From Deinococcales bacterium (GTDB taxonomy: Bacteria; Deinococcota; Deinococci; Deinococcales; JAAFIG01): DNA of 42,479 nucleotides. Every line of letters begins with the position of its first letter. The first letter of the stretch is position 1. Shown piece after piece: positions 1 through 42,479 of the stretch. The stretch lies in contig JANNVX010000070.1 of assembly GCA_031414595.1 (NCBI GenBank), forward strand, positions 1-42,479, in the 5' to 3' direction. The translations under genes and the position numbers were made by a program. Below the pieces are notes generated by a model that worked only from the letters and a program-made list of their open reading frames with translations, did not search any database and was not told the DNA's origin.

Positions 1-138
1 AGCAGGACAGACACAGGGGTCTGTCCCTACAAAATCCATAAAAATACGTCAGGTAGGGGCGGACCCCCGTGTCCGCCCTGTGACCAATTGTCTGTTTTTG
101 GTCTATTTGAAATCAGGAAGTTATTCTTGGACAGTTCC
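1..138 (-). mobile_element. MITE copy 1 (truncated by window edge), inverted relative to the copy at 810-1000; interrupts vapC
   Basis: Reverse complement of 1-138 matches 810-947 with one mismatch (pos. 61). The end GGACAGTTCC is followed by TAA (139-141). Confidence 0.85.
4..78. repeat. Pair of GTAG-family REP-like hairpins inside MITE copy 1
   Basis: GTAGGGGCGGACCCCCGTGTCCGCCC at 53-78 (+) and GTAGGGACAGACCCCTGTGTCTGTCCT at 30-4 (-). Each is a GTAG tetranucleotide followed by a GC-rich imperfect palindrome. Confidence 0.75.
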
Positions 139-374
139 TAAACAACGCTCCGAATCACTGGCTTCAAAAGTAAGCACCGTCATTTCTCCTGCCACTAAAC
201 CCGCCAGAAAAGCTCGAGCCGCATGAGAACCAACTTGGTTGCCAAGTAATCCACTTCGGGCAGAATCGTGGTTGGAACAAGAATCGGTTGACCAAAAAAG
301 GCTTTCATGGCTTCGTGATTTGGGTCACGGCGATTTAGAATAGCCAGTGCAGCATTGGTGTCCAGCAAAAACAT
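139..374 (-). pseudogene. vapC: VapC-type PIN-domain toxin, frameshifted and truncated by MITE
   Basis: ATG at 374 reads MFLLDTNAALAILNRRDPNHEAMKAFFGQPILVPTTILPEVDYLATK (PIN hhDTN and E motifs). It continues in another frame near 232 (GSHAARAFLAGLVAGEMTVLTFEASDSERCL) and then runs into the MITE. It lies directly after the antitoxin stop. Confidence 0.8.
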
Positions 375-581
375 TTAGCCTTCACCAAATAATAATTCTT
401 CATCCCGAAGCGATAAATCATCTATGCTCGAGTCGCCAGCCCCGTAAAAACTCCATGCTTTGGGTGTAATTTCCTTACGAATTGCCTCGAGAATCATTTC
501 TTCGAGAGTTAAACCCTGTTGCAAAGCCAGTTTATGCACGGCTGCTTCAAGATTTTTCTCGAGCGTAATTTGCATGGTCAT
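375..581 (-). CDS. vapB: VapB-like (RHH/CopG-type) antitoxin
   Basis: 68 aa, MQITLEKNLE...EMILEAIR with acidic tail GAGDSSIDDLSLRDEELL. Its stop abuts the PIN gene start, and a TACACT -10 box lies 6 nt upstream of the ATG. Confidence 0.7.
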   Translation of the reverse strand: MTMQITLEKNLEAAVHKLALQQGLTLEEMILEAIRKEITPKAWSFYGAGDSSIDDLSLRDEELLFGEG

Positions 582-616
582 GATGGTAGTGTACTGTATT
601 TTTGAAAATTCTAAAA

Positions 617-754
617 GTGGATAACACCGAGTACAACATCATAGATTTGTTACTCGAGCAGGGTGTGCTAGAAAATCGAATTGTGCTTGGTTTTCAAGCG
701 CCGTTTCAGAGACAGTTTTCTGGTTTTGCTTTGGGCAATGAAATTCAAGCCTGA
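617..754 (+). pseudogene. xisI: 3' fragment of an XisI-family gene
   Basis: Reads VDNTEYNIIDLLLEQGVLENRIVLGFQAPFQRQFSGFALGNEIQA*, matching the XisI C-terminus (compare EDGTDVGVVNELVRLGIPEDKIVLAY in 2328-2651). The N-terminal half is absent. Confidence 0.75.
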
Positions 755-758
755 GCCG

Positions 759-809
759 ATGCGCTCGAGTACGAAGTGAGATAAATTTTTATGTGCAATC
801 CTATGCTAA
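759..809 (+). repeat. Cassette-boundary repeat, copy A (split by MITE; continues at 1004-1015)
   Basis: atgcgctcgagtacgaagtgagataaatttttatgtgcaatcctatgctaa|acaccgaggc aligns with the copies at ~1845-1895 and ~2650-2710. Confidence 0.65.
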
Positions 810-1000
810 GGAACTGTCCAAGAATAACTTCCTGATTTCAAATAGACCAAAAACAGACAATTGGTCACAGGGCGGACACGGGGGTCTGCCCCTACCTGAC
901 GTATTTTTATGGATTTTGTAGGGACAGACCCCTGTGTCTGTCCTGCTAGGAAACAATGTTTCATCATTTCCAAATAGGGAAGTTATTTACGGACAAATCC
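810..1000 (+). mobile_element. 191-bp MITE with imperfect terminal inverted repeats, TAA target duplication and internal REP pair
   Basis: Left end GGAACTGTCCAAGAATAACTTCC vs reverse complement of right end GGATTTGTCCGTAAATAACTTCC (18/23). TAA at 807-809 and 1001-1003. REP hairpins at 870-895 (-) and 918-944 (+). No long ORF. Confidence 0.85.
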
Positions 1001-1068
1001 TAAACACCGAGGCGCAAGGCTTGATGAACCCGCTTGACAATCATAATCGTCTACCCTAAACTATACGA

Positions 1069-1474
1069 ATGCGGCTTTACCTTGCCCGACACCCAGACCA
1101 AATAACCAGCAAACACCCACGAATCATTGAAGATATGCTTGAGCTTTGCGAACACCATCAACTTGCTGTGAACGCCATGATTGGAATGCTCGAAGATTTA
1201 TTCGAGTTTAATCTTAAAACCAGATACGCTAAAAAGCTAACAGATTACCCGCTTTGGGAACTGAAAACCCGTTCTCGAGGCGGCGAAAAAGGCGGAGCAA
1301 GAGTCTATTTTTTTGTCGAAAATAACATTGCTTACATCTGCAATGCCGAAGTCAAAATAGGCAGCGAACCGAGCGAATACAAACTCGAGGAAGCGACCAT
1401 GCCCGTTAGGTGCGTTTTATGGTCAAGAAGCCCTAGAAATTCTAGTCGCCCATCGCGCTGGGAGGAACATATGA
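1069..1474 (+). pseudogene. RelE/ParE/HigB-like toxin, frameshifted near its 3' end by a 37-bp insertion and now read through into the antitoxin (ORF 1069-1842)
   Basis: KKLTDYPLWELKTRSRGGEKGGARVYFF is a RelE-fold signature. Removing 1395-1431 restores ...KLEEALEILVAHRAGRNI* with TGA (1472-1474) overlapping the antitoxin ATG. Confidence 0.7.
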
Positions 1475-1842
1475 ACCCACGAATCAAAGCCATGCTCGAG
1501 ACTTTTACCCCCGAAGAAATCCAAACTGGAATTCTTGAGAATAAACAAAGTAAAACAGTTCTAGCAACCACACCAAGCGAACTTGAACGTACTTTCAAAG
1601 CCGAACTTCTGGCTCGAAATGCCGGGACTTTACTACGCCAAGCACGGGAAGCTCGAGGCAAAAGCCTGAGTAAATTAGGTTTGGAGCTTGGCATTAGCAA
1701 AGGCAGGGTGCATCAGCGCGAACAAGCCAGTGCCAACTTAGAAATCAAAACAATCCTCGAGCAAGCCGATGCGCTCGAGTACGAAGTTGAATTGGTGTTA
1801 AGACCAAAGCAAGGTGGGCAGGAAATACGAGCGTTGTTGTAA
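1471..1842 (+). CDS. XRE/HigA-like HTH antitoxin
   Basis: GGAGGA Shine-Dalgarno before ATG 1471. LLRQAREARGKSLSKLGLELGISKGRVHQREQ is a Cro/XRE HTH. Confidence 0.8.
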   Translation: MNPRIKAMLETFTPEEIQTGILENKQSKTVLATTPSELERTFKAELLARNAGTLLRQAREARGKSLSKLGLELGISKGRVHQREQASANLEIKTILEQADALEYEVELVLRPKQGGQEIRALL

Positions 1843-1844
1843 AA

Positions 1845-1895
1845 TGCGCTTCAGTAAAGCATGGTAGGATTTTGGGTGCAGCCCTGTGCTAAACA
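1845..1895 (+). repeat. Cassette-boundary repeat, copy B
   Basis: atgcgcttcagtaaagcatggtaggattttgggtgcagccctgtgctaaacac, immediately after the antitoxin stop. Confidence 0.65.
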
Positions 1896-1911
1896 CGAGT
1901 AGAATACAACC

Positions 1912-2337
1912 ATGCCCGCTCGAGATAATTACCATGATGCCGTCCGAACAGCCCTCGAGAAAGAAGGTTGGAAAATTACCGCAGACCCATACTATCTTGG
2001 CTTTGGACGCGATGTGGTTGCCATAGACTTAGCGGCAGAACGCACTCTTGCGGCTGAACGGGATAACCAAAAAATTGCCGTCGAGATAAAGAGTTTTAAC
2101 AACCCGAGTATTCTTCACGATTTTCATGCTGCACTTGGGCAATACTTGAATTATCAAATTGGAGTGACCCCCTAAAGTGAGACCAGCGAACCGACTCGGG
2201 TTTTATACCTTGCTCTACCAAACACCACCTATGCCAGAATTCTCGAGCGTGACCTTGTACAAGCCGCTTTGAAACGTCACAATGTTCGATTATTGGTCTA
2301 CAATACTGAACAAGAGGTGATTGAACAATGGACATAG
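1912..2337 (+). pseudogene. xisH: XisH-family PD-(D/E)xK protein with in-frame TAA
   Basis: MPARDNYHDAVRTALEKEGWKITADP...IDLAAE...IAVEIKSF...ALGQYLNY. The same frame continues after TAA (2173-2175) with SEPTRVLYLALP...LLVYNTEQEVIEQWT* ending at 2337, overlapping xisI. Confidence 0.85.
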
Positions 2338-2651
2338 AACAAACCCAACAAGCCATTCTCGAGGTACTGAACAGCATTATGCCACACAGCAGCAATGGTC
2401 TCGAGTATTCACTTCTAGCCGATAAAGAAAAGCACCAGTATCAACTTCTGGTCAGTGGTTGGCAGCAGCATAAGCGTGTGCATGGCATTGTGGCACAAAT
2501 GGACATTCGGGACAACCTGATTTGGGTACAAGAAGATGGAACAGATGTTGGTGTGGTCAATGAATTGGTGCGCCTTGGGATTCCCGAGGACAAAATCGTG
2601 TTGGCGTACATGATGCCAAACCAAACGCAGAAACTCGAGTTTGTCAGATAA
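2328..2651 (+). CDS. xisI: XisI-family protein
   Basis: DKEKHQYQLLVSGWQQHKRVHG...DIRDNLIWVQEDGT...GIPEDKIVLA. Follows xisH. Confidence 0.9.
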   Translation: MDIEQTQQAILEVLNSIMPHSSNGLEYSLLADKEKHQYQLLVSGWQQHKRVHGIVAQMDIRDNLIWVQEDGTDVGVVNELVRLGIPEDKIVLAYMMPNQTQKLEFVR

Positions 2652-2710
2652 GCACTCGAGAATGCGTGGTAGAATTTTATGTGCAGCCATGTGCTAAACG
2701 CCAAGGCTCG
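2650..2710 (+). repeat. Cassette-boundary repeat, copy C
   Basis: aagcactcgagaatgcgtggtagaattttatgtgcagccatgtgctaaacgccaaggctcgag, immediately after the xisI stop. Confidence 0.65.
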
Positions 2711-2762
2711 AGATTAAAAGACTGACATTGGATACCGCTAGGTAATCTTGTATACTTAAGCT

Positions 2763-4103
2763 ATGTCGCAACCAAGTAACCGAAATCGCCGCAATGATAA
2801 TACTTCTATCAAGGGTATTTTTATTCGTGGTTTTAAGTCAATAAAAAATAAAATAGAAATTAGTTTCCAGCCATTGACTATTATTGCAGGTGCAAATAGT
2901 TCAGGAAAATCTTCTGCTTTTCAACCCTTATTACTTCTCAAACAGACCCTAGATTCACCTTTTGATCAGGGACCACTTCGTATAAATGGCGAAAATGCAA
3001 AATTTAGTGAATCTTCTCAACTTTTCTGGAAAGGTGGGCGCAAAATTGATACTGCTTCAGAATTTGAGATTGGATTTATTTTAGAAGGCTTAAACCCATC
3101 AATTATTTATGAAAAAGCAAAAGTAGGATTGGCGATTAAGTCTGTTGAGTTTACCAGTTCAGGAGAACGTAAGGAGATTAACGAAAAAACGAGTCAAGAA
3201 GAATTGGAAACAATTTTTACAGTACCAACAGAAATCAATAGTCGATTTCTAAAGAAAAATGAATATAAAATACACAGAAACATACAACGTAAGCGCTGGT
3301 TTTTGGATGTAACTTTACAATTTATAGGCAAAAATGATGTTCTGGAAACCCCTTTTTTAGAACCCTCTTTTTCATTTTTTAATGATATTCAAAACGAGGT
3401 AAACAAAATAATTCATTTGCCAGGATTGCGTGGTAATCCAGAGCGTTTCTATCCGGAAACAGCTATTGGGAAATCTTTTTCTGGTGTTTTTACCCCATAC
3501 TCAGCCAGTATAATTGCCAACTGGAAAGATGAAAGTTCTGGTTTACTAACTCAACTCGGTGATGATTTAAGAGAAATTGGTTTAACTTGGAAAGTTGATC
3601 CAAAAAGAATAGATGATACACGAGTAGAATTGCGTGTTGGAAGGTTGCCACAAGCAGCACATAGTGGGGCGAATGATTTAGTGAGTATTGCAGATGTTGG
3701 TGTTGGCGTTTCTCAGACACTACCTTTATTAGTTGCTTTGCTCGTTGCTGAAAAAGGACAAATTGTATATATAGAACAACCCGAAATACATTTGCATCCT
3801 CGAGCGCAAGTTGCCCTTGCACCTATCCTCATTCGGGCAGCAAATAGGGGTGTAATAACTGTGATTGAAACACATAGTAGCTTACTGTTAAAAAGTATTC
3901 AGGAACAGGTCGCTCTTGGCAAAATCATGCCTGAGAAAACCGTTCTGCATTGGTTTTCTCGAGATGAATATGGTGTGACGAATGTTCAAAGTGATTCGTT
4001 CTCTAAGGATGGTTCTTATGGAGATTGGCCCGAAGATTTTGGTGATATTGAGTTAGATATTGAAGACAGATTTTTACGTGCATCTTTTGGTCAAGAAGTA
4101 TGA
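2763..4103 (+). CDS. AAA_15/AAA_21-type ABC ATPase with DUF3696-like C-terminus
   Basis: Walker A GANSSGKS, signature-like DVGVGVSQ, Walker B VYIEQPEIHLHP, H-loop IETHS, and C-terminal DGSYGDWPEDF. AT-rich, with a TATACT box 6 nt upstream. Confidence 0.85.
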   Translation: MSQPSNRNRRNDNTSIKGIFIRGFKSIKNKIEISFQPLTIIAGANSSGKSSAFQPLLLLKQTLDSPFDQGPLRINGENAKFSESSQLFWKGGRKIDTASEFEIGFILEGLNPSIIYEKAKVGLAIKSVEFTSSGERKEINEKTSQEELETIFTVPTEINSRFLKKNEYKIHRNIQRKRWFLDVTLQFIGKNDVLETPFLEPSFSFFNDIQNEVNKIIHLPGLRGNPERFYPETAIGKSFSGVFTPYSASIIANWKDESSGLLTQLGDDLREIGLTWKVDPKRIDDTRVELRVGRLPQAAHSGANDLVSIADVGVGVSQTLPLLVALLVAEKGQIVYIEQPEIHLHPRAQVALAPILIRAANRGVITVIETHSSLLLKSIQEQVALGKIMPEKTVLHWFSRDEYGVTNVQSDSFSKDGSYGDWPEDFGDIELDIEDRFLRASFGQEV

Positions 4104-4636
4104 CCCATGTTGTTGTGGATGTTTCAGTGGCACGTTCTAGTGGCAATGCAACTGCCATTCATCCGAATGCTGTGGCTTGTCGAAGAGTTTTGGAGTCAAT
4201 TCGAGATCATCCAAGTATTTTTCTGATAATGACTAGCGAAATTTTGGAGGAATGGCTAAAAAACGACGTTGAATCTCAAAAAGTTTATGCGTCAAAATAT
4301 GCGATTAAATGGCTTTCTGCAATGCGTTCAAAACAAAAAATAAGGTTGATTAGTCCCATAAAAATAAATGAATTTGATCAATGCGCTCAGGATAATTTAG
4401 ATCCAATTTATCTCGCTGAACTTCGTAAAGATGCACACTTATTTTATGCAGCATTATCTTCGGATAAAAAAGTTATTTCGTGTGATAAAAAATGTTGGCA
4501 ATACGCAATTGCCATTGCTGACTGCTATCCAAGAATTCAAGGTTTACATTGGGTCAATCCCAATGATGTTTACTGCCTAGAGTGGATTTCGGAAGGTGCA
4601 AATGACAATCCATATTGGACACCTTCAAATCAGTAA
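4100..4636 (+). CDS. PIN-fold-like protein coupled to the ATPase
   Basis: ATGA overlap with the ATPase. VVVDVSV at the N-terminus, ILEEW, KDAHLFYAAL and VISCD give the PIN acidic pattern D..E..D..D. Confidence 0.6.
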   Translation: MTHVVVDVSVARSSGNATAIHPNAVACRRVLESIRDHPSIFLIMTSEILEEWLKNDVESQKVYASKYAIKWLSAMRSKQKIRLISPIKINEFDQCAQDNLDPIYLAELRKDAHLFYAALSSDKKVISCDKKCWQYAIAIADCYPRIQGLHWVNPNDVYCLEWISEGANDNPYWTPSNQ

Positions 4637-4641
4637 ATTTC

Positions 4642-4806
4642 ATGCTTAAATCTCTTTCTCTTTTCAGTGGTTGTGGCGGCTTGGATAGCGGTGTCTTCCA
4701 AGCTGGTTTCACGCCATTGGCAATGCAGAAGTAACTCCTCATGCCACCAAAACCTTGTCGCATTGGCTGGGGCAGGGTTATTCCACTGTTCTCGAGCTTG
4801 CTCGAG
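4642..4806 (+). pseudogene. 5' remnant of a C5 DNA cytosine methyltransferase
   Basis: MLKSLSLFSGCGGLDSGVFQAGF is motif I (FxGxGG). After a frameshift, EVTPHATKTL resembles motifs II/III. The remnant breaks off at two CTCGAG sites just before the spoIID stop. Confidence 0.75.
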
Positions 4807-4808
4807 GT

Positions 4809-5936
4809 CTACTGCACCGCGTAAGCCCCAATCCCAACACCCGGATAATAGTAGCCAAGTATTTGGGTGTACCCGTAACCTTGCGCCGCAAAATACCGTG
4901 CGCCATACTGCGATAAACCCACACCATGACCATTGCCATAACCTTCAATAATCAGGGGGTTGCTCGAGACCACATCAATCATGCTGCTTTTTGCACCCAA
5001 TGCCCGTGCAAGGCTGTAAATATTTGTGCCAGTAATTTTGCTTGTGCCTGTACTACCGACGATTTCGATTGAACTTGGGCGGTTGCTTTCGGTGCGGTCC
5101 AAGACGCGCATACTGCGAAATGTACCAATGTTGACGAATCGGTTAATCACGCTTTGAGCTACTGCTTGTGAGACCGTAACCCGCCAAGCATTCGGACTCG
5201 AGACACCACCGGGGTCTGGGCGAGCAGTCAAGTACGGCAGGTCACCACCCCAGATTTCACGGCTCGAGGCAGTGAAGCCGCCACTTTCGGCATGAAAATA
5301 AGTTCGGGCTGGTTTGTTGCCATACGATAAAATTAAGCCGCGTGTGCTGGCAGCCGCCGCGTCACCGCGTGGTGTTTCGGCAGTTGCCCCGCCGTAGACT
5401 TGGCAACGTTCAGAATCACAGAGGTCGTAATCGGCTTTGGTGTTGATGTTGGCGATTGCGTAAGTTCGGGCAATCACCGCTTGGGCTTTTAGGGCTTCGT
5501 CTTGCCAATGGGTTGGCATCTCGAGCGGAATCACACCACGCACATATTCTTCAACATCCACGGCATTGACCAGCATCACTTGTCCACCCCTTGCCAGAAG
5601 CACAGCAGCCCCACGATAGAGTTTGCCGTTGTACTGAAAATAACTGGTGTTGCTTTGCAGAATTAAACGGTCTTTGCCCGTGTCAAAGATGCCAGTGGCG
5701 GTTTCGATGCCAATGTCGTTGCCAAGTACCGAGATGCGCCACTCGAGGGCAGTATCGCTGCTCGAGATGGTCGTGCCATCAGCAAATAAAGCACTGTGAT
5801 TGGCGGGCATCAGAATCGAGACTTTACTTTGTTGCCCAAGCAAGACCCGTAAAAGTAGCACATTGGGGTTGCGAGGTTGTGCTGCTCCGACCGAGAACAG
5901 CAACAATCCGATTAAAATTAGGCTTTTGAACCACAT
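4809..5936 (-). CDS. SpoIID/LytB-domain protein (peptidoglycan lytic transglycosylase-like), exported
   Basis: Signal peptide, EEYVRGVIPLEMP, EALKAQAVIARTY, CQVYGG and GNGHGVGLSQYGA. Confidence 0.92.
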   Translation of the reverse strand: MWFKSLILIGLLLFSVGAAQPRNPNVLLLRVLLGQQSKVSILMPANHSALFADGTTISSSDTALEWRISVLGNDIGIETATGIFDTGKDRLILQSNTSYFQYNGKLYRGAAVLLARGGQVMLVNAVDVEEYVRGVIPLEMPTHWQDEALKAQAVIARTYAIANINTKADYDLCDSERCQVYGGATAETPRGDAAAASTRGLILSYGNKPARTYFHAESGGFTASSREIWGGDLPYLTARPDPGGVSSPNAWRVTVSQAVAQSVINRFVNIGTFRSMRVLDRTESNRPSSIEIVGSTGTSKITGTNIYSLARALGAKSSMIDVVSSNPLIIEGYGNGHGVGLSQYGARYFAAQGYGYTQILGYYYPGVGIGAYAVQ

Positions 5937-6032
5937 ATGGCTCGAGTGTACCCGAAAAATGTCAAGGAAGATGGGTTTTTATCACACACTTGGTCAGCCC
6001 AGTCTCATCTTACGCGGTACAATTCTAAATCC

Positions 6033-6854
6033 ATGACCTTAGAAAGTGATTCCAGCGCGATGGCGTTACAAACCCGTCTGCCGCCAAATTGGCGGCGTTT
6101 ACGCTTGCTGCTTGAATGGGATGGCACAGAATTTAAGGGCTGGCAAGTCCAAAGTAAAGGCGAGCGCACCATCCAAGGGGTTTTAGAAGCCGCCCTCGAG
6201 CCGTTGGGTCGTTTCAACCGCCCGATGGCAGCCGGACGCACCGATACTGGGGTTCATGCCCTCGAGATGCCCGTTCATGTGGACGTGGGCTTTAGTACCC
6301 CTGCCGATAAGGTCTTAAAAGCCCTCAATGCCCGTTTACCGCCAGATGTCCGAATCTTAAGTTGCACCGACACCGATGCCAATTTTCATGCACGGTTTTC
6401 TTGCAATTGGCGTTCATACAGTTACCGAATTCTCAATACCCCCACTGCCAGTGCTTTAGAACGCTCCCGCGCCCTGTGGATACCCTACCGCCTTGAGGTT
6501 GCCCCAATGCGTCATGCGGCGGCTCATTTAATTGGCGAACACGACTTTGCGGCTTTTGCCACAAGAGAAGAACGCGATACCCAACGCGAAGTGTTGTCGG
6601 TTGACGTTCGAGCCGTTTCTGCCCCATTCTCGAGAAACACCGAATTTGTTGAAGTCAGAATCACAGGCGAGAGTTTTTTGCGCCACATGGTACGCGGTAT
6701 TGTCGGCACACTGCTCGAAGTCGGCAGTGGCAAACTTAAATCTGAAGATGTTTTAACCGTTCTCGAGTCCAAAGACCGTGACCAAGCGGGTAGAAATGTT
6801 GCACCACACGGCTTGTATTTTGTCAAAGCTGGGTACAGCCCGTGGCAGGGGTGA
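6033..6854 (+). CDS. truA: tRNA pseudouridine(38-40) synthase
   Basis: DGTEFKGWQVQ, AGRTDTGVHA, FHARF, FLRHMVRGIVG and APHGLYF. Start moved to 6033, downstream of TACAAT (6060 is also possible). Confidence 0.95.
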   Translation: MTLESDSSAMALQTRLPPNWRRLRLLLEWDGTEFKGWQVQSKGERTIQGVLEAALEPLGRFNRPMAAGRTDTGVHALEMPVHVDVGFSTPADKVLKALNARLPPDVRILSCTDTDANFHARFSCNWRSYSYRILNTPTASALERSRALWIPYRLEVAPMRHAAAHLIGEHDFAAFATREERDTQREVLSVDVRAVSAPFSRNTEFVEVRITGESFLRHMVRGIVGTLLEVGSGKLKSEDVLTVLESKDRDQAGRNVAPHGLYFVKAGYSPWQG

Positions 6855-6865
6855 GAAGAGATTCT

Positions 6866-6886
6866 GAGGAAAGAGGAAAGAGGAAA
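6866..6886 (+). repeat. Tandem heptamer (GAGGAAA)x3 between convergent genes
   Basis: Three perfect copies between the truA and ubiD stop codons. Confidence 0.7.
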
Positions 6887-6896
6887 CTTCTTAACC

Positions 6897-8741
6897 CTAT
6901 GCCTTTTTTCTTCCTGTCGGTGATTTGGGTCGTGGTACACCTAGTTTGTATTCTTCCCAACGGGTATCTACCAATTCGGCTAATTCTGGGGGCATGGAAA
7001 TTTTTGGAGGCCAGATTCTGGTAAAGCCTTCTTCGGCAATTTTTCTCGAGCCGTCCAACACAAGCACATTTCCAGTTGCGCCTTTTTCGATACTTGAGTC
7101 TCGTTCGGGGTCTATGTTGTTCAGCAGTGTCCAAAAAGCGTCTTCGGCATCAAGCACATTGGTTTGATCATCCACAATCGCAATCAGACGAATGCCGGAA
7201 GCCTCAGGGGTAGCTGCCAAGGTTTTTCCTAACTCGAGACCTTGGTGGGGCTTGGTTTTTTGCAAGCTCACCCACCAGATTCCACCTCCGGGCTGGCTCT
7301 GTTCAAGAATGCCCTCGAGTTTTGGCAGGGTGTGGGCATCCCTTGGGAAGGCAGGTGTCCACGGAACAGCTTTACCCTCTTCCCACGTTTTTTGTGTGCC
7401 ATCAATAATCAGTTTGCTGCCATAACTCCATTCGCGGCTCGAGTGGTCAAGCACATCGGTCGGTCCTTTGGTGATGACCGTATCGCGTCCGGGTTCGCAG
7501 TGCAGAAGCGCATGTTGCCAGAACTCGAGGTTATTTTGTGGCTTGGCAATGCCCGCTTCGCAGACCACGGCGACTTTGGTGAACATCGCTTGTCCAAGTC
7601 CAAACATGCCATTGGCAACTTTATAGGCTTGTCCGGGGTAGGATTTTTTAATTGTCACATTGACCAGATTGTGGGCAATACCACACGGTGGTAAATGATA
7701 ATCGGCAATCTCGGGAAGGATTAACTGGGCTGGAACTAAGAAAATTCGTTCAGTGGTCTCGATTAAATAAGCATCTTCCATTGGTGGTCTGCCAACAATG
7801 GTGGCTGGGTAAACCGCGTTTTTTCGCATCGTGATGGCAGTCACATGAAACAGTGGGTATAAATCCTCGAGCGTGTAAAAACCAGTGTGGTCGCCAAAAG
7901 GACCCTCGAGAACCCAATCTTCGGTTGGGTCAATATAGCCCTCGAGAATAAATTCGGCGTTGGCTGGCACTTCTAAATTGACGGTGATGCCTTTAATCAC
8001 TTCTTGACCTTTACCGCGCAGCCAACCGGTTAAACTGTATTCATTGATGCCCGGCACGGGTGGAATTGGGGCGGTAGCCGCGTAAATCAGGGCTGGGTCG
8101 CCACCAATTGCCACGGCAACCTCGAGTTTTCTACCGAGTTTTTTGGCTTTCTCGAGATGCTTCGCCCCTGTTTTATGGCGTTGCCAGTGCATTCCTGTGG
8201 TGTTTTTACTCATGATTTGCATTCGGTACATGCCCATGTTCATTTCGCCCGTTTCGGGGTCGTTGGTAATCACAAGCGGTAGAGTCACAAACGGTCCCCC
8301 GTCTAATTCCCAGCATTTGAGGACTGGAATTTTACTTAAATCCACTTCGTCGCCACGCCAAATAATTTCTTGGACAGGTGCGCTGCGGACTCGTTTTGGC
8401 GGTAAGGCAATCAGGTCTTTGAGTTTAGGGACGTTGCTGAGTAAGCCAAAAATTCCGCCACCCAATTTAATGTCCAGTAATTTGCGTAAACGGTTGGGAA
8501 TATCTTCTAAGTCCTGCACCCCAAGCGCCCAAGCCATGCGTTGGCGGGTTGCCATTAACCCGATGACCAGTGGGAATTCTTTGCCAACCACATTTTCAAA
8601 CAGCACCGCAGGACCACCGTTTTTCATCAGGCGGTCGGCAATTTCAGTAATCTCGAGTTCATGGCTAACGGGCGCACTGACCCGTACCAATTCGCCTTTC
8701 TGCTCTAAATAACGAATAAATCCTTGGAGGTCTTGGAACAT
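6897..8741 (-). CDS. ubiD: UbiD-family decarboxylase (menaquinone biosynthesis type)
   Basis: LEITEIADR, GPAVLFENV, NMGMYRMQ, EGPFGDHTGFY, GRPPMED and DVLDHS, with a duplicated C-terminal region. Confidence 0.92.
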   Translation of the reverse strand: MFQDLQGFIRYLEQKGELVRVSAPVSHELEITEIADRLMKNGGPAVLFENVVGKEFPLVIGLMATRQRMAWALGVQDLEDIPNRLRKLLDIKLGGGIFGLLSNVPKLKDLIALPPKRVRSAPVQEIIWRGDEVDLSKIPVLKCWELDGGPFVTLPLVITNDPETGEMNMGMYRMQIMSKNTTGMHWQRHKTGAKHLEKAKKLGRKLEVAVAIGGDPALIYAATAPIPPVPGINEYSLTGWLRGKGQEVIKGITVNLEVPANAEFILEGYIDPTEDWVLEGPFGDHTGFYTLEDLYPLFHVTAITMRKNAVYPATIVGRPPMEDAYLIETTERIFLVPAQLILPEIADYHLPPCGIAHNLVNVTIKKSYPGQAYKVANGMFGLGQAMFTKVAVVCEAGIAKPQNNLEFWQHALLHCEPGRDTVITKGPTDVLDHSSREWSYGSKLIIDGTQKTWEEGKAVPWTPAFPRDAHTLPKLEGILEQSQPGGGIWWVSLQKTKPHQGLELGKTLAATPEASGIRLIAIVDDQTNVLDAEDAFWTLLNNIDPERDSSIEKGATGNVLVLDGSRKIAEEGFTRIWPPKISMPPELAELVDTRWEEYKLGVPRPKSPTGRKKA

Positions 8742-8860
8742 GCGGGTAGTCTAGTTGGTGCATTGTTGCTCGAGAAGAGGGTGAACGACCCAAATTAAAC
8801 GCAGCCCACAGTAATTTTGTATGCCACTCGAGAATTGCATAGCAGGTATAATGGAGTCAA

Positions 8861-9304
8861 ATGAACATCATCACTGTCACCTTAGACCAACTCGAGCAAA
8901 TCGCCCCTTTGTTTGATGCCTACCGTGTTTTTTATGGGCAAAGTTCAGACCTAAACTCGGCTCAAGAATTTTTGCACCAGCGCTTGCTTTTGCGTGAGAC
9001 GGTGCTTTTTATGGCACTCGAAAACGAAACCCCACTTGGGTTTACGCAACTTTTTCCAAGTTTTACCAGTGTGGGAATGCAGCGACTTTGGATTCTGAAC
9101 GACCTGTACATTATCCTCGAAGCTCGAGGAAAGCGGATTGGCGAAAAACTGATTGAACGAGCCTTAGAACATGCCAAGCAGAGTGGGGCAACGGGCGTGG
9201 TTCTCGAGACGGCGCATACCAATGTATCGGGACAAAAACTTTATGAACGCATGGGTTTTATGCGCGAAGACCTCGAGTACCGCACGTACTTTAAGGCAGT
9301 TTAA
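8861..9304 (+). CDS. GNAT-family N-acetyltransferase
   Basis: LFDAYRVFY, WILNDLY..ARGKRIG and N..GQKLYERMGF. TATAAT lies upstream. Confidence 0.9.
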   Translation: MNIITVTLDQLEQIAPLFDAYRVFYGQSSDLNSAQEFLHQRLLLRETVLFMALENETPLGFTQLFPSFTSVGMQRLWILNDLYIILEARGKRIGEKLIERALEHAKQSGATGVVLETAHTNVSGQKLYERMGFMREDLEYRTYFKAV

Positions 9305-9599
9305 GCTAACCCATGCCGATTTCTAATATCATTGGGGTTTGGCTATCTCGAGGAAGCGCCTAGGTTTGACAAATTGCGGCACGATGGAATTAGGGTTGAT
9401 GCCAGTATCTTGCGTAAAATCAAGTTCAAAGTCATGCGAACCAAACCACAGAGGCATTGCGCGTACTTGTCAGTTCATGTGCGTTTCTCTGAGCCACTCA
9501 GAATCAACTCGAGTTTTGTTTAGTCGCTGATTCATGGATAAAAATTTCGTGTTTGGCTCGAGCCAGAATTGCACAAAGCAAGTTAATTTAAGAGGAAAA

Positions 9600-10358
9600 A
9601 TGCGTTCTTTAAGTCTGGCACTTGGTTTATGGCAAATTGGAATGGTGTTAGAAACCGACCTGATGACTTGGGTGGATACTCAGATTCTCGAGTCCGAGCA
9701 TCCGCACCCAGACCTACTCGAGTTTTCAATGGAAGGCGTATCCATTCTTAAGAACCCACCACGGGATTTTCAAACCCGCCCACTCGAGTTTTCGTTCCTC
9801 GAGCAATTCTCGGTGCGGGCGCACGGCTTAGACCTTAGTTCGGATGCTGCTGCCATGAGCCTTATTCGTTGGGTCTCGAGCAGATTTATTGAAGGGGACA
9901 TCACCCAGCCAGAAATTGATTTGGTACGCAAGTTAGAGCATTGGTATTGGGATGTGCAAGAAACCACTCGAGTCTTAGCCGAACTTCGTGCAGCCCTGCC
10001 AATGGATTTGCCAATTGCCAAAAGTTTACTGGCAGAAGTGCCTTATTTAAGGCTTCAACAAATCATTTGCCCTGATGTCTTGTACACCTTCGATGGTTTT
10101 CAAATGACCGATTTAACTTCTTTCTGGAGACATTATGTGAATGTTATAGATTCTGAGAGCATCGGTTATTTTGGACGCAATTTTAATGCGCTCTGGGATG
10201 CTCTATCGGCAGGTGGACCTGGCGCACCAGATTTCCCCTGTACTTTTAGGATCATCAATTCCAAAAAAGCCAATCAAAAACTCTTAGGTGCGTTTCTTGA
10301 AATATGCCATAAAATCAGTCCTGTACTCCTAAAAATTACTCTCGAGCCAATGAGGTAA
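9600..10358 (+). CDS. Immunity-like protein with C-terminal barstar domain
   Basis: C-terminal YTFDG...FW...YFGRNFNALWDALSAGGPG matches the barstar FGxNLDALWDxL motif. AGAGG precedes ATG 9600 (ORF open from 9534). Confidence 0.65.
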   Translation: MRSLSLALGLWQIGMVLETDLMTWVDTQILESEHPHPDLLEFSMEGVSILKNPPRDFQTRPLEFSFLEQFSVRAHGLDLSSDAAAMSLIRWVSSRFIEGDITQPEIDLVRKLEHWYWDVQETTRVLAELRAALPMDLPIAKSLLAEVPYLRLQQIICPDVLYTFDGFQMTDLTSFWRHYVNVIDSESIGYFGRNFNALWDALSAGGPGAPDFPCTFRIINSKKANQKLLGAFLEICHKISPVLLKITLEPMR

Positions 10359-10361
10359 ATC

Positions 10362-10859
10362 ATGTCCAATAGTATTTCTTATGATGCTAAGCCAAATCTC
10401 GAGTCGGTACACATGAACAATGGCTTAACCAGCGTGTTTGTTTCAGTGCTGGCATTGGCGGCATCCGACCTTGCCCGCACTGATGAACAGCGCCTTTGGG
10501 CAGCGTGGATAGCTTCGAGAGACCAAGGCATTTTTGGTGGTGGGATTGTCGGCTTTGATTTAACCCAAATGCCTTGGAAAACAGTCAGTCTCGAGGCGGA
10601 TAAAGATTTTTGGCTGCAAATTATTGTGGCTGCCAAACAAAAAACGGGCTGGGAGCGCCTAGATTACCAACCACGCGAAGACTGGGTGTTCTCGAGTTTG
10701 GATGGATTTGCCGTGCTAATACAAGCCTTTGAAGCAGCCCATGTTAATTCGGATGAAAAAAGAGACTGGACATATGATGCCCGACCAACAACTTTGGAGC
10801 GTTGCCCTAAACATTTGGTTTACCTTCATGCGTATGGTTGTGTGATTTGTAATGACTAA
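10362..10859 (+). CDS. Hypothetical protein with C-terminal Cys/His cluster
   Basis: 165-aa ORF with GAGGT RBS, ending CPKH...H..GCVIC. Confidence 0.7.
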   Translation: MSNSISYDAKPNLESVHMNNGLTSVFVSVLALAASDLARTDEQRLWAAWIASRDQGIFGGGIVGFDLTQMPWKTVSLEADKDFWLQIIVAAKQKTGWERLDYQPREDWVFSSLDGFAVLIQAFEAAHVNSDEKRDWTYDARPTTLERCPKHLVYLHAYGCVICND

Positions 10860-10875
10860 ACGCCATCATATCGTA

Positions 10876-11739
10876 TCACTCGAGTCGGAGCTTGGCGCGT
10901 AAAAACAAAAAGTCTGGGTGCGCTAAGGCTTCTAACCGCTCAAACAAATACGGTTCAGCCCAAGTTTTTATTTGACTCGAGTTGACCAGCCGAATCACGC
11001 ATTGCCCGGGGTATCCAGGTGCTTTTTGGCTTTTTAGGGCTGCTTCAAAGGCTTCGATGTTGCCAGCAAATAGCCTCGAGTCGTTGGGGTTGGTGGTCTC
11101 GAGGTAAACCTGCCAGAATTCTGTTTCTGAATATACGCGGCTGCAATCTATTCTGTACGTTTTTTGATTGCCCATTGCGGCTGTACCGTACATAAATTCT
11201 TGGCTTGGTGTACATTCTATGCCCGTGCATTTAGCTTGCTCGAGCGCTTCTTTTACTGTTTGGCTGATAAAATACTCGCGGTATAAGCCTTCAAGCATAA
11301 AAACTTGGCGTGTGCCAATGCGCTCTAAATCCAGTACCAGTTTTTTCATGGTTTCAATGCTCAGTAACCCATCGGCATACGTTTCAAAATCGGAATTGTT
11401 TGGGTCAATGCCTTTGATCGTCTCGAGGACATTTACCAAGTAATATGGGTGTTTTTGCTTGTCCCAAGTGGTCTGGACTGTGACTGCAAAAAACTCGAGG
11501 TGGTGCGGTTCTAACATCTCGAGAACGTTTTTCATCCGTTCAGTCACCACAAAGTATGTGCAACCCAGTAAATCGGTCAATTGCTTATTTTGGCGCGAAT
11601 GGTACAGCAGCAAATCACCAGACATAAATGGCAAAGGCTTCCCTTCGAGTAAATTTAGGCTGAGGTCATCCCGTACTTTCTCGCGTTCAATGTAGGCTTC
11701 GCCTTGGTTAAAACTGCATTGCAGATGATAATAATTCAT
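10876..11739 (-). CDS. Imm11/DUF1629-like immunity domain fused to a barstar-like domain
   Basis: FVVTERMKNVLE..LEFFAV..YYLVNVL..ID..S..ISQTVKEALEQAKCTG is Imm11-like. The C-terminus YRIDCSRVYSETEFWQVY..FAGNIEAF..PGYPGQC is paralogous to the barstar domain of 9600-10358. Confidence 0.7.
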   Translation of the reverse strand: MNYYHLQCSFNQGEAYIEREKVRDDLSLNLLEGKPLPFMSGDLLLYHSRQNKQLTDLLGCTYFVVTERMKNVLEMLEPHHLEFFAVTVQTTWDKQKHPYYLVNVLETIKGIDPNNSDFETYADGLLSIETMKKLVLDLERIGTRQVFMLEGLYREYFISQTVKEALEQAKCTGIECTPSQEFMYGTAAMGNQKTYRIDCSRVYSETEFWQVYLETTNPNDSRLFAGNIEAFEAALKSQKAPGYPGQCVIRLVNSSQIKTWAEPYLFERLEALAHPDFLFLRAKLRLE

Positions 11740-11742
11740 GTT

Positions 11743-12234
11743 TTATGCTCCTGTTGCCCAAGAAAAATACTGATAATCGGTTTTTGTTTTCAGCAAGACT
11801 TCAATATGATTCCACTTGCCAAAGTAAAGTACACTCGAGACTATATCTTCTGGGTTTAGTGCGGTGTGACTCGAGGGTAGATTATTAGTAAAAATCTGAT
11901 GCTCAGGTTCGGCAATACAAGCGTTAATAATCAGATTGATTTCCTTGAGCGTCTCGAGAATCGTGCTTTGGGTTTCGGCTTGCAGCAAATGCTTAAGTTG
12001 ATTTTGTTCAGTCAGTGCAAAATCTGTTTCGTCTAGTTCGTCATAATTCCATTCTTCAAAGTAACAAAGTTGCGCCATAAATAGCGTCGCAAAGGCTTCA
12101 ATATCCAAAATTTTCTCATCTCGAGGGAGCGTAAAAAAATAGGCACGGGTTAGCAGTTCGCTTTTGGTGCGGTACTCGGTTTTCGAGACCAATTCGAGTT
12201 TGGCTTTGCTGAGGTAATTGGACAGGTAGACCAT
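11743..12234 (-). CDS. Hypothetical protein (possibly immunity-type)
   Basis: Acidic ORF 3 nt upstream of the Imm11-like gene. Start placed at ATG 12234 behind a TATTAT box (ORF open from 12267). Confidence 0.6.
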   Translation of the reverse strand: MVYLSNYLSKAKLELVSKTEYRTKSELLTRAYFFTLPRDEKILDIEAFATLFMAQLCYFEEWNYDELDETDFALTEQNQLKHLLQAETQSTILETLKEINLIINACIAEPEHQIFTNNLPSSHTALNPEDIVSSVLYFGKWNHIEVLLKTKTDYQYFSWATGA

Positions 12235-12524
12235 AAAAAGATAATAGTACGAACCTCGAGCCGTCAATGCTCGAGGTTCGCAGTGGGTTGTGGGTCATGG
12301 CGTACAACAAGATAATCACTGCAAAGAGGGCAAGAATAACAATAAAAACTCGAGTTAGATGCTTTTGTGCGTGAACTGATGCGTCAACACAACACTGACC
12401 TCGAGCCTTACCAGAGTTTATGGCGTTTAGCAGTTGGTTATATGTTGCGGTTTGAGCAAGTTCATGGCTTAGATGTTTTTCCAGAATAAAACGCAATAAT
12501 TCTGAACTTGTGCCAAAGAAAGAC

Positions 12525-12615
12525 AGTGGTGCAAAAGGCGTGGTACTCGAGACTACCCATAAAAACGTATTGGCGCGAAGACCTCGAGTACCGCATCTAT
12601 TTTTAGGCTGTATGA
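12525..12615 (+). pseudogene. Degenerate duplicate of the 3' end of the GNAT gene 8861-9304
   Basis: Reads SGAKGVVLETTHKNV..REDLEYRIYF*AV* vs SGATGVVLETAHTNV...REDLEYRTYFKAV*. 12573-12595 is identical to 9262-9284. Confidence 0.85.
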
Positions 12616-12617
12616 AC

Positions 12618-13181
12618 CTACCACCACTTAATACTCGAGCCTAGAATTGACATGGTTTGACCGACGTCCAGCATGGCTCGCAAAGCATAAGTTTGTCCGT
12701 TTGGTTGAGTGCAAACCTCGAGTTGATTGGTGTTGACGTGGTAAATCCAGTATTCGGGTATCAGGTTTCGGGCATAAGCCTCGAGTTTGGTGCTTTGGTC
12801 ATAATCAAGGGTTGAATTGCTTATTTCGACTACCAGAAGCGCATCGCTCGAGGTTGCTGTGCGGGTCTTGTACTGCAATTTGGGGAGTTTTAGAAGCGCA
12901 ATATCGGGGAGTACCAAATCGGGTGGCGGAGACTCGAGAACAAGCGGTAATTGAACCCGAATTACGGCTTGCTCGACCAGATGGGCATAGAACACATCAG
13001 TCAGGTTCTGAATCGTGTAAGCATGGTCATCGGATTGAAGTCCTTTCACAAGTATTTCTCCGTTCAGCAATTCGACTTTTTTATCCCCAAAATGCCCACT
13101 GTCACTTAAGGCTTCAAACATCTCAAAACTAAATTTGAAGCGCTCTGGCTCTAAAATTGGATTGAAGCGTTCGGTCAGCAT
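12618..13181 (-). CDS. Uma2-family (DUF820) PD-(D/E)xK endonuclease
   Basis: KVELLNGEI, PDIALL, LLVVEISNSTLDYD..KLEAYA..IPEYWI. Confidence 0.92.
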   Translation of the reverse strand: MLTERFNPILEPERFKFSFEMFEALSDSGHFGDKKVELLNGEILVKGLQSDDHAYTIQNLTDVFYAHLVEQAVIRVQLPLVLESPPPDLVLPDIALLKLPKLQYKTRTATSSDALLVVEISNSTLDYDQSTKLEAYARNLIPEYWIYHVNTNQLEVCTQPNGQTYALRAMLDVGQTMSILGSSIKWW

Positions 13182-13220
13182 GGCTATAGTCTAGCGCAAT
13201 TTTGCGTTATTGTTAGCCAT

Positions 13221-14210
13221 ATGTTTTTACGCATCCCTTGGCTAGTGCCACTTTTAATTGTATTGATTGGCGCGGCTGCGTTGCTTTTTTTTCAAGCTGC
13301 ACCACAAAAAGAAGATACACCGCATCCAACCATCAACAAAAAAGCCAAAGGTTTTTTGGTCTTAAAAGGCGCATTTGTGATTATTGGTAAATCCCCAGAT
13401 GGTGATAGCGTGCGTTTTAAGCCAGATAACCAGAATTTACTGTTTCAACTGAAAAACCCAAGCCGAATAAAAGTGTCTGCCGATGGCAGTGTGCAACTTC
13501 GTTTTGAAGCGATAGACGCACCAGAACTGCATTACGGGAGTCTCGAGCAACCGCTTGGCGCAAAGTCCCGAGATGTGCTGCTGCAAGAAATGGGTTTTAA
13601 GAATGTTGTTCTCGAGAACCGCATGGTGCGTGCCAGTACCCCCAAAGAAATTCGTGGGTTAATTCTGTCGCAAGCCGCCGAAGGCAACGGGAGACCGATA
13701 AGTTATGCAGTGGTTGGACAATTTGTAAGTGCTTTTGAGGATGGCTCGAGGATTGAGGTCACGGATGCAGTGCTTGAAAAAACCTTAAACAGCACCATGC
13801 TTAAAAATGGTATGGCGTATTACACGGTTTACTCGAGTACCCCGCCAAACCAGCGCGATTACTTAAAAAGCATCAGCGCCAAGGCTCGAGCCGCCAAGCG
13901 TGGCGTTTGGGCATTGGACAGGAGCGCAGGGTTTGTGTTGCAAAAACAAAGCGACATTGATGTGAATGGGCAGCTTATTTTGCCTAAATTTTTTCGTAGG
14001 GCATCGGATTATTTGGATGCAAAACGCAAAAAAGAATTTAAGGGCAACATCAAAGCGTGGCTCGAGTGGACAAAAAGCAGTGGCAAATCCGAGAACGACC
14101 TTGTGCAAATTGGTGATACTAAAAAATTGCTGTCCGATTGGCTCGAGGTGCGTAGCGGCAATGTGGCTTTTACGGGTGATTTGCTCGAGGCGGTGTTTGT
14201 TGAGAAGTAA
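13221..14210 (+). CDS. Membrane-anchored thermonuclease (SNase-like)
   Basis: N-terminal TM, PDGDSVRF, LRFEAIDAPELHY, GRPISY and AKARAAKRGVW. Confidence 0.8.
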   Translation: MFLRIPWLVPLLIVLIGAAALLFFQAAPQKEDTPHPTINKKAKGFLVLKGAFVIIGKSPDGDSVRFKPDNQNLLFQLKNPSRIKVSADGSVQLRFEAIDAPELHYGSLEQPLGAKSRDVLLQEMGFKNVVLENRMVRASTPKEIRGLILSQAAEGNGRPISYAVVGQFVSAFEDGSRIEVTDAVLEKTLNSTMLKNGMAYYTVYSSTPPNQRDYLKSISAKARAAKRGVWALDRSAGFVLQKQSDIDVNGQLILPKFFRRASDYLDAKRKKEFKGNIKAWLEWTKSSGKSENDLVQIGDTKKLLSDWLEVRSGNVAFTGDLLEAVFVEK

Positions 14211-14231
14211 TTTGCATTTTTATGCAAAATT

Positions 14232-14309
14232 ATGTATAAATTTACCGCATACCGTCCAGACCTAGACTTATGGGATATTGGTTTTACAAAGCGCAGGAGA
14301 TTATCATGA
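14232..14309 (+). pseudogene. 3' remnant of a DUF4258-family toxin gene
   Basis: TAYRPDLDLWDIGFTKRR resembles the DUF4258 C-terminus. Its TGA overlaps the ATG of the next gene. Confidence 0.6.
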
Positions 14310-14554
14310 CTCAATTTGACCCAAACGGTTTCTTGGTAGAACTTAAAGACTACGTGACCTTAAAAGATGGTCGTCCAACTGTAGTGGAAAAAGTACCGTT
14401 TTGTATTGACCCGAAAACTCAAGAAGAATTTTTACACGTATCTGTTTACGAGGAACTTTGGAAGATACTCCACTCGTCAACTCCGCCAATTCGTCATATC
14501 ACTGGCGATGTTTTTCAAATGCCAAGTTTTGAAAGTGAGTTAAAAAATGCTTAA
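14306..14554 (+). CDS. YgiT-type zinc-finger-like antitoxin (Cys pairs degenerate)
   Basis: [22 protein letters not shown]...[21 protein letters not shown] coupling to the DUF4258 remnant, and overlap with the carA start. Confidence 0.6.
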
Positions 14555-15728
14555 ACGTGAACGGGCAGTCTTAGCCCTCGAGGATGGAACAGTTTACCGT
14601 GGCTACGCGGCTGGTAAGCGCGGCGAAACCATCGGAGAAGTGGTTTTTAACACCAGCATGACTGGCTACCAAGAAATCATGACCGACCCTTCGTACAACG
14701 GTCAGATTGTCTGTATGACCTATCCGCACATTGGGAATTACGGCATTACGGTCTACGATATGGAAAGCAATAAACCCTATGTGCGTGGTTTTATTGCTCG
14801 AGAATTCACCAAGAACCATAGCAATTTTAGAGCCACCGATGCTTTAGAGAGCTTCACCAAGCAGCATGGGGTAGTGAGTATCGAAGGCATAGACACAAGG
14901 GCTTTGGTGCGTCGTTTGCGTGAAGGTGGCGTGGTCAAAGGCGTGGTTTCGCACCGTTCCTATACCCACCCAGAAGACCCATTTGGTGAATTTAGCCCAG
15001 AAGAAGAATCGCGCTTAGTGGCTCGAGCCAAATTTCATGATGATATTGATGGGCGCGACATGATGCCCGAGGTCACCACCCAAATTCCGTATGTTTATCC
15101 AACGCTCGAGAAGGGCAAGCGAATTGTCTTTATGGACTTTGGAATTAAACACATGATTATTAAAAAACTGGCGGGTATCGGTGCAGAAGTGATAGTTGTT
15201 CCAGCCAGTACCACCCCAGCCGCGATTATGGCACTACACCCTCAAGGTTTATTTTTAAGCAACGGTCCCGGCGACCCAAGCGCCCCAGCCTATACCCATG
15301 ATACGGCTTGGAAATTACTTGGTTTACTGCCAACCTTTGGGATTTGCCTCGGGCATCAGATTCTTGGACTTGCTGTGGGTGGCAAGACTTTTAAGATGAA
15401 ATACGGGCATCGGGGCGGGAATCAACCGGTCAAGAACCTGATTAACGGTAAAGTCGAAATCACCAGTCAAAATCATGGGTATGCCGTAGATGCCGAAACG
15501 GTCAAAGACCATTTTATAACTACCCATATTAACTTAAACGACAATTCACTCGAGGGCATGGCGCACTTGCGCTATCCAGTTTTTAGTGTCCAGTACCACC
15601 CAGAAGCCAGCCCGGGTCCGCACGATAGTTTCTACTTATTCCAGCGCTTTATCGAAGAGGTCAATGTTTTTAGTGGCTCGAGTGGGCAACCCGTCGAGAA
15701 ATCTGCCAGTGGATTATTTGGAATCTAA
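14547..15728 (+). CDS. carA: Carbamoyl-phosphate synthase small subunit
   Basis: [38 protein letters not shown] and [12 protein letters not shown]. Confidence 0.98.
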
Positions 15729-16420
15729 CGCCAATTCTCGAGTTCACGTTTGGCGCGCTCGAACTGCCTGCGTTCGGCTGCATCAGTCACCTCGAGTTTA
15801 ACCGCTGTCTCGAGTTCTCGCTTTGCCCGCTCACGGTATTTTTGTTTATCCAGCACCAAAAATGCCAATGCCGTTTCGACCCGCACCAAAATGCGTTTTG
15901 GGGCGGTTTTTATGGCGAGTTCAAGCAGTTCCATTGCCCTGTCCCCATTTGCGCCGTAAATCCAGCCAATGCCCCTAGAGGTCATTTCGGCGTGCCATCG
16001 CCCCAAGACGACCATTGCAAACCAGTGTTTGGGATTAAGTTCTAAAGTCTGGTTGAGGTTATCGCGGATTTGACTGGGTACACCTGTACTGATTGCATAA
16101 CCAGCATCGCGCAGGTTTGCCAGTTGCCCCACTGCCACGGCAATTTCAAAGTACCCATCGGCGTTTTTAGGGTTTAATTGCACCGCTTTACGGGCGTAAC
16201 GTTCACAAGTGCTGTAGAGTTCATCCCGTTCGTCTCGAGGACGACTCGAGGCATGTTCCGCTAAAGAACGAGCCGCAAAAGAAAACCCAATAGATGTCTC
16301 GAGCGTAGCCGCCAGTTGTGAAGCCCGAAGAAATTCACCTTTGGTGTATAAATCCTTAGCATCGTCTAAATCGGCAGCCAAAGCTAAACTCGAGAGCAGC
16401 AGTAATAAAATCAGGCGCAT
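15725..16420 (-). CDS. Exported TPR-like helical-repeat protein
   Basis: Signal peptide (LSSLALA) and A..LNPKN / LELNPKH repeat turns. TAAACT lies 5 nt upstream. Confidence 0.8.
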
Positions 16421-16480
16421 GGATTAGTTTACTGTATCCTGACAATAAAACCAAAGCCAAACTTGAGAAATGCCCTTAAA

Positions 16481-16515
16481 GCTAATCGCTAAAAACTAGC
16501 AGCTAGTCGCTAGTT
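16481..16515 (+). repeat. Degenerate 7-nt tandem repeat
   Basis: GCTAATC GCTAAAA ACTAGCA GCTAGTC GCTAGTT, at a gene 3' end. Confidence 0.55.
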
Positions 16516-16923
16516 CAATTCATCCAAATGGGTTTTTAGTTTGGCGATTTTCGCCTCGAGTTTTGGTAATTCCCGACCTGCTTTTTTCTCAAGTCCAAGG
16601 TATGTTTCAAACACTTCAAGGGCTTCACGGCGACGGTTGGTGGCAATCAGTAAATCCCCTAGGTGTTCGTTTTGGTCAAAGTAATGTTCCACATCTGGAT
16701 GCTCGAGCAGTTTTTGTTTAATGCCCTCGATTCGCGCTCCAATTGCTCGGTAGCGCAGTACACGCTGACGAATAAAAAACCAAGCCAGCACCAAAATTGC
16801 CCCCAAAGCTGCCGCCACAATACTGACCGATTGCGGAATCCCATTGGCGTTGGCGACCCGCACCAGCACCGGAAAAGCCAACCCGAGAATGACCAGCACC
16901 GCCAGAAGCGCCGCGTAATTCAT
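16510..16923 (-). CDS. Membrane protein, two N-terminal TM helices plus TPR-like tail
   Basis: Two hydrophobic stretches. ATG 16923 overlaps the stop of the upstream GNAT. Confidence 0.75.
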   Translation of the reverse strand: MNYAALLAVLVILGLAFPVLVRVANANGIPQSVSIVAAALGAILVLAWFFIRQRVLRYRAIGARIEGIKQKLLEHPDVEHYFDQNEHLGDLLIATNRRREALEVFETYLGLEKKAGRELPKLEAKIAKLKTHLDELN

Positions 16924-17387
16924 ACCAAGCCGCCGTTCCAAATCAGTACCTCGCGTCCTCGTTCCTTAAAACCAAGCGAGCTATAAAACTCAAATTGCCG
17001 AGGCTCGAGGTCTGGTTGGGTCAATAAATACAAGGCAATCACATCGCCGCGTTCACGGCACTCATGAACAATTGCCTCTAATAACCTTGGCTCGAGTTGC
17101 CCTGCAAATTCAGGAATGGCATGAAGTTCTTCGATGGTACAACGCCAGCCCAAACGCACCGGACGGGCTTGGAAGGTCACATGGGAAAAACCAATCAGCT
17201 TATTGCCCATGAAAGCCAAGTAAACGGTGCTGTCATCATCAAACAGGGCTTGCTCGAGTAATTCTCGTAAACGCATCGGGTCAGTTGCCGCAGGGATTCC
17301 AGTCCAAGCTAAACAAAGCCCAAGCAATGCCTCGAGGTCGCGCTTTAAGGCACGACGAATTTCAAGTAAACCTTGCACCAGTTCCAT
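16920..17387 (-). CDS. GNAT-family protein
   Basis: LEIRRALKRDLEAL, LIGF, IEELHAIPEFAG and FYSSLGF. Start moved to ATG 17387, just after the upstream stop. Confidence 0.75.
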   Translation of the reverse strand: MELVQGLLEIRRALKRDLEALLGLCLAWTGIPAATDPMRLRELLEQALFDDDSTVYLAFMGNKLIGFSHVTFQARPVRLGWRCTIEELHAIPEFAGQLEPRLLEAIVHECRERGDVIALYLLTQPDLEPRQFEFYSSLGFKERGREVLIWNGGLV

Positions 17388-17389
17388 CC

Positions 17390-18106
17390 TTAGACCGATG
17401 GGGCAAGAATCCGTCCGCAAGATTGGCACTTGACCGGAAATTGCCCAGCCCGAATACGCTGCACCAAATTTGGGGTCAGTTGCACTTTGCAACCGCCGCA
17501 CTTGCCCGCGATGACTTTAACGAACCCAATGCCTTTTTTGGCTTTGCGAACATGGTCATAATCTTTTAAGACTTTTTCATCCACGCCGACCGCCAGTGCA
17601 TCGCGTTTGGCTTGTTGTGTTTGGTACTGCTTTTGCAGTTCTTTGATGCGGTCATCGTCTAAACTTTCTAAATGCTTGAGTTTAGGCTCGAGTTCATCCA
17701 AAGCCACCCCAATATCCTCGATTTGGGTGTTTAAGTCGTCTAACTTTTCGGTTAGTGGCAAACTGTCATCGGTCAGGTCATTGATTTCATCACGCAGAGA
17801 AATCGCACGGCTGTGGTACTGCCCTTGCTCTTTGGCGCTGGTTGAATGTTGCTGGTCATGTTCGGCTCGTTTAAGCTGCTCGCCCAGCGCTGCCAGTTCT
17901 AGCTCGGCTTCAGAGAGTTTACGGCGCACCGTCAAATGCTCGAAGCGCAGCTTCTCGAGCTTGCCATTTAATCTGATTTTGTCGTCCCGAGCAGCTTTTA
18001 ACTCGCCGGGAATACTGTCTTCGTCAAGTCGTAGCTTGTCTAAATCCAAGTCCATCGCTTGAATCGTGCCGAGGAGTTCGAGCGCGTTCACGTTTCTATC
18101 GTACAC
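17390..18106 (-). CDS. Coiled-coil protein with C4 zinc ribbon (DUF164/HP0958 family)
   Basis: Long heptad region, then CGGC...CQSCGRIL. Confidence 0.9.
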   Translation of the reverse strand: MYDRNVNALELLGTIQAMDLDLDKLRLDEDSIPGELKAARDDKIRLNGKLEKLRFEHLTVRRKLSEAELELAALGEQLKRAEHDQQHSTSAKEQGQYHSRAISLRDEINDLTDDSLPLTEKLDDLNTQIEDIGVALDELEPKLKHLESLDDDRIKELQKQYQTQQAKRDALAVGVDEKVLKDYDHVRKAKKGIGFVKVIAGKCGGCKVQLTPNLVQRIRAGQFPVKCQSCGRILAPSV

Positions 18107-18213
18107 ATTTTTGGGGTAAAAATGCGAATTTTAGAAAATGACCGAAGTTCAAATAAGTCAAAATGAAGCCCTAAGCCCTCGAGTTCGCGCCAGTCTTAGC
18201 CTATACTTACGCC

Positions 18214-18885
18214 ATGTTTTTTATTCAGTACCTTGGACAAGACCCCCTCGCTTACCTGATTGCCCTCTTTGTACTGGCTTTTGGCATTGTTCTGCACAAT
18301 GTCTTCCAAGCCTTACTAGCCAACGCTTTTGGCGACCCAAGCGCCAAGCAACGCGGTTTTACCAGCACCAGCAACCCGACCCTACATTTGGATGGTTTTT
18401 CATGGATTTGGCTGGCGATATTTGGTTTTGCTGTGCCAACTTCGATTCCAGTGCGGCTTTATAACCGTCAGTATGCCAAAGAAGCCGCCGTTTGGTTGGC
18501 TGGACCTGTTTCAATGCTGCTTTGGGCATTTATGCTGATGCTTCTGGCTGGTTTTGTAACCCAACTGGCTGGCAACGACGATAGTTTTCGCTCGGTGATT
18601 CTTGGGATGATGCTTGGGGCGTTTAATAGTGTTTCCTTAGCCGCGATTTTTATTTTCCCGATTCCCCCGCTCGATGGCGCTCGAGCCTTATTTGCTGTCG
18701 GCAACAAACAAATTAAAAACTTTATCAGTACCTTAGAACAATGGATGAGCCGTACCCCATTTGGTTTTATGCTGATTTTCTTGGTGCTGTCATTTACTGG
18801 TTTACTTGGTGCTGTCCGCAGCCCAATCATCAGTGGAATGCTCAGTGCCATCCAGAGCCTTGGTTTACCTGTTCCGGGCATTTAA
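18214..18885 (+). CDS. Site-2 protease (M50) family membrane protein, HExxH degenerate
   Basis: GDPSAKQRG..NP..HLD, LAGP and PIPPLDG. HNVFQ occupies the HExxH position. Confidence 0.85.
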   Translation: MFFIQYLGQDPLAYLIALFVLAFGIVLHNVFQALLANAFGDPSAKQRGFTSTSNPTLHLDGFSWIWLAIFGFAVPTSIPVRLYNRQYAKEAAVWLAGPVSMLLWAFMLMLLAGFVTQLAGNDDSFRSVILGMMLGAFNSVSLAAIFIFPIPPLDGARALFAVGNKQIKNFISTLEQWMSRTPFGFMLIFLVLSFTGLLGAVRSPIISGMLSAIQSLGLPVPGI

Positions 18886-19487
18886 TGAACCGTCTAGCCA
18901 AAGCATGGGCAGCCTTTGAAGCCGAAGATTTTACTCGAGCCGAACAAGAATTTAGAAAAGCCCGTTTTGAGCCAAATACCGCCTCGGACGCACGGCACGG
19001 CTTAGTCTATGTCTTTGCCCGTACAGGGCGTTTTGATGATGCCAGAAGCGAATGTGACCTACTTCGTCTCGAGGCGCAGAGCCAATCTGATTTGGAAGGC
19101 GAATACGTGGCACTGCATCAACTTGGTATGGTCGAACGAATGGCAGAAGAATACCCTACAGCCCTAAAAATCTTTGTCCAAGAAGCCAAAATCGTTGCTC
19201 AACTGGGGAATCCACCTCTGGCAGTCAGCGCCAATGCTTACGAGCAAGGCATTATTTACGGCAAACTCGAGCAGTTCCCCCAAGCCCGACAGTGGTTAGG
19301 GGTTGCTCTCGAGCAAGCCCAGTTATCTGGCGACCCAATTGCCGAAGCCTGTGCCTACCGAGGTCTAGGTGAAATGGCAGCCAATGCGACCATGAAAAAA
19401 GCCATGTTGCTGCAAAGCAAAGCCGCCTTTGAACGAGGCAACGATGCTTTGGGGGCAGCCGAAATTGGGGATTTACTGAGCTACTAG
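18885..19487 (+). CDS. Tetratricopeptide-repeat protein
   Basis: ALHQLGMVER, AYEQG and ACAYRGLGE. TAATG overlap with the S2P stop defines the start. Confidence 0.8.
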   Translation: MNRLAKAWAAFEAEDFTRAEQEFRKARFEPNTASDARHGLVYVFARTGRFDDARSECDLLRLEAQSQSDLEGEYVALHQLGMVERMAEEYPTALKIFVQEAKIVAQLGNPPLAVSANAYEQGIIYGKLEQFPQARQWLGVALEQAQLSGDPIAEACAYRGLGEMAANATMKKAMLLQSKAAFERGNDALGAAEIGDLLSY

Positions 19488-19537
19488 CTTCTGGCTGCTA
19501 GTTTTTAGCCTCTTGTCTAGTAGCTAGTAGCTAACTG
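19479..19537. repeat. Inverted 7-nt tandem arrays between convergent genes (possible terminator hairpin)
   Basis: CTACTAG CTTCTGG CTGCTAG TTTTTAG ... CTAGTAG CTAGTAG CTAACTG. AGCTACTAG pairs with CTAGTAGCT. Confidence 0.55.
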
Positions 19538-20416
19538 CTTTTCCCCCAGCCACTCCTCGAGCCGAATATCGCGTCTGGGTTTGATTCCATCGCGCCTGAT
19601 TTTTGCCCTGACGTTCTGACACCGACAATTTGGGTAACTGCACAGCAAACTTTCTGAATGATTGGCAATTAAACGCCCTGTGGCAGCCACAACCTCACGC
19701 ACTCGAGCCACTTGCAGGGTTGCATGACCGACATCCAAGGTGCGTAAGGAATTTAGACTGCCTTCAATGCCATTAAAAGCGGCGCTGCAATTTGGATAAT
19801 AGGTGCGAACAATTCCGTTTTTGGTATTTGCCCAGCGTTCAAGCATCGGACGACCCGCCATGTACTCACCATAATGGATGCTGGTATTAGAGCGGTGGTC
19901 TACGCCCAACAGCAGCACCAAGGCATCAAGTTGCTCGAGAACCCCGATGGGTGCATAAGGATGCTCTAAGGTTTGTACCCCAAGAATTTTTTGTGCGTCT
20001 GCGCCGCGTGCCGCAAAAGACAAAGCTGGATGCTGACTGCGAAGCACATTTGGGCGTTCAAGCATGATTTGAGGGATTCTGCCAATGTCCCTCGAGACGG
20101 GGCTGTTGGGTTGAAACGGCGGACCATCTTCTCCGGGTGAAATGGGCCAATCTTCGTTGCGATATAAAACGGGCCAGACCAAAGTGTAATAAGTAAAGGC
20201 GGGCATCACCAAGGTACTCGAGTAACGCTCTAAGGCATTCAGGACACTGTGCGCCCCACCAATCATGTTGCCAAGGCTCGACAGGCTCGAGTGAACAATA
20301 AGAGGCGTGTGTTGGTTCATGCCAAGCTGCTTAAACGCCCGCTCGAGGTCAATTTGAGTGACCGGAGGAGTTAAAGCGCGGCGCATAAAGTTCAGCACAG
20401 TGTCTAAAACTAACAT
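19517..20416 (-). CDS. AAC(3)/YokD-family N-acetyltransferase
   Basis: IVHSSLSSLG, TLVMPAFT, RSQHPALSFAARG and LLLGV...NTSIHYGE. Confidence 0.9.
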   Translation of the reverse strand: MLVLDTVLNFMRRALTPPVTQIDLERAFKQLGMNQHTPLIVHSSLSSLGNMIGGAHSVLNALERYSSTLVMPAFTYYTLVWPVLYRNEDWPISPGEDGPPFQPNSPVSRDIGRIPQIMLERPNVLRSQHPALSFAARGADAQKILGVQTLEHPYAPIGVLEQLDALVLLLGVDHRSNTSIHYGEYMAGRPMLERWANTKNGIVRTYYPNCSAAFNGIEGSLNSLRTLDVGHATLQVARVREVVAATGRLIANHSESLLCSYPNCRCQNVRAKIRRDGIKPRRDIRLEEWLGEKQLATSY

Positions 20417-20418
20417 GT

Positions 20419-21111
20419 TCAGCGCATGGGTGTAAAAAACGCTATTAGATCGGCTTTAAGTGCCGCTTGTTTCTCGAGGGCTGTCAATTTATTGGTACGC
20501 CCATGACTTGGTTTAGTGGTGTACTGAATCCAAATTGGACTTTGATTTTTGAGTAACACCGAACCACGAATCTCGAGCGGATGAAACACCCAGAAACTAT
20601 GGGTACGCCCTGTGCGTCTCGAGTCGGCAAAAACCAGAGCAGTATGCAGTACGACTGGCTTACCTCGCAAAAAAATCAGGGCATTGGGGTCAAAGGTAAC
20701 CATGTCTAAAGTGCTTAATTTGTGTCCCTTAGCACTCGAGAGCGCAAAAACCGTCAAGTTGCCATCGGCAATAATGCCGTTGCCGCCCCAACTGATTTTT
20801 ATGATTAAATCGGCTTTACCATCTTGGTTCAGGTCGCTATTCCAAACATCGGAAACAAAATTTGGCATCGTCTCAAAACGAATCGGCAAGCGCTGACCAA
20901 AAATATCCAAAGTGATTTGTTGTTCGCCCATGGCAGTACGCCGAACCAGCACTCGTCCGTGTGGGCAGGAAAACCCCGTGGCATTACTTTTGCAGCTCTG
21001 AACTGGGATTTTTTTTGCTTTTGGGTACGGATGGTAACTCGAGATGATGCTGTTTTGAGCCAATACTAAGCTCGAGAACAACAATCCAATCCCAATCAAA
21101 AGTCGTTTCAT
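20419..21111 (-). CDS. Exported hypothetical protein
   Basis: Signal peptide MKRLLIG..VLA and DLNQDGKADL (FG-GAP/EF-like Ca loop). Confidence 0.75.
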   Translation of the reverse strand: MKRLLIGIGLLFSSLVLAQNSIISSYHPYPKAKKIPVQSCKSNATGFSCPHGRVLVRRTAMGEQQITLDIFGQRLPIRFETMPNFVSDVWNSDLNQDGKADLIIKISWGGNGIIADGNLTVFALSSAKGHKLSTLDMVTFDPNALIFLRGKPVVLHTALVFADSRRTGRTHSFWVFHPLEIRGSVLLKNQSPIWIQYTTKPSHGRTNKLTALEKQAALKADLIAFFTPMR

Positions 21112-21161
21112 GGTTTTAGTATGCGCCTCAAAGATTCAAACTGCCATGAGAAAACCTATGT

Positions 21162-22202
21162 TTAAGCCCGAATTAAGTACACACCTTCTGTCGCAAATTG
21201 CACCCGCACAGTTTGACCGGGTTTCGCCAGAAGCGGCGCGTCCCCCGCCATCACCCCCTCGAGTTGTCCGGCGGCGGTGTTGACAGTGTATTCGGTGGTT
21301 GTGCCAAGAAAGGCAACGCTGTGCATTGTTCCCTCGAGTCCAATCCCACCCTGAGCTATCCGCAAAGACTCGGGGCGTATCATCACGGTCACATTGCCGT
21401 GTTCGATGTTTTGTGAAAAAGGAAAACTGTAGTCGCCAACCGTGGCACTCGAGCCGTGGTACTGACCACTTAAAAAATTTGCCCGTCCAATAAAATCTGC
21501 CACAAAACGGGTATTTGGAGCTTGATAGAGTTCCCTCGGTGCGCCTTGTTGTTCAATGATTCCAGCCTTCATGACCACCACCAAATCCGAGATTGCCATG
21601 GCTTCTTCTTGGTCATGGGTGACGTATAAACTGGTGATACCAAATTTTTGTTGCAGTTCACGAATTTCCTCACGCACCCGTTTACGCAACTTGGCATCGA
21701 GGTTAGAGAGCGGTTCATCAAATAATAAGACTCGAGGCTGCATAATTAAAGCCCTTGCCAGTGCTACCCGTTGCTGCTGCCCGCCTGAAAGGGCTTGCAC
21801 GGCGCGTTGCTCGAGGTTCTGCAAACCCACTTGGGCAACCACACCCGCCACCCGTTCACGAATCTCTTCGATGGGGCGTTTTGTGACCCGCAGACCATAA
21901 GCGATGTTTTCAAAGACATTCATGTGCGGAAACAACGCATAACTCTGGAACATCATCGTTACATCGCGCAGATAGGCTGGCAACTGGGTTACATCGTCTG
22001 AACCAAAAAAAATCTTGCCTTCCGATGGTCGCTCTAAACCCGCCACCATCCGTAAAATCGTGGTTTTACCACATCCCGAAGGACCCAGCAGTGTGACCAA
22101 TTGACCTGCGGGTAACTCGAGCGACACGGTTTCTACGGCTGTGACCGTACCAAAGCGCTTAACAATTTGTTCTAAACGAACAGGGACAGCCAATTGATTC
22201 AT
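21162..22202 (-). CDS. ABC transporter ATP-binding protein (FbpC/AfuC/PotA type)
   Basis: GPSGCGKT, LSGGQQQR, LLFDEPLSNLD and a TOBE-like C-terminus. Confidence 0.95.
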   Translation of the reverse strand: MNQLAVPVRLEQIVKRFGTVTAVETVSLELPAGQLVTLLGPSGCGKTTILRMVAGLERPSEGKIFFGSDDVTQLPAYLRDVTMMFQSYALFPHMNVFENIAYGLRVTKRPIEEIRERVAGVVAQVGLQNLEQRAVQALSGGQQQRVALARALIMQPRVLLFDEPLSNLDAKLRKRVREEIRELQQKFGITSLYVTHDQEEAMAISDLVVVMKAGIIEQQGAPRELYQAPNTRFVADFIGRANFLSGQYHGSSATVGDYSFPFSQNIEHGNVTVMIRPESLRIAQGGIGLEGTMHSVAFLGTTTEYTVNTAAGQLEGVMAGDAPLLAKPGQTVRVQFATEGVYLIRA

Positions 22203-22204
22203 AA

Positions 22205-24427
22205 TTATCCTATTCCCTCGAGTCCAGTGCCGTTTCTCGAGAAACGCTTACTAAAAGTAAAGAGCAATAAAATTAAACCGAGTAAGCCCAAAATCATCAC
22301 GGTACTCATGGCAGCCGCCCGCCCTAAGTTGCCTTGCTCGAGCCATGAAAGCATTAAGACGGTGGCGAGTAAGTTGCCGGGGCTGATTAAAAATATAATT
22401 TGGCTGATGGCGGTCATGCTGCGGACAAAAGCAAAGACAATACCCGATAACAATTGCGGAATTAAAAGCGGCACAAGCACTTTAGCCAGTGTGGTACTCG
22501 AGGGGGCGCGTAGGAGGGTGCTGGCTTCGTCTAAGGCGTGGTCTATTTGGCTTAAACCAGCCATGACACTGCGGATGCTGGCGGGCATGTTGCGGAACAC
22601 CAGGGCAATCACCAAAATAATAAATGTACCGGTTAAAAGCCACGGTCCGACATTAAAAGAAATCACATAGGCAACACCCATGACTGTGCCGGGGGTGGCA
22701 AATGAGAGCATACTGGTGGTCTCTAAGGCGCTTCTGCCCCAGAATTTTTGGCGCGTGACCAAGTAGGCAATTAAAAAACCAAGCAGCGTGGCGGCAATGG
22801 CAGCCACAAAAGCCACTTGGGCAGTACGAAATAAAACCTCGAGTCCCGTGCCACTAAAATCTATGTAATGCTGCAAGGTAAATTCCCCGTTGACTCCCCA
22901 AATTTTGACAAAACTGCCATAAAAAACACTGCCATACAACATCGCTACCAGAATGCCCCAAAATGCCAAGATACCCTGCAAGGTATTCTCGAGCCAGCGC
23001 GGTAACAGACTAAAATTCCCACTGCCCGGTTTACCTGTGACAGTCACAAAACTGGTATTGCCAAGCCAAGCCCGTTGCAGCCCAAGAATGATTAGCACCA
23101 AGACCAGCAGCACCGCGCCGTAAACACTGGCTTCGTTGGGGTCGTAACGTCCAGTTAAAGCCAAGTAAACTTCGGTGGCTAAAAAACTGCGGTCTCCGCC
23201 AAGTAAAATCGGATTGCTAAAGTCTGCCAAGGATTCGATGATCGTCAGTAAAAAAGCGGCGGCTAAACCCGGACGCAAAAGCGGCAGGGTGACTCGAGTA
23301 AAGACCATCCACGGGTTAGAACGCATCGTTTGGGCGGCTTCCTCGAGCGCAGGATTTAAGCCTTGGACACTGCCACGCAGCGTTAAATAGGCAATTGGCG
23401 TGAATGCCATAATCTGGGCAATCCCCACACCGGTCACGCCCTTAAAATAATTGGTGTCGATGCCAAAAACTCTGTTAGTGATTAACCCTTGTGCGCCAAA
23501 CCAGTTTTCTAGGGCAAACGCCAGCACAAACGGCGGGGTAATCATCGGTAGAATCCCAACGATACTAAGGATACGCCGAACCCAAGCAGCACGGCAACGT
23601 TGCTCGAGAATCGCAAAAATTAAACCAAAAAAAACCGTGGTTGGTGCAACAATTAAAGCCAAGTACAGACTTGTGGCAAATGCCCCACGTCCAAAAATTC
23701 CAGCCCCGATAATAAAACCAAGTACCAAGCCAGCCAAAGTAGACCCCAGCAGCAATTGAATACTGGCTCTGCGCCAAAGCGAAAAAATCAGGGCTAGTAA
23801 GCCACCCACAAAGGCAATTCCAAAGACAATGGTTGTTTCTGAACGCGGCGTAAACTTATTTTCTAAAACCATAAAAAGCGGACTGGATAAGGTTTCTTGA
23901 ACCTTTTTTAAGGTAAAAACACCATTTACAATAATACTTTCACGCAGCACAATAAAAAGCGGATAAGCAATAAACAGCGCCACAAAAACACTGCACAACA
24001 CAATGCTACTGGCGATAAACGGGTCGGACTGAATTAAACCAGTTTCGGATAAGCCAACCCCAAGCACCAGCAACAAGCAAATTAGGGCAACCAGCGCCCC
24101 GTAGCCAAAATAACTGCCTGTACTGGCAAGCCATGCAAAAACTGTTATGGCTGTACCACTCGAAATGCCAATTAAAGCATAACCCCTTGCCAACATCGGT
24201 AAACGCAACGCCGAAAGTACACTCAGAGCAAGACTCGAGAAAACAAGTAATCCAGCCAACCACGAAACTTTAGAAAAAGCACCTAATTCCCAATTAAAAA
24301 ATTCAAAAGCACGGTCTGGTCGAACAAAAGGCAGCAGCAAAATACCAACGGCAATCAAAACCGATGGCAACAATGCCCGAGAAGTACGACTGGCAAAAGC
24401 ACTGGTACTTGGTAAAGCATTGACCAT
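22205..24427 (-). CDS. Iron/AfuB-type ABC permease with two EAA modules
   Basis: Polytopic protein with LEEAAQTM and LDEASTLL loops, plus ADFSNP. Confidence 0.92.
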   Translation of the reverse strand: MVNALPSTSAFASRTSRALLPSVLIAVGILLLPFVRPDRAFEFFNWELGAFSKVSWLAGLLVFSSLALSVLSALRLPMLARGYALIGISSGTAITVFAWLASTGSYFGYGALVALICLLLVLGVGLSETGLIQSDPFIASSIVLCSVFVALFIAYPLFIVLRESIIVNGVFTLKKVQETLSSPLFMVLENKFTPRSETTIVFGIAFVGGLLALIFSLWRRASIQLLLGSTLAGLVLGFIIGAGIFGRGAFATSLYLALIVAPTTVFFGLIFAILEQRCRAAWVRRILSIVGILPMITPPFVLAFALENWFGAQGLITNRVFGIDTNYFKGVTGVGIAQIMAFTPIAYLTLRGSVQGLNPALEEAAQTMRSNPWMVFTRVTLPLLRPGLAAAFLLTIIESLADFSNPILLGGDRSFLATEVYLALTGRYDPNEASVYGAVLLVLVLIILGLQRAWLGNTSFVTVTGKPGSGNFSLLPRWLENTLQGILAFWGILVAMLYGSVFYGSFVKIWGVNGEFTLQHYIDFSGTGLEVLFRTAQVAFVAAIAATLLGFLIAYLVTRQKFWGRSALETTSMLSFATPGTVMGVAYVISFNVGPWLLTGTFIILVIALVFRNMPASIRSVMAGLSQIDHALDEASTLLRAPSSTTLAKVLVPLLIPQLLSGIVFAFVRSMTAISQIIFLISPGNLLATVLMLSWLEQGNLGRAAAMSTVMILGLLGLILLLFTFSKRFSRNGTGLEGIG

Positions 24428-24496
24428 GAATCTCCCAAAAATAGCGCTTAGGGCAGGCTCTGCCTACCGATTTCTCGAGCATGAGGTGGTATCAAA

Positions 24497-24526
24497 CTCG
24501 AGGATTATGAAATGGGAATCCTCGAG
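24497..24526 (-). terminator. Intercistronic hairpin after the substrate-binding gene
   Basis: Perfect 10-bp inverted repeat CTCGAGGATT-N10-AATCCTCGAG. There is no clear U-tract, so it may stabilise mRNA rather than terminate. Confidence 0.5.
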
Positions 24527-24537
24527 CAGAATAAATT

Positions 24538-25566
24538 TTAACGTGGCAATGGGAAAATTTCGTTTGTCCAGCGTTTAATCAAAGGTTCACGGACAGTTGG
24601 ATTGCCCCATTTTTTAGCATCGAGCGTGATTAACTTAAAGTCCTTTGGATTTGGGGTGTCATCATCCACTGGGGTTTTGATGTTGCTTGGTAAGCTGTAT
24701 GCCCCTGTTTTTGGTCCTATGCTCTGCGCGGCTGGACTGACTGCCCAATCCATAAAGGCTTTGGCGTTGTCTATGTTGCGTGTGCCTTTAATCAGGCTTA
24801 AGCCACCAATTTCATAACCTGTGCCTTCGCAAGGCGAAACAATCTGAATCGGGAAACCCTGTTTTTTGAACTCAACCATGTCGTGCATGAACTGAATCCC
24901 AATGGCTGCACTGCCATTGCCAAGCGCTACCCTTGGCGCAACCCCACTGCGGGTGTACTCCGAGACATTTGGGTGCATTTTTGCCATCAAATCAAAGGCT
25001 TTATCTTCGCCCATTAAAGTAATCAAGGTGGTCATAAAGGTATAGGCTGTGCCACTGGTGTTTGGGTTGGCAATCTGAATCTGTCCTTTATAGGCAGGTT
25101 TGGTCAGGTCAGACCAACATTTAAGTGGGGGTAAATTCTTGGCTTTGAAGACATTGGGGTTAATGCCAATGCCCAGAATCCCTTGGTAAATCGGCACATA
25201 ACTTAAACCCACAGCAAAACGCAAATCGCGGCGCAAGTTGTCGTATTCTTTAACTTTATAAAACGTGGTTAAGCCGTTGCTCCAGGCTTCGTAGTGCGGG
25301 TCGCCAGTTCCACCAAACCACGCATCGAAGGTTGGATTGGCTTTTTCGGCACGAATCCGCGCTAAACCTTCGGCGGTAGACAAACGCACAAAGTTGAGTT
25401 TTATTCCAGTGTCCTTTTGAAAGGCAGGACCAAGTGCTTCACACCACGGAAGGGTGACACTACACAGCACATTGACTTGTTTTTGTTGGGCGCTGACGAT
25501 GCCAGCCGCCGCCGCCAGTGCAATTGCGCCCAAAACGAACCCACGACGAACTATTTTTTTACGCAT
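24538..25566 (-). CDS. ABC substrate-binding protein (Fe3+/AfuA sugar-phosphate type)
   Basis: RRGF Tat-like signal, DAWFGGTGDPH, ANPNTSGTAY and PCEGTGYEIG. AAGGAG RBS. Confidence 0.92.
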   Translation of the reverse strand: MRKKIVRRGFVLGAIALAAAAGIVSAQQKQVNVLCSVTLPWCEALGPAFQKDTGIKLNFVRLSTAEGLARIRAEKANPTFDAWFGGTGDPHYEAWSNGLTTFYKVKEYDNLRRDLRFAVGLSYVPIYQGILGIGINPNVFKAKNLPPLKCWSDLTKPAYKGQIQIANPNTSGTAYTFMTTLITLMGEDKAFDLMAKMHPNVSEYTRSGVAPRVALGNGSAAIGIQFMHDMVEFKKQGFPIQIVSPCEGTGYEIGGLSLIKGTRNIDNAKAFMDWAVSPAAQSIGPKTGAYSLPSNIKTPVDDDTPNPKDFKLITLDAKKWGNPTVREPLIKRWTNEIFPLPR

Positions 25567-25674
25567 ACATTTCTCCTTGAGGAAGTTTCATTCTAACCAT
25601 TTGAACAACTCGGATGTGTTTGCAAACTACAAAGATTTTACCGATTCTCGAGACAAAGCCCCTATACTAAAGTT

Positions 25675-27243
25675 ATGTGGATGGCTTTAGGTGGCTTAGC
25701 CCTGTTAATGCTGGGTTTACAACAACTCTCTGTTTCCTTGAATGCCCTATTAGGCAACAGCGCCCGTCGCGCTTTAACTTGGGCAACCCAAAGCCCATCT
25801 CGAGCTACTTTGGTTGGCGCACTGATTGGGGCTGGCACACTCAATTCTGGAGCGCTGAGTTTAGGCGCATTGCGCTTAAGCGAAAATGGCGTGGCAAAAT
25901 TTGGGGCAGCCCTGATGCTCGGCTTAAGCGCCAAAGCAGGAGCAAGCCTTGCTTTAATTTTAAGCAACACCCCAATGGCTGTTTTTGCCTTACCCTTAGT
26001 TGGCATTGGTTATCTCCTCAGTTTACAAAAAACGGTGCAAATTGCCGGACAAGTGATTGCTGGCATTGGTTTACTGCTTTACGGTCTAAGTCTGATGGTT
26101 CAGGGCTTTGCCGACATCAGCCAAACACCGCTTTTTGTCTTACTCGAGCAGAGCTTGGTCGCTGTTCCACTTGGCATTTGGTTATTGGGCTTTGCACTTT
26201 CGAGTTTGTTAGGTAGCGCCAATGCGGTCGGCGCAATTGCCTTGTCTTTAAGCAGCGCTAATGCCTTACCGCTCGAGGCTGCCCTCATCCTGACCCTCGG
26301 CGGAGGGGCTGGTAGTGGGGTCTTGCTGGTGGTCTCGAGCAGTCATTCTGCCACCATTGCCAAACGGGTTGCCCGAACCCACTTAACTTGGAAAACACTG
26401 TTATCGCTTTTGGCATTGCCACTTGTACCGTGGCTGACTAACTGGTTTGGGGTTGCCCATATTCACTTGGCATACCACAGCCTATCCGCACTGCTGGCAC
26501 TCCCGATTACCAAGCAACTTGAACAACTGGCAACCCGTATCCTGCCCGAAACAAACAAAGTTATCGCCCCAAAATATCTTTCTAAAGACGCACTGCACTC
26601 GAGTGAACTGGCAACTGCCCTGGCATTGCGCGAAGTCAGTCGCGTCGGAGACCAAGCGATTGCCATGCTTGAACAAACCACGCGGATGCTCGAGAACGGC
26701 AACGGCGACGAGGGCGAAATTCTGCGCTTAGAAAGTAAAATAGATGTCCTAACCCGAGATGTGGTGCTGTATTTATCTGAGCTTAGCAGTAGGCACAGCA
26801 GCGACACCCCGTTAATGCTGGTGATGGCAGTCTCGGAAATCGAACACATTGGCGACCAAATTAAACGAATCCTGAGAATGCACAACAAACTAGCCGCCAA
26901 CAACCTCGAATTTAGTGTCCAAGGACGATTAGAACTGTACCAAGGGGCTGGGCGCATTTTGGAACGTCTGACCCTCGCGCTGGCAGCCCTTGCCACCCGC
27001 AGCCAAGCCCTTGCCGAACAAGTGATTTCTGAGCGCGAAGATTTAGAAGTCTTCTTAAACCAAATGCGCCGTTCGCACTTAACCCGACTTGAACTGGGCA
27101 GGGTTGAGTCTCGAGCCACCACCCTGACGCATTTGGATTTACTGATTGTGCTGGACGAAATAGACCAAAGCAGCGCCCGCATTGCCACAATTAGCCAAGA
27201 CCTCGAGACCAAACCGCTTAAAATCTCGAGTGGTGTTCATTAG
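25675..27243 (+). CDS. Na/Pi cotransporter family protein with PhoU domains
   Basis: GGLALLMLG N-terminus, multiple TMs, PKYL linker, EIEHIGD and SHLTRLE. Confidence 0.88.
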   Translation: MWMALGGLALLMLGLQQLSVSLNALLGNSARRALTWATQSPSRATLVGALIGAGTLNSGALSLGALRLSENGVAKFGAALMLGLSAKAGASLALILSNTPMAVFALPLVGIGYLLSLQKTVQIAGQVIAGIGLLLYGLSLMVQGFADISQTPLFVLLEQSLVAVPLGIWLLGFALSSLLGSANAVGAIALSLSSANALPLEAALILTLGGGAGSGVLLVVSSSHSATIAKRVARTHLTWKTLLSLLALPLVPWLTNWFGVAHIHLAYHSLSALLALPITKQLEQLATRILPETNKVIAPKYLSKDALHSSELATALALREVSRVGDQAIAMLEQTTRMLENGNGDEGEILRLESKIDVLTRDVVLYLSELSSRHSSDTPLMLVMAVSEIEHIGDQIKRILRMHNKLAANNLEFSVQGRLELYQGAGRILERLTLALAALATRSQALAEQVISEREDLEVFLNQMRRSHLTRLELGRVESRATTLTHLDLLIVLDEIDQSSARIATISQDLETKPLKISSGVH

Positions 27244-28715
27244 CGCCCATTGACGGAAACAAAACCATTTTTACCACGAACAACCACACGAATTTCCTCG
27301 GTCTTCTCGAGTGAGACCACACAGGATTTAACTGCCTCGTATGGCGTATTCCACGATAAATTATTCGCTAATAGATAATTCGTTTTGAAACAATCAAAAG
27401 TTTTATTTTTCAGAAGTTGAACTTGTTCTGAAGGCGATAAAGTCTGAAAAGCACTATAGACTATAGCTGCATAATCAGTTACAAATTCATCGTCGGTCAT
27501 TTGTGGTGAGGCAACAGAATTACTTTTTTGAGTATTGATTCGGTAATCTCGAGGTAATAATGAAAGTCCAAACCAAAAGATAACCAATATAATTAACGTG
27601 ACTACAACAACAACGCTCACTGAATCTGAATTCCGTTGAGCAACAGGGGCTGACGTGGGTGAGAAAATAGGTGCAGAAGGCGTGAATCCCGTTGGAGGAG
27701 CAACAGAATTTGCCACTTGAGCCAATGTTGGACGCACCAACGGTACTGGATTGACCACTTGCCGAATGGCTGGATTACTCGAGACACTTTTGACTGGCAC
27801 ATCATCTTCTTTCCCCTCGAGCAGCACGGCAAAAGCCTTGGCACTGGCTGGGCGTTTTGTTGCCACAATATCCATGCCTTGCAAAATCGCTTTTGCCACA
27901 GCACCCACTTTTGAAACCCGAAGACTCAAGCCAAGCATTCGGTCTGTTGCACTCGGCGGCATGACTCCCTCGAGGGCATGGTAGAGCGTGGCTGCTAAAC
28001 CATACATATCGGTATAAGCTGCAAATTTGGCTTGACTGGCGTATTGTTCTGGGGCAGCGTACCCCGGAGTGACCAACCGCGTATGACTCTGCACAGCACC
28101 CACTGCAAAAGCCCTGGCGCTGCCAAAATCCAGCAGCACCACACGGTCAGAAGCCAAAAAGACATTATCTGGTTTAATATCGCGGTGCAGTAACCCAGCA
28201 CCATGCACCACCTCTAGTGCCTCGCAGAGCCGTAAACCCAAGTGTTTTACAGTGAACGGTGGCAATGCACCACCGATTAAACGCTGCCCAAGGGTCTCGC
28301 CTTGTAAGGCTTCCATGACCAAATACGCCGTAGCATTCTGCTCAAAAACATCAAAGACCCGCACAATCCCAGAATGCGAAAATTGGGCTAAAGCCTGCGC
28401 TTCGGCTAAAAACCGAACTTTGGTCTCGAGAAAGCCCTGAACCCCTAAACTTCGTGTCGGCAGCACTGTACTGCCTTGTCTCGAGCTACCTTCGGGGAAC
28501 AGTTCTTTGATTGCCACGGCGCGGTTTAATTGCCTGTCGGTTGCCAAGTAGGTGATTCCAAAACCACCCTGCCCCAGCACCCGCTCGAGACGGTATTTAG
28601 AAAGAATGGTATCGGTAGGCAGCGCCCATGTCTGAAGGCGAACATCTGCGCCACAACTCGGGCAGAGTGTAGCATCCGAATTCAACAGAAAAGCGCAGTA
28701 TGGGCAGTGACTCAT
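27240..28715 (-). CDS. Ser/Thr protein kinase: zinc ribbon - kinase - linker - TM - extracellular domain
   Basis: CPYC/CPSC, LGQGGFGITY, VAIKE, HRDIKPDN, DFG, YAAPEQ and TM VVVVVTLIILVIFWFGL. Confidence 0.93.
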   Translation of the reverse strand: MSHCPYCAFLLNSDATLCPSCGADVRLQTWALPTDTILSKYRLERVLGQGGFGITYLATDRQLNRAVAIKELFPEGSSRQGSTVLPTRSLGVQGFLETKVRFLAEAQALAQFSHSGIVRVFDVFEQNATAYLVMEALQGETLGQRLIGGALPPFTVKHLGLRLCEALEVVHGAGLLHRDIKPDNVFLASDRVVLLDFGSARAFAVGAVQSHTRLVTPGYAAPEQYASQAKFAAYTDMYGLAATLYHALEGVMPPSATDRMLGLSLRVSKVGAVAKAILQGMDIVATKRPASAKAFAVLLEGKEDDVPVKSVSSNPAIRQVVNPVPLVRPTLAQVANSVAPPTGFTPSAPIFSPTSAPVAQRNSDSVSVVVVVTLIILVIFWFGLSLLPRDYRINTQKSNSVASPQMTDDEFVTDYAAIVYSAFQTLSPSEQVQLLKNKTFDCFKTNYLLANNLSWNTPYEAVKSCVVSLEKTEEIRVVVRGKNGFVSVNGR

Positions 28716-28754
28716 GCTCTGCGTTTAGTATACGCGGTCAAACAACAATTGGTT

Positions 28755-29006
28755 TCAAGCCACCAAAGCCAAAATGCTGACTCGAGCAGCAACCACCACA
28801 TCACCTTCAACGGGTTCACTGGGTGCTGGTAAAGACAAATTCAGTTCAAGCCGCGATTCTAGCACCGCCTCGAGAACATCTTCTGCCATCAGCATCAATT
28901 CATCTATCGAATCGGCTTGGGTAAAGGCTTCGTCAAGGTCACGAAACTGCAAAAGATACCCACCTTCTTCGGCTGGTTGAATTTGAGCGGGATAATAACG
29001 TTTCAT
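28755..29006 (-). CDS. hicB: HicB-family antitoxin (short)
   Basis: YPAQIQPAEEGGYLLQFRDLDEAFTQADS..MAEDVL..LPAPS. Confidence 0.88.
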   Translation of the reverse strand: MKRYYPAQIQPAEEGGYLLQFRDLDEAFTQADSIDELMLMAEDVLEAVLESRLELNLSLPAPSEPVEGDVVVAARVSILALVA

Positions 29007-29185
29007 CTGAGTTTTACTCCTGTGATTCGTTCAATACTGACGAGTGTACCAATTTTGATGTCGGCTGAACCGTGTATTGGAATTGGGCAGATTTTACCAT
29101 CTTTAGTCACAATCAAATGTTTTGAATGACGCAACTGTGTCCAACCTGCATCTTGGAGTTTACGAATCACATCTCGAGCCGTCAC
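29003..29185 (-). CDS. hicA: HicA-family toxin
   Basis: TARDVIRKLQDAGW..SKH..IPIHG..DIKIGTLVSIERITG. GTG start 6 nt after TATCAT, and ATGA overlap with hicB. Confidence 0.88.
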   Translation of the reverse strand: MTARDVIRKLQDAGWTQLRHSKHLIVTKDGKICPIPIHGSADIKIGTLVSIERITGVKLR

Positions 29186-29204
29186 CAGAAGATGATACCG
29201 TATT

Positions 29205-29810
29205 TTAAGATGGCGTTTTGCTTGACCTAAAAATATGAATTGCACTTGGAATCACACCCGCTAAAATACCCACGGCAATAATCCCAAGTAGGTACTTTTC
29301 TAAAGTTGCAGCCCCAATCACTTGCCCCAAAAAATACCCAAGTGAAGTCAGTCCAGCCCCCCATAGCACCCCACCAATTACACTCAATCCAAGAAATTTG
29401 GTGTAAGGCACACCAGAAACCCCCGCCATTGTTGGTGCAAATGCCCGAATGACTGGAATAAACCGTGCCACAATAATCGTAATCATGCCGTACTTATCAA
29501 AAAAAGCCTTGGCTTTAAGCACGTTTTGTGGGTCAAATAATCTGGATTTTGGACGACTAAAGACCTTACTGCCAAAAGTTTTACCAATCCAGTAACCCAG
29601 TTGGTCGCCGCAAATACTGCCCAAAGTACAGACCAGCATCACAAGCGGCAACTCGAGTTTACCAGTAGCAGCAATCACCCCTGCGGTCAGTAAAAGCGTA
29701 TCGCCGGGGAGGAAAAAACCAGCCAGTAATCCCGTTTCGATAAAAACTATCGCAAACATTCCAACATAGCCAACGGTTTGAATCAGCTGATCAAGGTCAA
29801 GTCCAAGCAC
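29205..29810 (-). CDS. dedA: DedA/VTT family membrane protein
   Basis: FIETGLLAGFFLPGDTLL, GDQLGYWIG and ARFIPVIRAFAP. Confidence 0.93.
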   Translation of the reverse strand: MLGLDLDQLIQTVGYVGMFAIVFIETGLLAGFFLPGDTLLLTAGVIAATGKLELPLVMLVCTLGSICGDQLGYWIGKTFGSKVFSRPKSRLFDPQNVLKAKAFFDKYGMITIIVARFIPVIRAFAPTMAGVSGVPYTKFLGLSVIGGVLWGAGLTSLGYFLGQVIGAATLEKYLLGIIAVGILAGVIPSAIHIFRSSKTPS

Positions 29811-29872
29811 GTCGTAAGTCTATCAAGCAATTGTGAAGCGCGTGAGGCAAAACTATCCCTAGGCTTACCATC

Positions 29873-29893
29873 CCTAGTAAATCTATGTATACT
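29873..29893 (+). promoter_or_regulatory. padR -10 box with adjacent imperfect palindrome (possible PadR operator)
   Basis: CCTAG-TAAAT-CTATG immediately before TATACT (29888-29893), 6 nt before ATG 29900. Confidence 0.4.
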
Positions 29894-29899
29894 CGAGCC

Positions 29900-30214
29900 A
29901 TGAACCTTAAAGGCAGCCTTCCCACCCTGATTCTCGAGACCTTATCCAGAGGCAGCAGTCATGGTTACGAAATCGCCACAATTATCAAACGCAAAAGCGC
30001 TGGTGTGCTGGATTTTAAGGAAGGCACGCTCTACCCAGCCCTGCACACACTCGAGCGTGACGGGTTGGTGCAGAGCCAAACCCAACTCGAGAATGGGCGA
30101 ACACGGCGGTATTACCAATTAACCGAAAAAGGCGCGAGGCACTTACAAAAATCGAAACTCGAGTGGATAAGAATGAGTGGCGCAATCAGTAGTGTTTTGG
30201 GCGGTGCAGCATGA
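29900..30214 (+). CDS. PadR-family transcriptional regulator
   Basis: HGYEI, EGTLYPALHTLE..G and RRYYQLTEKG. Confidence 0.93.
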   Translation: MNLKGSLPTLILETLSRGSSHGYEIATIIKRKSAGVLDFKEGTLYPALHTLERDGLVQSQTQLENGRTRRYYQLTEKGARHLQKSKLEWIRMSGAISSVLGGAA

Positions 30215-30894
30215 ATCCAGACTTAAAAAATTGGTTTTCAATTGCCACTCAAGACCTAGCAGCCTCTGAAATTCCACGAATCCAAGAAGAAATCGTTGAG
30301 CATTTCGATTCAGCAACAGAAAATTATCAGATGCAAGGTAAACTTGAGAACGACGCACAGTTTTTGGCACTATCAGACCTAGGAAGTCCACAAAAAGCAC
30401 ATCGGAAATTCTCGAGCCTTTATTTCACAATTTCTGATGAAAGAAGAATCGAACGTCTGTTTGAACCTATTTGGTGGGCGCGTCCATTTGGGTATTTAGT
30501 TGTTTTTATCGGTGCTATTTTTGTATTGCTTGGAATCCTCAATCCAAGTTCAATGAAAGTTATTCCCAACCAAAATCCAGATGTATTTGGCATAACTTTG
30601 GCTTTGGTTTTTGTTTTCACATGGTTTATTTCACTTTTTTTTGAACAGAAAATCAAAGACTATTTCAAACGAAAATTACCAAGACATTATTTTCTGTTAA
30701 TCCAAGTGTTTATTATTTTCTTGAGTTTCCCTTTTTTGAGTCAATTGGCAACAGATTTAATTAATTTTGCCAATATGTTCAGTGGTAAGGGTCGCTTTTC
30801 ATTAACTGCGCCATTGATTGCTTGGTTGGTTTGGCTTTGGGTTAAATCGCAACAGCCACTGACCATTAAAACTATTCGGAGGTTACGCGCATGA
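30211..30894 (+). CDS. PadR-associated membrane protein (HAAS/permease-prefix-like N-terminus + TMs), paralog 1
   Basis: IQEEIVEHF...ALSDLGSP N-terminal motif and about 4 TMs. ATGA overlap with padR. Confidence 0.8.
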   Translation: MNPDLKNWFSIATQDLAASEIPRIQEEIVEHFDSATENYQMQGKLENDAQFLALSDLGSPQKAHRKFSSLYFTISDERRIERLFEPIWWARPFGYLVVFIGAIFVLLGILNPSSMKVIPNQNPDVFGITLALVFVFTWFISLFFEQKIKDYFKRKLPRHYFLLIQVFIIFLSFPFLSQLATDLINFANMFSGKGRFSLTAPLIAWLVWLWVKSQQPLTIKTIRRLRA

Positions 30895-31532
30895 ACCCAA
30901 ACCTAAAAACTTGGCTCAAGACTGCCCGAGCGAACCTTGTTCCAGAAGCTCAAAGACTTGTGTCAGAACAAATCCTCGAGCATTTCTTGAATGCTGTTGA
31001 ACGTTACCAACTCGAGGGCAAATCAATTCTCGAGGCAGAAGCCAAAGCGCTTGCTGATTTAGGTGATTCCTGTTTAGCAGCTAAAAAATTCGAGCAATCC
31101 TACTTGACGTATGCAGAATTGGAAGAGTGCGCCAAGCCTCGAGATAAAGCCGTGACAAATGGCTACAGTCTGTCTCTTATAGCATTAATCACAGGCAGTC
31201 TGAGCATCTATTTCTCACTACAAGCAAATAGTTTCAGCTGGTTTATCGGTATCTTTACTATAGGTGTTGGGCTTTACACAGGTCTGAGTGCTTATGTTGC
31301 ACGACATTATTCTCTTAAAATCTATGTTTTATACGGTTGGATTGCTGGGGCTTCTGTCGTGCCATTGTATGCGTACTTTGTCTTTGAACAATACCAAAAA
31401 CTACCAATACGCTTACCGTTTACGAATTATGTACCTCTGGGCTTGGTTCTTCTTACAATTTGGACGATTTGGCAACTCCCTAGGTGTATCTCGAGTTGGC
31501 GAAAACTTTCGATGCTGAGAGGTGCGCTGTGA
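30891..31532 (+). CDS. PadR-associated membrane protein, paralog 2
   Basis: MNPNLKTWL..EQILEHF...ALADLGD, with a divergent TM region. ATGA overlap. Confidence 0.8.
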   Translation: MNPNLKTWLKTARANLVPEAQRLVSEQILEHFLNAVERYQLEGKSILEAEAKALADLGDSCLAAKKFEQSYLTYAELEECAKPRDKAVTNGYSLSLIALITGSLSIYFSLQANSFSWFIGIFTIGVGLYTGLSAYVARHYSLKIYVLYGWIAGASVVPLYAYFVFEQYQKLPIRLPFTNYVPLGLVLLTIWTIWQLPRCISSWRKLSMLRGAL

Positions 31533-31590
31533 ACCCCGACTTAAAACTTGGCTCGAGACTGCTCGAAAAAACCTTGCCCTTCGAGTCAAG
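31529..31590 (+). pseudogene. 5' stub of a third paralog
   Basis: gtgaaccccgacttaaaacttggctcgagactgctcgaaaaaaccttg vs atgaacccaaacctaaaaacttggctcaagactgcccgagcgaaccttg (30891). GTGA overlap and a 1-nt deletion. Confidence 0.8.
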
Positions 31591-31668
31591 CGCAGCAGCA
31601 GCCCAGATTGCAAAGTTAATGTAATTTTTTTGCTTGTGGTTTCTCGAGTCTACACGCATAATCTGACA

Positions 31669-32634
31669 ATGAAACCGATGCTTTTTGTCCTAGCCTTGTC
31701 GGGTGTGGTTTTGGCGGCTAAAGAATTCCCCGACCCCAGCACCAGCCCAAACAGCATTGTGGCGCTGCAAGCACGGGTATATTCTGGCAGCAGCATCACC
31801 TTTGAAAAGCGGCTTACTGATGGAGTCAATTACCGCCAATGGGTGGCTTCGTACAAATCTGATGGCATTAAAATACTGGCGCTGCTGACCATTCCAAAAG
31901 CCAAAGCCCCCAAAACTGGTTTTCCTGTGGTCGTTTTTAATCATGGCTATATCCCTCCAGAGCAGTACCGCACCACCGAAAAATACGTGGCATACCAAGC
32001 GGGTTTTGCCAAAAATGGCTACATCGTTTTTAAGCCAGATTACCGTGGGCATGGTTTTTCAGGCGGCAAGCCCTCGAGTGCCTATTCTGCGCCAGATTAC
32101 ACCATAGATGTGATGAATGCTGTCTCGAGCATCAAAAAACTGCCCCAAGCCAACCCGAGTAAAATTGGGTTGTGGGGACATTCGATGGGCGGGTACTTAT
32201 TGCTTCGGGCTTTGGTGCTGGGTTCTGGGGCAAAAGCGGCTGTAATTTGGGGCGGTGTGGTCGCGCCACACTTGGATATTATTAACTTTTGGAACTCGAG
32301 AGGCACGCTCCAAAATTCGCGCTACAGGCGTTATGCCGCCGAACGTGAGGCAATTTATAAGAAATTCGGCAGCCCCAAAGAAAATCCAGATTTTTGGAAT
32401 GCCCTCAGTGCCAATACATTTATCACAGCCCCAATTGCGCCGATTCAGTTGCATCATGGAATCAGCGATGATGTTGTGCCAGTTGGGTTCTCGAGAACAC
32501 TGTCTGGACAGCTTAAAAAAGTTGGTAGTGTTGTGCAAATGTATGCCTATCCGCGCACCGACCATAATTTAACCCAGAGTTTTGGCATCGCCATGCGGCG
32601 CAGTGTGGCGTTTTTTGATCGTTACCTCAAATAA
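31669..32634 (+). CDS. Exported alpha/beta hydrolase (S9 peptidase/dienelactone hydrolase-like)
   Basis: Signal peptide from ATG 31669 (CATAAT upstream), NHGY, PDYRGHG, GHSMGG, HHGISDDVVP and DHN. Confidence 0.9.
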   Translation: MKPMLFVLALSGVVLAAKEFPDPSTSPNSIVALQARVYSGSSITFEKRLTDGVNYRQWVASYKSDGIKILALLTIPKAKAPKTGFPVVVFNHGYIPPEQYRTTEKYVAYQAGFAKNGYIVFKPDYRGHGFSGGKPSSAYSAPDYTIDVMNAVSSIKKLPQANPSKIGLWGHSMGGYLLLRALVLGSGAKAAVIWGGVVAPHLDIINFWNSRGTLQNSRYRRYAAEREAIYKKFGSPKENPDFWNALSANTFITAPIAPIQLHHGISDDVVPVGFSRTLSGQLKKVGSVVQMYAYPRTDHNLTQSFGIAMRRSVAFFDRYLK

Positions 32635-32695
32635 TTTTTGCACTGCTCGAGATACGATTCACCAGTTGGGTATACCGCAAGTAGTATACTGAACC

Positions 32696-33136
32696 ATGAC
32701 CTCAGAACTCTTAGAACTGTATCGTCGTGACCTCGAAAAACTCATTTCAGAACTCGAAGCGTACCCAAACGAAGAAAGTCTTTGGCGCGTGTCTGGCGAA
32801 ATTAAAAACTCTAGCGGGAATTTAGCCTTGCATTTAATTGGCAACTTAAGTCATTTTATTGGTGTGAAACTTGGCGGCACAGATTTTGTGCGTGACCGAG
32901 ATTCTGAATTTGCCTTAAAAAATGTGTCTCGAGCCGAGATAATAGAAAAACTGCATCATACCTTGGCGGTTCTCGAGGCTACTTTGCCAACTTTAGATGC
33001 AGCCACACTCGAGGCAACCTATCCGCTCGAGGTCATGGGCTACCCAATGACCACGGGTTATTTTTTAATTCACCTCTATGGGCATTTGAGTTACCATCTT
33101 GGGCAAATAAATTACCATCGGCGACTAACAGCTTAA
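32696..33136 (+). CDS. DinB/DUF1572-family protein
   Basis: NSSGNLALHLIGNL, RDRDSEF and HLSYHLGQINYHRR. Confidence 0.9.
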   Translation: MTSELLELYRRDLEKLISELEAYPNEESLWRVSGEIKNSSGNLALHLIGNLSHFIGVKLGGTDFVRDRDSEFALKNVSRAEIIEKLHHTLAVLEATLPTLDAATLEATYPLEVMGYPMTTGYFLIHLYGHLSYHLGQINYHRRLTA

Positions 33137-33264
33137 AACAGCTTGGCTTTATAAATTTATATTTTTCTAATTTGCTCGGCTCGAGCAGATTTGAACCTGA
33201 CATTCTTCTTAATTAGGGCGTTTTGTTCAAGACAAATCAATCTCATTTCGCTTAGACTCGAGCG

Positions 33265-33963
33265 ATGTTTTGGCGTGGTTTTCGGGCAATGTTTCCTTTG
33301 TATCTTGGGGTCGTTCCTTTTGCTTTGGCTTATGCGGTCACGGCAAGGGCTTCAGGCTTAGGTATTTTTGAGACTCAGGCGCTTTCGGTCTTGGTTTTTG
33401 CGGGGGCAAGTCAGTTTAGTGCTGCCCCACTTTTGGGGGTGGGAGCAAATGGCTTAGCCATCATCCTGACCACTTTTTTACTCAATGTGCGGCACTTGCT
33501 GTACGGTATTGCGGTGGCTCGAGTGCTGCCAAAGATGAGCTTAAGAGAGCGTATCGTTGGGGCATTTTTTTTGACCGATGAGGCTTTTGGAACGTTTTTA
33601 GCCAGTGGGGTACGAGATTACCGTTTTTTACTTGGGGCAAGTTTGTCGTTGTTTGTTTCTTGGAATGCTTTTACGTTGGTCGGGGCGTTGGCTTCAAGTT
33701 TTGTACCAGACCCAGTGGCATTGGGCGTGGATTTGGTTTTTCCCTTAAGTTTTTTAGCTATCCTGATCCCGATTCTAAAGTCTCGAGTGGACTGGTTGGT
33801 GGCTGGCGGCTCGAGTGTTTTGGCGTTGTTGCTTGTGCCGCGTTTGCCTTCTGGCTTAGGGATTTTGCTGGTCGGGATTCTTGGCAGCTTACTCGGGGCT
33901 TATTTGACTCGAGGCGAAGCATCCGAAACACCGCTTGAAGATGCAGTACGGGATGTGGCATGA
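33265..33963 (+). CDS. azlC: AzlC-family branched-chain amino acid exporter
   Basis: VFAGASQF, LLNVRHLLYG and FLTDEAF. Confidence 0.92.
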   Translation: MFWRGFRAMFPLYLGVVPFALAYAVTARASGLGIFETQALSVLVFAGASQFSAAPLLGVGANGLAIILTTFLLNVRHLLYGIAVARVLPKMSLRERIVGAFFLTDEAFGTFLASGVRDYRFLLGASLSLFVSWNAFTLVGALASSFVPDPVALGVDLVFPLSFLAILIPILKSRVDWLVAGGSSVLALLLVPRLPSGLGILLVGILGSLLGAYLTRGEASETPLEDAVRDVA

Positions 33964-34256
33964 ATTTCTGGTTGACGGTACTGGGGATGCTGGTGGTAAC
34001 ATTCGGCTCGAGGCTAACGGGGATGCTGCTGACTGCACCATTGCCGCCGTTCTGGACTCGCTTTGTGCGCTTTGTACCAATTGCGGTGTTTACCGCCTTG
34101 ATTATTCCGAGTCTCGAGGGGTCTCGAGGGGAGGTGCTGCCAAGGGTGTTGGGGGCGCTCCTTTGTGGGTTTTTGGCATGGCGTACCAAGCAACTGTGGA
34201 TTGGTTTGTTTGCTGGGATGTTGGGGTTTTGGTTACTGCGGGCAATGGGTTTGTAG
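33960..34256 (+). CDS. azlD: AzlD-domain protein
   Basis: GMLVVTFGSR and FVPIAVFTALI. ATGA overlap with azlC. Confidence 0.88.
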   Translation: MNFWLTVLGMLVVTFGSRLTGMLLTAPLPPFWTRFVRFVPIAVFTALIIPSLEGSRGEVLPRVLGALLCGFLAWRTKQLWIGLFAGMLGFWLLRAMGL

Positions 34257-34283
34257 CATACCGCAATGCAATGGGTTTGTAGC
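34242..34283 (+). repeat. 16-bp direct repeat duplicating the azlD 3' end
   Basis: GCAATGGGTTTGTAGC at 34242-34257 and 34268-34283. Confidence 0.8.
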
Positions 34284-34341
34284 TCACAGTAAATTTACAT
34301 TATTTCACTGCAAAAAATAATTTTGGGTGTATAACCAAGGG

Positions 34342-36543
34342 ATGAAACGATTCTCGGTGGTGCTGGCTGGAATTTTTGCAATGGCATGTGGCAGTATTTC
34401 CAATTCGGCTATACCCAATGGCATATCACCAATTGTATTTGTGACTCAAGTACCGATTGCCCCAGACTTTACAACCATTGGTTCGACTTTTGGCAATCAT
34501 TTAGCCAGCATGGAAGCTGCTGCTCGAGGCGGCGATTTATATATTCGCTATCCCGACGGCAAACTGAAGAACTTAACTGCAACGGCGGGTTTTGGTCTGG
34601 CAAACGGTTTACAAGGTGCAAAAGCCATTGCCGTGCGAGACCCACATGTTTATTGGGATGGCAAAAAGGTCTTGTTTAGCATGGTGGTTGGAGCGCCGAG
34701 TAAGCAGTACGAGTACAACGATTATTTTTGGCAAATCTATGAAGTCACTAATCTCGAGGCAAACCAAACCCCAGTCATTACAAAAATTGCCAATCAACCC
34801 AACTACAATAATGTTTCGCCGATTTACGGCACAGATGACCGAATCATTTTTACCTCTGACCGCCCAAGGGATAACTCGAGTCACCTCTATCCGCAGCGCG
34901 ACGAGTACGAATCGGCGTTTACCAACACTGGACTGTGGAGCTTAGAGCGAAGCAGTGGCAACTTAAAACTCCTCAATCATGCCCCAAGTGGCAATTTCAC
35001 GCCAACTTTAGATAGTTTTGGGCGAATTATTTTTACTCAGTGGGACCACTTAAAACGCGATCAGCAAGCCGATGCCGATAAATATGCAGGTGGCTCGAGT
35101 GGCACATTTAATTTTGCTTCGGAAGCTGCCAATGCTGCTAAGTCAAGCAGCCGTGCCGAAGTTTTCCCAGAGCCTCGAGTTGACCAAGAAATCGCTGGCA
35201 CAAACCTCAATAAACACGACTTCAATCAGTTTTTTCCGTGGATGATTCTCGAGGATGGCACAGAATCCGAAACCCTCAACCATGCTGGACGGCACGAACT
35301 GATGAGCGGTGATGCCAGAGGTTATATTGAACCAAGTCTGACCGACGACAGCGCCTTGCAAACTTTTAGCCCACCGAATTTAAGCAAAAATACCAATTAC
35401 ATCGAAAACATGTTCCAAATTAAAGAAGACCCAAGTCGTTTAGGAACTTACATTGGGATTAACGCCCCAGAATTTAATACCCATGCTTCTGGACAAATTG
35501 TCAGTTTGAACGGTGCGCCAAACGTAGCCGTCAATGACATGAAAATCAGCTATATCACGGCTCGAGCCACAGCGAATCCGTCACCAGACAACGCGGCAGC
35601 GAATCCAGAACACTCGGGGATGTACCGCGACCCATTGCCGCTTAAAAGTGGCGATTTGATTGTTGCCCACACCTCGGAAACTCGAGCCGATAAGTCTGGC
35701 AACAGCATGACCGCTTCGCGCTATGCCTACCGCCTGAAAACCACAAAAAAACTTGCCAATGGTCTTTACAGTGCCGACCAAGCCTTGACCACTGGCATCA
35801 GCAAAACCCTTGAATTCTGGAGTCCAGATGCCAAAGTCACCTATTCTGGCAACCTTTGGGAATTGCAACCTGTAGAACTGACTGCCCGCCCCCGTCCAGC
35901 CAAACGCACCGAACCACTGCCCAGTCTCGAGCAGCAAGTTCTTAATCAAGCTGGGGTCAACGAAACCGCCCTAAAAACCTACCTGACCAACAATAACCTT
36001 GCCTTAGCCGTGGTTCGCAATGTCACAACAAGGGATGCCGCCGATAAACAACAGCCTTTTCACTTAAAAGTTCCGGGCGGCGTACAGAGCTTAGGAGCAG
36101 ATTACAGTGCTGGTCAAAAAATTTATGAAGTGGCAAAATTGCAATTCTTCCAAGCCGATTTAATTCGTGGTTATGGTGGCACAGCCGACCCACGCGAAGG
36201 ACGACGGGTACTTGCCCAAGTGCTACACGACACCAAGGCAATCTCGAGCAACACTGCCTTTGCCGATTTCACCCCAAGTAACGGCAGTGTGACCGTCTCG
36301 AGTGATGGCAGTGCCGCCGCCTTTGTACCAGCTAAACGCGCCCTTAGCTGGCAACTGACCGATGCGGCTGGAACTGGAGTGGTGCGCGAGCGGTACTGGG
36401 TGACTTTTCAACCCGGAGAAGTGCGGGTTTGTACCAGTTGCCATGGCTTAAATGACAAAGACCAAGCTGGAAAAGGTGTGCCAAACAATGCCCCCAAAGC
36501 CCTGCTCGAGTTGTTAAAAAAATGGAAAATTGCTAATCCTTAG
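34342..36543 (+). CDS. Lipoprotein, TolB/WD40-like propeller plus HZS-alpha-like C-terminal region with CxxCH
   Basis: Lipobox-like AMAC, VRDP...DGKKVLFSM, DDRIIFTSDRP and ERYWVTFQPGEVRVCTSCHG. Confidence 0.75.
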   Translation: MKRFSVVLAGIFAMACGSISNSAIPNGISPIVFVTQVPIAPDFTTIGSTFGNHLASMEAAARGGDLYIRYPDGKLKNLTATAGFGLANGLQGAKAIAVRDPHVYWDGKKVLFSMVVGAPSKQYEYNDYFWQIYEVTNLEANQTPVITKIANQPNYNNVSPIYGTDDRIIFTSDRPRDNSSHLYPQRDEYESAFTNTGLWSLERSSGNLKLLNHAPSGNFTPTLDSFGRIIFTQWDHLKRDQQADADKYAGGSSGTFNFASEAANAAKSSSRAEVFPEPRVDQEIAGTNLNKHDFNQFFPWMILEDGTESETLNHAGRHELMSGDARGYIEPSLTDDSALQTFSPPNLSKNTNYIENMFQIKEDPSRLGTYIGINAPEFNTHASGQIVSLNGAPNVAVNDMKISYITARATANPSPDNAAANPEHSGMYRDPLPLKSGDLIVAHTSETRADKSGNSMTASRYAYRLKTTKKLANGLYSADQALTTGISKTLEFWSPDAKVTYSGNLWELQPVELTARPRPAKRTEPLPSLEQQVLNQAGVNETALKTYLTNNNLALAVVRNVTTRDAADKQQPFHLKVPGGVQSLGADYSAGQKIYEVAKLQFFQADLIRGYGGTADPREGRRVLAQVLHDTKAISSNTAFADFTPSNGSVTVSSDGSAAAFVPAKRALSWQLTDAAGTGVVRERYWVTFQPGEVRVCTSCHGLNDKDQAGKGVPNNAPKALLELLKKWKIANP

Positions 36544-37828
36544 TGAAAACCAAATCCCCTTCAACCCAAACTTGTTGCACATCGGTGGCACTGCCAAGGG
36601 TAAACACCCCAGCCAGCAACCGCTCGAGGCTCTCGGTATGCTGCATCAAGACCGCCAACGGCGATTGTTCGGGCGGACGCAAATACACCGCGTCAAATGC
36701 TTTACCACTCGAGAAATCCCCAGTTAAGTCTTGTAAATTCAGGGCTTCTGCTCCGGCTCGAGTAATCAGGTATAAGAGTTGGCTTGGACTCAGTTTTTCG
36801 CCGTCTGGCATCAGTTGCTGCATAAAATAGGCTTGCAATCCTTCTTTAAGCATTCCAAAACCCGTTCCGCCACCGACATCTGTGCCAATTGCCACATGAA
36901 CACCAGCCTTTAAGTGCCGCCTGAGTGGAAAAAAACCACTGCCTAGGCTCGAGTTGCTACAAGGGCAATGTGAGGCACTGGCTTTAGCATTTGCCATGCG
37001 TTGTAACTCGGAATCTGAGGCGTGAAGGTTATGTGCCAGAACCGATTGGCGTGAAATGAGACCCGCTTGTTCATAAGTCTCTAAGTAATCATTTGCAACA
37101 GGAAATAAGCCACGCACCGTTTCTATTTCTTGTCGGTTCTCGTTGATGTGACTGGTAAAACGCACTGTTGGGAATTCTTTCAGCAGTACAGCACAAGCCT
37201 CGAGAATCCCCTCAGAAGCCGATAAAGAAAATCTTGGCGTGACGGCGTACAACAAGCGCTCTTGTTCATGAAACGCCTCGATGAGTGCCTTGCCCTCGGC
37301 ATACGCCAAATCTGGGGTGGTGTGCAATTCTGGGCGCAGTAACCTGTCCGAGACCACTTGCCCAGCCACGATTCTAAGCCCAGACTGCTTGGCTTCGGCA
37401 AAAAAAACCCGCATTGCACTAGCAAAATGCGAACCAAAAACAAGGGCTGTGGTTGTGCCATGCGACACCAAACCATGCAAAAATTCTTTTGCTACAGCAC
37501 GGGCAAAAACGGCATCGCCAAATTTGGCTTCGGTTGGCAAGGTGTTCTTCTCGAGCCATTCAAGTAAGCCCATGCCCAAGCCGCCCAGCACCCTCCCTTG
37601 CGGATAATGCACATGGGTGTCAATGAACCCGGGCAGCAACAACCCACCGCGCAAATCAATAATTTCGGCTTCTGGGAACTGAGACTGAACCAGACTAAAA
37701 TCAGCGCACTGCACAATTCTTCCAGCCTGATTGACCAACACTGCGCCATCTTCTAGCGCTACCAAAGCATCAGGATTGCTAAAGGCATTGTCTGGCGTGT
37801 GCAGAATACTCGAGCGGTAAAGTTTCAT
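36533..37828 (-). CDS. guaD: Guanine deaminase
   Basis: PGFIDTHVHYPQ, YAVTPRF, SHINEN, CPCSNSSLGSG and GTDVGGGT. TGATG coupling to the HEPN gene. Confidence 0.95.
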   Translation of the reverse strand: MKLYRSSILHTPDNAFSNPDALVALEDGAVLVNQAGRIVQCADFSLVQSQFPEAEIIDLRGGLLLPGFIDTHVHYPQGRVLGGLGMGLLEWLEKNTLPTEAKFGDAVFARAVAKEFLHGLVSHGTTTALVFGSHFASAMRVFFAEAKQSGLRIVAGQVVSDRLLRPELHTTPDLAYAEGKALIEAFHEQERLLYAVTPRFSLSASEGILEACAVLLKEFPTVRFTSHINENRQEIETVRGLFPVANDYLETYEQAGLISRQSVLAHNLHASDSELQRMANAKASASHCPCSNSSLGSGFFPLRRHLKAGVHVAIGTDVGGGTGFGMLKEGLQAYFMQQLMPDGEKLSPSQLLYLITRAGAEALNLQDLTGDFSSGKAFDAVYLRPPEQSPLAVLMQHTESLERLLAGVFTLGSATDVQQVWVEGDLVFTKD

Positions 37829-38202
37829 CACGAGCGATTCTCGAGCCAATTTTTCAATTGAACTGACAGCGCCAAGCAGAATTTGGTTGCTTTATCCGCA
37901 TCTTCAAGACCAACCTGACGTTTTGGATAACGCGCAGTTGTACCATATGGCGTAATTATCGCAAGCATCATTTCATCAAACTCCAATCGCACTTTAGAAC
38001 TCACTGTGTCCCAGAGTTCGACCAAATCGTGGGTCATTGGTGGATACATTTCAAGTTCAATCCAAACAGCTTTCAGTAATTTCTCGAGAATCTGCTGTGT
38101 TAAAACGGCTGCGTTATTTGGTGCATATTCTAATTCTATTCGTGACAGTACATAAATATCTTCTTCGGCACGTTCAAGCCAAGCTCTGGTTTGTTTTCTC
38201 AT
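37828..38202 (-). CDS. HEPN-domain protein
   Basis: WLERAEEDI, QQILEKLLKA, PPMTHDLVEL and ARYP. Confidence 0.88.
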   Translation of the reverse strand: MRKQTRAWLERAEEDIYVLSRIELEYAPNNAAVLTQQILEKLLKAVWIELEMYPPMTHDLVELWDTVSSKVRLEFDEMMLAIITPYGTTARYPKRQVGLEDADKATKFCLALSVQLKNWLENRS

Positions 38203-38521
38203 AGACCACCTTACTGTGCTGCATGGCTTGCCAAACAAAATCATTCTTCTCGAGCAAGCTGGTTTCAAGCTCAAATGGGGTCAAAACAGCAATATCCAAG
38301 GCAAACCGACGAGGACGAGCCACAAACAATGCCTTAGCAGCTAATTTCAAAGGATTCTCAAGGGAATTACAAATCAGCATTAAGTCATAGTCTGAATCTG
38401 TACGTGAGTCATTTCGGGCGCGTGAGCCAAACAAGATAATCTTTTCAGGAGACAATTCACGAACGATGGTCTGAAGCGCATCTTCAAAACTCAAGCTGAT
38501 TTGTGAGGATGTTTGGTTCAT
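38174..38521 (-). CDS. Minimal nucleotidyltransferase (MNT) antitoxin
   Basis: PEKIILFGSRAR...DSDYDL. A TAAAAT box 6 nt before ATG 38521 (ORF open from 38527). Confidence 0.9.
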   Translation of the reverse strand: MNQTSSQISLSFEDALQTIVRELSPEKIILFGSRARNDSRTDSDYDLMLICNSLENPLKLAAKALFVARPRRFALDIAVLTPFELETSLLEKNDFVWQAMQHSKVVYEKTNQSLA

Positions 38522-38539
38522 AAACATATTTTAGCACGT

Positions 38540-40831
38540 TCATAATTTTAATTTTGCCTTTTTGATCGCCCAAAAAACCGCTTCTGGGGTGGCTGGTGAA
38601 GCCAACTCGAGACTGCCTCTGTGTCCAAACGCCATTGCCGCACTTCTTAAGGCTTCGCGTACCGAAATCGCCAGCATGACGGGTGGCTCACCAACGGCTT
38701 TAGAGCCGTAAACCACACCAGATTCGGTGGCATCTTGTAGGAACGCCACCTTAAACACCTCGGGCATTTCCGAAAAACTTGGTAATTTATAGGTACTGGC
38801 ACTTTGGGTGGACAGCCGTCCTTTAGCGTCCCAACGTAAATCTTCTAAAGTCAGCCAGCCCACACCTTGAATAAAGCCACCTTCGATTTGCCCAAGGTCA
38901 ATCATCGGACTTAAAGAATCGCCAATATCGTGCAGAATATCCACCCGACGCAGGGTGTACGCGCCTGTAAAACCATCTATTTCGACTTCGGAGACAGAAG
39001 CGCCGTAAGCAAAATACTTGAATGGATGTCCGAACATCGCCACCCGATCCCAGTGCAGACCTTCGGTGCGAAAAAAACCAGAAGCAAACAGCGAAACCCG
39101 CTTAAAGTAGGCTTCCGAAACAATTTCGGCAAAAGCAACGGCTTTTTGTGGATAACCAATCGGAAACACTTTCCCACTCGAGAAAATCACATCATCTGGA
39201 TGCACCCCTAAACGGCTCGAGGCAATCGTGGCAAGACGTGACTTTATTTGTTCACAAGCATTCTTGACCGCGCCACCATTTAAGTCTGTGCTGCTCGAGG
39301 CGGCGGTGGCACTGGTATTGGGGACTTTATCGGTTCGGGTCGGCGCAAGCCGCACATTCTCGAGATTCACACCCAGAGCAGTCGCCGCAATTTGCAGCAT
39401 TTTGGTGTGTAAACCCTGTCCCATTTCTGTCCCGCCGTGGTTAATTAGCACACTGCCATCTTTGTACACCAGCACCAGAGCGCCCGCTTGGTTGTATGCA
39501 GTAAAATTAAAAGCAATTCCAAATTTGACAGGGGTGATACTGATGGCGCGTTTTTGATTTGGATGCTTGGCATTAAATTCGGCAATCCCCTTTTGACGTT
39601 GCTGAAAATCACTGGTCTCGAGTAAATTTTGCCAAACTCGAGTCATTCGGTCTGAATCTTTGACAGCTTGCCCATATGGTGTGGTTTGACCAGCTTGATA
39701 AAAGTTTTTGGCACGTAATTCTTCGCACTCTATACCCAAAAGTGGCGCGACTCGCCCAAGAATATCTTCTATCACCAGCATCCCTTGAGGTCCGCCAAAA
39801 CCCCGAAACGCCGTCTGTGAAGTTTTATGGGTTTTACAAACCCGACCTTCTATTCGGATATTGGGAATAAAATAGGCGTTGTCTATATGGCAAAGCGCCC
39901 TTGCCAGCACAGGTTCAGATAAATCTAAGCTCCATCCACCATCAGAAAATAATTCCGCCTCGAGTGCCAGAATTTTAGAGTTGCCATCAAAACCAATTTT
40001 CCAACGCGCCAAGAACGGATGGCGTTTACCCGTCATGGTCATGTCTTGGGTGCGATTCAAACGCAAACGCACAGGTCGCCCTGTCAGGGTTGCGCCGAGT
40101 GCCGCAATAGCCGCAAAGCCATGTGGCTGCATTTCCTTGCCGCCAAAACCACCGCCCATACGTAAACACTGCACCGTTACGGCGTGGCTTGGTAAGCCCA
40201 GCACATGGGCAACAATTTCTTGGGTTTCGGTGGGATGCTGCGTACTGCACTGCACAAAAACCTGACCAGATTCATCTATGGTGGCAAGCGAAGCATGGGT
40301 CTCGAGATAAAAATGTTCTTGCCCACCGATTTCAAATTCGCCACTAAACACATGGGTTGCATTTTTGATCAGGGCAATATCGCCGCGTTGTAATAGTTGC
40401 GGACTCCCTTGGAAAGACTCGAGTTTAACCGCATCTTGTAGGGTAATGACCGCTTCCAGAATTTCGTACTCGACTTGCACGGCTGCCGCTCCAAGACGGG
40501 CTGCCTCGAGTGAATCTGCTAAAACCCAACAAACGGCATGACCGACAAACATCACTTCACTTGGAAAAAGTGGCTCGTCATGCTTTACCCCCGCGTCATT
40601 GACCCCAAGCACATCGGAAGCCGTCAAGACCCGCACCACTCCTGCCACTTCGAGCGCGGCTGCAACCTCGAGACGCACCACCCGAGCATGGGCATGGGGC
40701 GACTGCACAGGGTAAGCATGAAGCAAATTGCTTAAGCGCCCGCCAAGGTCATCGGTGTACAGGGCTTGCCCAGTCACATGTAAGGCTGCGCTCTCGTGCG
40801 AAATAGATTGACCTACAGGACGCAAGCTCAT
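38540..40831 (-). CDS. xdhB: Xanthine dehydrogenase molybdopterin-binding subunit
   Basis: HESAALHVTG, GGQEHFYLE, RMGGGFGGKE, AFRGFGGPQG, GTEMGQGL and SKAVGEPP. Confidence 0.97.
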   Translation of the reverse strand: MSLRPVGQSISHESAALHVTGQALYTDDLGGRLSNLLHAYPVQSPHAHARVVRLEVAAALEVAGVVRVLTASDVLGVNDAGVKHDEPLFPSEVMFVGHAVCWVLADSLEAARLGAAAVQVEYEILEAVITLQDAVKLESFQGSPQLLQRGDIALIKNATHVFSGEFEIGGQEHFYLETHASLATIDESGQVFVQCSTQHPTETQEIVAHVLGLPSHAVTVQCLRMGGGFGGKEMQPHGFAAIAALGATLTGRPVRLRLNRTQDMTMTGKRHPFLARWKIGFDGNSKILALEAELFSDGGWSLDLSEPVLARALCHIDNAYFIPNIRIEGRVCKTHKTSQTAFRGFGGPQGMLVIEDILGRVAPLLGIECEELRAKNFYQAGQTTPYGQAVKDSDRMTRVWQNLLETSDFQQRQKGIAEFNAKHPNQKRAISITPVKFGIAFNFTAYNQAGALVLVYKDGSVLINHGGTEMGQGLHTKMLQIAATALGVNLENVRLAPTRTDKVPNTSATAASSSTDLNGGAVKNACEQIKSRLATIASSRLGVHPDDVIFSSGKVFPIGYPQKAVAFAEIVSEAYFKRVSLFASGFFRTEGLHWDRVAMFGHPFKYFAYGASVSEVEIDGFTGAYTLRRVDILHDIGDSLSPMIDLGQIEGGFIQGVGWLTLEDLRWDAKGRLSTQSASTYKLPSFSEMPEVFKVAFLQDATESGVVYGSKAVGEPPVMLAISVREALRSAAMAFGHRGSLELASPATPEAVFWAIKKAKLKL

Positions 40832-42210
40832 AGATTTACCTCGGCAAAGAATTTAAGCATGAGTTGCTCGAGCATGGCTTTTCGGTAGGCAGCACTGGCT
40901 CGGTGGTCGTCAAGTGGCGTACCAGAATTTGCCATTAGTCTAGCGGCGGCTTGGGCATTCTCGAGATTCCAGATTTGACCAATTAAAAACCTTTCAGTCT
41001 CGAGCGCCCGAATTGGTGTGGCAGCCACGCCACCAAGTCCAATTTTAATCTCTTTCACCACATTATTCTCGAGCCGTAGGGCAATGCCAACCGATACGCT
41101 GCTGATGTCATCCATTTTGCGCTTGGAGATTTTATAGAATTTGGCGGTTTGGGCTAGTGGCAAAGGAATCCGAATAGATTTAATGATTTCGTTAGGTTGG
41201 CGCACGGTTTTTCGATAGCCCGTAAAGTATAACTCTAACGGCACAATGCGTTGACCGCTTTTTGAGACCAGCACCACACTTGCACCCAATGCCAATAAAA
41301 CTGGGGGCGAATCGCCAATTGGTGAGGCTGTACCAATGTTACCGCCAAGCGTGGCACTGTTGCGAATTAAGCGCGAGGCAAACATTGGAAACCATTCTTG
41401 TAAAAGTGGAATCTTATCACCTAGCCGATGCTCGAGTTCGGACAAGGTTAAGGCTGCACCGAGTTCAACAAAATCTGGATTCCACTCCACTTGACGCAGT
41501 TCTGGCAAATGGTCAATCGCAATCTGCACCGTCGCCCTCGAGAAGCGCAAATTGATCTCAACCCCCCAATCTGTTCCACCCGCTACAAGTTTGGCGCTTG
41601 GGTTCTTCTCGAGCAGATTAAGTGCTTCCTCGAGATTGGCTGGACGATAAAAAACCGCATTCTCTGATTCCAGCACCACGGCTCGAGCGTCTGGGGCTGG
41701 CTGGTTTTGACGCAACCACAACACATCGCTGACTTTTGGGAAACCCAAACCAAAAGCTGCATCCTTAATCGAACGATAACCCGTACAGCGACATAAATTC
41801 CCAGACAATGCCTCAAGGTCAAAGTTTGTGCGGTTTGGACGGTAATACTCATCCGTCATACTCGAGATAAACCCCGGAGTGCAGTACCCACACTGCGAAC
41901 CGCCAGTACCCACCATTGCTGTTTGGACTGGATGCAAATTGTCAGGTGTGCCAAGTCCTTCGGCGGTGATAATCTCTTGACCGCCCAAACCCGCCATTAA
42001 GACCAAACAAGCATTGACCGAAGTCAGTCTCGAGCCACTGCCAGCCGCTTTGGTTAAAAGCACCGCACAAGCGCCGCATTCGCCTTCGGCGCAACCTTCT
42101 TTACAACCCGCTAAACCCGAATCTCGCAGCCAATTGAGTAAGGTCGTGTGCGGTTCACAATTTGTAGCGATGGTGGGCTTGCCGTTCAAGACAAGGTTAA
42201 TTTCTGACAT
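40828..42210 (-). CDS. xdhA: Xanthine dehydrogenase small subunit (2Fe-2S + FAD)
   Basis: KEGCAEGECGAC, QCGYCTPG, GNLCRCTGY, AGGTD, IRNSATLGGN and KISKRKMDDIS. Confidence 0.97.
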   Translation of the reverse strand: MSEINLVLNGKPTIATNCEPHTTLLNWLRDSGLAGCKEGCAEGECGACAVLLTKAAGSGSRLTSVNACLVLMAGLGGQEIITAEGLGTPDNLHPVQTAMVGTGGSQCGYCTPGFISSMTDEYYRPNRTNFDLEALSGNLCRCTGYRSIKDAAFGLGFPKVSDVLWLRQNQPAPDARAVVLESENAVFYRPANLEEALNLLEKNPSAKLVAGGTDWGVEINLRFSRATVQIAIDHLPELRQVEWNPDFVELGAALTLSELEHRLGDKIPLLQEWFPMFASRLIRNSATLGGNIGTASPIGDSPPVLLALGASVVLVSKSGQRIVPLELYFTGYRKTVRQPNEIIKSIRIPLPLAQTAKFYKISKRKMDDISSVSVGIALRLENNVVKEIKIGLGGVAATPIRALETERFLIGQIWNLENAQAAARLMANSGTPLDDHRASAAYRKAMLEQLMLKFFAEVNL

Positions 42211-42319
42211 GAGCTAATTTACAATAGAATTCGTGAACTTTGGTAGTTATGAATCACCGTTTAGAGCCTCCGAAAGAATAGAATATCATCGTTAAGTGTT
42301 TCCCGTGTAAACTACAAGA

Positions 42320-42479
42320 ATGTGTAGACCAAGATTTATCAAATTAAGCCCAGAAGAAGATAGCCAATTACGCCAACTCGAGCAAGCCCACGGAATTCAC
42401 CCTAAAGTTCGTCTGAGAGCCAGTATTCTACGTTTAAGTAATCAGGGTTTTACAGTGGCGCAACTGGTTCGACATTTTG
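42320..42479 (+). mobile_element. 5' part of a probable IS630-family transposase (N-terminal HTH), runs off the window
   Basis: MCRPRFIKLSPEEDSQLRQLEQAHGIHPKVRLRASILRLSNQGFTVAQLVRHF matches the L..EE...L...R.RA.IL.L...G pattern of IS630 N-termini. TAAACT lies 6 nt upstream. Confidence 0.7.

Follow-up and report, generated by a model that had tools for sequence, protein, structure and literature searches.

A window of 42,479 nucleotides (the whole stretch of DNA analyzed here) from an uncultured member of the Deinococcales raised the question of why one six-base palindrome, CTCGAG, recurs along its entire length. A first-pass annotation of the window had called CTCGAG a highly iterated palindrome, comparable to HIP1 of cyanobacteria but outside that group, and had counted by eye about 31 copies between positions 9301 and 12600, against about 1 per 4 to 5 kb expected for a hexamer. 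The exact count for 9301..12600 was likewise 31 (approximately 1 per 106 bp). Over the whole window (1..42479), 254 exact copies were present (1 per 167 bp), the first at 213 and the last at 42377, with 216 in genes and 38 in non-coding DNA. Among 100 dinucleotide-preserving shuffles, the mean number of copies was 5.03 and the maximum was 10, and none of the 100 reached 254. Since the counts per 5 kb were high throughout (25, 36, 37, 28, 29, 24, 32, 27, and 16, the last bin being 2.5 kb), the whole window is affected, as the annotation had claimed.

The source genome (4.49 Mb; designated G000) showed the same abundance. CTCGAG was its commonest hexamer, with 23,235 copies (1 per 193 bp), which is 24-, 44-, and 18-fold more than expected under order-0, order-1, and order-2 Markov composition models, respectively. 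The order-0 expectation of 972 copies in 4.49 Mb agreed with the 1 per 4 to 5 kb assumed earlier. The runner-up palindrome had an observed/expected ratio (O/E) of only 2.15, GATC was depleted to 0.14-fold, and avoidance of palindromes other than CTCGAG was extreme. The assembly contained no 16S rRNA gene. When the uncultured Deinococcales family to which this genome belongs (designated f1) was examined, all 19 genomes carried CTCGAG at 4.3 to 6.8 copies per kb. These genomes span five genera with GC contents of 45 to 62%, and the density was 4 to 7 per kb whatever the GC content. Most are incomplete metagenome-assembled genomes (MAGs; 57 to 94% complete), and one genome with the trait is a single contig of 5.1 Mb. 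In samples from five further f1 genomes (GC, 52 to 62%), CTCGAG was the top hexamer in every case. By comparison, the six genomes of a Deinococcus-like family (f3) held 128 to 942 copies each (0.03 to 0.27 per kb), the three remaining families had 0.6 to 2.9 copies per kb, and loci from named Deinococcus species had 0 to 2 copies per 11 to 21 kb. Viral contigs with clusters of three sites were, among the matches listed, mostly of 64 to 72% GC and also rich in GAGCTC, unlike the f1 type. Together, these results establish CTCGAG as a genuine highly iterated palindrome of this uncultured family. No published description of CTCGAG hyperabundance in the Deinococcales was found in the literature.

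The simplest explanation to consider was that the motif is a by-product of codon or amino acid usage, a dispersed repeat family, or an artefact of assembly or cloning. Genes were defined by our own greedy calls of open reading frames, of which there were 41 in the window. The genic sites fell into the Leu-Glu frame (121), the xCT-CGA-Gxx frame (36), and the xxC-TCG-AGx frame (59), with 99 sites in plus-strand genes and 117 in minus-strand genes, and the 38 non-coding sites lay within 5,171 bp (7.3 per kb). The first-pass annotation had likewise placed sites in all three frames, on both coding strands, and in intergenic DNA, and had argued that protein sequence alone was insufficient to account for them. 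Indeed, 500 synonymous-codon shuffles within genes of the window gave frame means of 13.3, 4.0, and 3.3, and the largest total was 35, compared to 217 observed. Genome-wide, 12,124, 4,020, and 4,324 sites were observed in the three frames versus 1,318, 411, and 279 under an amino acid- and codon-preserving shuffle, i.e., 9.2-, 9.8-, and 15.5-fold excesses. The enrichment thus extended beyond the Leu-Glu frame, and the non-coding part of the genome was enriched as well, with 2,772 sites compared to 95, 70, and 188 expected (orders 0, 1, and 2; about 29-fold at order 0). The density was 5.14 per kb in coding DNA and 5.35 per kb in non-coding DNA, and it stayed flat across the starts and stops of genes. 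In favor of a by-product, 59% of the coding sites were in the Leu-Glu frame, and the 4- to 6-fold excess seen elsewhere in the Deinococcota was largely in this frame (e.g., 80/14/10 across the three frames in genome G021 and 29/1/9 in G031). This explanation is nevertheless refuted by the excesses in every frame and in non-coding DNA, by the occurrence of the trait in 19 genomes, one of them a single contig, by the lack of an extended consensus around the hexamer, and by the alignment of sites at orthologous positions (see below). Rather, the influence runs from the DNA to the protein: the Leu-Glu dipeptide occurs 20,207 times in the proteome compared to 9,064 times expected (O/E, 2.2), such that the drive toward CTCGAG has doubled Leu-Glu in the proteome.

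The motif was exactly six bases long. Flanking positions from -10 to +10 were near background, the top 8-mers of the genome were all CTCGAG with arbitrary flanks, and all sixteen NCTCGAGN octamers were frequent except CCTCGAGG. A dispersed repeat of the REP or MITE kind was ruled out, as no conserved sequence extended beyond the hexamer core. Spacing was near-Poisson, with a coefficient of variation of 0.99 and Fano factors of 0.84 at 200 bp and 1.0 at 1 kb; pairs of sites were excluded only below about 20 bp.

The first-pass annotation had proposed that a process at the DNA level builds or keeps these sites and had suggested following one-off sites in orthologue alignments. Conservation was measured over approximately 20 kb of the window, with about 10 to 18 kb aligned to each of five relatives. 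Sites were kept at 77/85, 104/117, 59/77, 66/83, and 37/56 positions (0.66 to 0.91), whereas the conservation of all hexamers in the same five pairs was 0.69, 0.68, 0.44, 0.32, and 0.23 (binomial P = 3e-6 to 5e-19); sites were lost 3.1 to 5.0 times more slowly. Non-coding sites were also kept (13/13, 7/9, and 4/6). Moreover, in 20 of 20 comparisons, the codons CTC, GAG, CGA, and TCG were more strongly conserved when they were part of the motif than when they lay elsewhere. One-mismatch hexamers behaved in the opposite way, being unstable, with conservation of 0.13 to 0.57, below that of all hexamers (0.23 to 0.69), and 3 to 27% of them were full CTCGAG in the relative. The ratio of sites to one-mismatch hexamers exceeded the composition expectation by 35-fold in non-coding DNA and 36-fold genome-wide; a shift of about 35-fold implies a scaled fixation bias (S) near 3.6, although the measured 3- to 5-fold slowing of loss is less than the 9.6-fold predicted by a pure S = 3.6 model. 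These results indicated that the DNA itself, within genes and between them alike, is subject to a site-specific directional force that keeps existing CTCGAG and turns one-mismatch versions over quickly. It is this force that made CTCGAG the commonest hexamer and doubled Leu-Glu. The proposal of a DNA-level process is thus supported by survival of the codon shuffles, by the non-coding density, and by conservation of the HIP1 type, and it is almost certain that the phenomenon is real and that it reflects a fixation bias at the DNA level.

Individual loci in the window illustrate both the presence of sites at shared positions and their absence. The gene for the small chain of carbamoyl-phosphate synthase (carA, assigned by Pfam; 14547..15728, plus strand) contains six sites, of which four, three, and two were at the same position in codon-aligned orthologues from three other CTCGAG-rich Deinococcales MAGs, and the orthologues of two named Deinococcus species contained none. 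At column 567 of the alignment, the four CTCGAG-rich genomes encode Leu-Glu, versus LR, LR, FE, and FR in four outgroups; comparison of Leu-Glu positions at this level covered two genes only and is anecdotal. Genome-wide, long site-free gaps were mostly of low GC content. One CTCGAG-poor island of this kind (2707..4796, plus strand) has gaps of 1,092 and 833 bp (GC, 35% and 39%) and just two sites, at 3799 and 3958. Its products are an NsnB/AriA-like AAA_15 ATPase (2763-4103, plus strand; Pfam and PADLOC) and a 178-residue partner (4100-4636, plus strand), and the island probably represents imported DNA in which the motif has still to build up. The longest site-free gap in the window (24521..25652, minus strand; 1,126 bp) has a normal composition (GC, 46.7%) and holds a solute-binding-protein gene (24538-25566, minus strand; Pfam). 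By a rough Poisson estimate, a gap of this length would not be unusual among 253.

Cyanobacterial genomes with highly iterated palindromes (HIPs) otherwise avoid many palindromes, and the Deinococcales genome resembles them in this respect. The resemblance extends to the motif, which like HIP1 is a short palindrome and the most overrepresented oligomer, enriched tens-fold in all frames and in intergenic DNA throughout a lineage. In cyanobacteria, the highly iterated palindrome is HIP1, GCGATCGC (Elhai 2015, PMC4390886; Xu, Lawrence & Durand 2018, PMC5861425). Its sites are reported to hold their positions more often than control motifs do, and its constituent codons to be more conserved within the motif than elsewhere (Xu et al. 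2018, PMC5861425). Both kinds of conservation were found for CTCGAG in a Deinococcales host, which bears out the earlier description of a HIP1-like phenomenon outside the cyanobacteria. HIP1 itself is essentially absent, as only three copies of its core, CGATCG, occur in the genome. CTCGAG differs from HIP1 in phylum (Deinococcota), in length (six bases rather than eight, at 67% GC), in its density of 4.3 to 6.8 per kb compared to the 300 to 2,700 per Mb given for HIP1 (Elhai 2015, PMC4390886), and in its large effect on the proteome (Leu-Glu O/E of 2.2). In addition, one-mismatch variants of HIP1 (HIP1*) are described as conserved (Xu et al. 2018, PMC5861425), whereas those of CTCGAG are unstable. 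Alternate HIPs have also been reported from cyanobacteria, namely GGCGCC in Calothrix PCC 7103, GGGATCCC in Synechococcus JA strains, rCCGGy, and GCsGC; these are 75 to 100% GC, occur at about 1,000 to 2,000 per Mb in one or a few strains, and each have a matching methyltransferase according to the same report (Elhai 2015, PMC4390886). They demonstrate that another palindrome, even a hexamer such as GGCGCC, can take the place of HIP1; in contrast to them, CTCGAG is 67% GC, several times denser, and family-wide over five genera.

Biased repair that restores sites, or weak selection for a function of whatever kind, would predict the conservation of sites and the fast turnover of one-offs equally well. 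Biased repair could take the form of a methylation-linked ratchet (Elhai's model for HIP1 or a mechanism similar to very-short-patch repair), in which a methyltransferase would mark CTCGAG and mark-dependent mismatch repair would restore damaged sites and convert near-sites, so that the motif would accumulate with no benefit to the cell. Such restoration would account for the conserved positions as well as for the one-mismatch turnover, and CTCGAG has the form of a classic type II target. Moreover, the genome contains about 26 DNA methyltransferase genes, which, in conjunction with its extreme avoidance of other palindromes, indicates that restriction-modification shapes the genome strongly. 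A cognate methyltransferase is reported for every HIP-bearing cyanobacterium (Elhai 2015, PMC4390886). The first-pass annotation had suggested an orphan methyltransferase of the XhoI/PaeR7I or TaqI kind, but none was found as a family-wide gene; no methyltransferase, XhoI nuclease, Vsr, or MutH common to the whole family was detected. The m5C class was missing from G010 (91% complete) and G002, the N6_N4 class was missing from G013 (the single contig), G012, G014, and G002, and within the family MT-A70 occurred only in G013. Cross-BLAST of G000, G006, G010, and G013 revealed no methyltransferase orthogroup common to all four. Gamma-class and D12-class enzymes were present in all five f1 genomes checked, and since specificity cannot be read from sequence, non-orthologous methyltransferases that share a specificity could be among them.

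Individual candidates were also considered. A TaqI_C-type methyltransferase of G000 (C4:28798-30789, with HTH, Eco57I, and TaqI_C domains) was rejected as the CTCGAG methylase, being found in 3 of the 19 f1 genomes and having a type II nuclease partner; a sequence search of the PDB gave generic gamma-class similarity only. A second TaqI_C match, on a contig of 2.1 kb (C89), was truncated and PglX/MmeI-like. XhoI-type systems recognize the same sequence, CTCGAG. Nucleases of the XhoI family (PF04555), adjoined by an N6_N4 methylase, were identified in 7 of 364 Deinococcota genomes, five of them in family f4, and in none of the 19 f1 genomes. The partner methylase had no orthologue in G000, where only local motif-level matches were obtained (28 to 50% over 58 to 133 residues). 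Restriction targets are normally avoided and not enriched; the low density in f3 (0.03 to 0.27 per kb) is the usual avoidance pattern, whereas f1 enriches the site. A seemingly conserved methylase position beside an MqnC-like gene proved to be an insertion hotspot for unrelated restriction-modification genes, and an attempt to date methylase genes by their own CTCGAG density failed, as nearly all were host-like. With regard to repair, Dcm and Vsr of Escherichia coli provide a known case of site-specific repair bias that changes oligomer frequencies genome-wide, where very-short-patch repair raises CCWGG and lowers its T:G neighbors, with a small effect. In f1, by contrast, Vsr was absent from all 19 genomes, there was no universal m5C methylase, and the deamination neighbors of CTCGAG, CTTGAG and CTCAAG, were not depleted (O/E, 1.06). 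The case speaks against one inherited methyltransferase, or repair of the Vsr type, as a general cause, and we regard the repair ratchet as unlikely.

A second possibility is that CTCGAG is a strand-discrimination or nicking mark for postreplicative mismatch repair, as GATC is in E. coli, raised to the density of a 4-mer because GATC is restricted in this genome. The observed 1 site per 193 bp is indeed near the chance density of a 4-mer (1 per 256 bp), and the 0.14-fold level of GATC in G000 fits. However, GATC was not depleted (O/E, 0.87 to 2.43) in samples of G009, G010, G011, and G013, which are equally rich in CTCGAG. MutH-family genes were found in 2 of the 19 f1 genomes (G000 and G005), in each case beside a D12 methylase, and this pair is likely a GATC restriction system. 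A coverage function also predicts regular spacing, which was not seen. A role as a mismatch-repair mark therefore appears very improbable.

Third, CTCGAG might be the selected binding site of a protein that organizes the nucleoid or chromosome, with a weak benefit through compaction, segregation, or domain structure. Nucleoid or chromosome organization has been proposed as the function of HIP1 (Xu et al. 2018, PMC5861425). The CTCGAG sites are conserved like those of HIP1 in coding and non-coding DNA, their density is uniform irrespective of gene features, and the distance below which pairs are excluded, about 20 bp, is comparable to the footprint of a protein. When periodograms were computed for the six largest contigs (112 to 305 kb), the best periods ranged from 9 to 56 kb without agreeing with one another, and two of the six beat 95% of shuffles; no consistent periodicity was seen in the range of 10 to 90 kb that is associated with HIPs, although this is a weak test because the contigs are short. 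In addition, spacing was near-Poisson rather than regular, and no candidate protein was found. Nucleoid proteins rarely require an exact hexamer with zero mismatch tolerance, whereas the one-offs here are unstable. We consider a nucleoid site to be quite unlikely.

The shape of the motif itself (six exact palindromic bases, no information in the flanks, and no tolerance of mismatches) suggests a dimeric, sequence-specific reader similar to a restriction or modification enzyme. Because the trait is uniform over five genera and no mobile methyltransferase is common to all, the reader would more likely belong to the vertically inherited core. We infer both this reader protein and its mechanism. 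CTCGAG may serve as a "self" tag in DNA uptake, in homologous recombination, or in both, such that alleles with CTCGAG would be preferentially taken up or retained, resulting in a molecular drive that resembles that of the Haemophilus and Neisseria uptake sequences. Under such a drive, the effects of individual sites would be additive, in keeping with the near-Poisson spacing. The uptake sequences of the Pasteurellaceae (USS) and Neisseriaceae (DUS) are nonpalindromic, 9 to 12 bases long with an extended consensus, and present at about 1 per kb; they are family-specific, have spread by drive through genes and spacers, are scarce in new DNA, distort peptides, and keep orthologous positions. CTCGAG shares its family specificity, its presence in genes and spacers, its scarcity in foreign-looking DNA, its distortion of peptides, and its conserved positions with them and differs in being a 6-base palindrome without flanks at about 5 per kb. 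A role as a DNA uptake signal is now proposed for HIP1 as well (PMC13756078).

In support of the tag, foreign-looking stretches of low GC content are without the motif, and the competence gene for ComEC is present. ComEC (PF03772), which is necessary for uptake, was found in 18 of the 19 f1 genomes and equally in all 22 outgroup genomes, which lack the hyperabundance, so competence genes do not discriminate f1 from its relatives and do not explain the specificity of the trait for this family. Against the tag, no reader protein was found, a six-base signal gives little discrimination per site, and an exact type II-like palindrome is a closer match to the target of a methyltransferase or nuclease than to that of any uptake receptor known. 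As a whole, the best explanation is a site-specific DNA-level force with a core-encoded reader and a self-tag drive, which we favor tentatively. Biased recombination or uptake driven by a self-DNA tag, the most likely mechanism in our assessment, is possible. It is more doubtful whether CTCGAG is the signal of a vertically inherited DNA transaction system (a self tag in uptake or recombination) that operates without a dedicated methyltransferase.

For three decades, HIP1 has lacked an explanation and has been regarded as peculiar to cyanobacteria. The present family offers an independent and denser case in another phylum, with another palindrome and over a GC range of 45 to 62%. It has a sister family nearly without CTCGAG, which provides a natural comparison for finding the machinery; genes present in all 19 f1 genomes and absent from relatives are candidate readers. 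The family also shows strikingly how a force at the DNA level can rewrite proteins (20,207 Leu-Glu dipeptides versus 9,064 expected). In practical terms, absence of CTCGAG flags imported DNA in f1 genomes, and its density will bias k-mer-based binning, codon usage, and restriction-based analyses of these freshwater sediment bacteria. If the self-tag reading is correct, the drive (S of about 3.6 per site) would be strong enough to prevail over protein coding at about 10,000 positions, CTCGAG would be the shortest and densest self-recognition sequence known, and the HIP phenomenon would have arisen a second time independently. HIPs would then be a general bacterial strategy and not a cyanobacterial oddity.

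The 42,479-base window contains 254 copies of the palindrome CTCGAG, whereas 100 dinucleotide-preserving shuffles averaged 5.03 copies and never exceeded 10, and the 31 copies counted by hand at positions 9301-12600 in the first-pass annotation proved exact on recounting. In the source genome (G000; 4,488,778 bases in 120 contigs, of which the window is contig C70; 94% complete, 47.2% GC), CTCGAG was the commonest of all hexamers, with 23,235 copies or 5.18 per kb, and ranks 2 to 7 were held by its one-base extensions. The observed/expected ratio (O/E) was 24, 44, 18, and 3.8 at background orders 0, 1, 2, and 3, respectively, the values at orders 3 and 4 being deflated because the sub-words themselves consist of the motif. 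Every other 6-base palindrome in this genome had an O/E of 2.15 or less.

Genes were called in G000 by simple greedy ORF calling, which yielded 3,957 ORFs with a minimum length of 90 aa that together account for 88.6% of the genome. CTCGAG density was 5.14 per kb in coding DNA and 5.35 per kb in the remainder, which is termed non-coding on the basis of these calls and may contain small genes and RNAs. Coding sites were distributed among the frames as 12,112 (CTC-GAG), 4,011 (xCT-CGA-Gxx), and 4,311 (xxC-TCG-AGx). Permutation of synonymous codons within each gene, which keeps the protein and the per-gene codon usage, including usage inflated by the motif, gave expectations of 1,318, 411, and 279 sites, i.e., 9.2-, 9.8-, and 15.5-fold excesses, and a codon-order shuffle gave 532, 241, and 163. 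Within the window, 217 coding sites were observed versus no more than 35 in any of 500 synonymous shuffles. The 517 kb of non-coding DNA held 2,772 sites, for which background models of order 0, 1, and 2 predicted 95, 70, and 188, respectively. The enrichment therefore neither disappears under an amino-acid- and codon-preserving shuffle nor is confined to the Leu-Glu frame, the two outcomes that the first-pass annotation had named as refuting it.

The motif is also visible in the proteins. Leu-Glu was the second most overrepresented dipeptide in G000 (20,207 versus 9,064 expected; O/E of 2.23), and CTCGAG wrote 60% of these pairs; CTC made up 15.5% of Leu codons and GAG 33% of Glu codons. The Leu-Glu O/E was 2.2 to 2.5 in samples from other genomes of the same family (f1); two genomes of g7, a Deinococcus-like genus, gave 1.08 to 1.12, and G019, a genome of family f2, gave 1.2. 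As an anecdote, one CTCGAG-encoded Leu-Glu of carA common to four f1-type genomes corresponded to LR, LR, FE, and FR in four outgroups.

CTCGAG was counted in 41 whole genomes. All 19 genomes of f1, representing five genera, held 12,028 to 35,442 copies (4.3 to 6.8 per kb), six g7 genomes of family f3 held 128 to 942 (0.03 to 0.27 per kb), and families f2, f4, and f5 had 0.6 to 2.9 per kb, these densities being based on rounded genome sizes. Among CarA-based loci, uncultured "Deinococcales bacterium" MAGs were found at 82 to 99% identity and named Deinococcus species at 72 to 76%; the named Deinococcus loci contained 0 to 2 CTCGAG per 11 to 21 kb. Five other f1 genomes were sampled by 20 to 120 kb each (sample GC, 52 to 62%), and in each sample CTCGAG was the top hexamer, with an O/E of 11 to 26 and a non-coding density of 2.9 to 7.3 per kb. 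CTCGAG-rich MAG loci outside these samples had GC contents as low as 45%. In genomes outside f1 with a moderate excess, the sites lay mostly in the Leu-Glu frame, e.g., 80/14/10 across the frames in G021 of family f4. G019 (genus g6; loci L142-L143 and L148-L155; 99% complete, 58% GC) was intermediate, with about 1.55 to 1.6 sites per kb, an O/E of 5.1, and 1.8 per kb in non-coding DNA; it strongly avoids GGCC and GAGCTC. In G019, the hyper-abundance may be at an earlier stage or in a weaker form.

Conservation was measured in alignments of the window with five congeneric genomes (10 to 18 kb aligned; 93 to 76% identity), so that the inferences on conservation and turnover apply to one 20-kb region. 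Intact CTCGAG was retained at 77/85, 104/117, 59/77, 66/83, and 37/56 sites, compared to conservation of 0.69, 0.68, 0.44, 0.32, and 0.23 for all hexamers and 0.58, 0.62, 0.35, 0.24, and 0.14 for other palindromes. Binomial P values for the five comparisons ranged from 3e-6 to 5e-19, and the implied loss rate was 3.1 to 5.0 times lower. Retention exceeded the controls in every frame and in non-coding DNA. In the latter, 13/13, 7/9, and 4/6 sites were retained versus 0.69, 0.26, and 0.12 for the controls. When the codon control of Xu et al. 2018 (PMC5861425) was repeated, codons CTC, GAG, CGA, and TCG were more conserved inside than outside the motif in 20 of 20 comparisons. Hexamers one mismatch from CTCGAG (one-offs) had a conservation of 0.13 to 0.57, below that of average hexamers, and 3% to 27% of them were perfect sites in the other genome. 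One-offs were not depleted in G000 (O/E of 1.06 to 1.2 for transition neighbors and 0.16 to 0.7 for transversion neighbors). Relative to the expectation from composition, the ratio of perfect sites to one-offs was raised 36-fold over the whole genome and 35-fold when only non-coding DNA was counted. Under mutation-fixation balance, this corresponds to a scaled bias S of ln 35, or about 3.6. A pure model with this value predicts 9.6-fold slower loss and the observed slowing was 3- to 5-fold; therefore, either some of the bias must favor the gain of sites or the model oversimplifies.

The signal did not extend beyond the six bases of the hexamer: composition at positions -10 to -1 and +1 to +10 was near background. 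The sole flank effect was that C before the motif and G after it were slightly underrepresented, such that CCTCGAGG accounted for 178 of the 23,235 sites in G000, about 4 times fewer than independent flanks predict. Three copies of CCTCGAGG lie in the window, the same shortage was seen in other f1 samples (3 to 21 copies), and the Thermus-like G021 lacked it (19 of 118 sites). Spacing was near random, with a gap coefficient of variation of 0.99 and a Fano factor that rose from 0.84 at 200 bp to 1.01 at 1 kb and to 1.9 at 10 kb. Site pairs less than about 20 bp apart were scarce, and the pair correlation was flat beyond that distance. A spike was observed genome-wide at a start-to-start distance of 7 (CTCGAG-N-CTCGAG), with 101 pairs versus 17 to 54 at distances 8 to 14. 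Density held level at about 5 per kb between points 400 bp before gene starts and 400 bp past stops, apart from a slight drop over the initial 25 bp of genes and a slight rise (6 to 7 per kb) near stop codons. Since accumulation is additive and independent of neighbors, molecular drive fits better than a function in coverage or spacing. Binding of a nucleoid protein at the sites is the third-ranked reading and is considered improbable.

The longest CTCGAG-free gap in G000 was 4.9 kb, and long gaps were mostly of low GC (32 to 42%), as expected for recently imported DNA. One CTCGAG-poor island lies in the window at 2707-4796 (GC of 35 to 39%, two sites) and contains a gene for an NsnB/AriA-like AAA_15/AAA_21 ATPase (2763-4103), overlapped by a 178-aa ORF that matched no family; the island is probably an imported defense module of two genes. 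Nearly all resident restriction-modification genes of G000 had a host-like CTCGAG density. Elsewhere in the window, a gene at 34327-36543 (+) encodes a 738-aa protein whose sole Pfam match is HZS_alpha (hydrazine-synthase alpha middle domain; E value of 2e-11), adjoining amidohydrolase and xanthine-dehydrogenase-type genes. The CTCGAG results demonstrate a per-site fixation bias toward the exact palindrome. This bias acts alike on coding and non-coding DNA, does not depend on neighboring sites more than 20 bp away, holds across five genera and a GC range of 45 to 62%, and works so slowly that recently imported DNA lacks the motif. The inference of the first-pass annotation that a DNA-level process builds or keeps the sites is supported.

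Many other palindromes were extremely avoided in G000: GGCC occurred 152 times versus 13,951 expected, and counts were 0 for GGGCCC, 2 for TGCGCA, 3 each for CGATCG, GACGTC, GGCGCC, and CGCGCG, 5 for CGTACG, and 6 each for GAGCTC and GTGCAC. The window held 4 GGCC and no GAGCTC, GGGCCC, CGATCG, or TGCGCA. Palindrome avoidance also occurs in cyanobacteria. The avoided words varied among f1 genomes, and GAGCTC, the reversed word, was nearly absent from all 19 (0 to 568 copies). GATC was present in G000 at 0.14 times expectation. MutH uses GATC, and a repair mark of this kind made of CTCGAG, ranked fourth, is very improbable. Among 41 relatives, a MutH-family gene was found only in G000 and G005; MutH was rejected as a family-wide partner, being present in 2 of 19 f1 genomes, beside a D12 methylase. 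In G000, the D12-class adenine methylase directly adjoins the MutH/Sau3AI-family gene (contig C1, 26904-28231), and this pair is likely a GATC restriction system, from which the GATC depletion would follow.

A ratchet of repair linked to methylation of the sites, ranked second, is unlikely. About 26 DNA methyltransferase genes were identified in G000, comprising 5 of class m5C, about 8 N6_N4, a single D12, and about 12 that are gamma-class or type I/IIG. The XhoI- or TaqI-like orphan methyltransferase suggested earlier was not found as a family-wide gene of f1, and none of the other methylases and nucleases considered next is a family-wide partner of CTCGAG either. A TaqI_C-type methylase occurred in only 3 of 19 f1 genomes, with a nuclease partner: in G000 locus L097 (C4:28804-32136), ORF 1-1986 encodes a 661-aa methylase with an N-terminal MerR/HTH_17 domain as well as Eco57I and TaqI_C domains and overlaps by one base ORF 1986-2726, a 246-aa type II restriction enzyme (PADLOC REase_II; E value of 7e-68). 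In f1, where most genomes searched were MAGs of 57 to 94% completeness, m5C methylases were not found in G010 or G002, nor N6_N4 methylases in G013 (a single 5.1-Mb contig), G012, G014, or G002; MT-A70 was found in G013 only and was rejected. No orthogroup was common to all when every methylase locus of G006, G010, and G013 from family searches and four of G011 were compared with G000. XhoI-family nucleases were found in 0 of 19 f1, 0 of 125 f3, and 5 of 23 f4 genomes, and the 340-aa N6_N4 methylase paired with them in f4 had no orthologue in G000. In the f4 carriers, the XhoI-family endonuclease genes are convergent with this methylase (L172, G021:C1:73699-77256; L173); in G021, the carrier sampled, CTCGAG is still present at about 2 per kb, so the site is not avoided there. 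Dcm and Vsr affect oligomer content in Escherichia coli; Vsr was found in 0 of 19 f1 genomes. Different, non-orthologous methylases sharing one CTCGAG specificity may still occur across f1, because methylase specificity is not readable from sequence. The gene following a conserved MqnC/CofH-like radical-SAM gene varied, being a D12 methylase in L187 (G013), an N6_N4 methylase with an EcoO109I-type nuclease in L195 (G011), and neither in G000 (C100:55695-56819); this position resembles a hotspot at which restriction-modification genes insert.

CTCGAG behaves like the highly iterated palindromes (HIP) of cyanobacteria in abundance, frame independence, and conservation but differs in host, in GC-richness, and in its one-mismatch variants, since those of HIP1 (HIP1*) are conserved and CTCGAG one-offs are less conserved than average hexamers. 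As regards two further HIP traits, a cognate methylase and periodicity, no methylase orthogroup common to the f1 genomes compared was found, and the best periods on the six largest contigs of G000 were 9 to 56 kb and differed between contigs, 2 of the 6 beating 95% of shuffles. It is filed here as a HIP-like phenomenon but not as a member of HIP1. The text of Elhai 2015 (PMC4390886) does not contain CTCGAG. No published hyper-abundance of CTCGAG in Deinococcota was found in the openly accessible literature, judged partly by titles and abstracts, and literature matches for iterated palindromes and Deinococcota were cyanobacterial only.

USS and DUS are known uptake sequences. ComEC was found in 18 of 19 f1 genomes and in 22 of 22 outgroups. 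A role for CTCGAG as a self-tag in uptake or recombination is ranked first, as a tentative choice, and agrees with the current proposal for HIP1 as outlined in PMC13756078 and bioRxiv 2024.09.10.611283. Because the target is an exact, mismatch-intolerant 6-base palindrome, its reader would be a dimeric, restriction/modification-like protein, and because the trait is uniform across f1 without a shared mobile methylase, that reader would be encoded by a core gene of the family.

Follow-up and report, generated by a model that had tools for sequence, protein, structure and literature searches.

A short non-coding repeat at the cassette junctions of toxin-antitoxin and defence arrays in a Deinococcales genus

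A cassette array at a contig end

The window, i.e., the whole 42,479-nt stretch of DNA analysed here (Deinococcales bacterium, GCA_031414595.1, JANNVX010000070.1; contig C70), begins at a contig end, inside an array of small toxin-antitoxin (TA) and defence cassettes that we read as spanning this contig and a second one (C111+C70; Table 1). Pfam confirmed the gene calls of an earlier note for xisI', XisH, XisI, the AAA ATPase and the N-terminal remnant of dcm, a cytosine methylase gene. Its "relE-HTH" call holds for a toxin paired with an HTH protein, but the toxin is Gp49/HigB-like, a Pfam match obtained with orthologues only and not with the window copy. In the window, Gp49 and HTH form a single ORF (1069-1842), fused via a 37-nt insertion at ~1388-1430; this 37-nt element is dispersed (30 more matches in the genome), a paralogue skips it, and contig C44 of the same genome holds the intact two-gene form. 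The window xisH likewise carries an in-frame TAA (2173-2175). In the terminal module (GC 0.367; CTCGAG at 1.0/kb vs 5.2/kb for the genome), the ATPase is assigned to AAA_15/21 by Pfam and is NsnB-like according to PADLOC (182 bits), and the neighbouring protein, called PIN from sequence alone, has no Pfam match but a PIN-like predicted fold (pLDDT 91.2; best match VapC, 7vwo_A, E 3e-4).

Table 1 Features of the cassette array in the window
Feature	Position	Strand	Remarks
Truncated multi-copy 191-bp MITE	1..138	-	Inside vapC; 98% inverted match to 804-947
vapBC-type cassette	139..581	-	PIN toxin 5' part 195-374, cut by MITE; antitoxin 375-581
xisI' C-terminal fragment	602..754	+	PF08869, 1.3e-9, profile positions 71-109
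R1, left part	755..809	+	Decayed; first 24 nt = HTH gene 3' end (1764-1787)
191-bp MITE	810..1000	+	Inserted in R1 core between GCTAA and AC; TAA on both sides
R1, right part	1001..1020	+	Same copy as 755-809, other side of MITE
Gp49/HigB-like toxin + HTH_3 antitoxin	1021..1842	+	Own promoter 1034-1062 (promoter scan); HTH_3 Pfam match
R2	1843..1899	+	Right end shortened; abuts xisH -10 box directly
xisH + xisI	1912..2651	+	xisH 1912-2339 (PF08814), xisI 2328-2651 (PF08869)
R3	2652..2712	+	Full copy, GCACTCGAG...GGCTCGAG
Terminal foreign defence module	2713..4636	+	ATPase 2763-4103; 178-aa PIN-like protein 4100-4636
dcm' (5' remnant)	4642..4774	+	90% identity to residues 1-30 of intact C44 dcm
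Island right border	4775..4808		Just ahead of SpoIID stop codon; homology to empty G001 site from ~4797-4810

The left edge of the window is shaped by a MITE with copies on dozens of contigs, often at contig ends. The window segment of the PIN toxin covers PIN Pfam positions 2-47, and the C-terminal PIN part sits on C111, whose end consists of the vapC 3' part followed by the other half of the MITE. The vapBC segment shows 86% identity to a cassette that is flanked by two R copies in a related genome (G003), and this minus-strand segment, overlooked at first reading, is a member of the array. Its junction with xisI' is a deletion that took out one R together with an xisH and the greater part of xisI, since window 615-756 matches positions 7269-7128 and window 138-621 matches positions 8813-8326 of the same sequence from a relative (L014). 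The description of the array as entirely co-oriented therefore applies to R and to the four units first named, but not to this vapBC cassette, nor to the inverted higBA and vapBC cassettes of relatives.

The repeat and its distribution

The repeat, R, is non-coding and forms a discrete unit of ~62 nt, GCRCTCGAG-47 nt-CTCGAG, with a central block of ~22 nt (GTGTGCAGCCCTGTGCTAAA). The three related copies claimed for the window are real, lie at or a few bases off the positions first given and begin, as claimed, 0-3 nt past stop codons (xisI' 752-754, HTH 1840-1842, xisI 2649-2651). In a repeat search within the window, 773-811 and 2661-2699 aligned to 1856-1894 as reference at 62% and 85%, respectively, and a 25-nt core pattern allowing up to 3 mismatches matched at 1870-1894 and 2675-2699 and not once in 100 shuffles. 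R1 is split in two because of the internal MITE. The same repeat search found window 754-777 identical to 1764-1787, within the HTH gene: sequence from the 3' end of that gene forms the left edge of R1 (24 nt) and of the first C44 copy (17 nt), joined via deletions. These edges are secondary, and the intact form is present in the related genome G005. The suggestion that R might be a duplicated gene terminus thus fits the left edges of these two copies, but not R itself, which is non-coding, with 1-nt indels disrupting every frame in 5 of 28 aligned copies.

R also does not fold back, in line with the early view that it is not an attC site. Across 56 folds (28 copies, both strands), z-scores ranged from -2.66 to +1.23 and none was significant; the three folds with z < -2 paired chiefly through the self-complementary CTCGAG ends, a single 7-bp inverted pair was absent from the G003 copies, and these fold tests revealed neither dyad symmetry nor inverted ends. 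Rfam gave no match on R, only weak miRNA-like matches on the MITE hairpin. R as a MITE- or REP-type dispersed repeat was considered and rejected, as it has no inverted ends and all seven copies in the genome belong to the C44 or the C111+C70 array.

A profile built from five copies (R2, R3 and three on C44) located R at seven places in the 4.49-Mb genome, comprising three in the window, three on C44 and one on C111, so that a genome-wide search, as the earlier note had proposed, did yield additional copies. E-values in the window were 8e-21, 1e-16 and 3e-4, with R2 and R3 part of the profile by construction, and independent support comes from the C44 copies, found by BLAST, and from relatives, where E-values reach down to 1.6e-22. 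In a single Deinococcales genus (uncultured Deinococcus relatives), 7 of 8 genomes together gave 30 profile hits, at two to three separate chromosomal loci per genome, and none of the 30 was solitary. Outside the genus, only three marginal matches were obtained (E 0.003-0.009), and the plasmid, phage, viral and metagenome collections searched held no credible match.

Exchange of modules at the repeat

Across relatives, 29 junctions join one small module to the next, and 24 of them carry R by our reading of the hits and comparisons, which bears out the description of a repeat punctuating TA and defence cassettes. The modules at these junctions are xisHI, Gp49/HigB-HTH, higBA, vapBC, Uma2 and DUF433-DUF5615, most carrying promoters of their own according to a promoter scan. 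Type II TA pairs in the arrays include PIN with an upstream small gene, Gp49-HTH_3, HTH_37 with a partner, and DUF433-DUF5615, and we count XisH/XisI and Uma2 as probable TA-like or selfish nuclease modules. The order is consistent: from the chromosomal flank, cassettes of native composition each followed by R lead to a last R, a foreign module and dcm. At the terminus, dcm is either accompanied by a putative restriction gene or reduced to a 5' scar, and all seven observed array ends bear the dcm start despite different chromosomal flanks, six other arrays holding a remnant like that of the window. The dcm-restriction unit is itself bordered by a direct repeat of 29-44 nt. A single slot, limited by the last R on one side and the start codon of dcm on the other, is filled by six different modules, all of low GC (0.30-0.37) and poor in CTCGAG (0-1.2/kb); the corresponding values are 0.42-0.46 and 5.7-9.0/kb for seven intact TA cassettes, 0.40 and 6.5/kb for the 153-nt xisI' fragment, and 0.495 and 6.9/kb for intact dcm.

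Module neighbours differ between species, and the switch is located at R. Gp49-HTH, for instance, has three different upstream and seven different downstream partners, and R2 and R3 are the limits of an xisHI/Uma2 replacement. At R0 of the close relatives G000 and G005, identity extends over 161 of 166 columns as far as GTGTGCAG, drops to 18 of 26 in what remains of R and then gives way to unrelated sequence, showing that one replacement breaks within the central block of R. Comparison with relatives, which the earlier note had called for, thus placed cassette replacement exactly at the repeat. The same note had also proposed that each insertion regenerates its target, and this was not borne out: relatives include empty sites at the SpoIID and ABC-permease loci, but these loci contain no R whatever in G001, G003, G006 and G007, and no relative has one R at an empty site.

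Tested arm by arm, R behaves as a mosaic, with a left arm that tracks the upstream cassette, a right arm that tracks the downstream cassette and a central block linked to neither. In permutation tests on 20 of the 28 copies, which are related and non-independent and fall into small classes (9 same-downstream pairs), left-half identity was 0.765 for the same vs 0.689 for different upstream cassettes (p about 0.009), and right-half identity was 0.885 for the same vs 0.796 for different downstream cassettes (p about 0.001), the latter signal owing much to two cassette types. The reciprocal permutations showed no effect of the downstream cassette on the left half (p 0.29) or of the upstream cassette on the right half (p 0.48), and none of sharing a genome on R identity. 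The longest exact tract common to a pair of copies had a median of 13 nt, and reached at least 25 nt in 14 of 190 pairs.

Candidate mechanisms of exchange

Taken together, these analyses confirm the original observation and partly support its interpretation: the array is integron-like in logic, yet is not an integron. Integrons and CALINs share with it the one-way arrangement of small TA- and defence-rich cassettes, each followed by a similar repeat and varying in content between relatives, the homogeneity of repeats within a lineage (as in Vibrio cholerae) and, for CALINs, the lack of an integrase beside the array. They differ in the attC fold-back (R''-L''...L'-R'), which R lacks, and in the integrase IntI, which was not found in this genome; here, most cassettes come with their own promoters, R sits at several chromosomal loci per genome, and a fixed dcm anchor lies at the end in place of an attI at the start. 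For V. cholerae, natural transformation is reported to drive cassette shuffling, according to an excerpt of PMC12614218. Competence genes were found here as well, but 10-11 of 14 control genomes have them too, so they say little.

It is probable that R is the place where cassettes recombine. Our preferred reading, held tentatively, is that R acts as the joint at which a cassette array specific to this genus recombines, with recombination of R with R and of R with the dcm anchor causing cassettes to be gained, lost and shuffled, and with a mobile R-dcm-restriction unit that would have seeded arrays at several chromosomal places. The exchange itself is possibly carried out by host functions, i.e., short-homology or annealing-type recombination following DNA uptake or break repair, in which case a dedicated integrase would not be involved. 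A genus would then be stacking genes in integron fashion with neither the hairpin sites nor the enzyme of integrons.

Two known systems come close to this preferred reading. Restriction-modification (RM) units flanked by direct repeats of >30 bp, with no mobility genes and mostly in competent species including Thermus, are described in excerpts of Furuta, Abe and Kobayashi (2010; PMC2853133), where the empty site of single insertions holds one repeat copy. As far as those excerpts go, such insertions with long target duplication resemble the present arrays in their flanking repeats (here the 62-nt R, to the left and right of internal cassettes), in the missing mobility gene and in the tie to a dcm-restriction unit, but differ in that insertions here are serial and build arrays, the same repeat recurs from locus to locus and no empty site with one copy was found. 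Variable defence slots with conserved anchors, such as P2/P4-like prophage hotspots and the minimal mobile elements of Neisseria, are thought to exchange their content via anchor homology. They too hold differing foreign low-GC defence modules in the exact same slot between conserved sequences, although the left anchor here, the 62-nt repeat, recurs upstream, between one TA cassette and the next.

Several observations sit less easily with exchange by host recombination at R. Shared exact tracts are short, which makes R a poor RecA substrate, and copies within a genome are not homogenised, as frequent gene conversion would have them be. Foreign modules cannot enter by homology, yet six have reached one slot; R has equally sharp ends beside at least 13 cassette types, a better fit to a site-directed cut; and no single-R, otherwise empty site was found among relatives. 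Moreover, R is missing at 5 of 29 junctions and five array-first copies are cut at differing points, and therefore deletions unrelated to R also shape the arrays.

Two of these points, the foreign modules at one position without homology and the sharp ends, would instead be expected if R served for attachment in a site-specific system that is as yet undescribed, a reading we judge unlikely. A trans-acting enzyme would then recognise the conserved core, and strand exchange or a cut at that core would let cassettes move as right arm, genes and left arm, which also accords with the conserved block between arms that track their neighbours, with the breakpoint inside the core and with the short homology among copies. 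The enzyme would be encoded away from the arrays, candidates being the one Xer-like recombinase that is conserved or else a nuclease pair (XisH/XisI or Uma2, for example). The site-specific capture supposed in the earlier note was not supported by the search for recombinases. In the genome (94% complete), no integron integrase (best TIGR02249 match 63.8 bits, cut-off 265) and no serine recombinase were found, and of the five tyrosine recombinases none is on C70, C44 or C111; no recombinase adjoins any of about 10 arrays, in which Pfam shows no transposase or integrase. The one Xer-like gene that is the only recombinase common to all genomes of the genus, and thus to all that bear R, occurs in R-free genera too.

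This gene nevertheless invites comparison with Xer-dependent modules, such as those at the pdif sites of Acinetobacter plasmids or IMEX at dif. These modules are small and in many cases TA pairs, have short conserved sites at their borders and rely for movement on a housekeeping recombinase whose gene lies elsewhere. Xer/dif sites are about 28 bp long and consist of two inverted arms that bind the recombinase, separated by a spacer of 6-8 bp. R has no such arms, its copies are all direct rather than alternating, and it lies at two to three loci per genome, which a chromosomal dif is not known to do; a search for a counterpart to the TGCTAAAC arm in inverted orientation returned eight scattered genomic matches and none in R. 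XisH and XisI are described as helpers of the XisF recombinase, endonuclease-like and a directionality factor, respectively (Hwang 2014, as cited in an excerpt of PMC4853749), but xisH also occurs at three to four places without R. Terminal modules with R on one side only, array-first copies truncated at variable points and the lack of dyad or hairpin in R further weigh against a site-specific system.

A role of R mainly as an expression signal moving with TA modules is quite improbable. R would supply an extended -10 (TGGTAGAAT) together with a short leader and, as ribosome-binding site, AAGG, might derive from the dcm upstream region, and would attract breakpoints merely as the only sequence common to all units of decaying tandem TA islands. 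Most aligned copies do contain an extended -10-like TGnTAnnAT, this box and the right half are retained in three of five array-first partial copies, some promoterless cassettes (Uma2, a 135-aa gene) start 9-25 nt past R, and the GCCAAGGCTCGAG end would put AAGG 6 nt upstream of a start codon. However, a two-hexamer scan flags the promoters of the cassettes and not R, conservation is lower in the -10-like box than in the block downstream of it, and R keeps its orientation ahead of inverted higBA and vapBC cassettes, which it cannot drive. Among recorded sequencing runs that contain this stretch, none is of RNA, which speaks neither for nor against such a role.

We find it very unlikely that genes are inserted at R by a capture system that works without an integrase, in which an enzyme would cut opposite strands ~53 nt apart, at or near both CTCGAG palindromes bounding R, and gap fill-in would leave a copy of R on either side of the insert, similar to the duplication of a CRISPR repeat upon spacer acquisition. 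New foreign defence genes would then enter at the last R, beside dcm, while older native cassettes decay at the far end, and the hyper-abundant CTCGAG palindrome of the genus would gain a recombination role.

Equally improbable is that R is a mere relic, i.e., the duplicated 3' flank of a single Gp49-HTH module in an ancestor, which tandem duplication then spread, with no present role and with cassette diversity owed to unrelated insertions and deletions: the HTH-derived edges of two copies, the many broken cassettes of the window (MITE in vapC, truncated xisI, fused Gp49-HTH, xisH stop, dcm') and a lone, R-less Gp49-HTH pair at the ABC-permease locus of G001 would suit it, but those edges are secondary to the form intact in G005, cassettes change partners at R, the ends of R are sharp and common to copies, and its right half is ~80% identical among copies that adjoin unrelated cassettes in seven species, comparable to orthologous genes between these species (81-93%).

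Sequence and distribution of the repeat

All three window copies of the repeat listed by the earlier note, here termed R, were recovered by repeat alignment (see the coordinate table). A 25-nt core pattern matched R2 and R3 in the window, and had no match in 100 shuffled sequences. The genome-wide search for additional copies proved productive as well: a profile built from five copies matched seven places in the source genome (4.49 Mb in 120 contigs, 94% complete; the window spans bases 1-42,479 of contig C70), with three in the window, three on a second array contig, C44, and one, R0, on C111. Across 20 complete copies from seven genomes, the R consensus is GCACTCGAGTAAAGCGTGnTAGAATTTTGTGTGCAGCCCTGTGCTAAACGCCAAGGCTCGAG, 62 nt with CTCGAG at either end, and the most conserved stretch is the block TTTTGTGTGCAGCCCTGTGCTAAAC.

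R neither encodes a protein nor folds. A protein C-terminus read on the minus strand, as offered by the earlier note, did not survive alignment, since the stop codon is not conserved and 5 of 28 aligned copies carry 1-nt indels that shift every reading frame. The same indels rule out a micro-ORF that begins at the ATG or GTG downstream of the -10-like box. Similarly, a structured RNA was ruled out by an Rfam scan without a match on R and by insignificant folding (z-scores −2.66 to +1.23 across 56 folds).

Distribution searches consistently pointed to a single genus. A DNA search detected R in 6 of 7 congeners, and among 33 further genomes from the same family and order it detected none. A profile search of 19 genomes of the family yielded 30 matches in 7 of 8 genus genomes and only matches with E 0.003-0.009 in other genera; one or two extra profile matches on a single contig (G003:C32) look like chance. 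When 185,579 species genomes were scanned with a sequence pattern, 11 loci were obtained, each in a MAG of this genus, and one further, chance match in Pleionea. The 4 matches from a metagenome scan were limited to the 21-nt pattern and are not credible as R. Carriage of R on mobile elements was rejected, with 0 matches in IMG/VR, 0 in PLSDB and 0 in phage records.

Coordinates of features in the window and at related loci
Feature	Sequence	Position	Remark
Second MITE copy	window	1-138	inverted
Segment identical to 1764-1787	window	754-777	
R1	window	755-809 + 1001-1020	repeat alignment 773-811
191-bp MITE	window	810-1000	splits R1
Dispersed element, ~37-40 nt	window	~1388-1430	inverted ends GACCAT...ATGGTC
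Segment identical to 754-777	window	1764-1787	inside HTH gene
R2	window	1843-1899	repeat alignment 1856-1894
xisH	window	1912-2339	in-frame TAA at 2173-2175
R3	window	2652-2712	repeat alignment 2661-2699
Intact dcm + convergent 361-aa gene	L001 (C44)	8183-10352	flanked by 29-44-nt direct repeat
Three-gene terminal module	L014 (G003)	3895-7009	GC 0.30, no CTCGAG
Three-gene terminal module	L015 (G006)	5960-9086	GC 0.30, no CTCGAG
Divergent Gp49-HTH pair	L042 (G001:C402)	8720-9597	lone, no R

Cassette arrays and exchange at R

Array layouts were derived from Pfam scans of flanks and BLAST between arrays. We infer that C111 and C70 adjoin, based on a shared end MITE and complementary halves of a PIN gene covering Pfam positions 2-47 and 78-114. 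R stands at 24 of 29 inter-module junctions, a count read from profile matches, Pfam flanks and BLAST, and the five R-less junctions resemble deletions. Another five copies are array-first and adjoin chromosomal genes, and in four of them just the right half of R remains, with differing cut points. The orientation of R is always that of dcm, the cytosine methylase gene closing the arrays, even beside inverted cassette genes.

Array layouts, all given in the direction of R (dot, R-less junction; prime, gene fragment)
Array	Layout
G000 (source genome), C111 + C70	BCS1-like AAA / R0 / vapBC (inverted, MITE in vapC). xisI' / R1 / Gp49-HTH / R2 / xisHI / R3 / ATPase + PIN-like / dcm' / SpoIID
G000, C44	ABC permease / HTH' / R / higBA (inverted) / R / Gp49-HTH / R / 345-aa gene / intact dcm + convergent 361-aa gene / nucleoside kinases
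G003	LeuA-like / HTH' / R / DUF433-DUF5615. higA / R / vapBC. xisI / R / xisH'-xisI / R / MTase-NsnA-HEPN / dcm' / SpoIID
G006	Uma2 / R / xisHI / R / MTase-NsnA-HEPN / dcm' / response regulator
G004, first	xisHI / R / higA / R / Uma2 / R / Gp49-HTH / R / ATPase + 147-aa gene / dcm'
G004, second	DUF5615 / R / 135-aa gene / dcm'
G005	HTH / R / Uma2 / R / ATPase + 177-aa gene / dcm' / SpoIID
G005, C678 (ABC-permease locus; counterpart of G000 C44)	ABC permease / HTH' / R / higBA (inverted) / R / Gp49...
G001, G007	shorter pieces of like arrays

Individual cassettes recur in different contexts. Gp49-HTH is preceded by xisI, higBA or Uma2, and followed by xisHI, the 345-aa gene, an ATPase, Uma2, higBA, a 275-aa gene or DUF433. 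The cassette change at the repeat that the earlier note anticipated in relatives is seen between G000 and G005, which are ~91% identical at SpoIID: between HTH-R and R-ATPase, one genome carries xisHI and the other Uma2, with similarity lost where the first R ends on the right and regained from the first base of the following R. At R0, 161 of 166 columns agree between the two genomes as far as GTGTGCAG, then 18 of 26 over the remaining R, and past R the sequences are unrelated. This drop partway through R0 therefore places the breakpoint of the replacement seen there inside the core. Contigs of four public runs compared with positions 1-5300 contained joints 1718>2664, 2712>1000, 1894>4635 and 1387>1425; these were rejected as excisions, as all correspond to the C44 paralogue, and in such assembled contigs rare forms would not show.

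To relate R itself to its neighbors, the identity of each half of R was compared with the adjoining cassettes by permutation across 20 complete copies. The other 8 of 28 were dropped: four partial array-first copies, one internally deleted copy, the MITE-split R1 and two near-identical G005 orthologues. The left half was more similar between copies sharing an upstream cassette (0.765 vs. 0.689 for different cassettes, p about 0.009) and not between copies sharing a downstream cassette (p 0.29), while the right half followed the downstream cassette (0.885 vs. 0.796, p about 0.001) and not the upstream one (p 0.48). On a finer split, AAAGCG..TTTT carried the upstream signal (p about 0.04) and GCCAAGGCTCGAG the downstream one (p about 0.006), with the central block linked to neither neighboring cassette. 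The copies permuted are related and non-independent, classes are small, and two cassette types supply much of the right-arm signal. This mosaic places exchanges inside R, and it is silent on their chemistry. Concerted evolution of R within genomes, suspected from G003 and G006, was rejected, since sharing a genome had no detectable effect on either the left (p 0.65) or the right half (p 0.34).

The dcm anchor and its terminal slot

The first 130-190 nt of one dcm gene were found at all seven array ends lying on a contig. Beyond dcm, the adjoining chromosome varies between arrays (SpoIID, nucleoside kinases, a two-component system, ACT/LytR), and intact dcm is kept on C44 and in G007. Outside the genus, no relative of the array-linked dcm exceeds 42% identity, and the idea that R arose in front of a dcm gene of another genus was rejected on this basis. 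The SpoIID locus lacks both R and dcm' in G001, G006 and G007, and the ABC-permease locus lacks R in G001, G003 and G006; the arrays are therefore insertions. At the latter locus, where G000 and G005 carry an array, G001 has a lone Gp49-HTH pair, which may represent the ancestral state.

On C44, one copy of the direct repeat flanking intact dcm and its convergent gene, a putative restriction enzyme without a family match, lies inside the dcm 5' region. Deletion between such direct repeats would leave a dcm' scar like those closing the other arrays, including that of the window.

The DNA between the last R and dcm is compositionally distinct. All six modules located there have a GC of 0.30-0.37 and 0-1.2 CTCGAG per kb, compared to 0.42-0.46 and 5.7-9.0 for the seven intact TA cassettes measured, 0.40 and 6.5 for the 153-nt xisI' fragment, 0.495 and 6.9 for intact dcm, and genome means of 0.47 and 5.2. 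This split thus indicates six different foreign modules in one slot, bounded on the left by the CTCGAG ending R and on the right by the dcm start codon, to within about 30 nt, and within 5 nt in three arrays. Since these modules are nearly free of CTCGAG, its density is usable as a residence-time marker in this lineage. Genome-wide, CTCGAG is by far the commonest hexamer, occurring once per 193 bases, in 23,235 copies vs. ~972 predicted by base composition.

In the window, the slot holds an NsnB-like ATPase (PADLOC, 182 bits) and a 178-aa protein without a Pfam match, predicted to adopt a PIN-like fold (pLDDT 91.2; best match VapC 7vwo_A, E 3e-4). The module of G003 and G006 encodes an N6/N4 methylase, an NsnA-like GmrSD_N protein (PADLOC, 197 bits) and a RiboL-PSP HEPN protein, and constitutes a candidate defence system.

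Possible agents of recombination at R and decay of the window array

The recombinase sought beside the array following the earlier note did not materialize: the source genome encodes five tyrosine recombinases and one fragment, none of them on C70, C44 or C111. The best score for an integron integrase was 63.8 bits (cut-off 265), and no serine recombinase was found in this 94% complete genome. The only recombinase present in all eight genus genomes is Xer-like (78-91% identity; in G005 only a C-terminal fragment, 99%) and also occurs in R-free genera (68-71%). No recombinase was found to track R, the other four tyrosine recombinases being sporadic and all absent from array-bearing G006. Of the five copies of xisH, three or four are distant from any R. 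The competence genes ComEC and DprA are present, which is uninformative.

Taken together, we consider R to be probably the site where cassettes recombine. As to mechanism, we tentatively favor host recombination at R because no dedicated enzyme was seen, R lacks dyad symmetry, the variable slot is bounded by an anchor, dcm, that is not R, and Deinococcales are generally known to be recombination-proficient. A precedent further favors this reading, as PMC2853133 describes restriction-modification units that insert with >30-bp direct repeats, without mobility genes and mostly in competent bacteria. Other features would be better explained by a site-directed enzyme, namely the short exact identity between R copies (median 13 nt; at least 25 nt in only 14 of 190 pairs), the absence of within-genome homogenisation, the sharp unit ends, and the capture of foreign DNA at a single point; an unknown site-specific system acting at R seems to us unlikely overall. 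A mainly regulatory role is still more doubtful. R includes an extended -10-like box, TGnTAGAAT (the TGGTAGAAT box), with no -35 box, and a promoter scan left R unflagged though it flagged the cassettes' own promoters. That R is a mere relic is the reading we find hardest to credit.

Known systems provide only partial parallels. In their working the arrays are like sedentary integrons or CALINs but lack the two defining features, the attC fold and IntI; the earlier note was thus right that the repeat is not attC, and an integron is ruled out by the missing fold-back and the lack of IntI among the five tyrosine recombinases. The arrays are also reminiscent of restriction-modification units inserted with long target duplication, but their insertions are serial and have no single-copy empty site. 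Unlike Xer sites, R shows no dyad, which together with its presence at 2-3 loci per genome argues against a dif/Xer mimic. A dif consensus, which may differ from the host's own dif, matched only a repeat near contig ends at ≤4 mismatches; the literature searched held no Deinococcus dif sequence. Searches of open-access full text turned up no description of such arrays or of integrons in Deinococcota, and none of XisHI within arrays punctuated by repeats.

Integrons are the textbook route for stacking and reshuffling small gene cassettes, and need hairpin sites and a special integrase. Here, an integron-like logic is associated with a different, non-folding site, no visible enzyme, and a defined entry slot in which six different foreign defence modules were taken up beside a methylase gene. 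If the mechanism were found, it would represent a second route to cassette arrays, which might run via general recombination in highly recombinogenic competent bacteria or via a new enzyme, and the arrays would be a natural hunting ground for new defence genes. The system could also test whether the CTCGAG palindrome, an unexplained genome-wide feature of the lineage, has any role in recombination.

With vapC broken, xisI truncated, Gp49 fused to HTH, a stop codon within xisH and dcm reduced to dcm', most units of the window array are decaying. The 191-bp MITE carries terminal inverted repeats of ~23 nt; it matches dozens of contigs, many of which end in it. Both insertions in the window array, one within vapC and one within the R1 core, are at GCTAA/AC and flanked by TAA on both sides, and its hairpin gave only weak miRNA-like matches in Rfam. 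The 37-40-nt dispersed element, whose insertion merges the Gp49-like gene with the HTH gene in a single ORF of 257 aa, has 30 further matches in the genome. It occurs at very high depth and with many unrelated flanks in run contigs from three studies.
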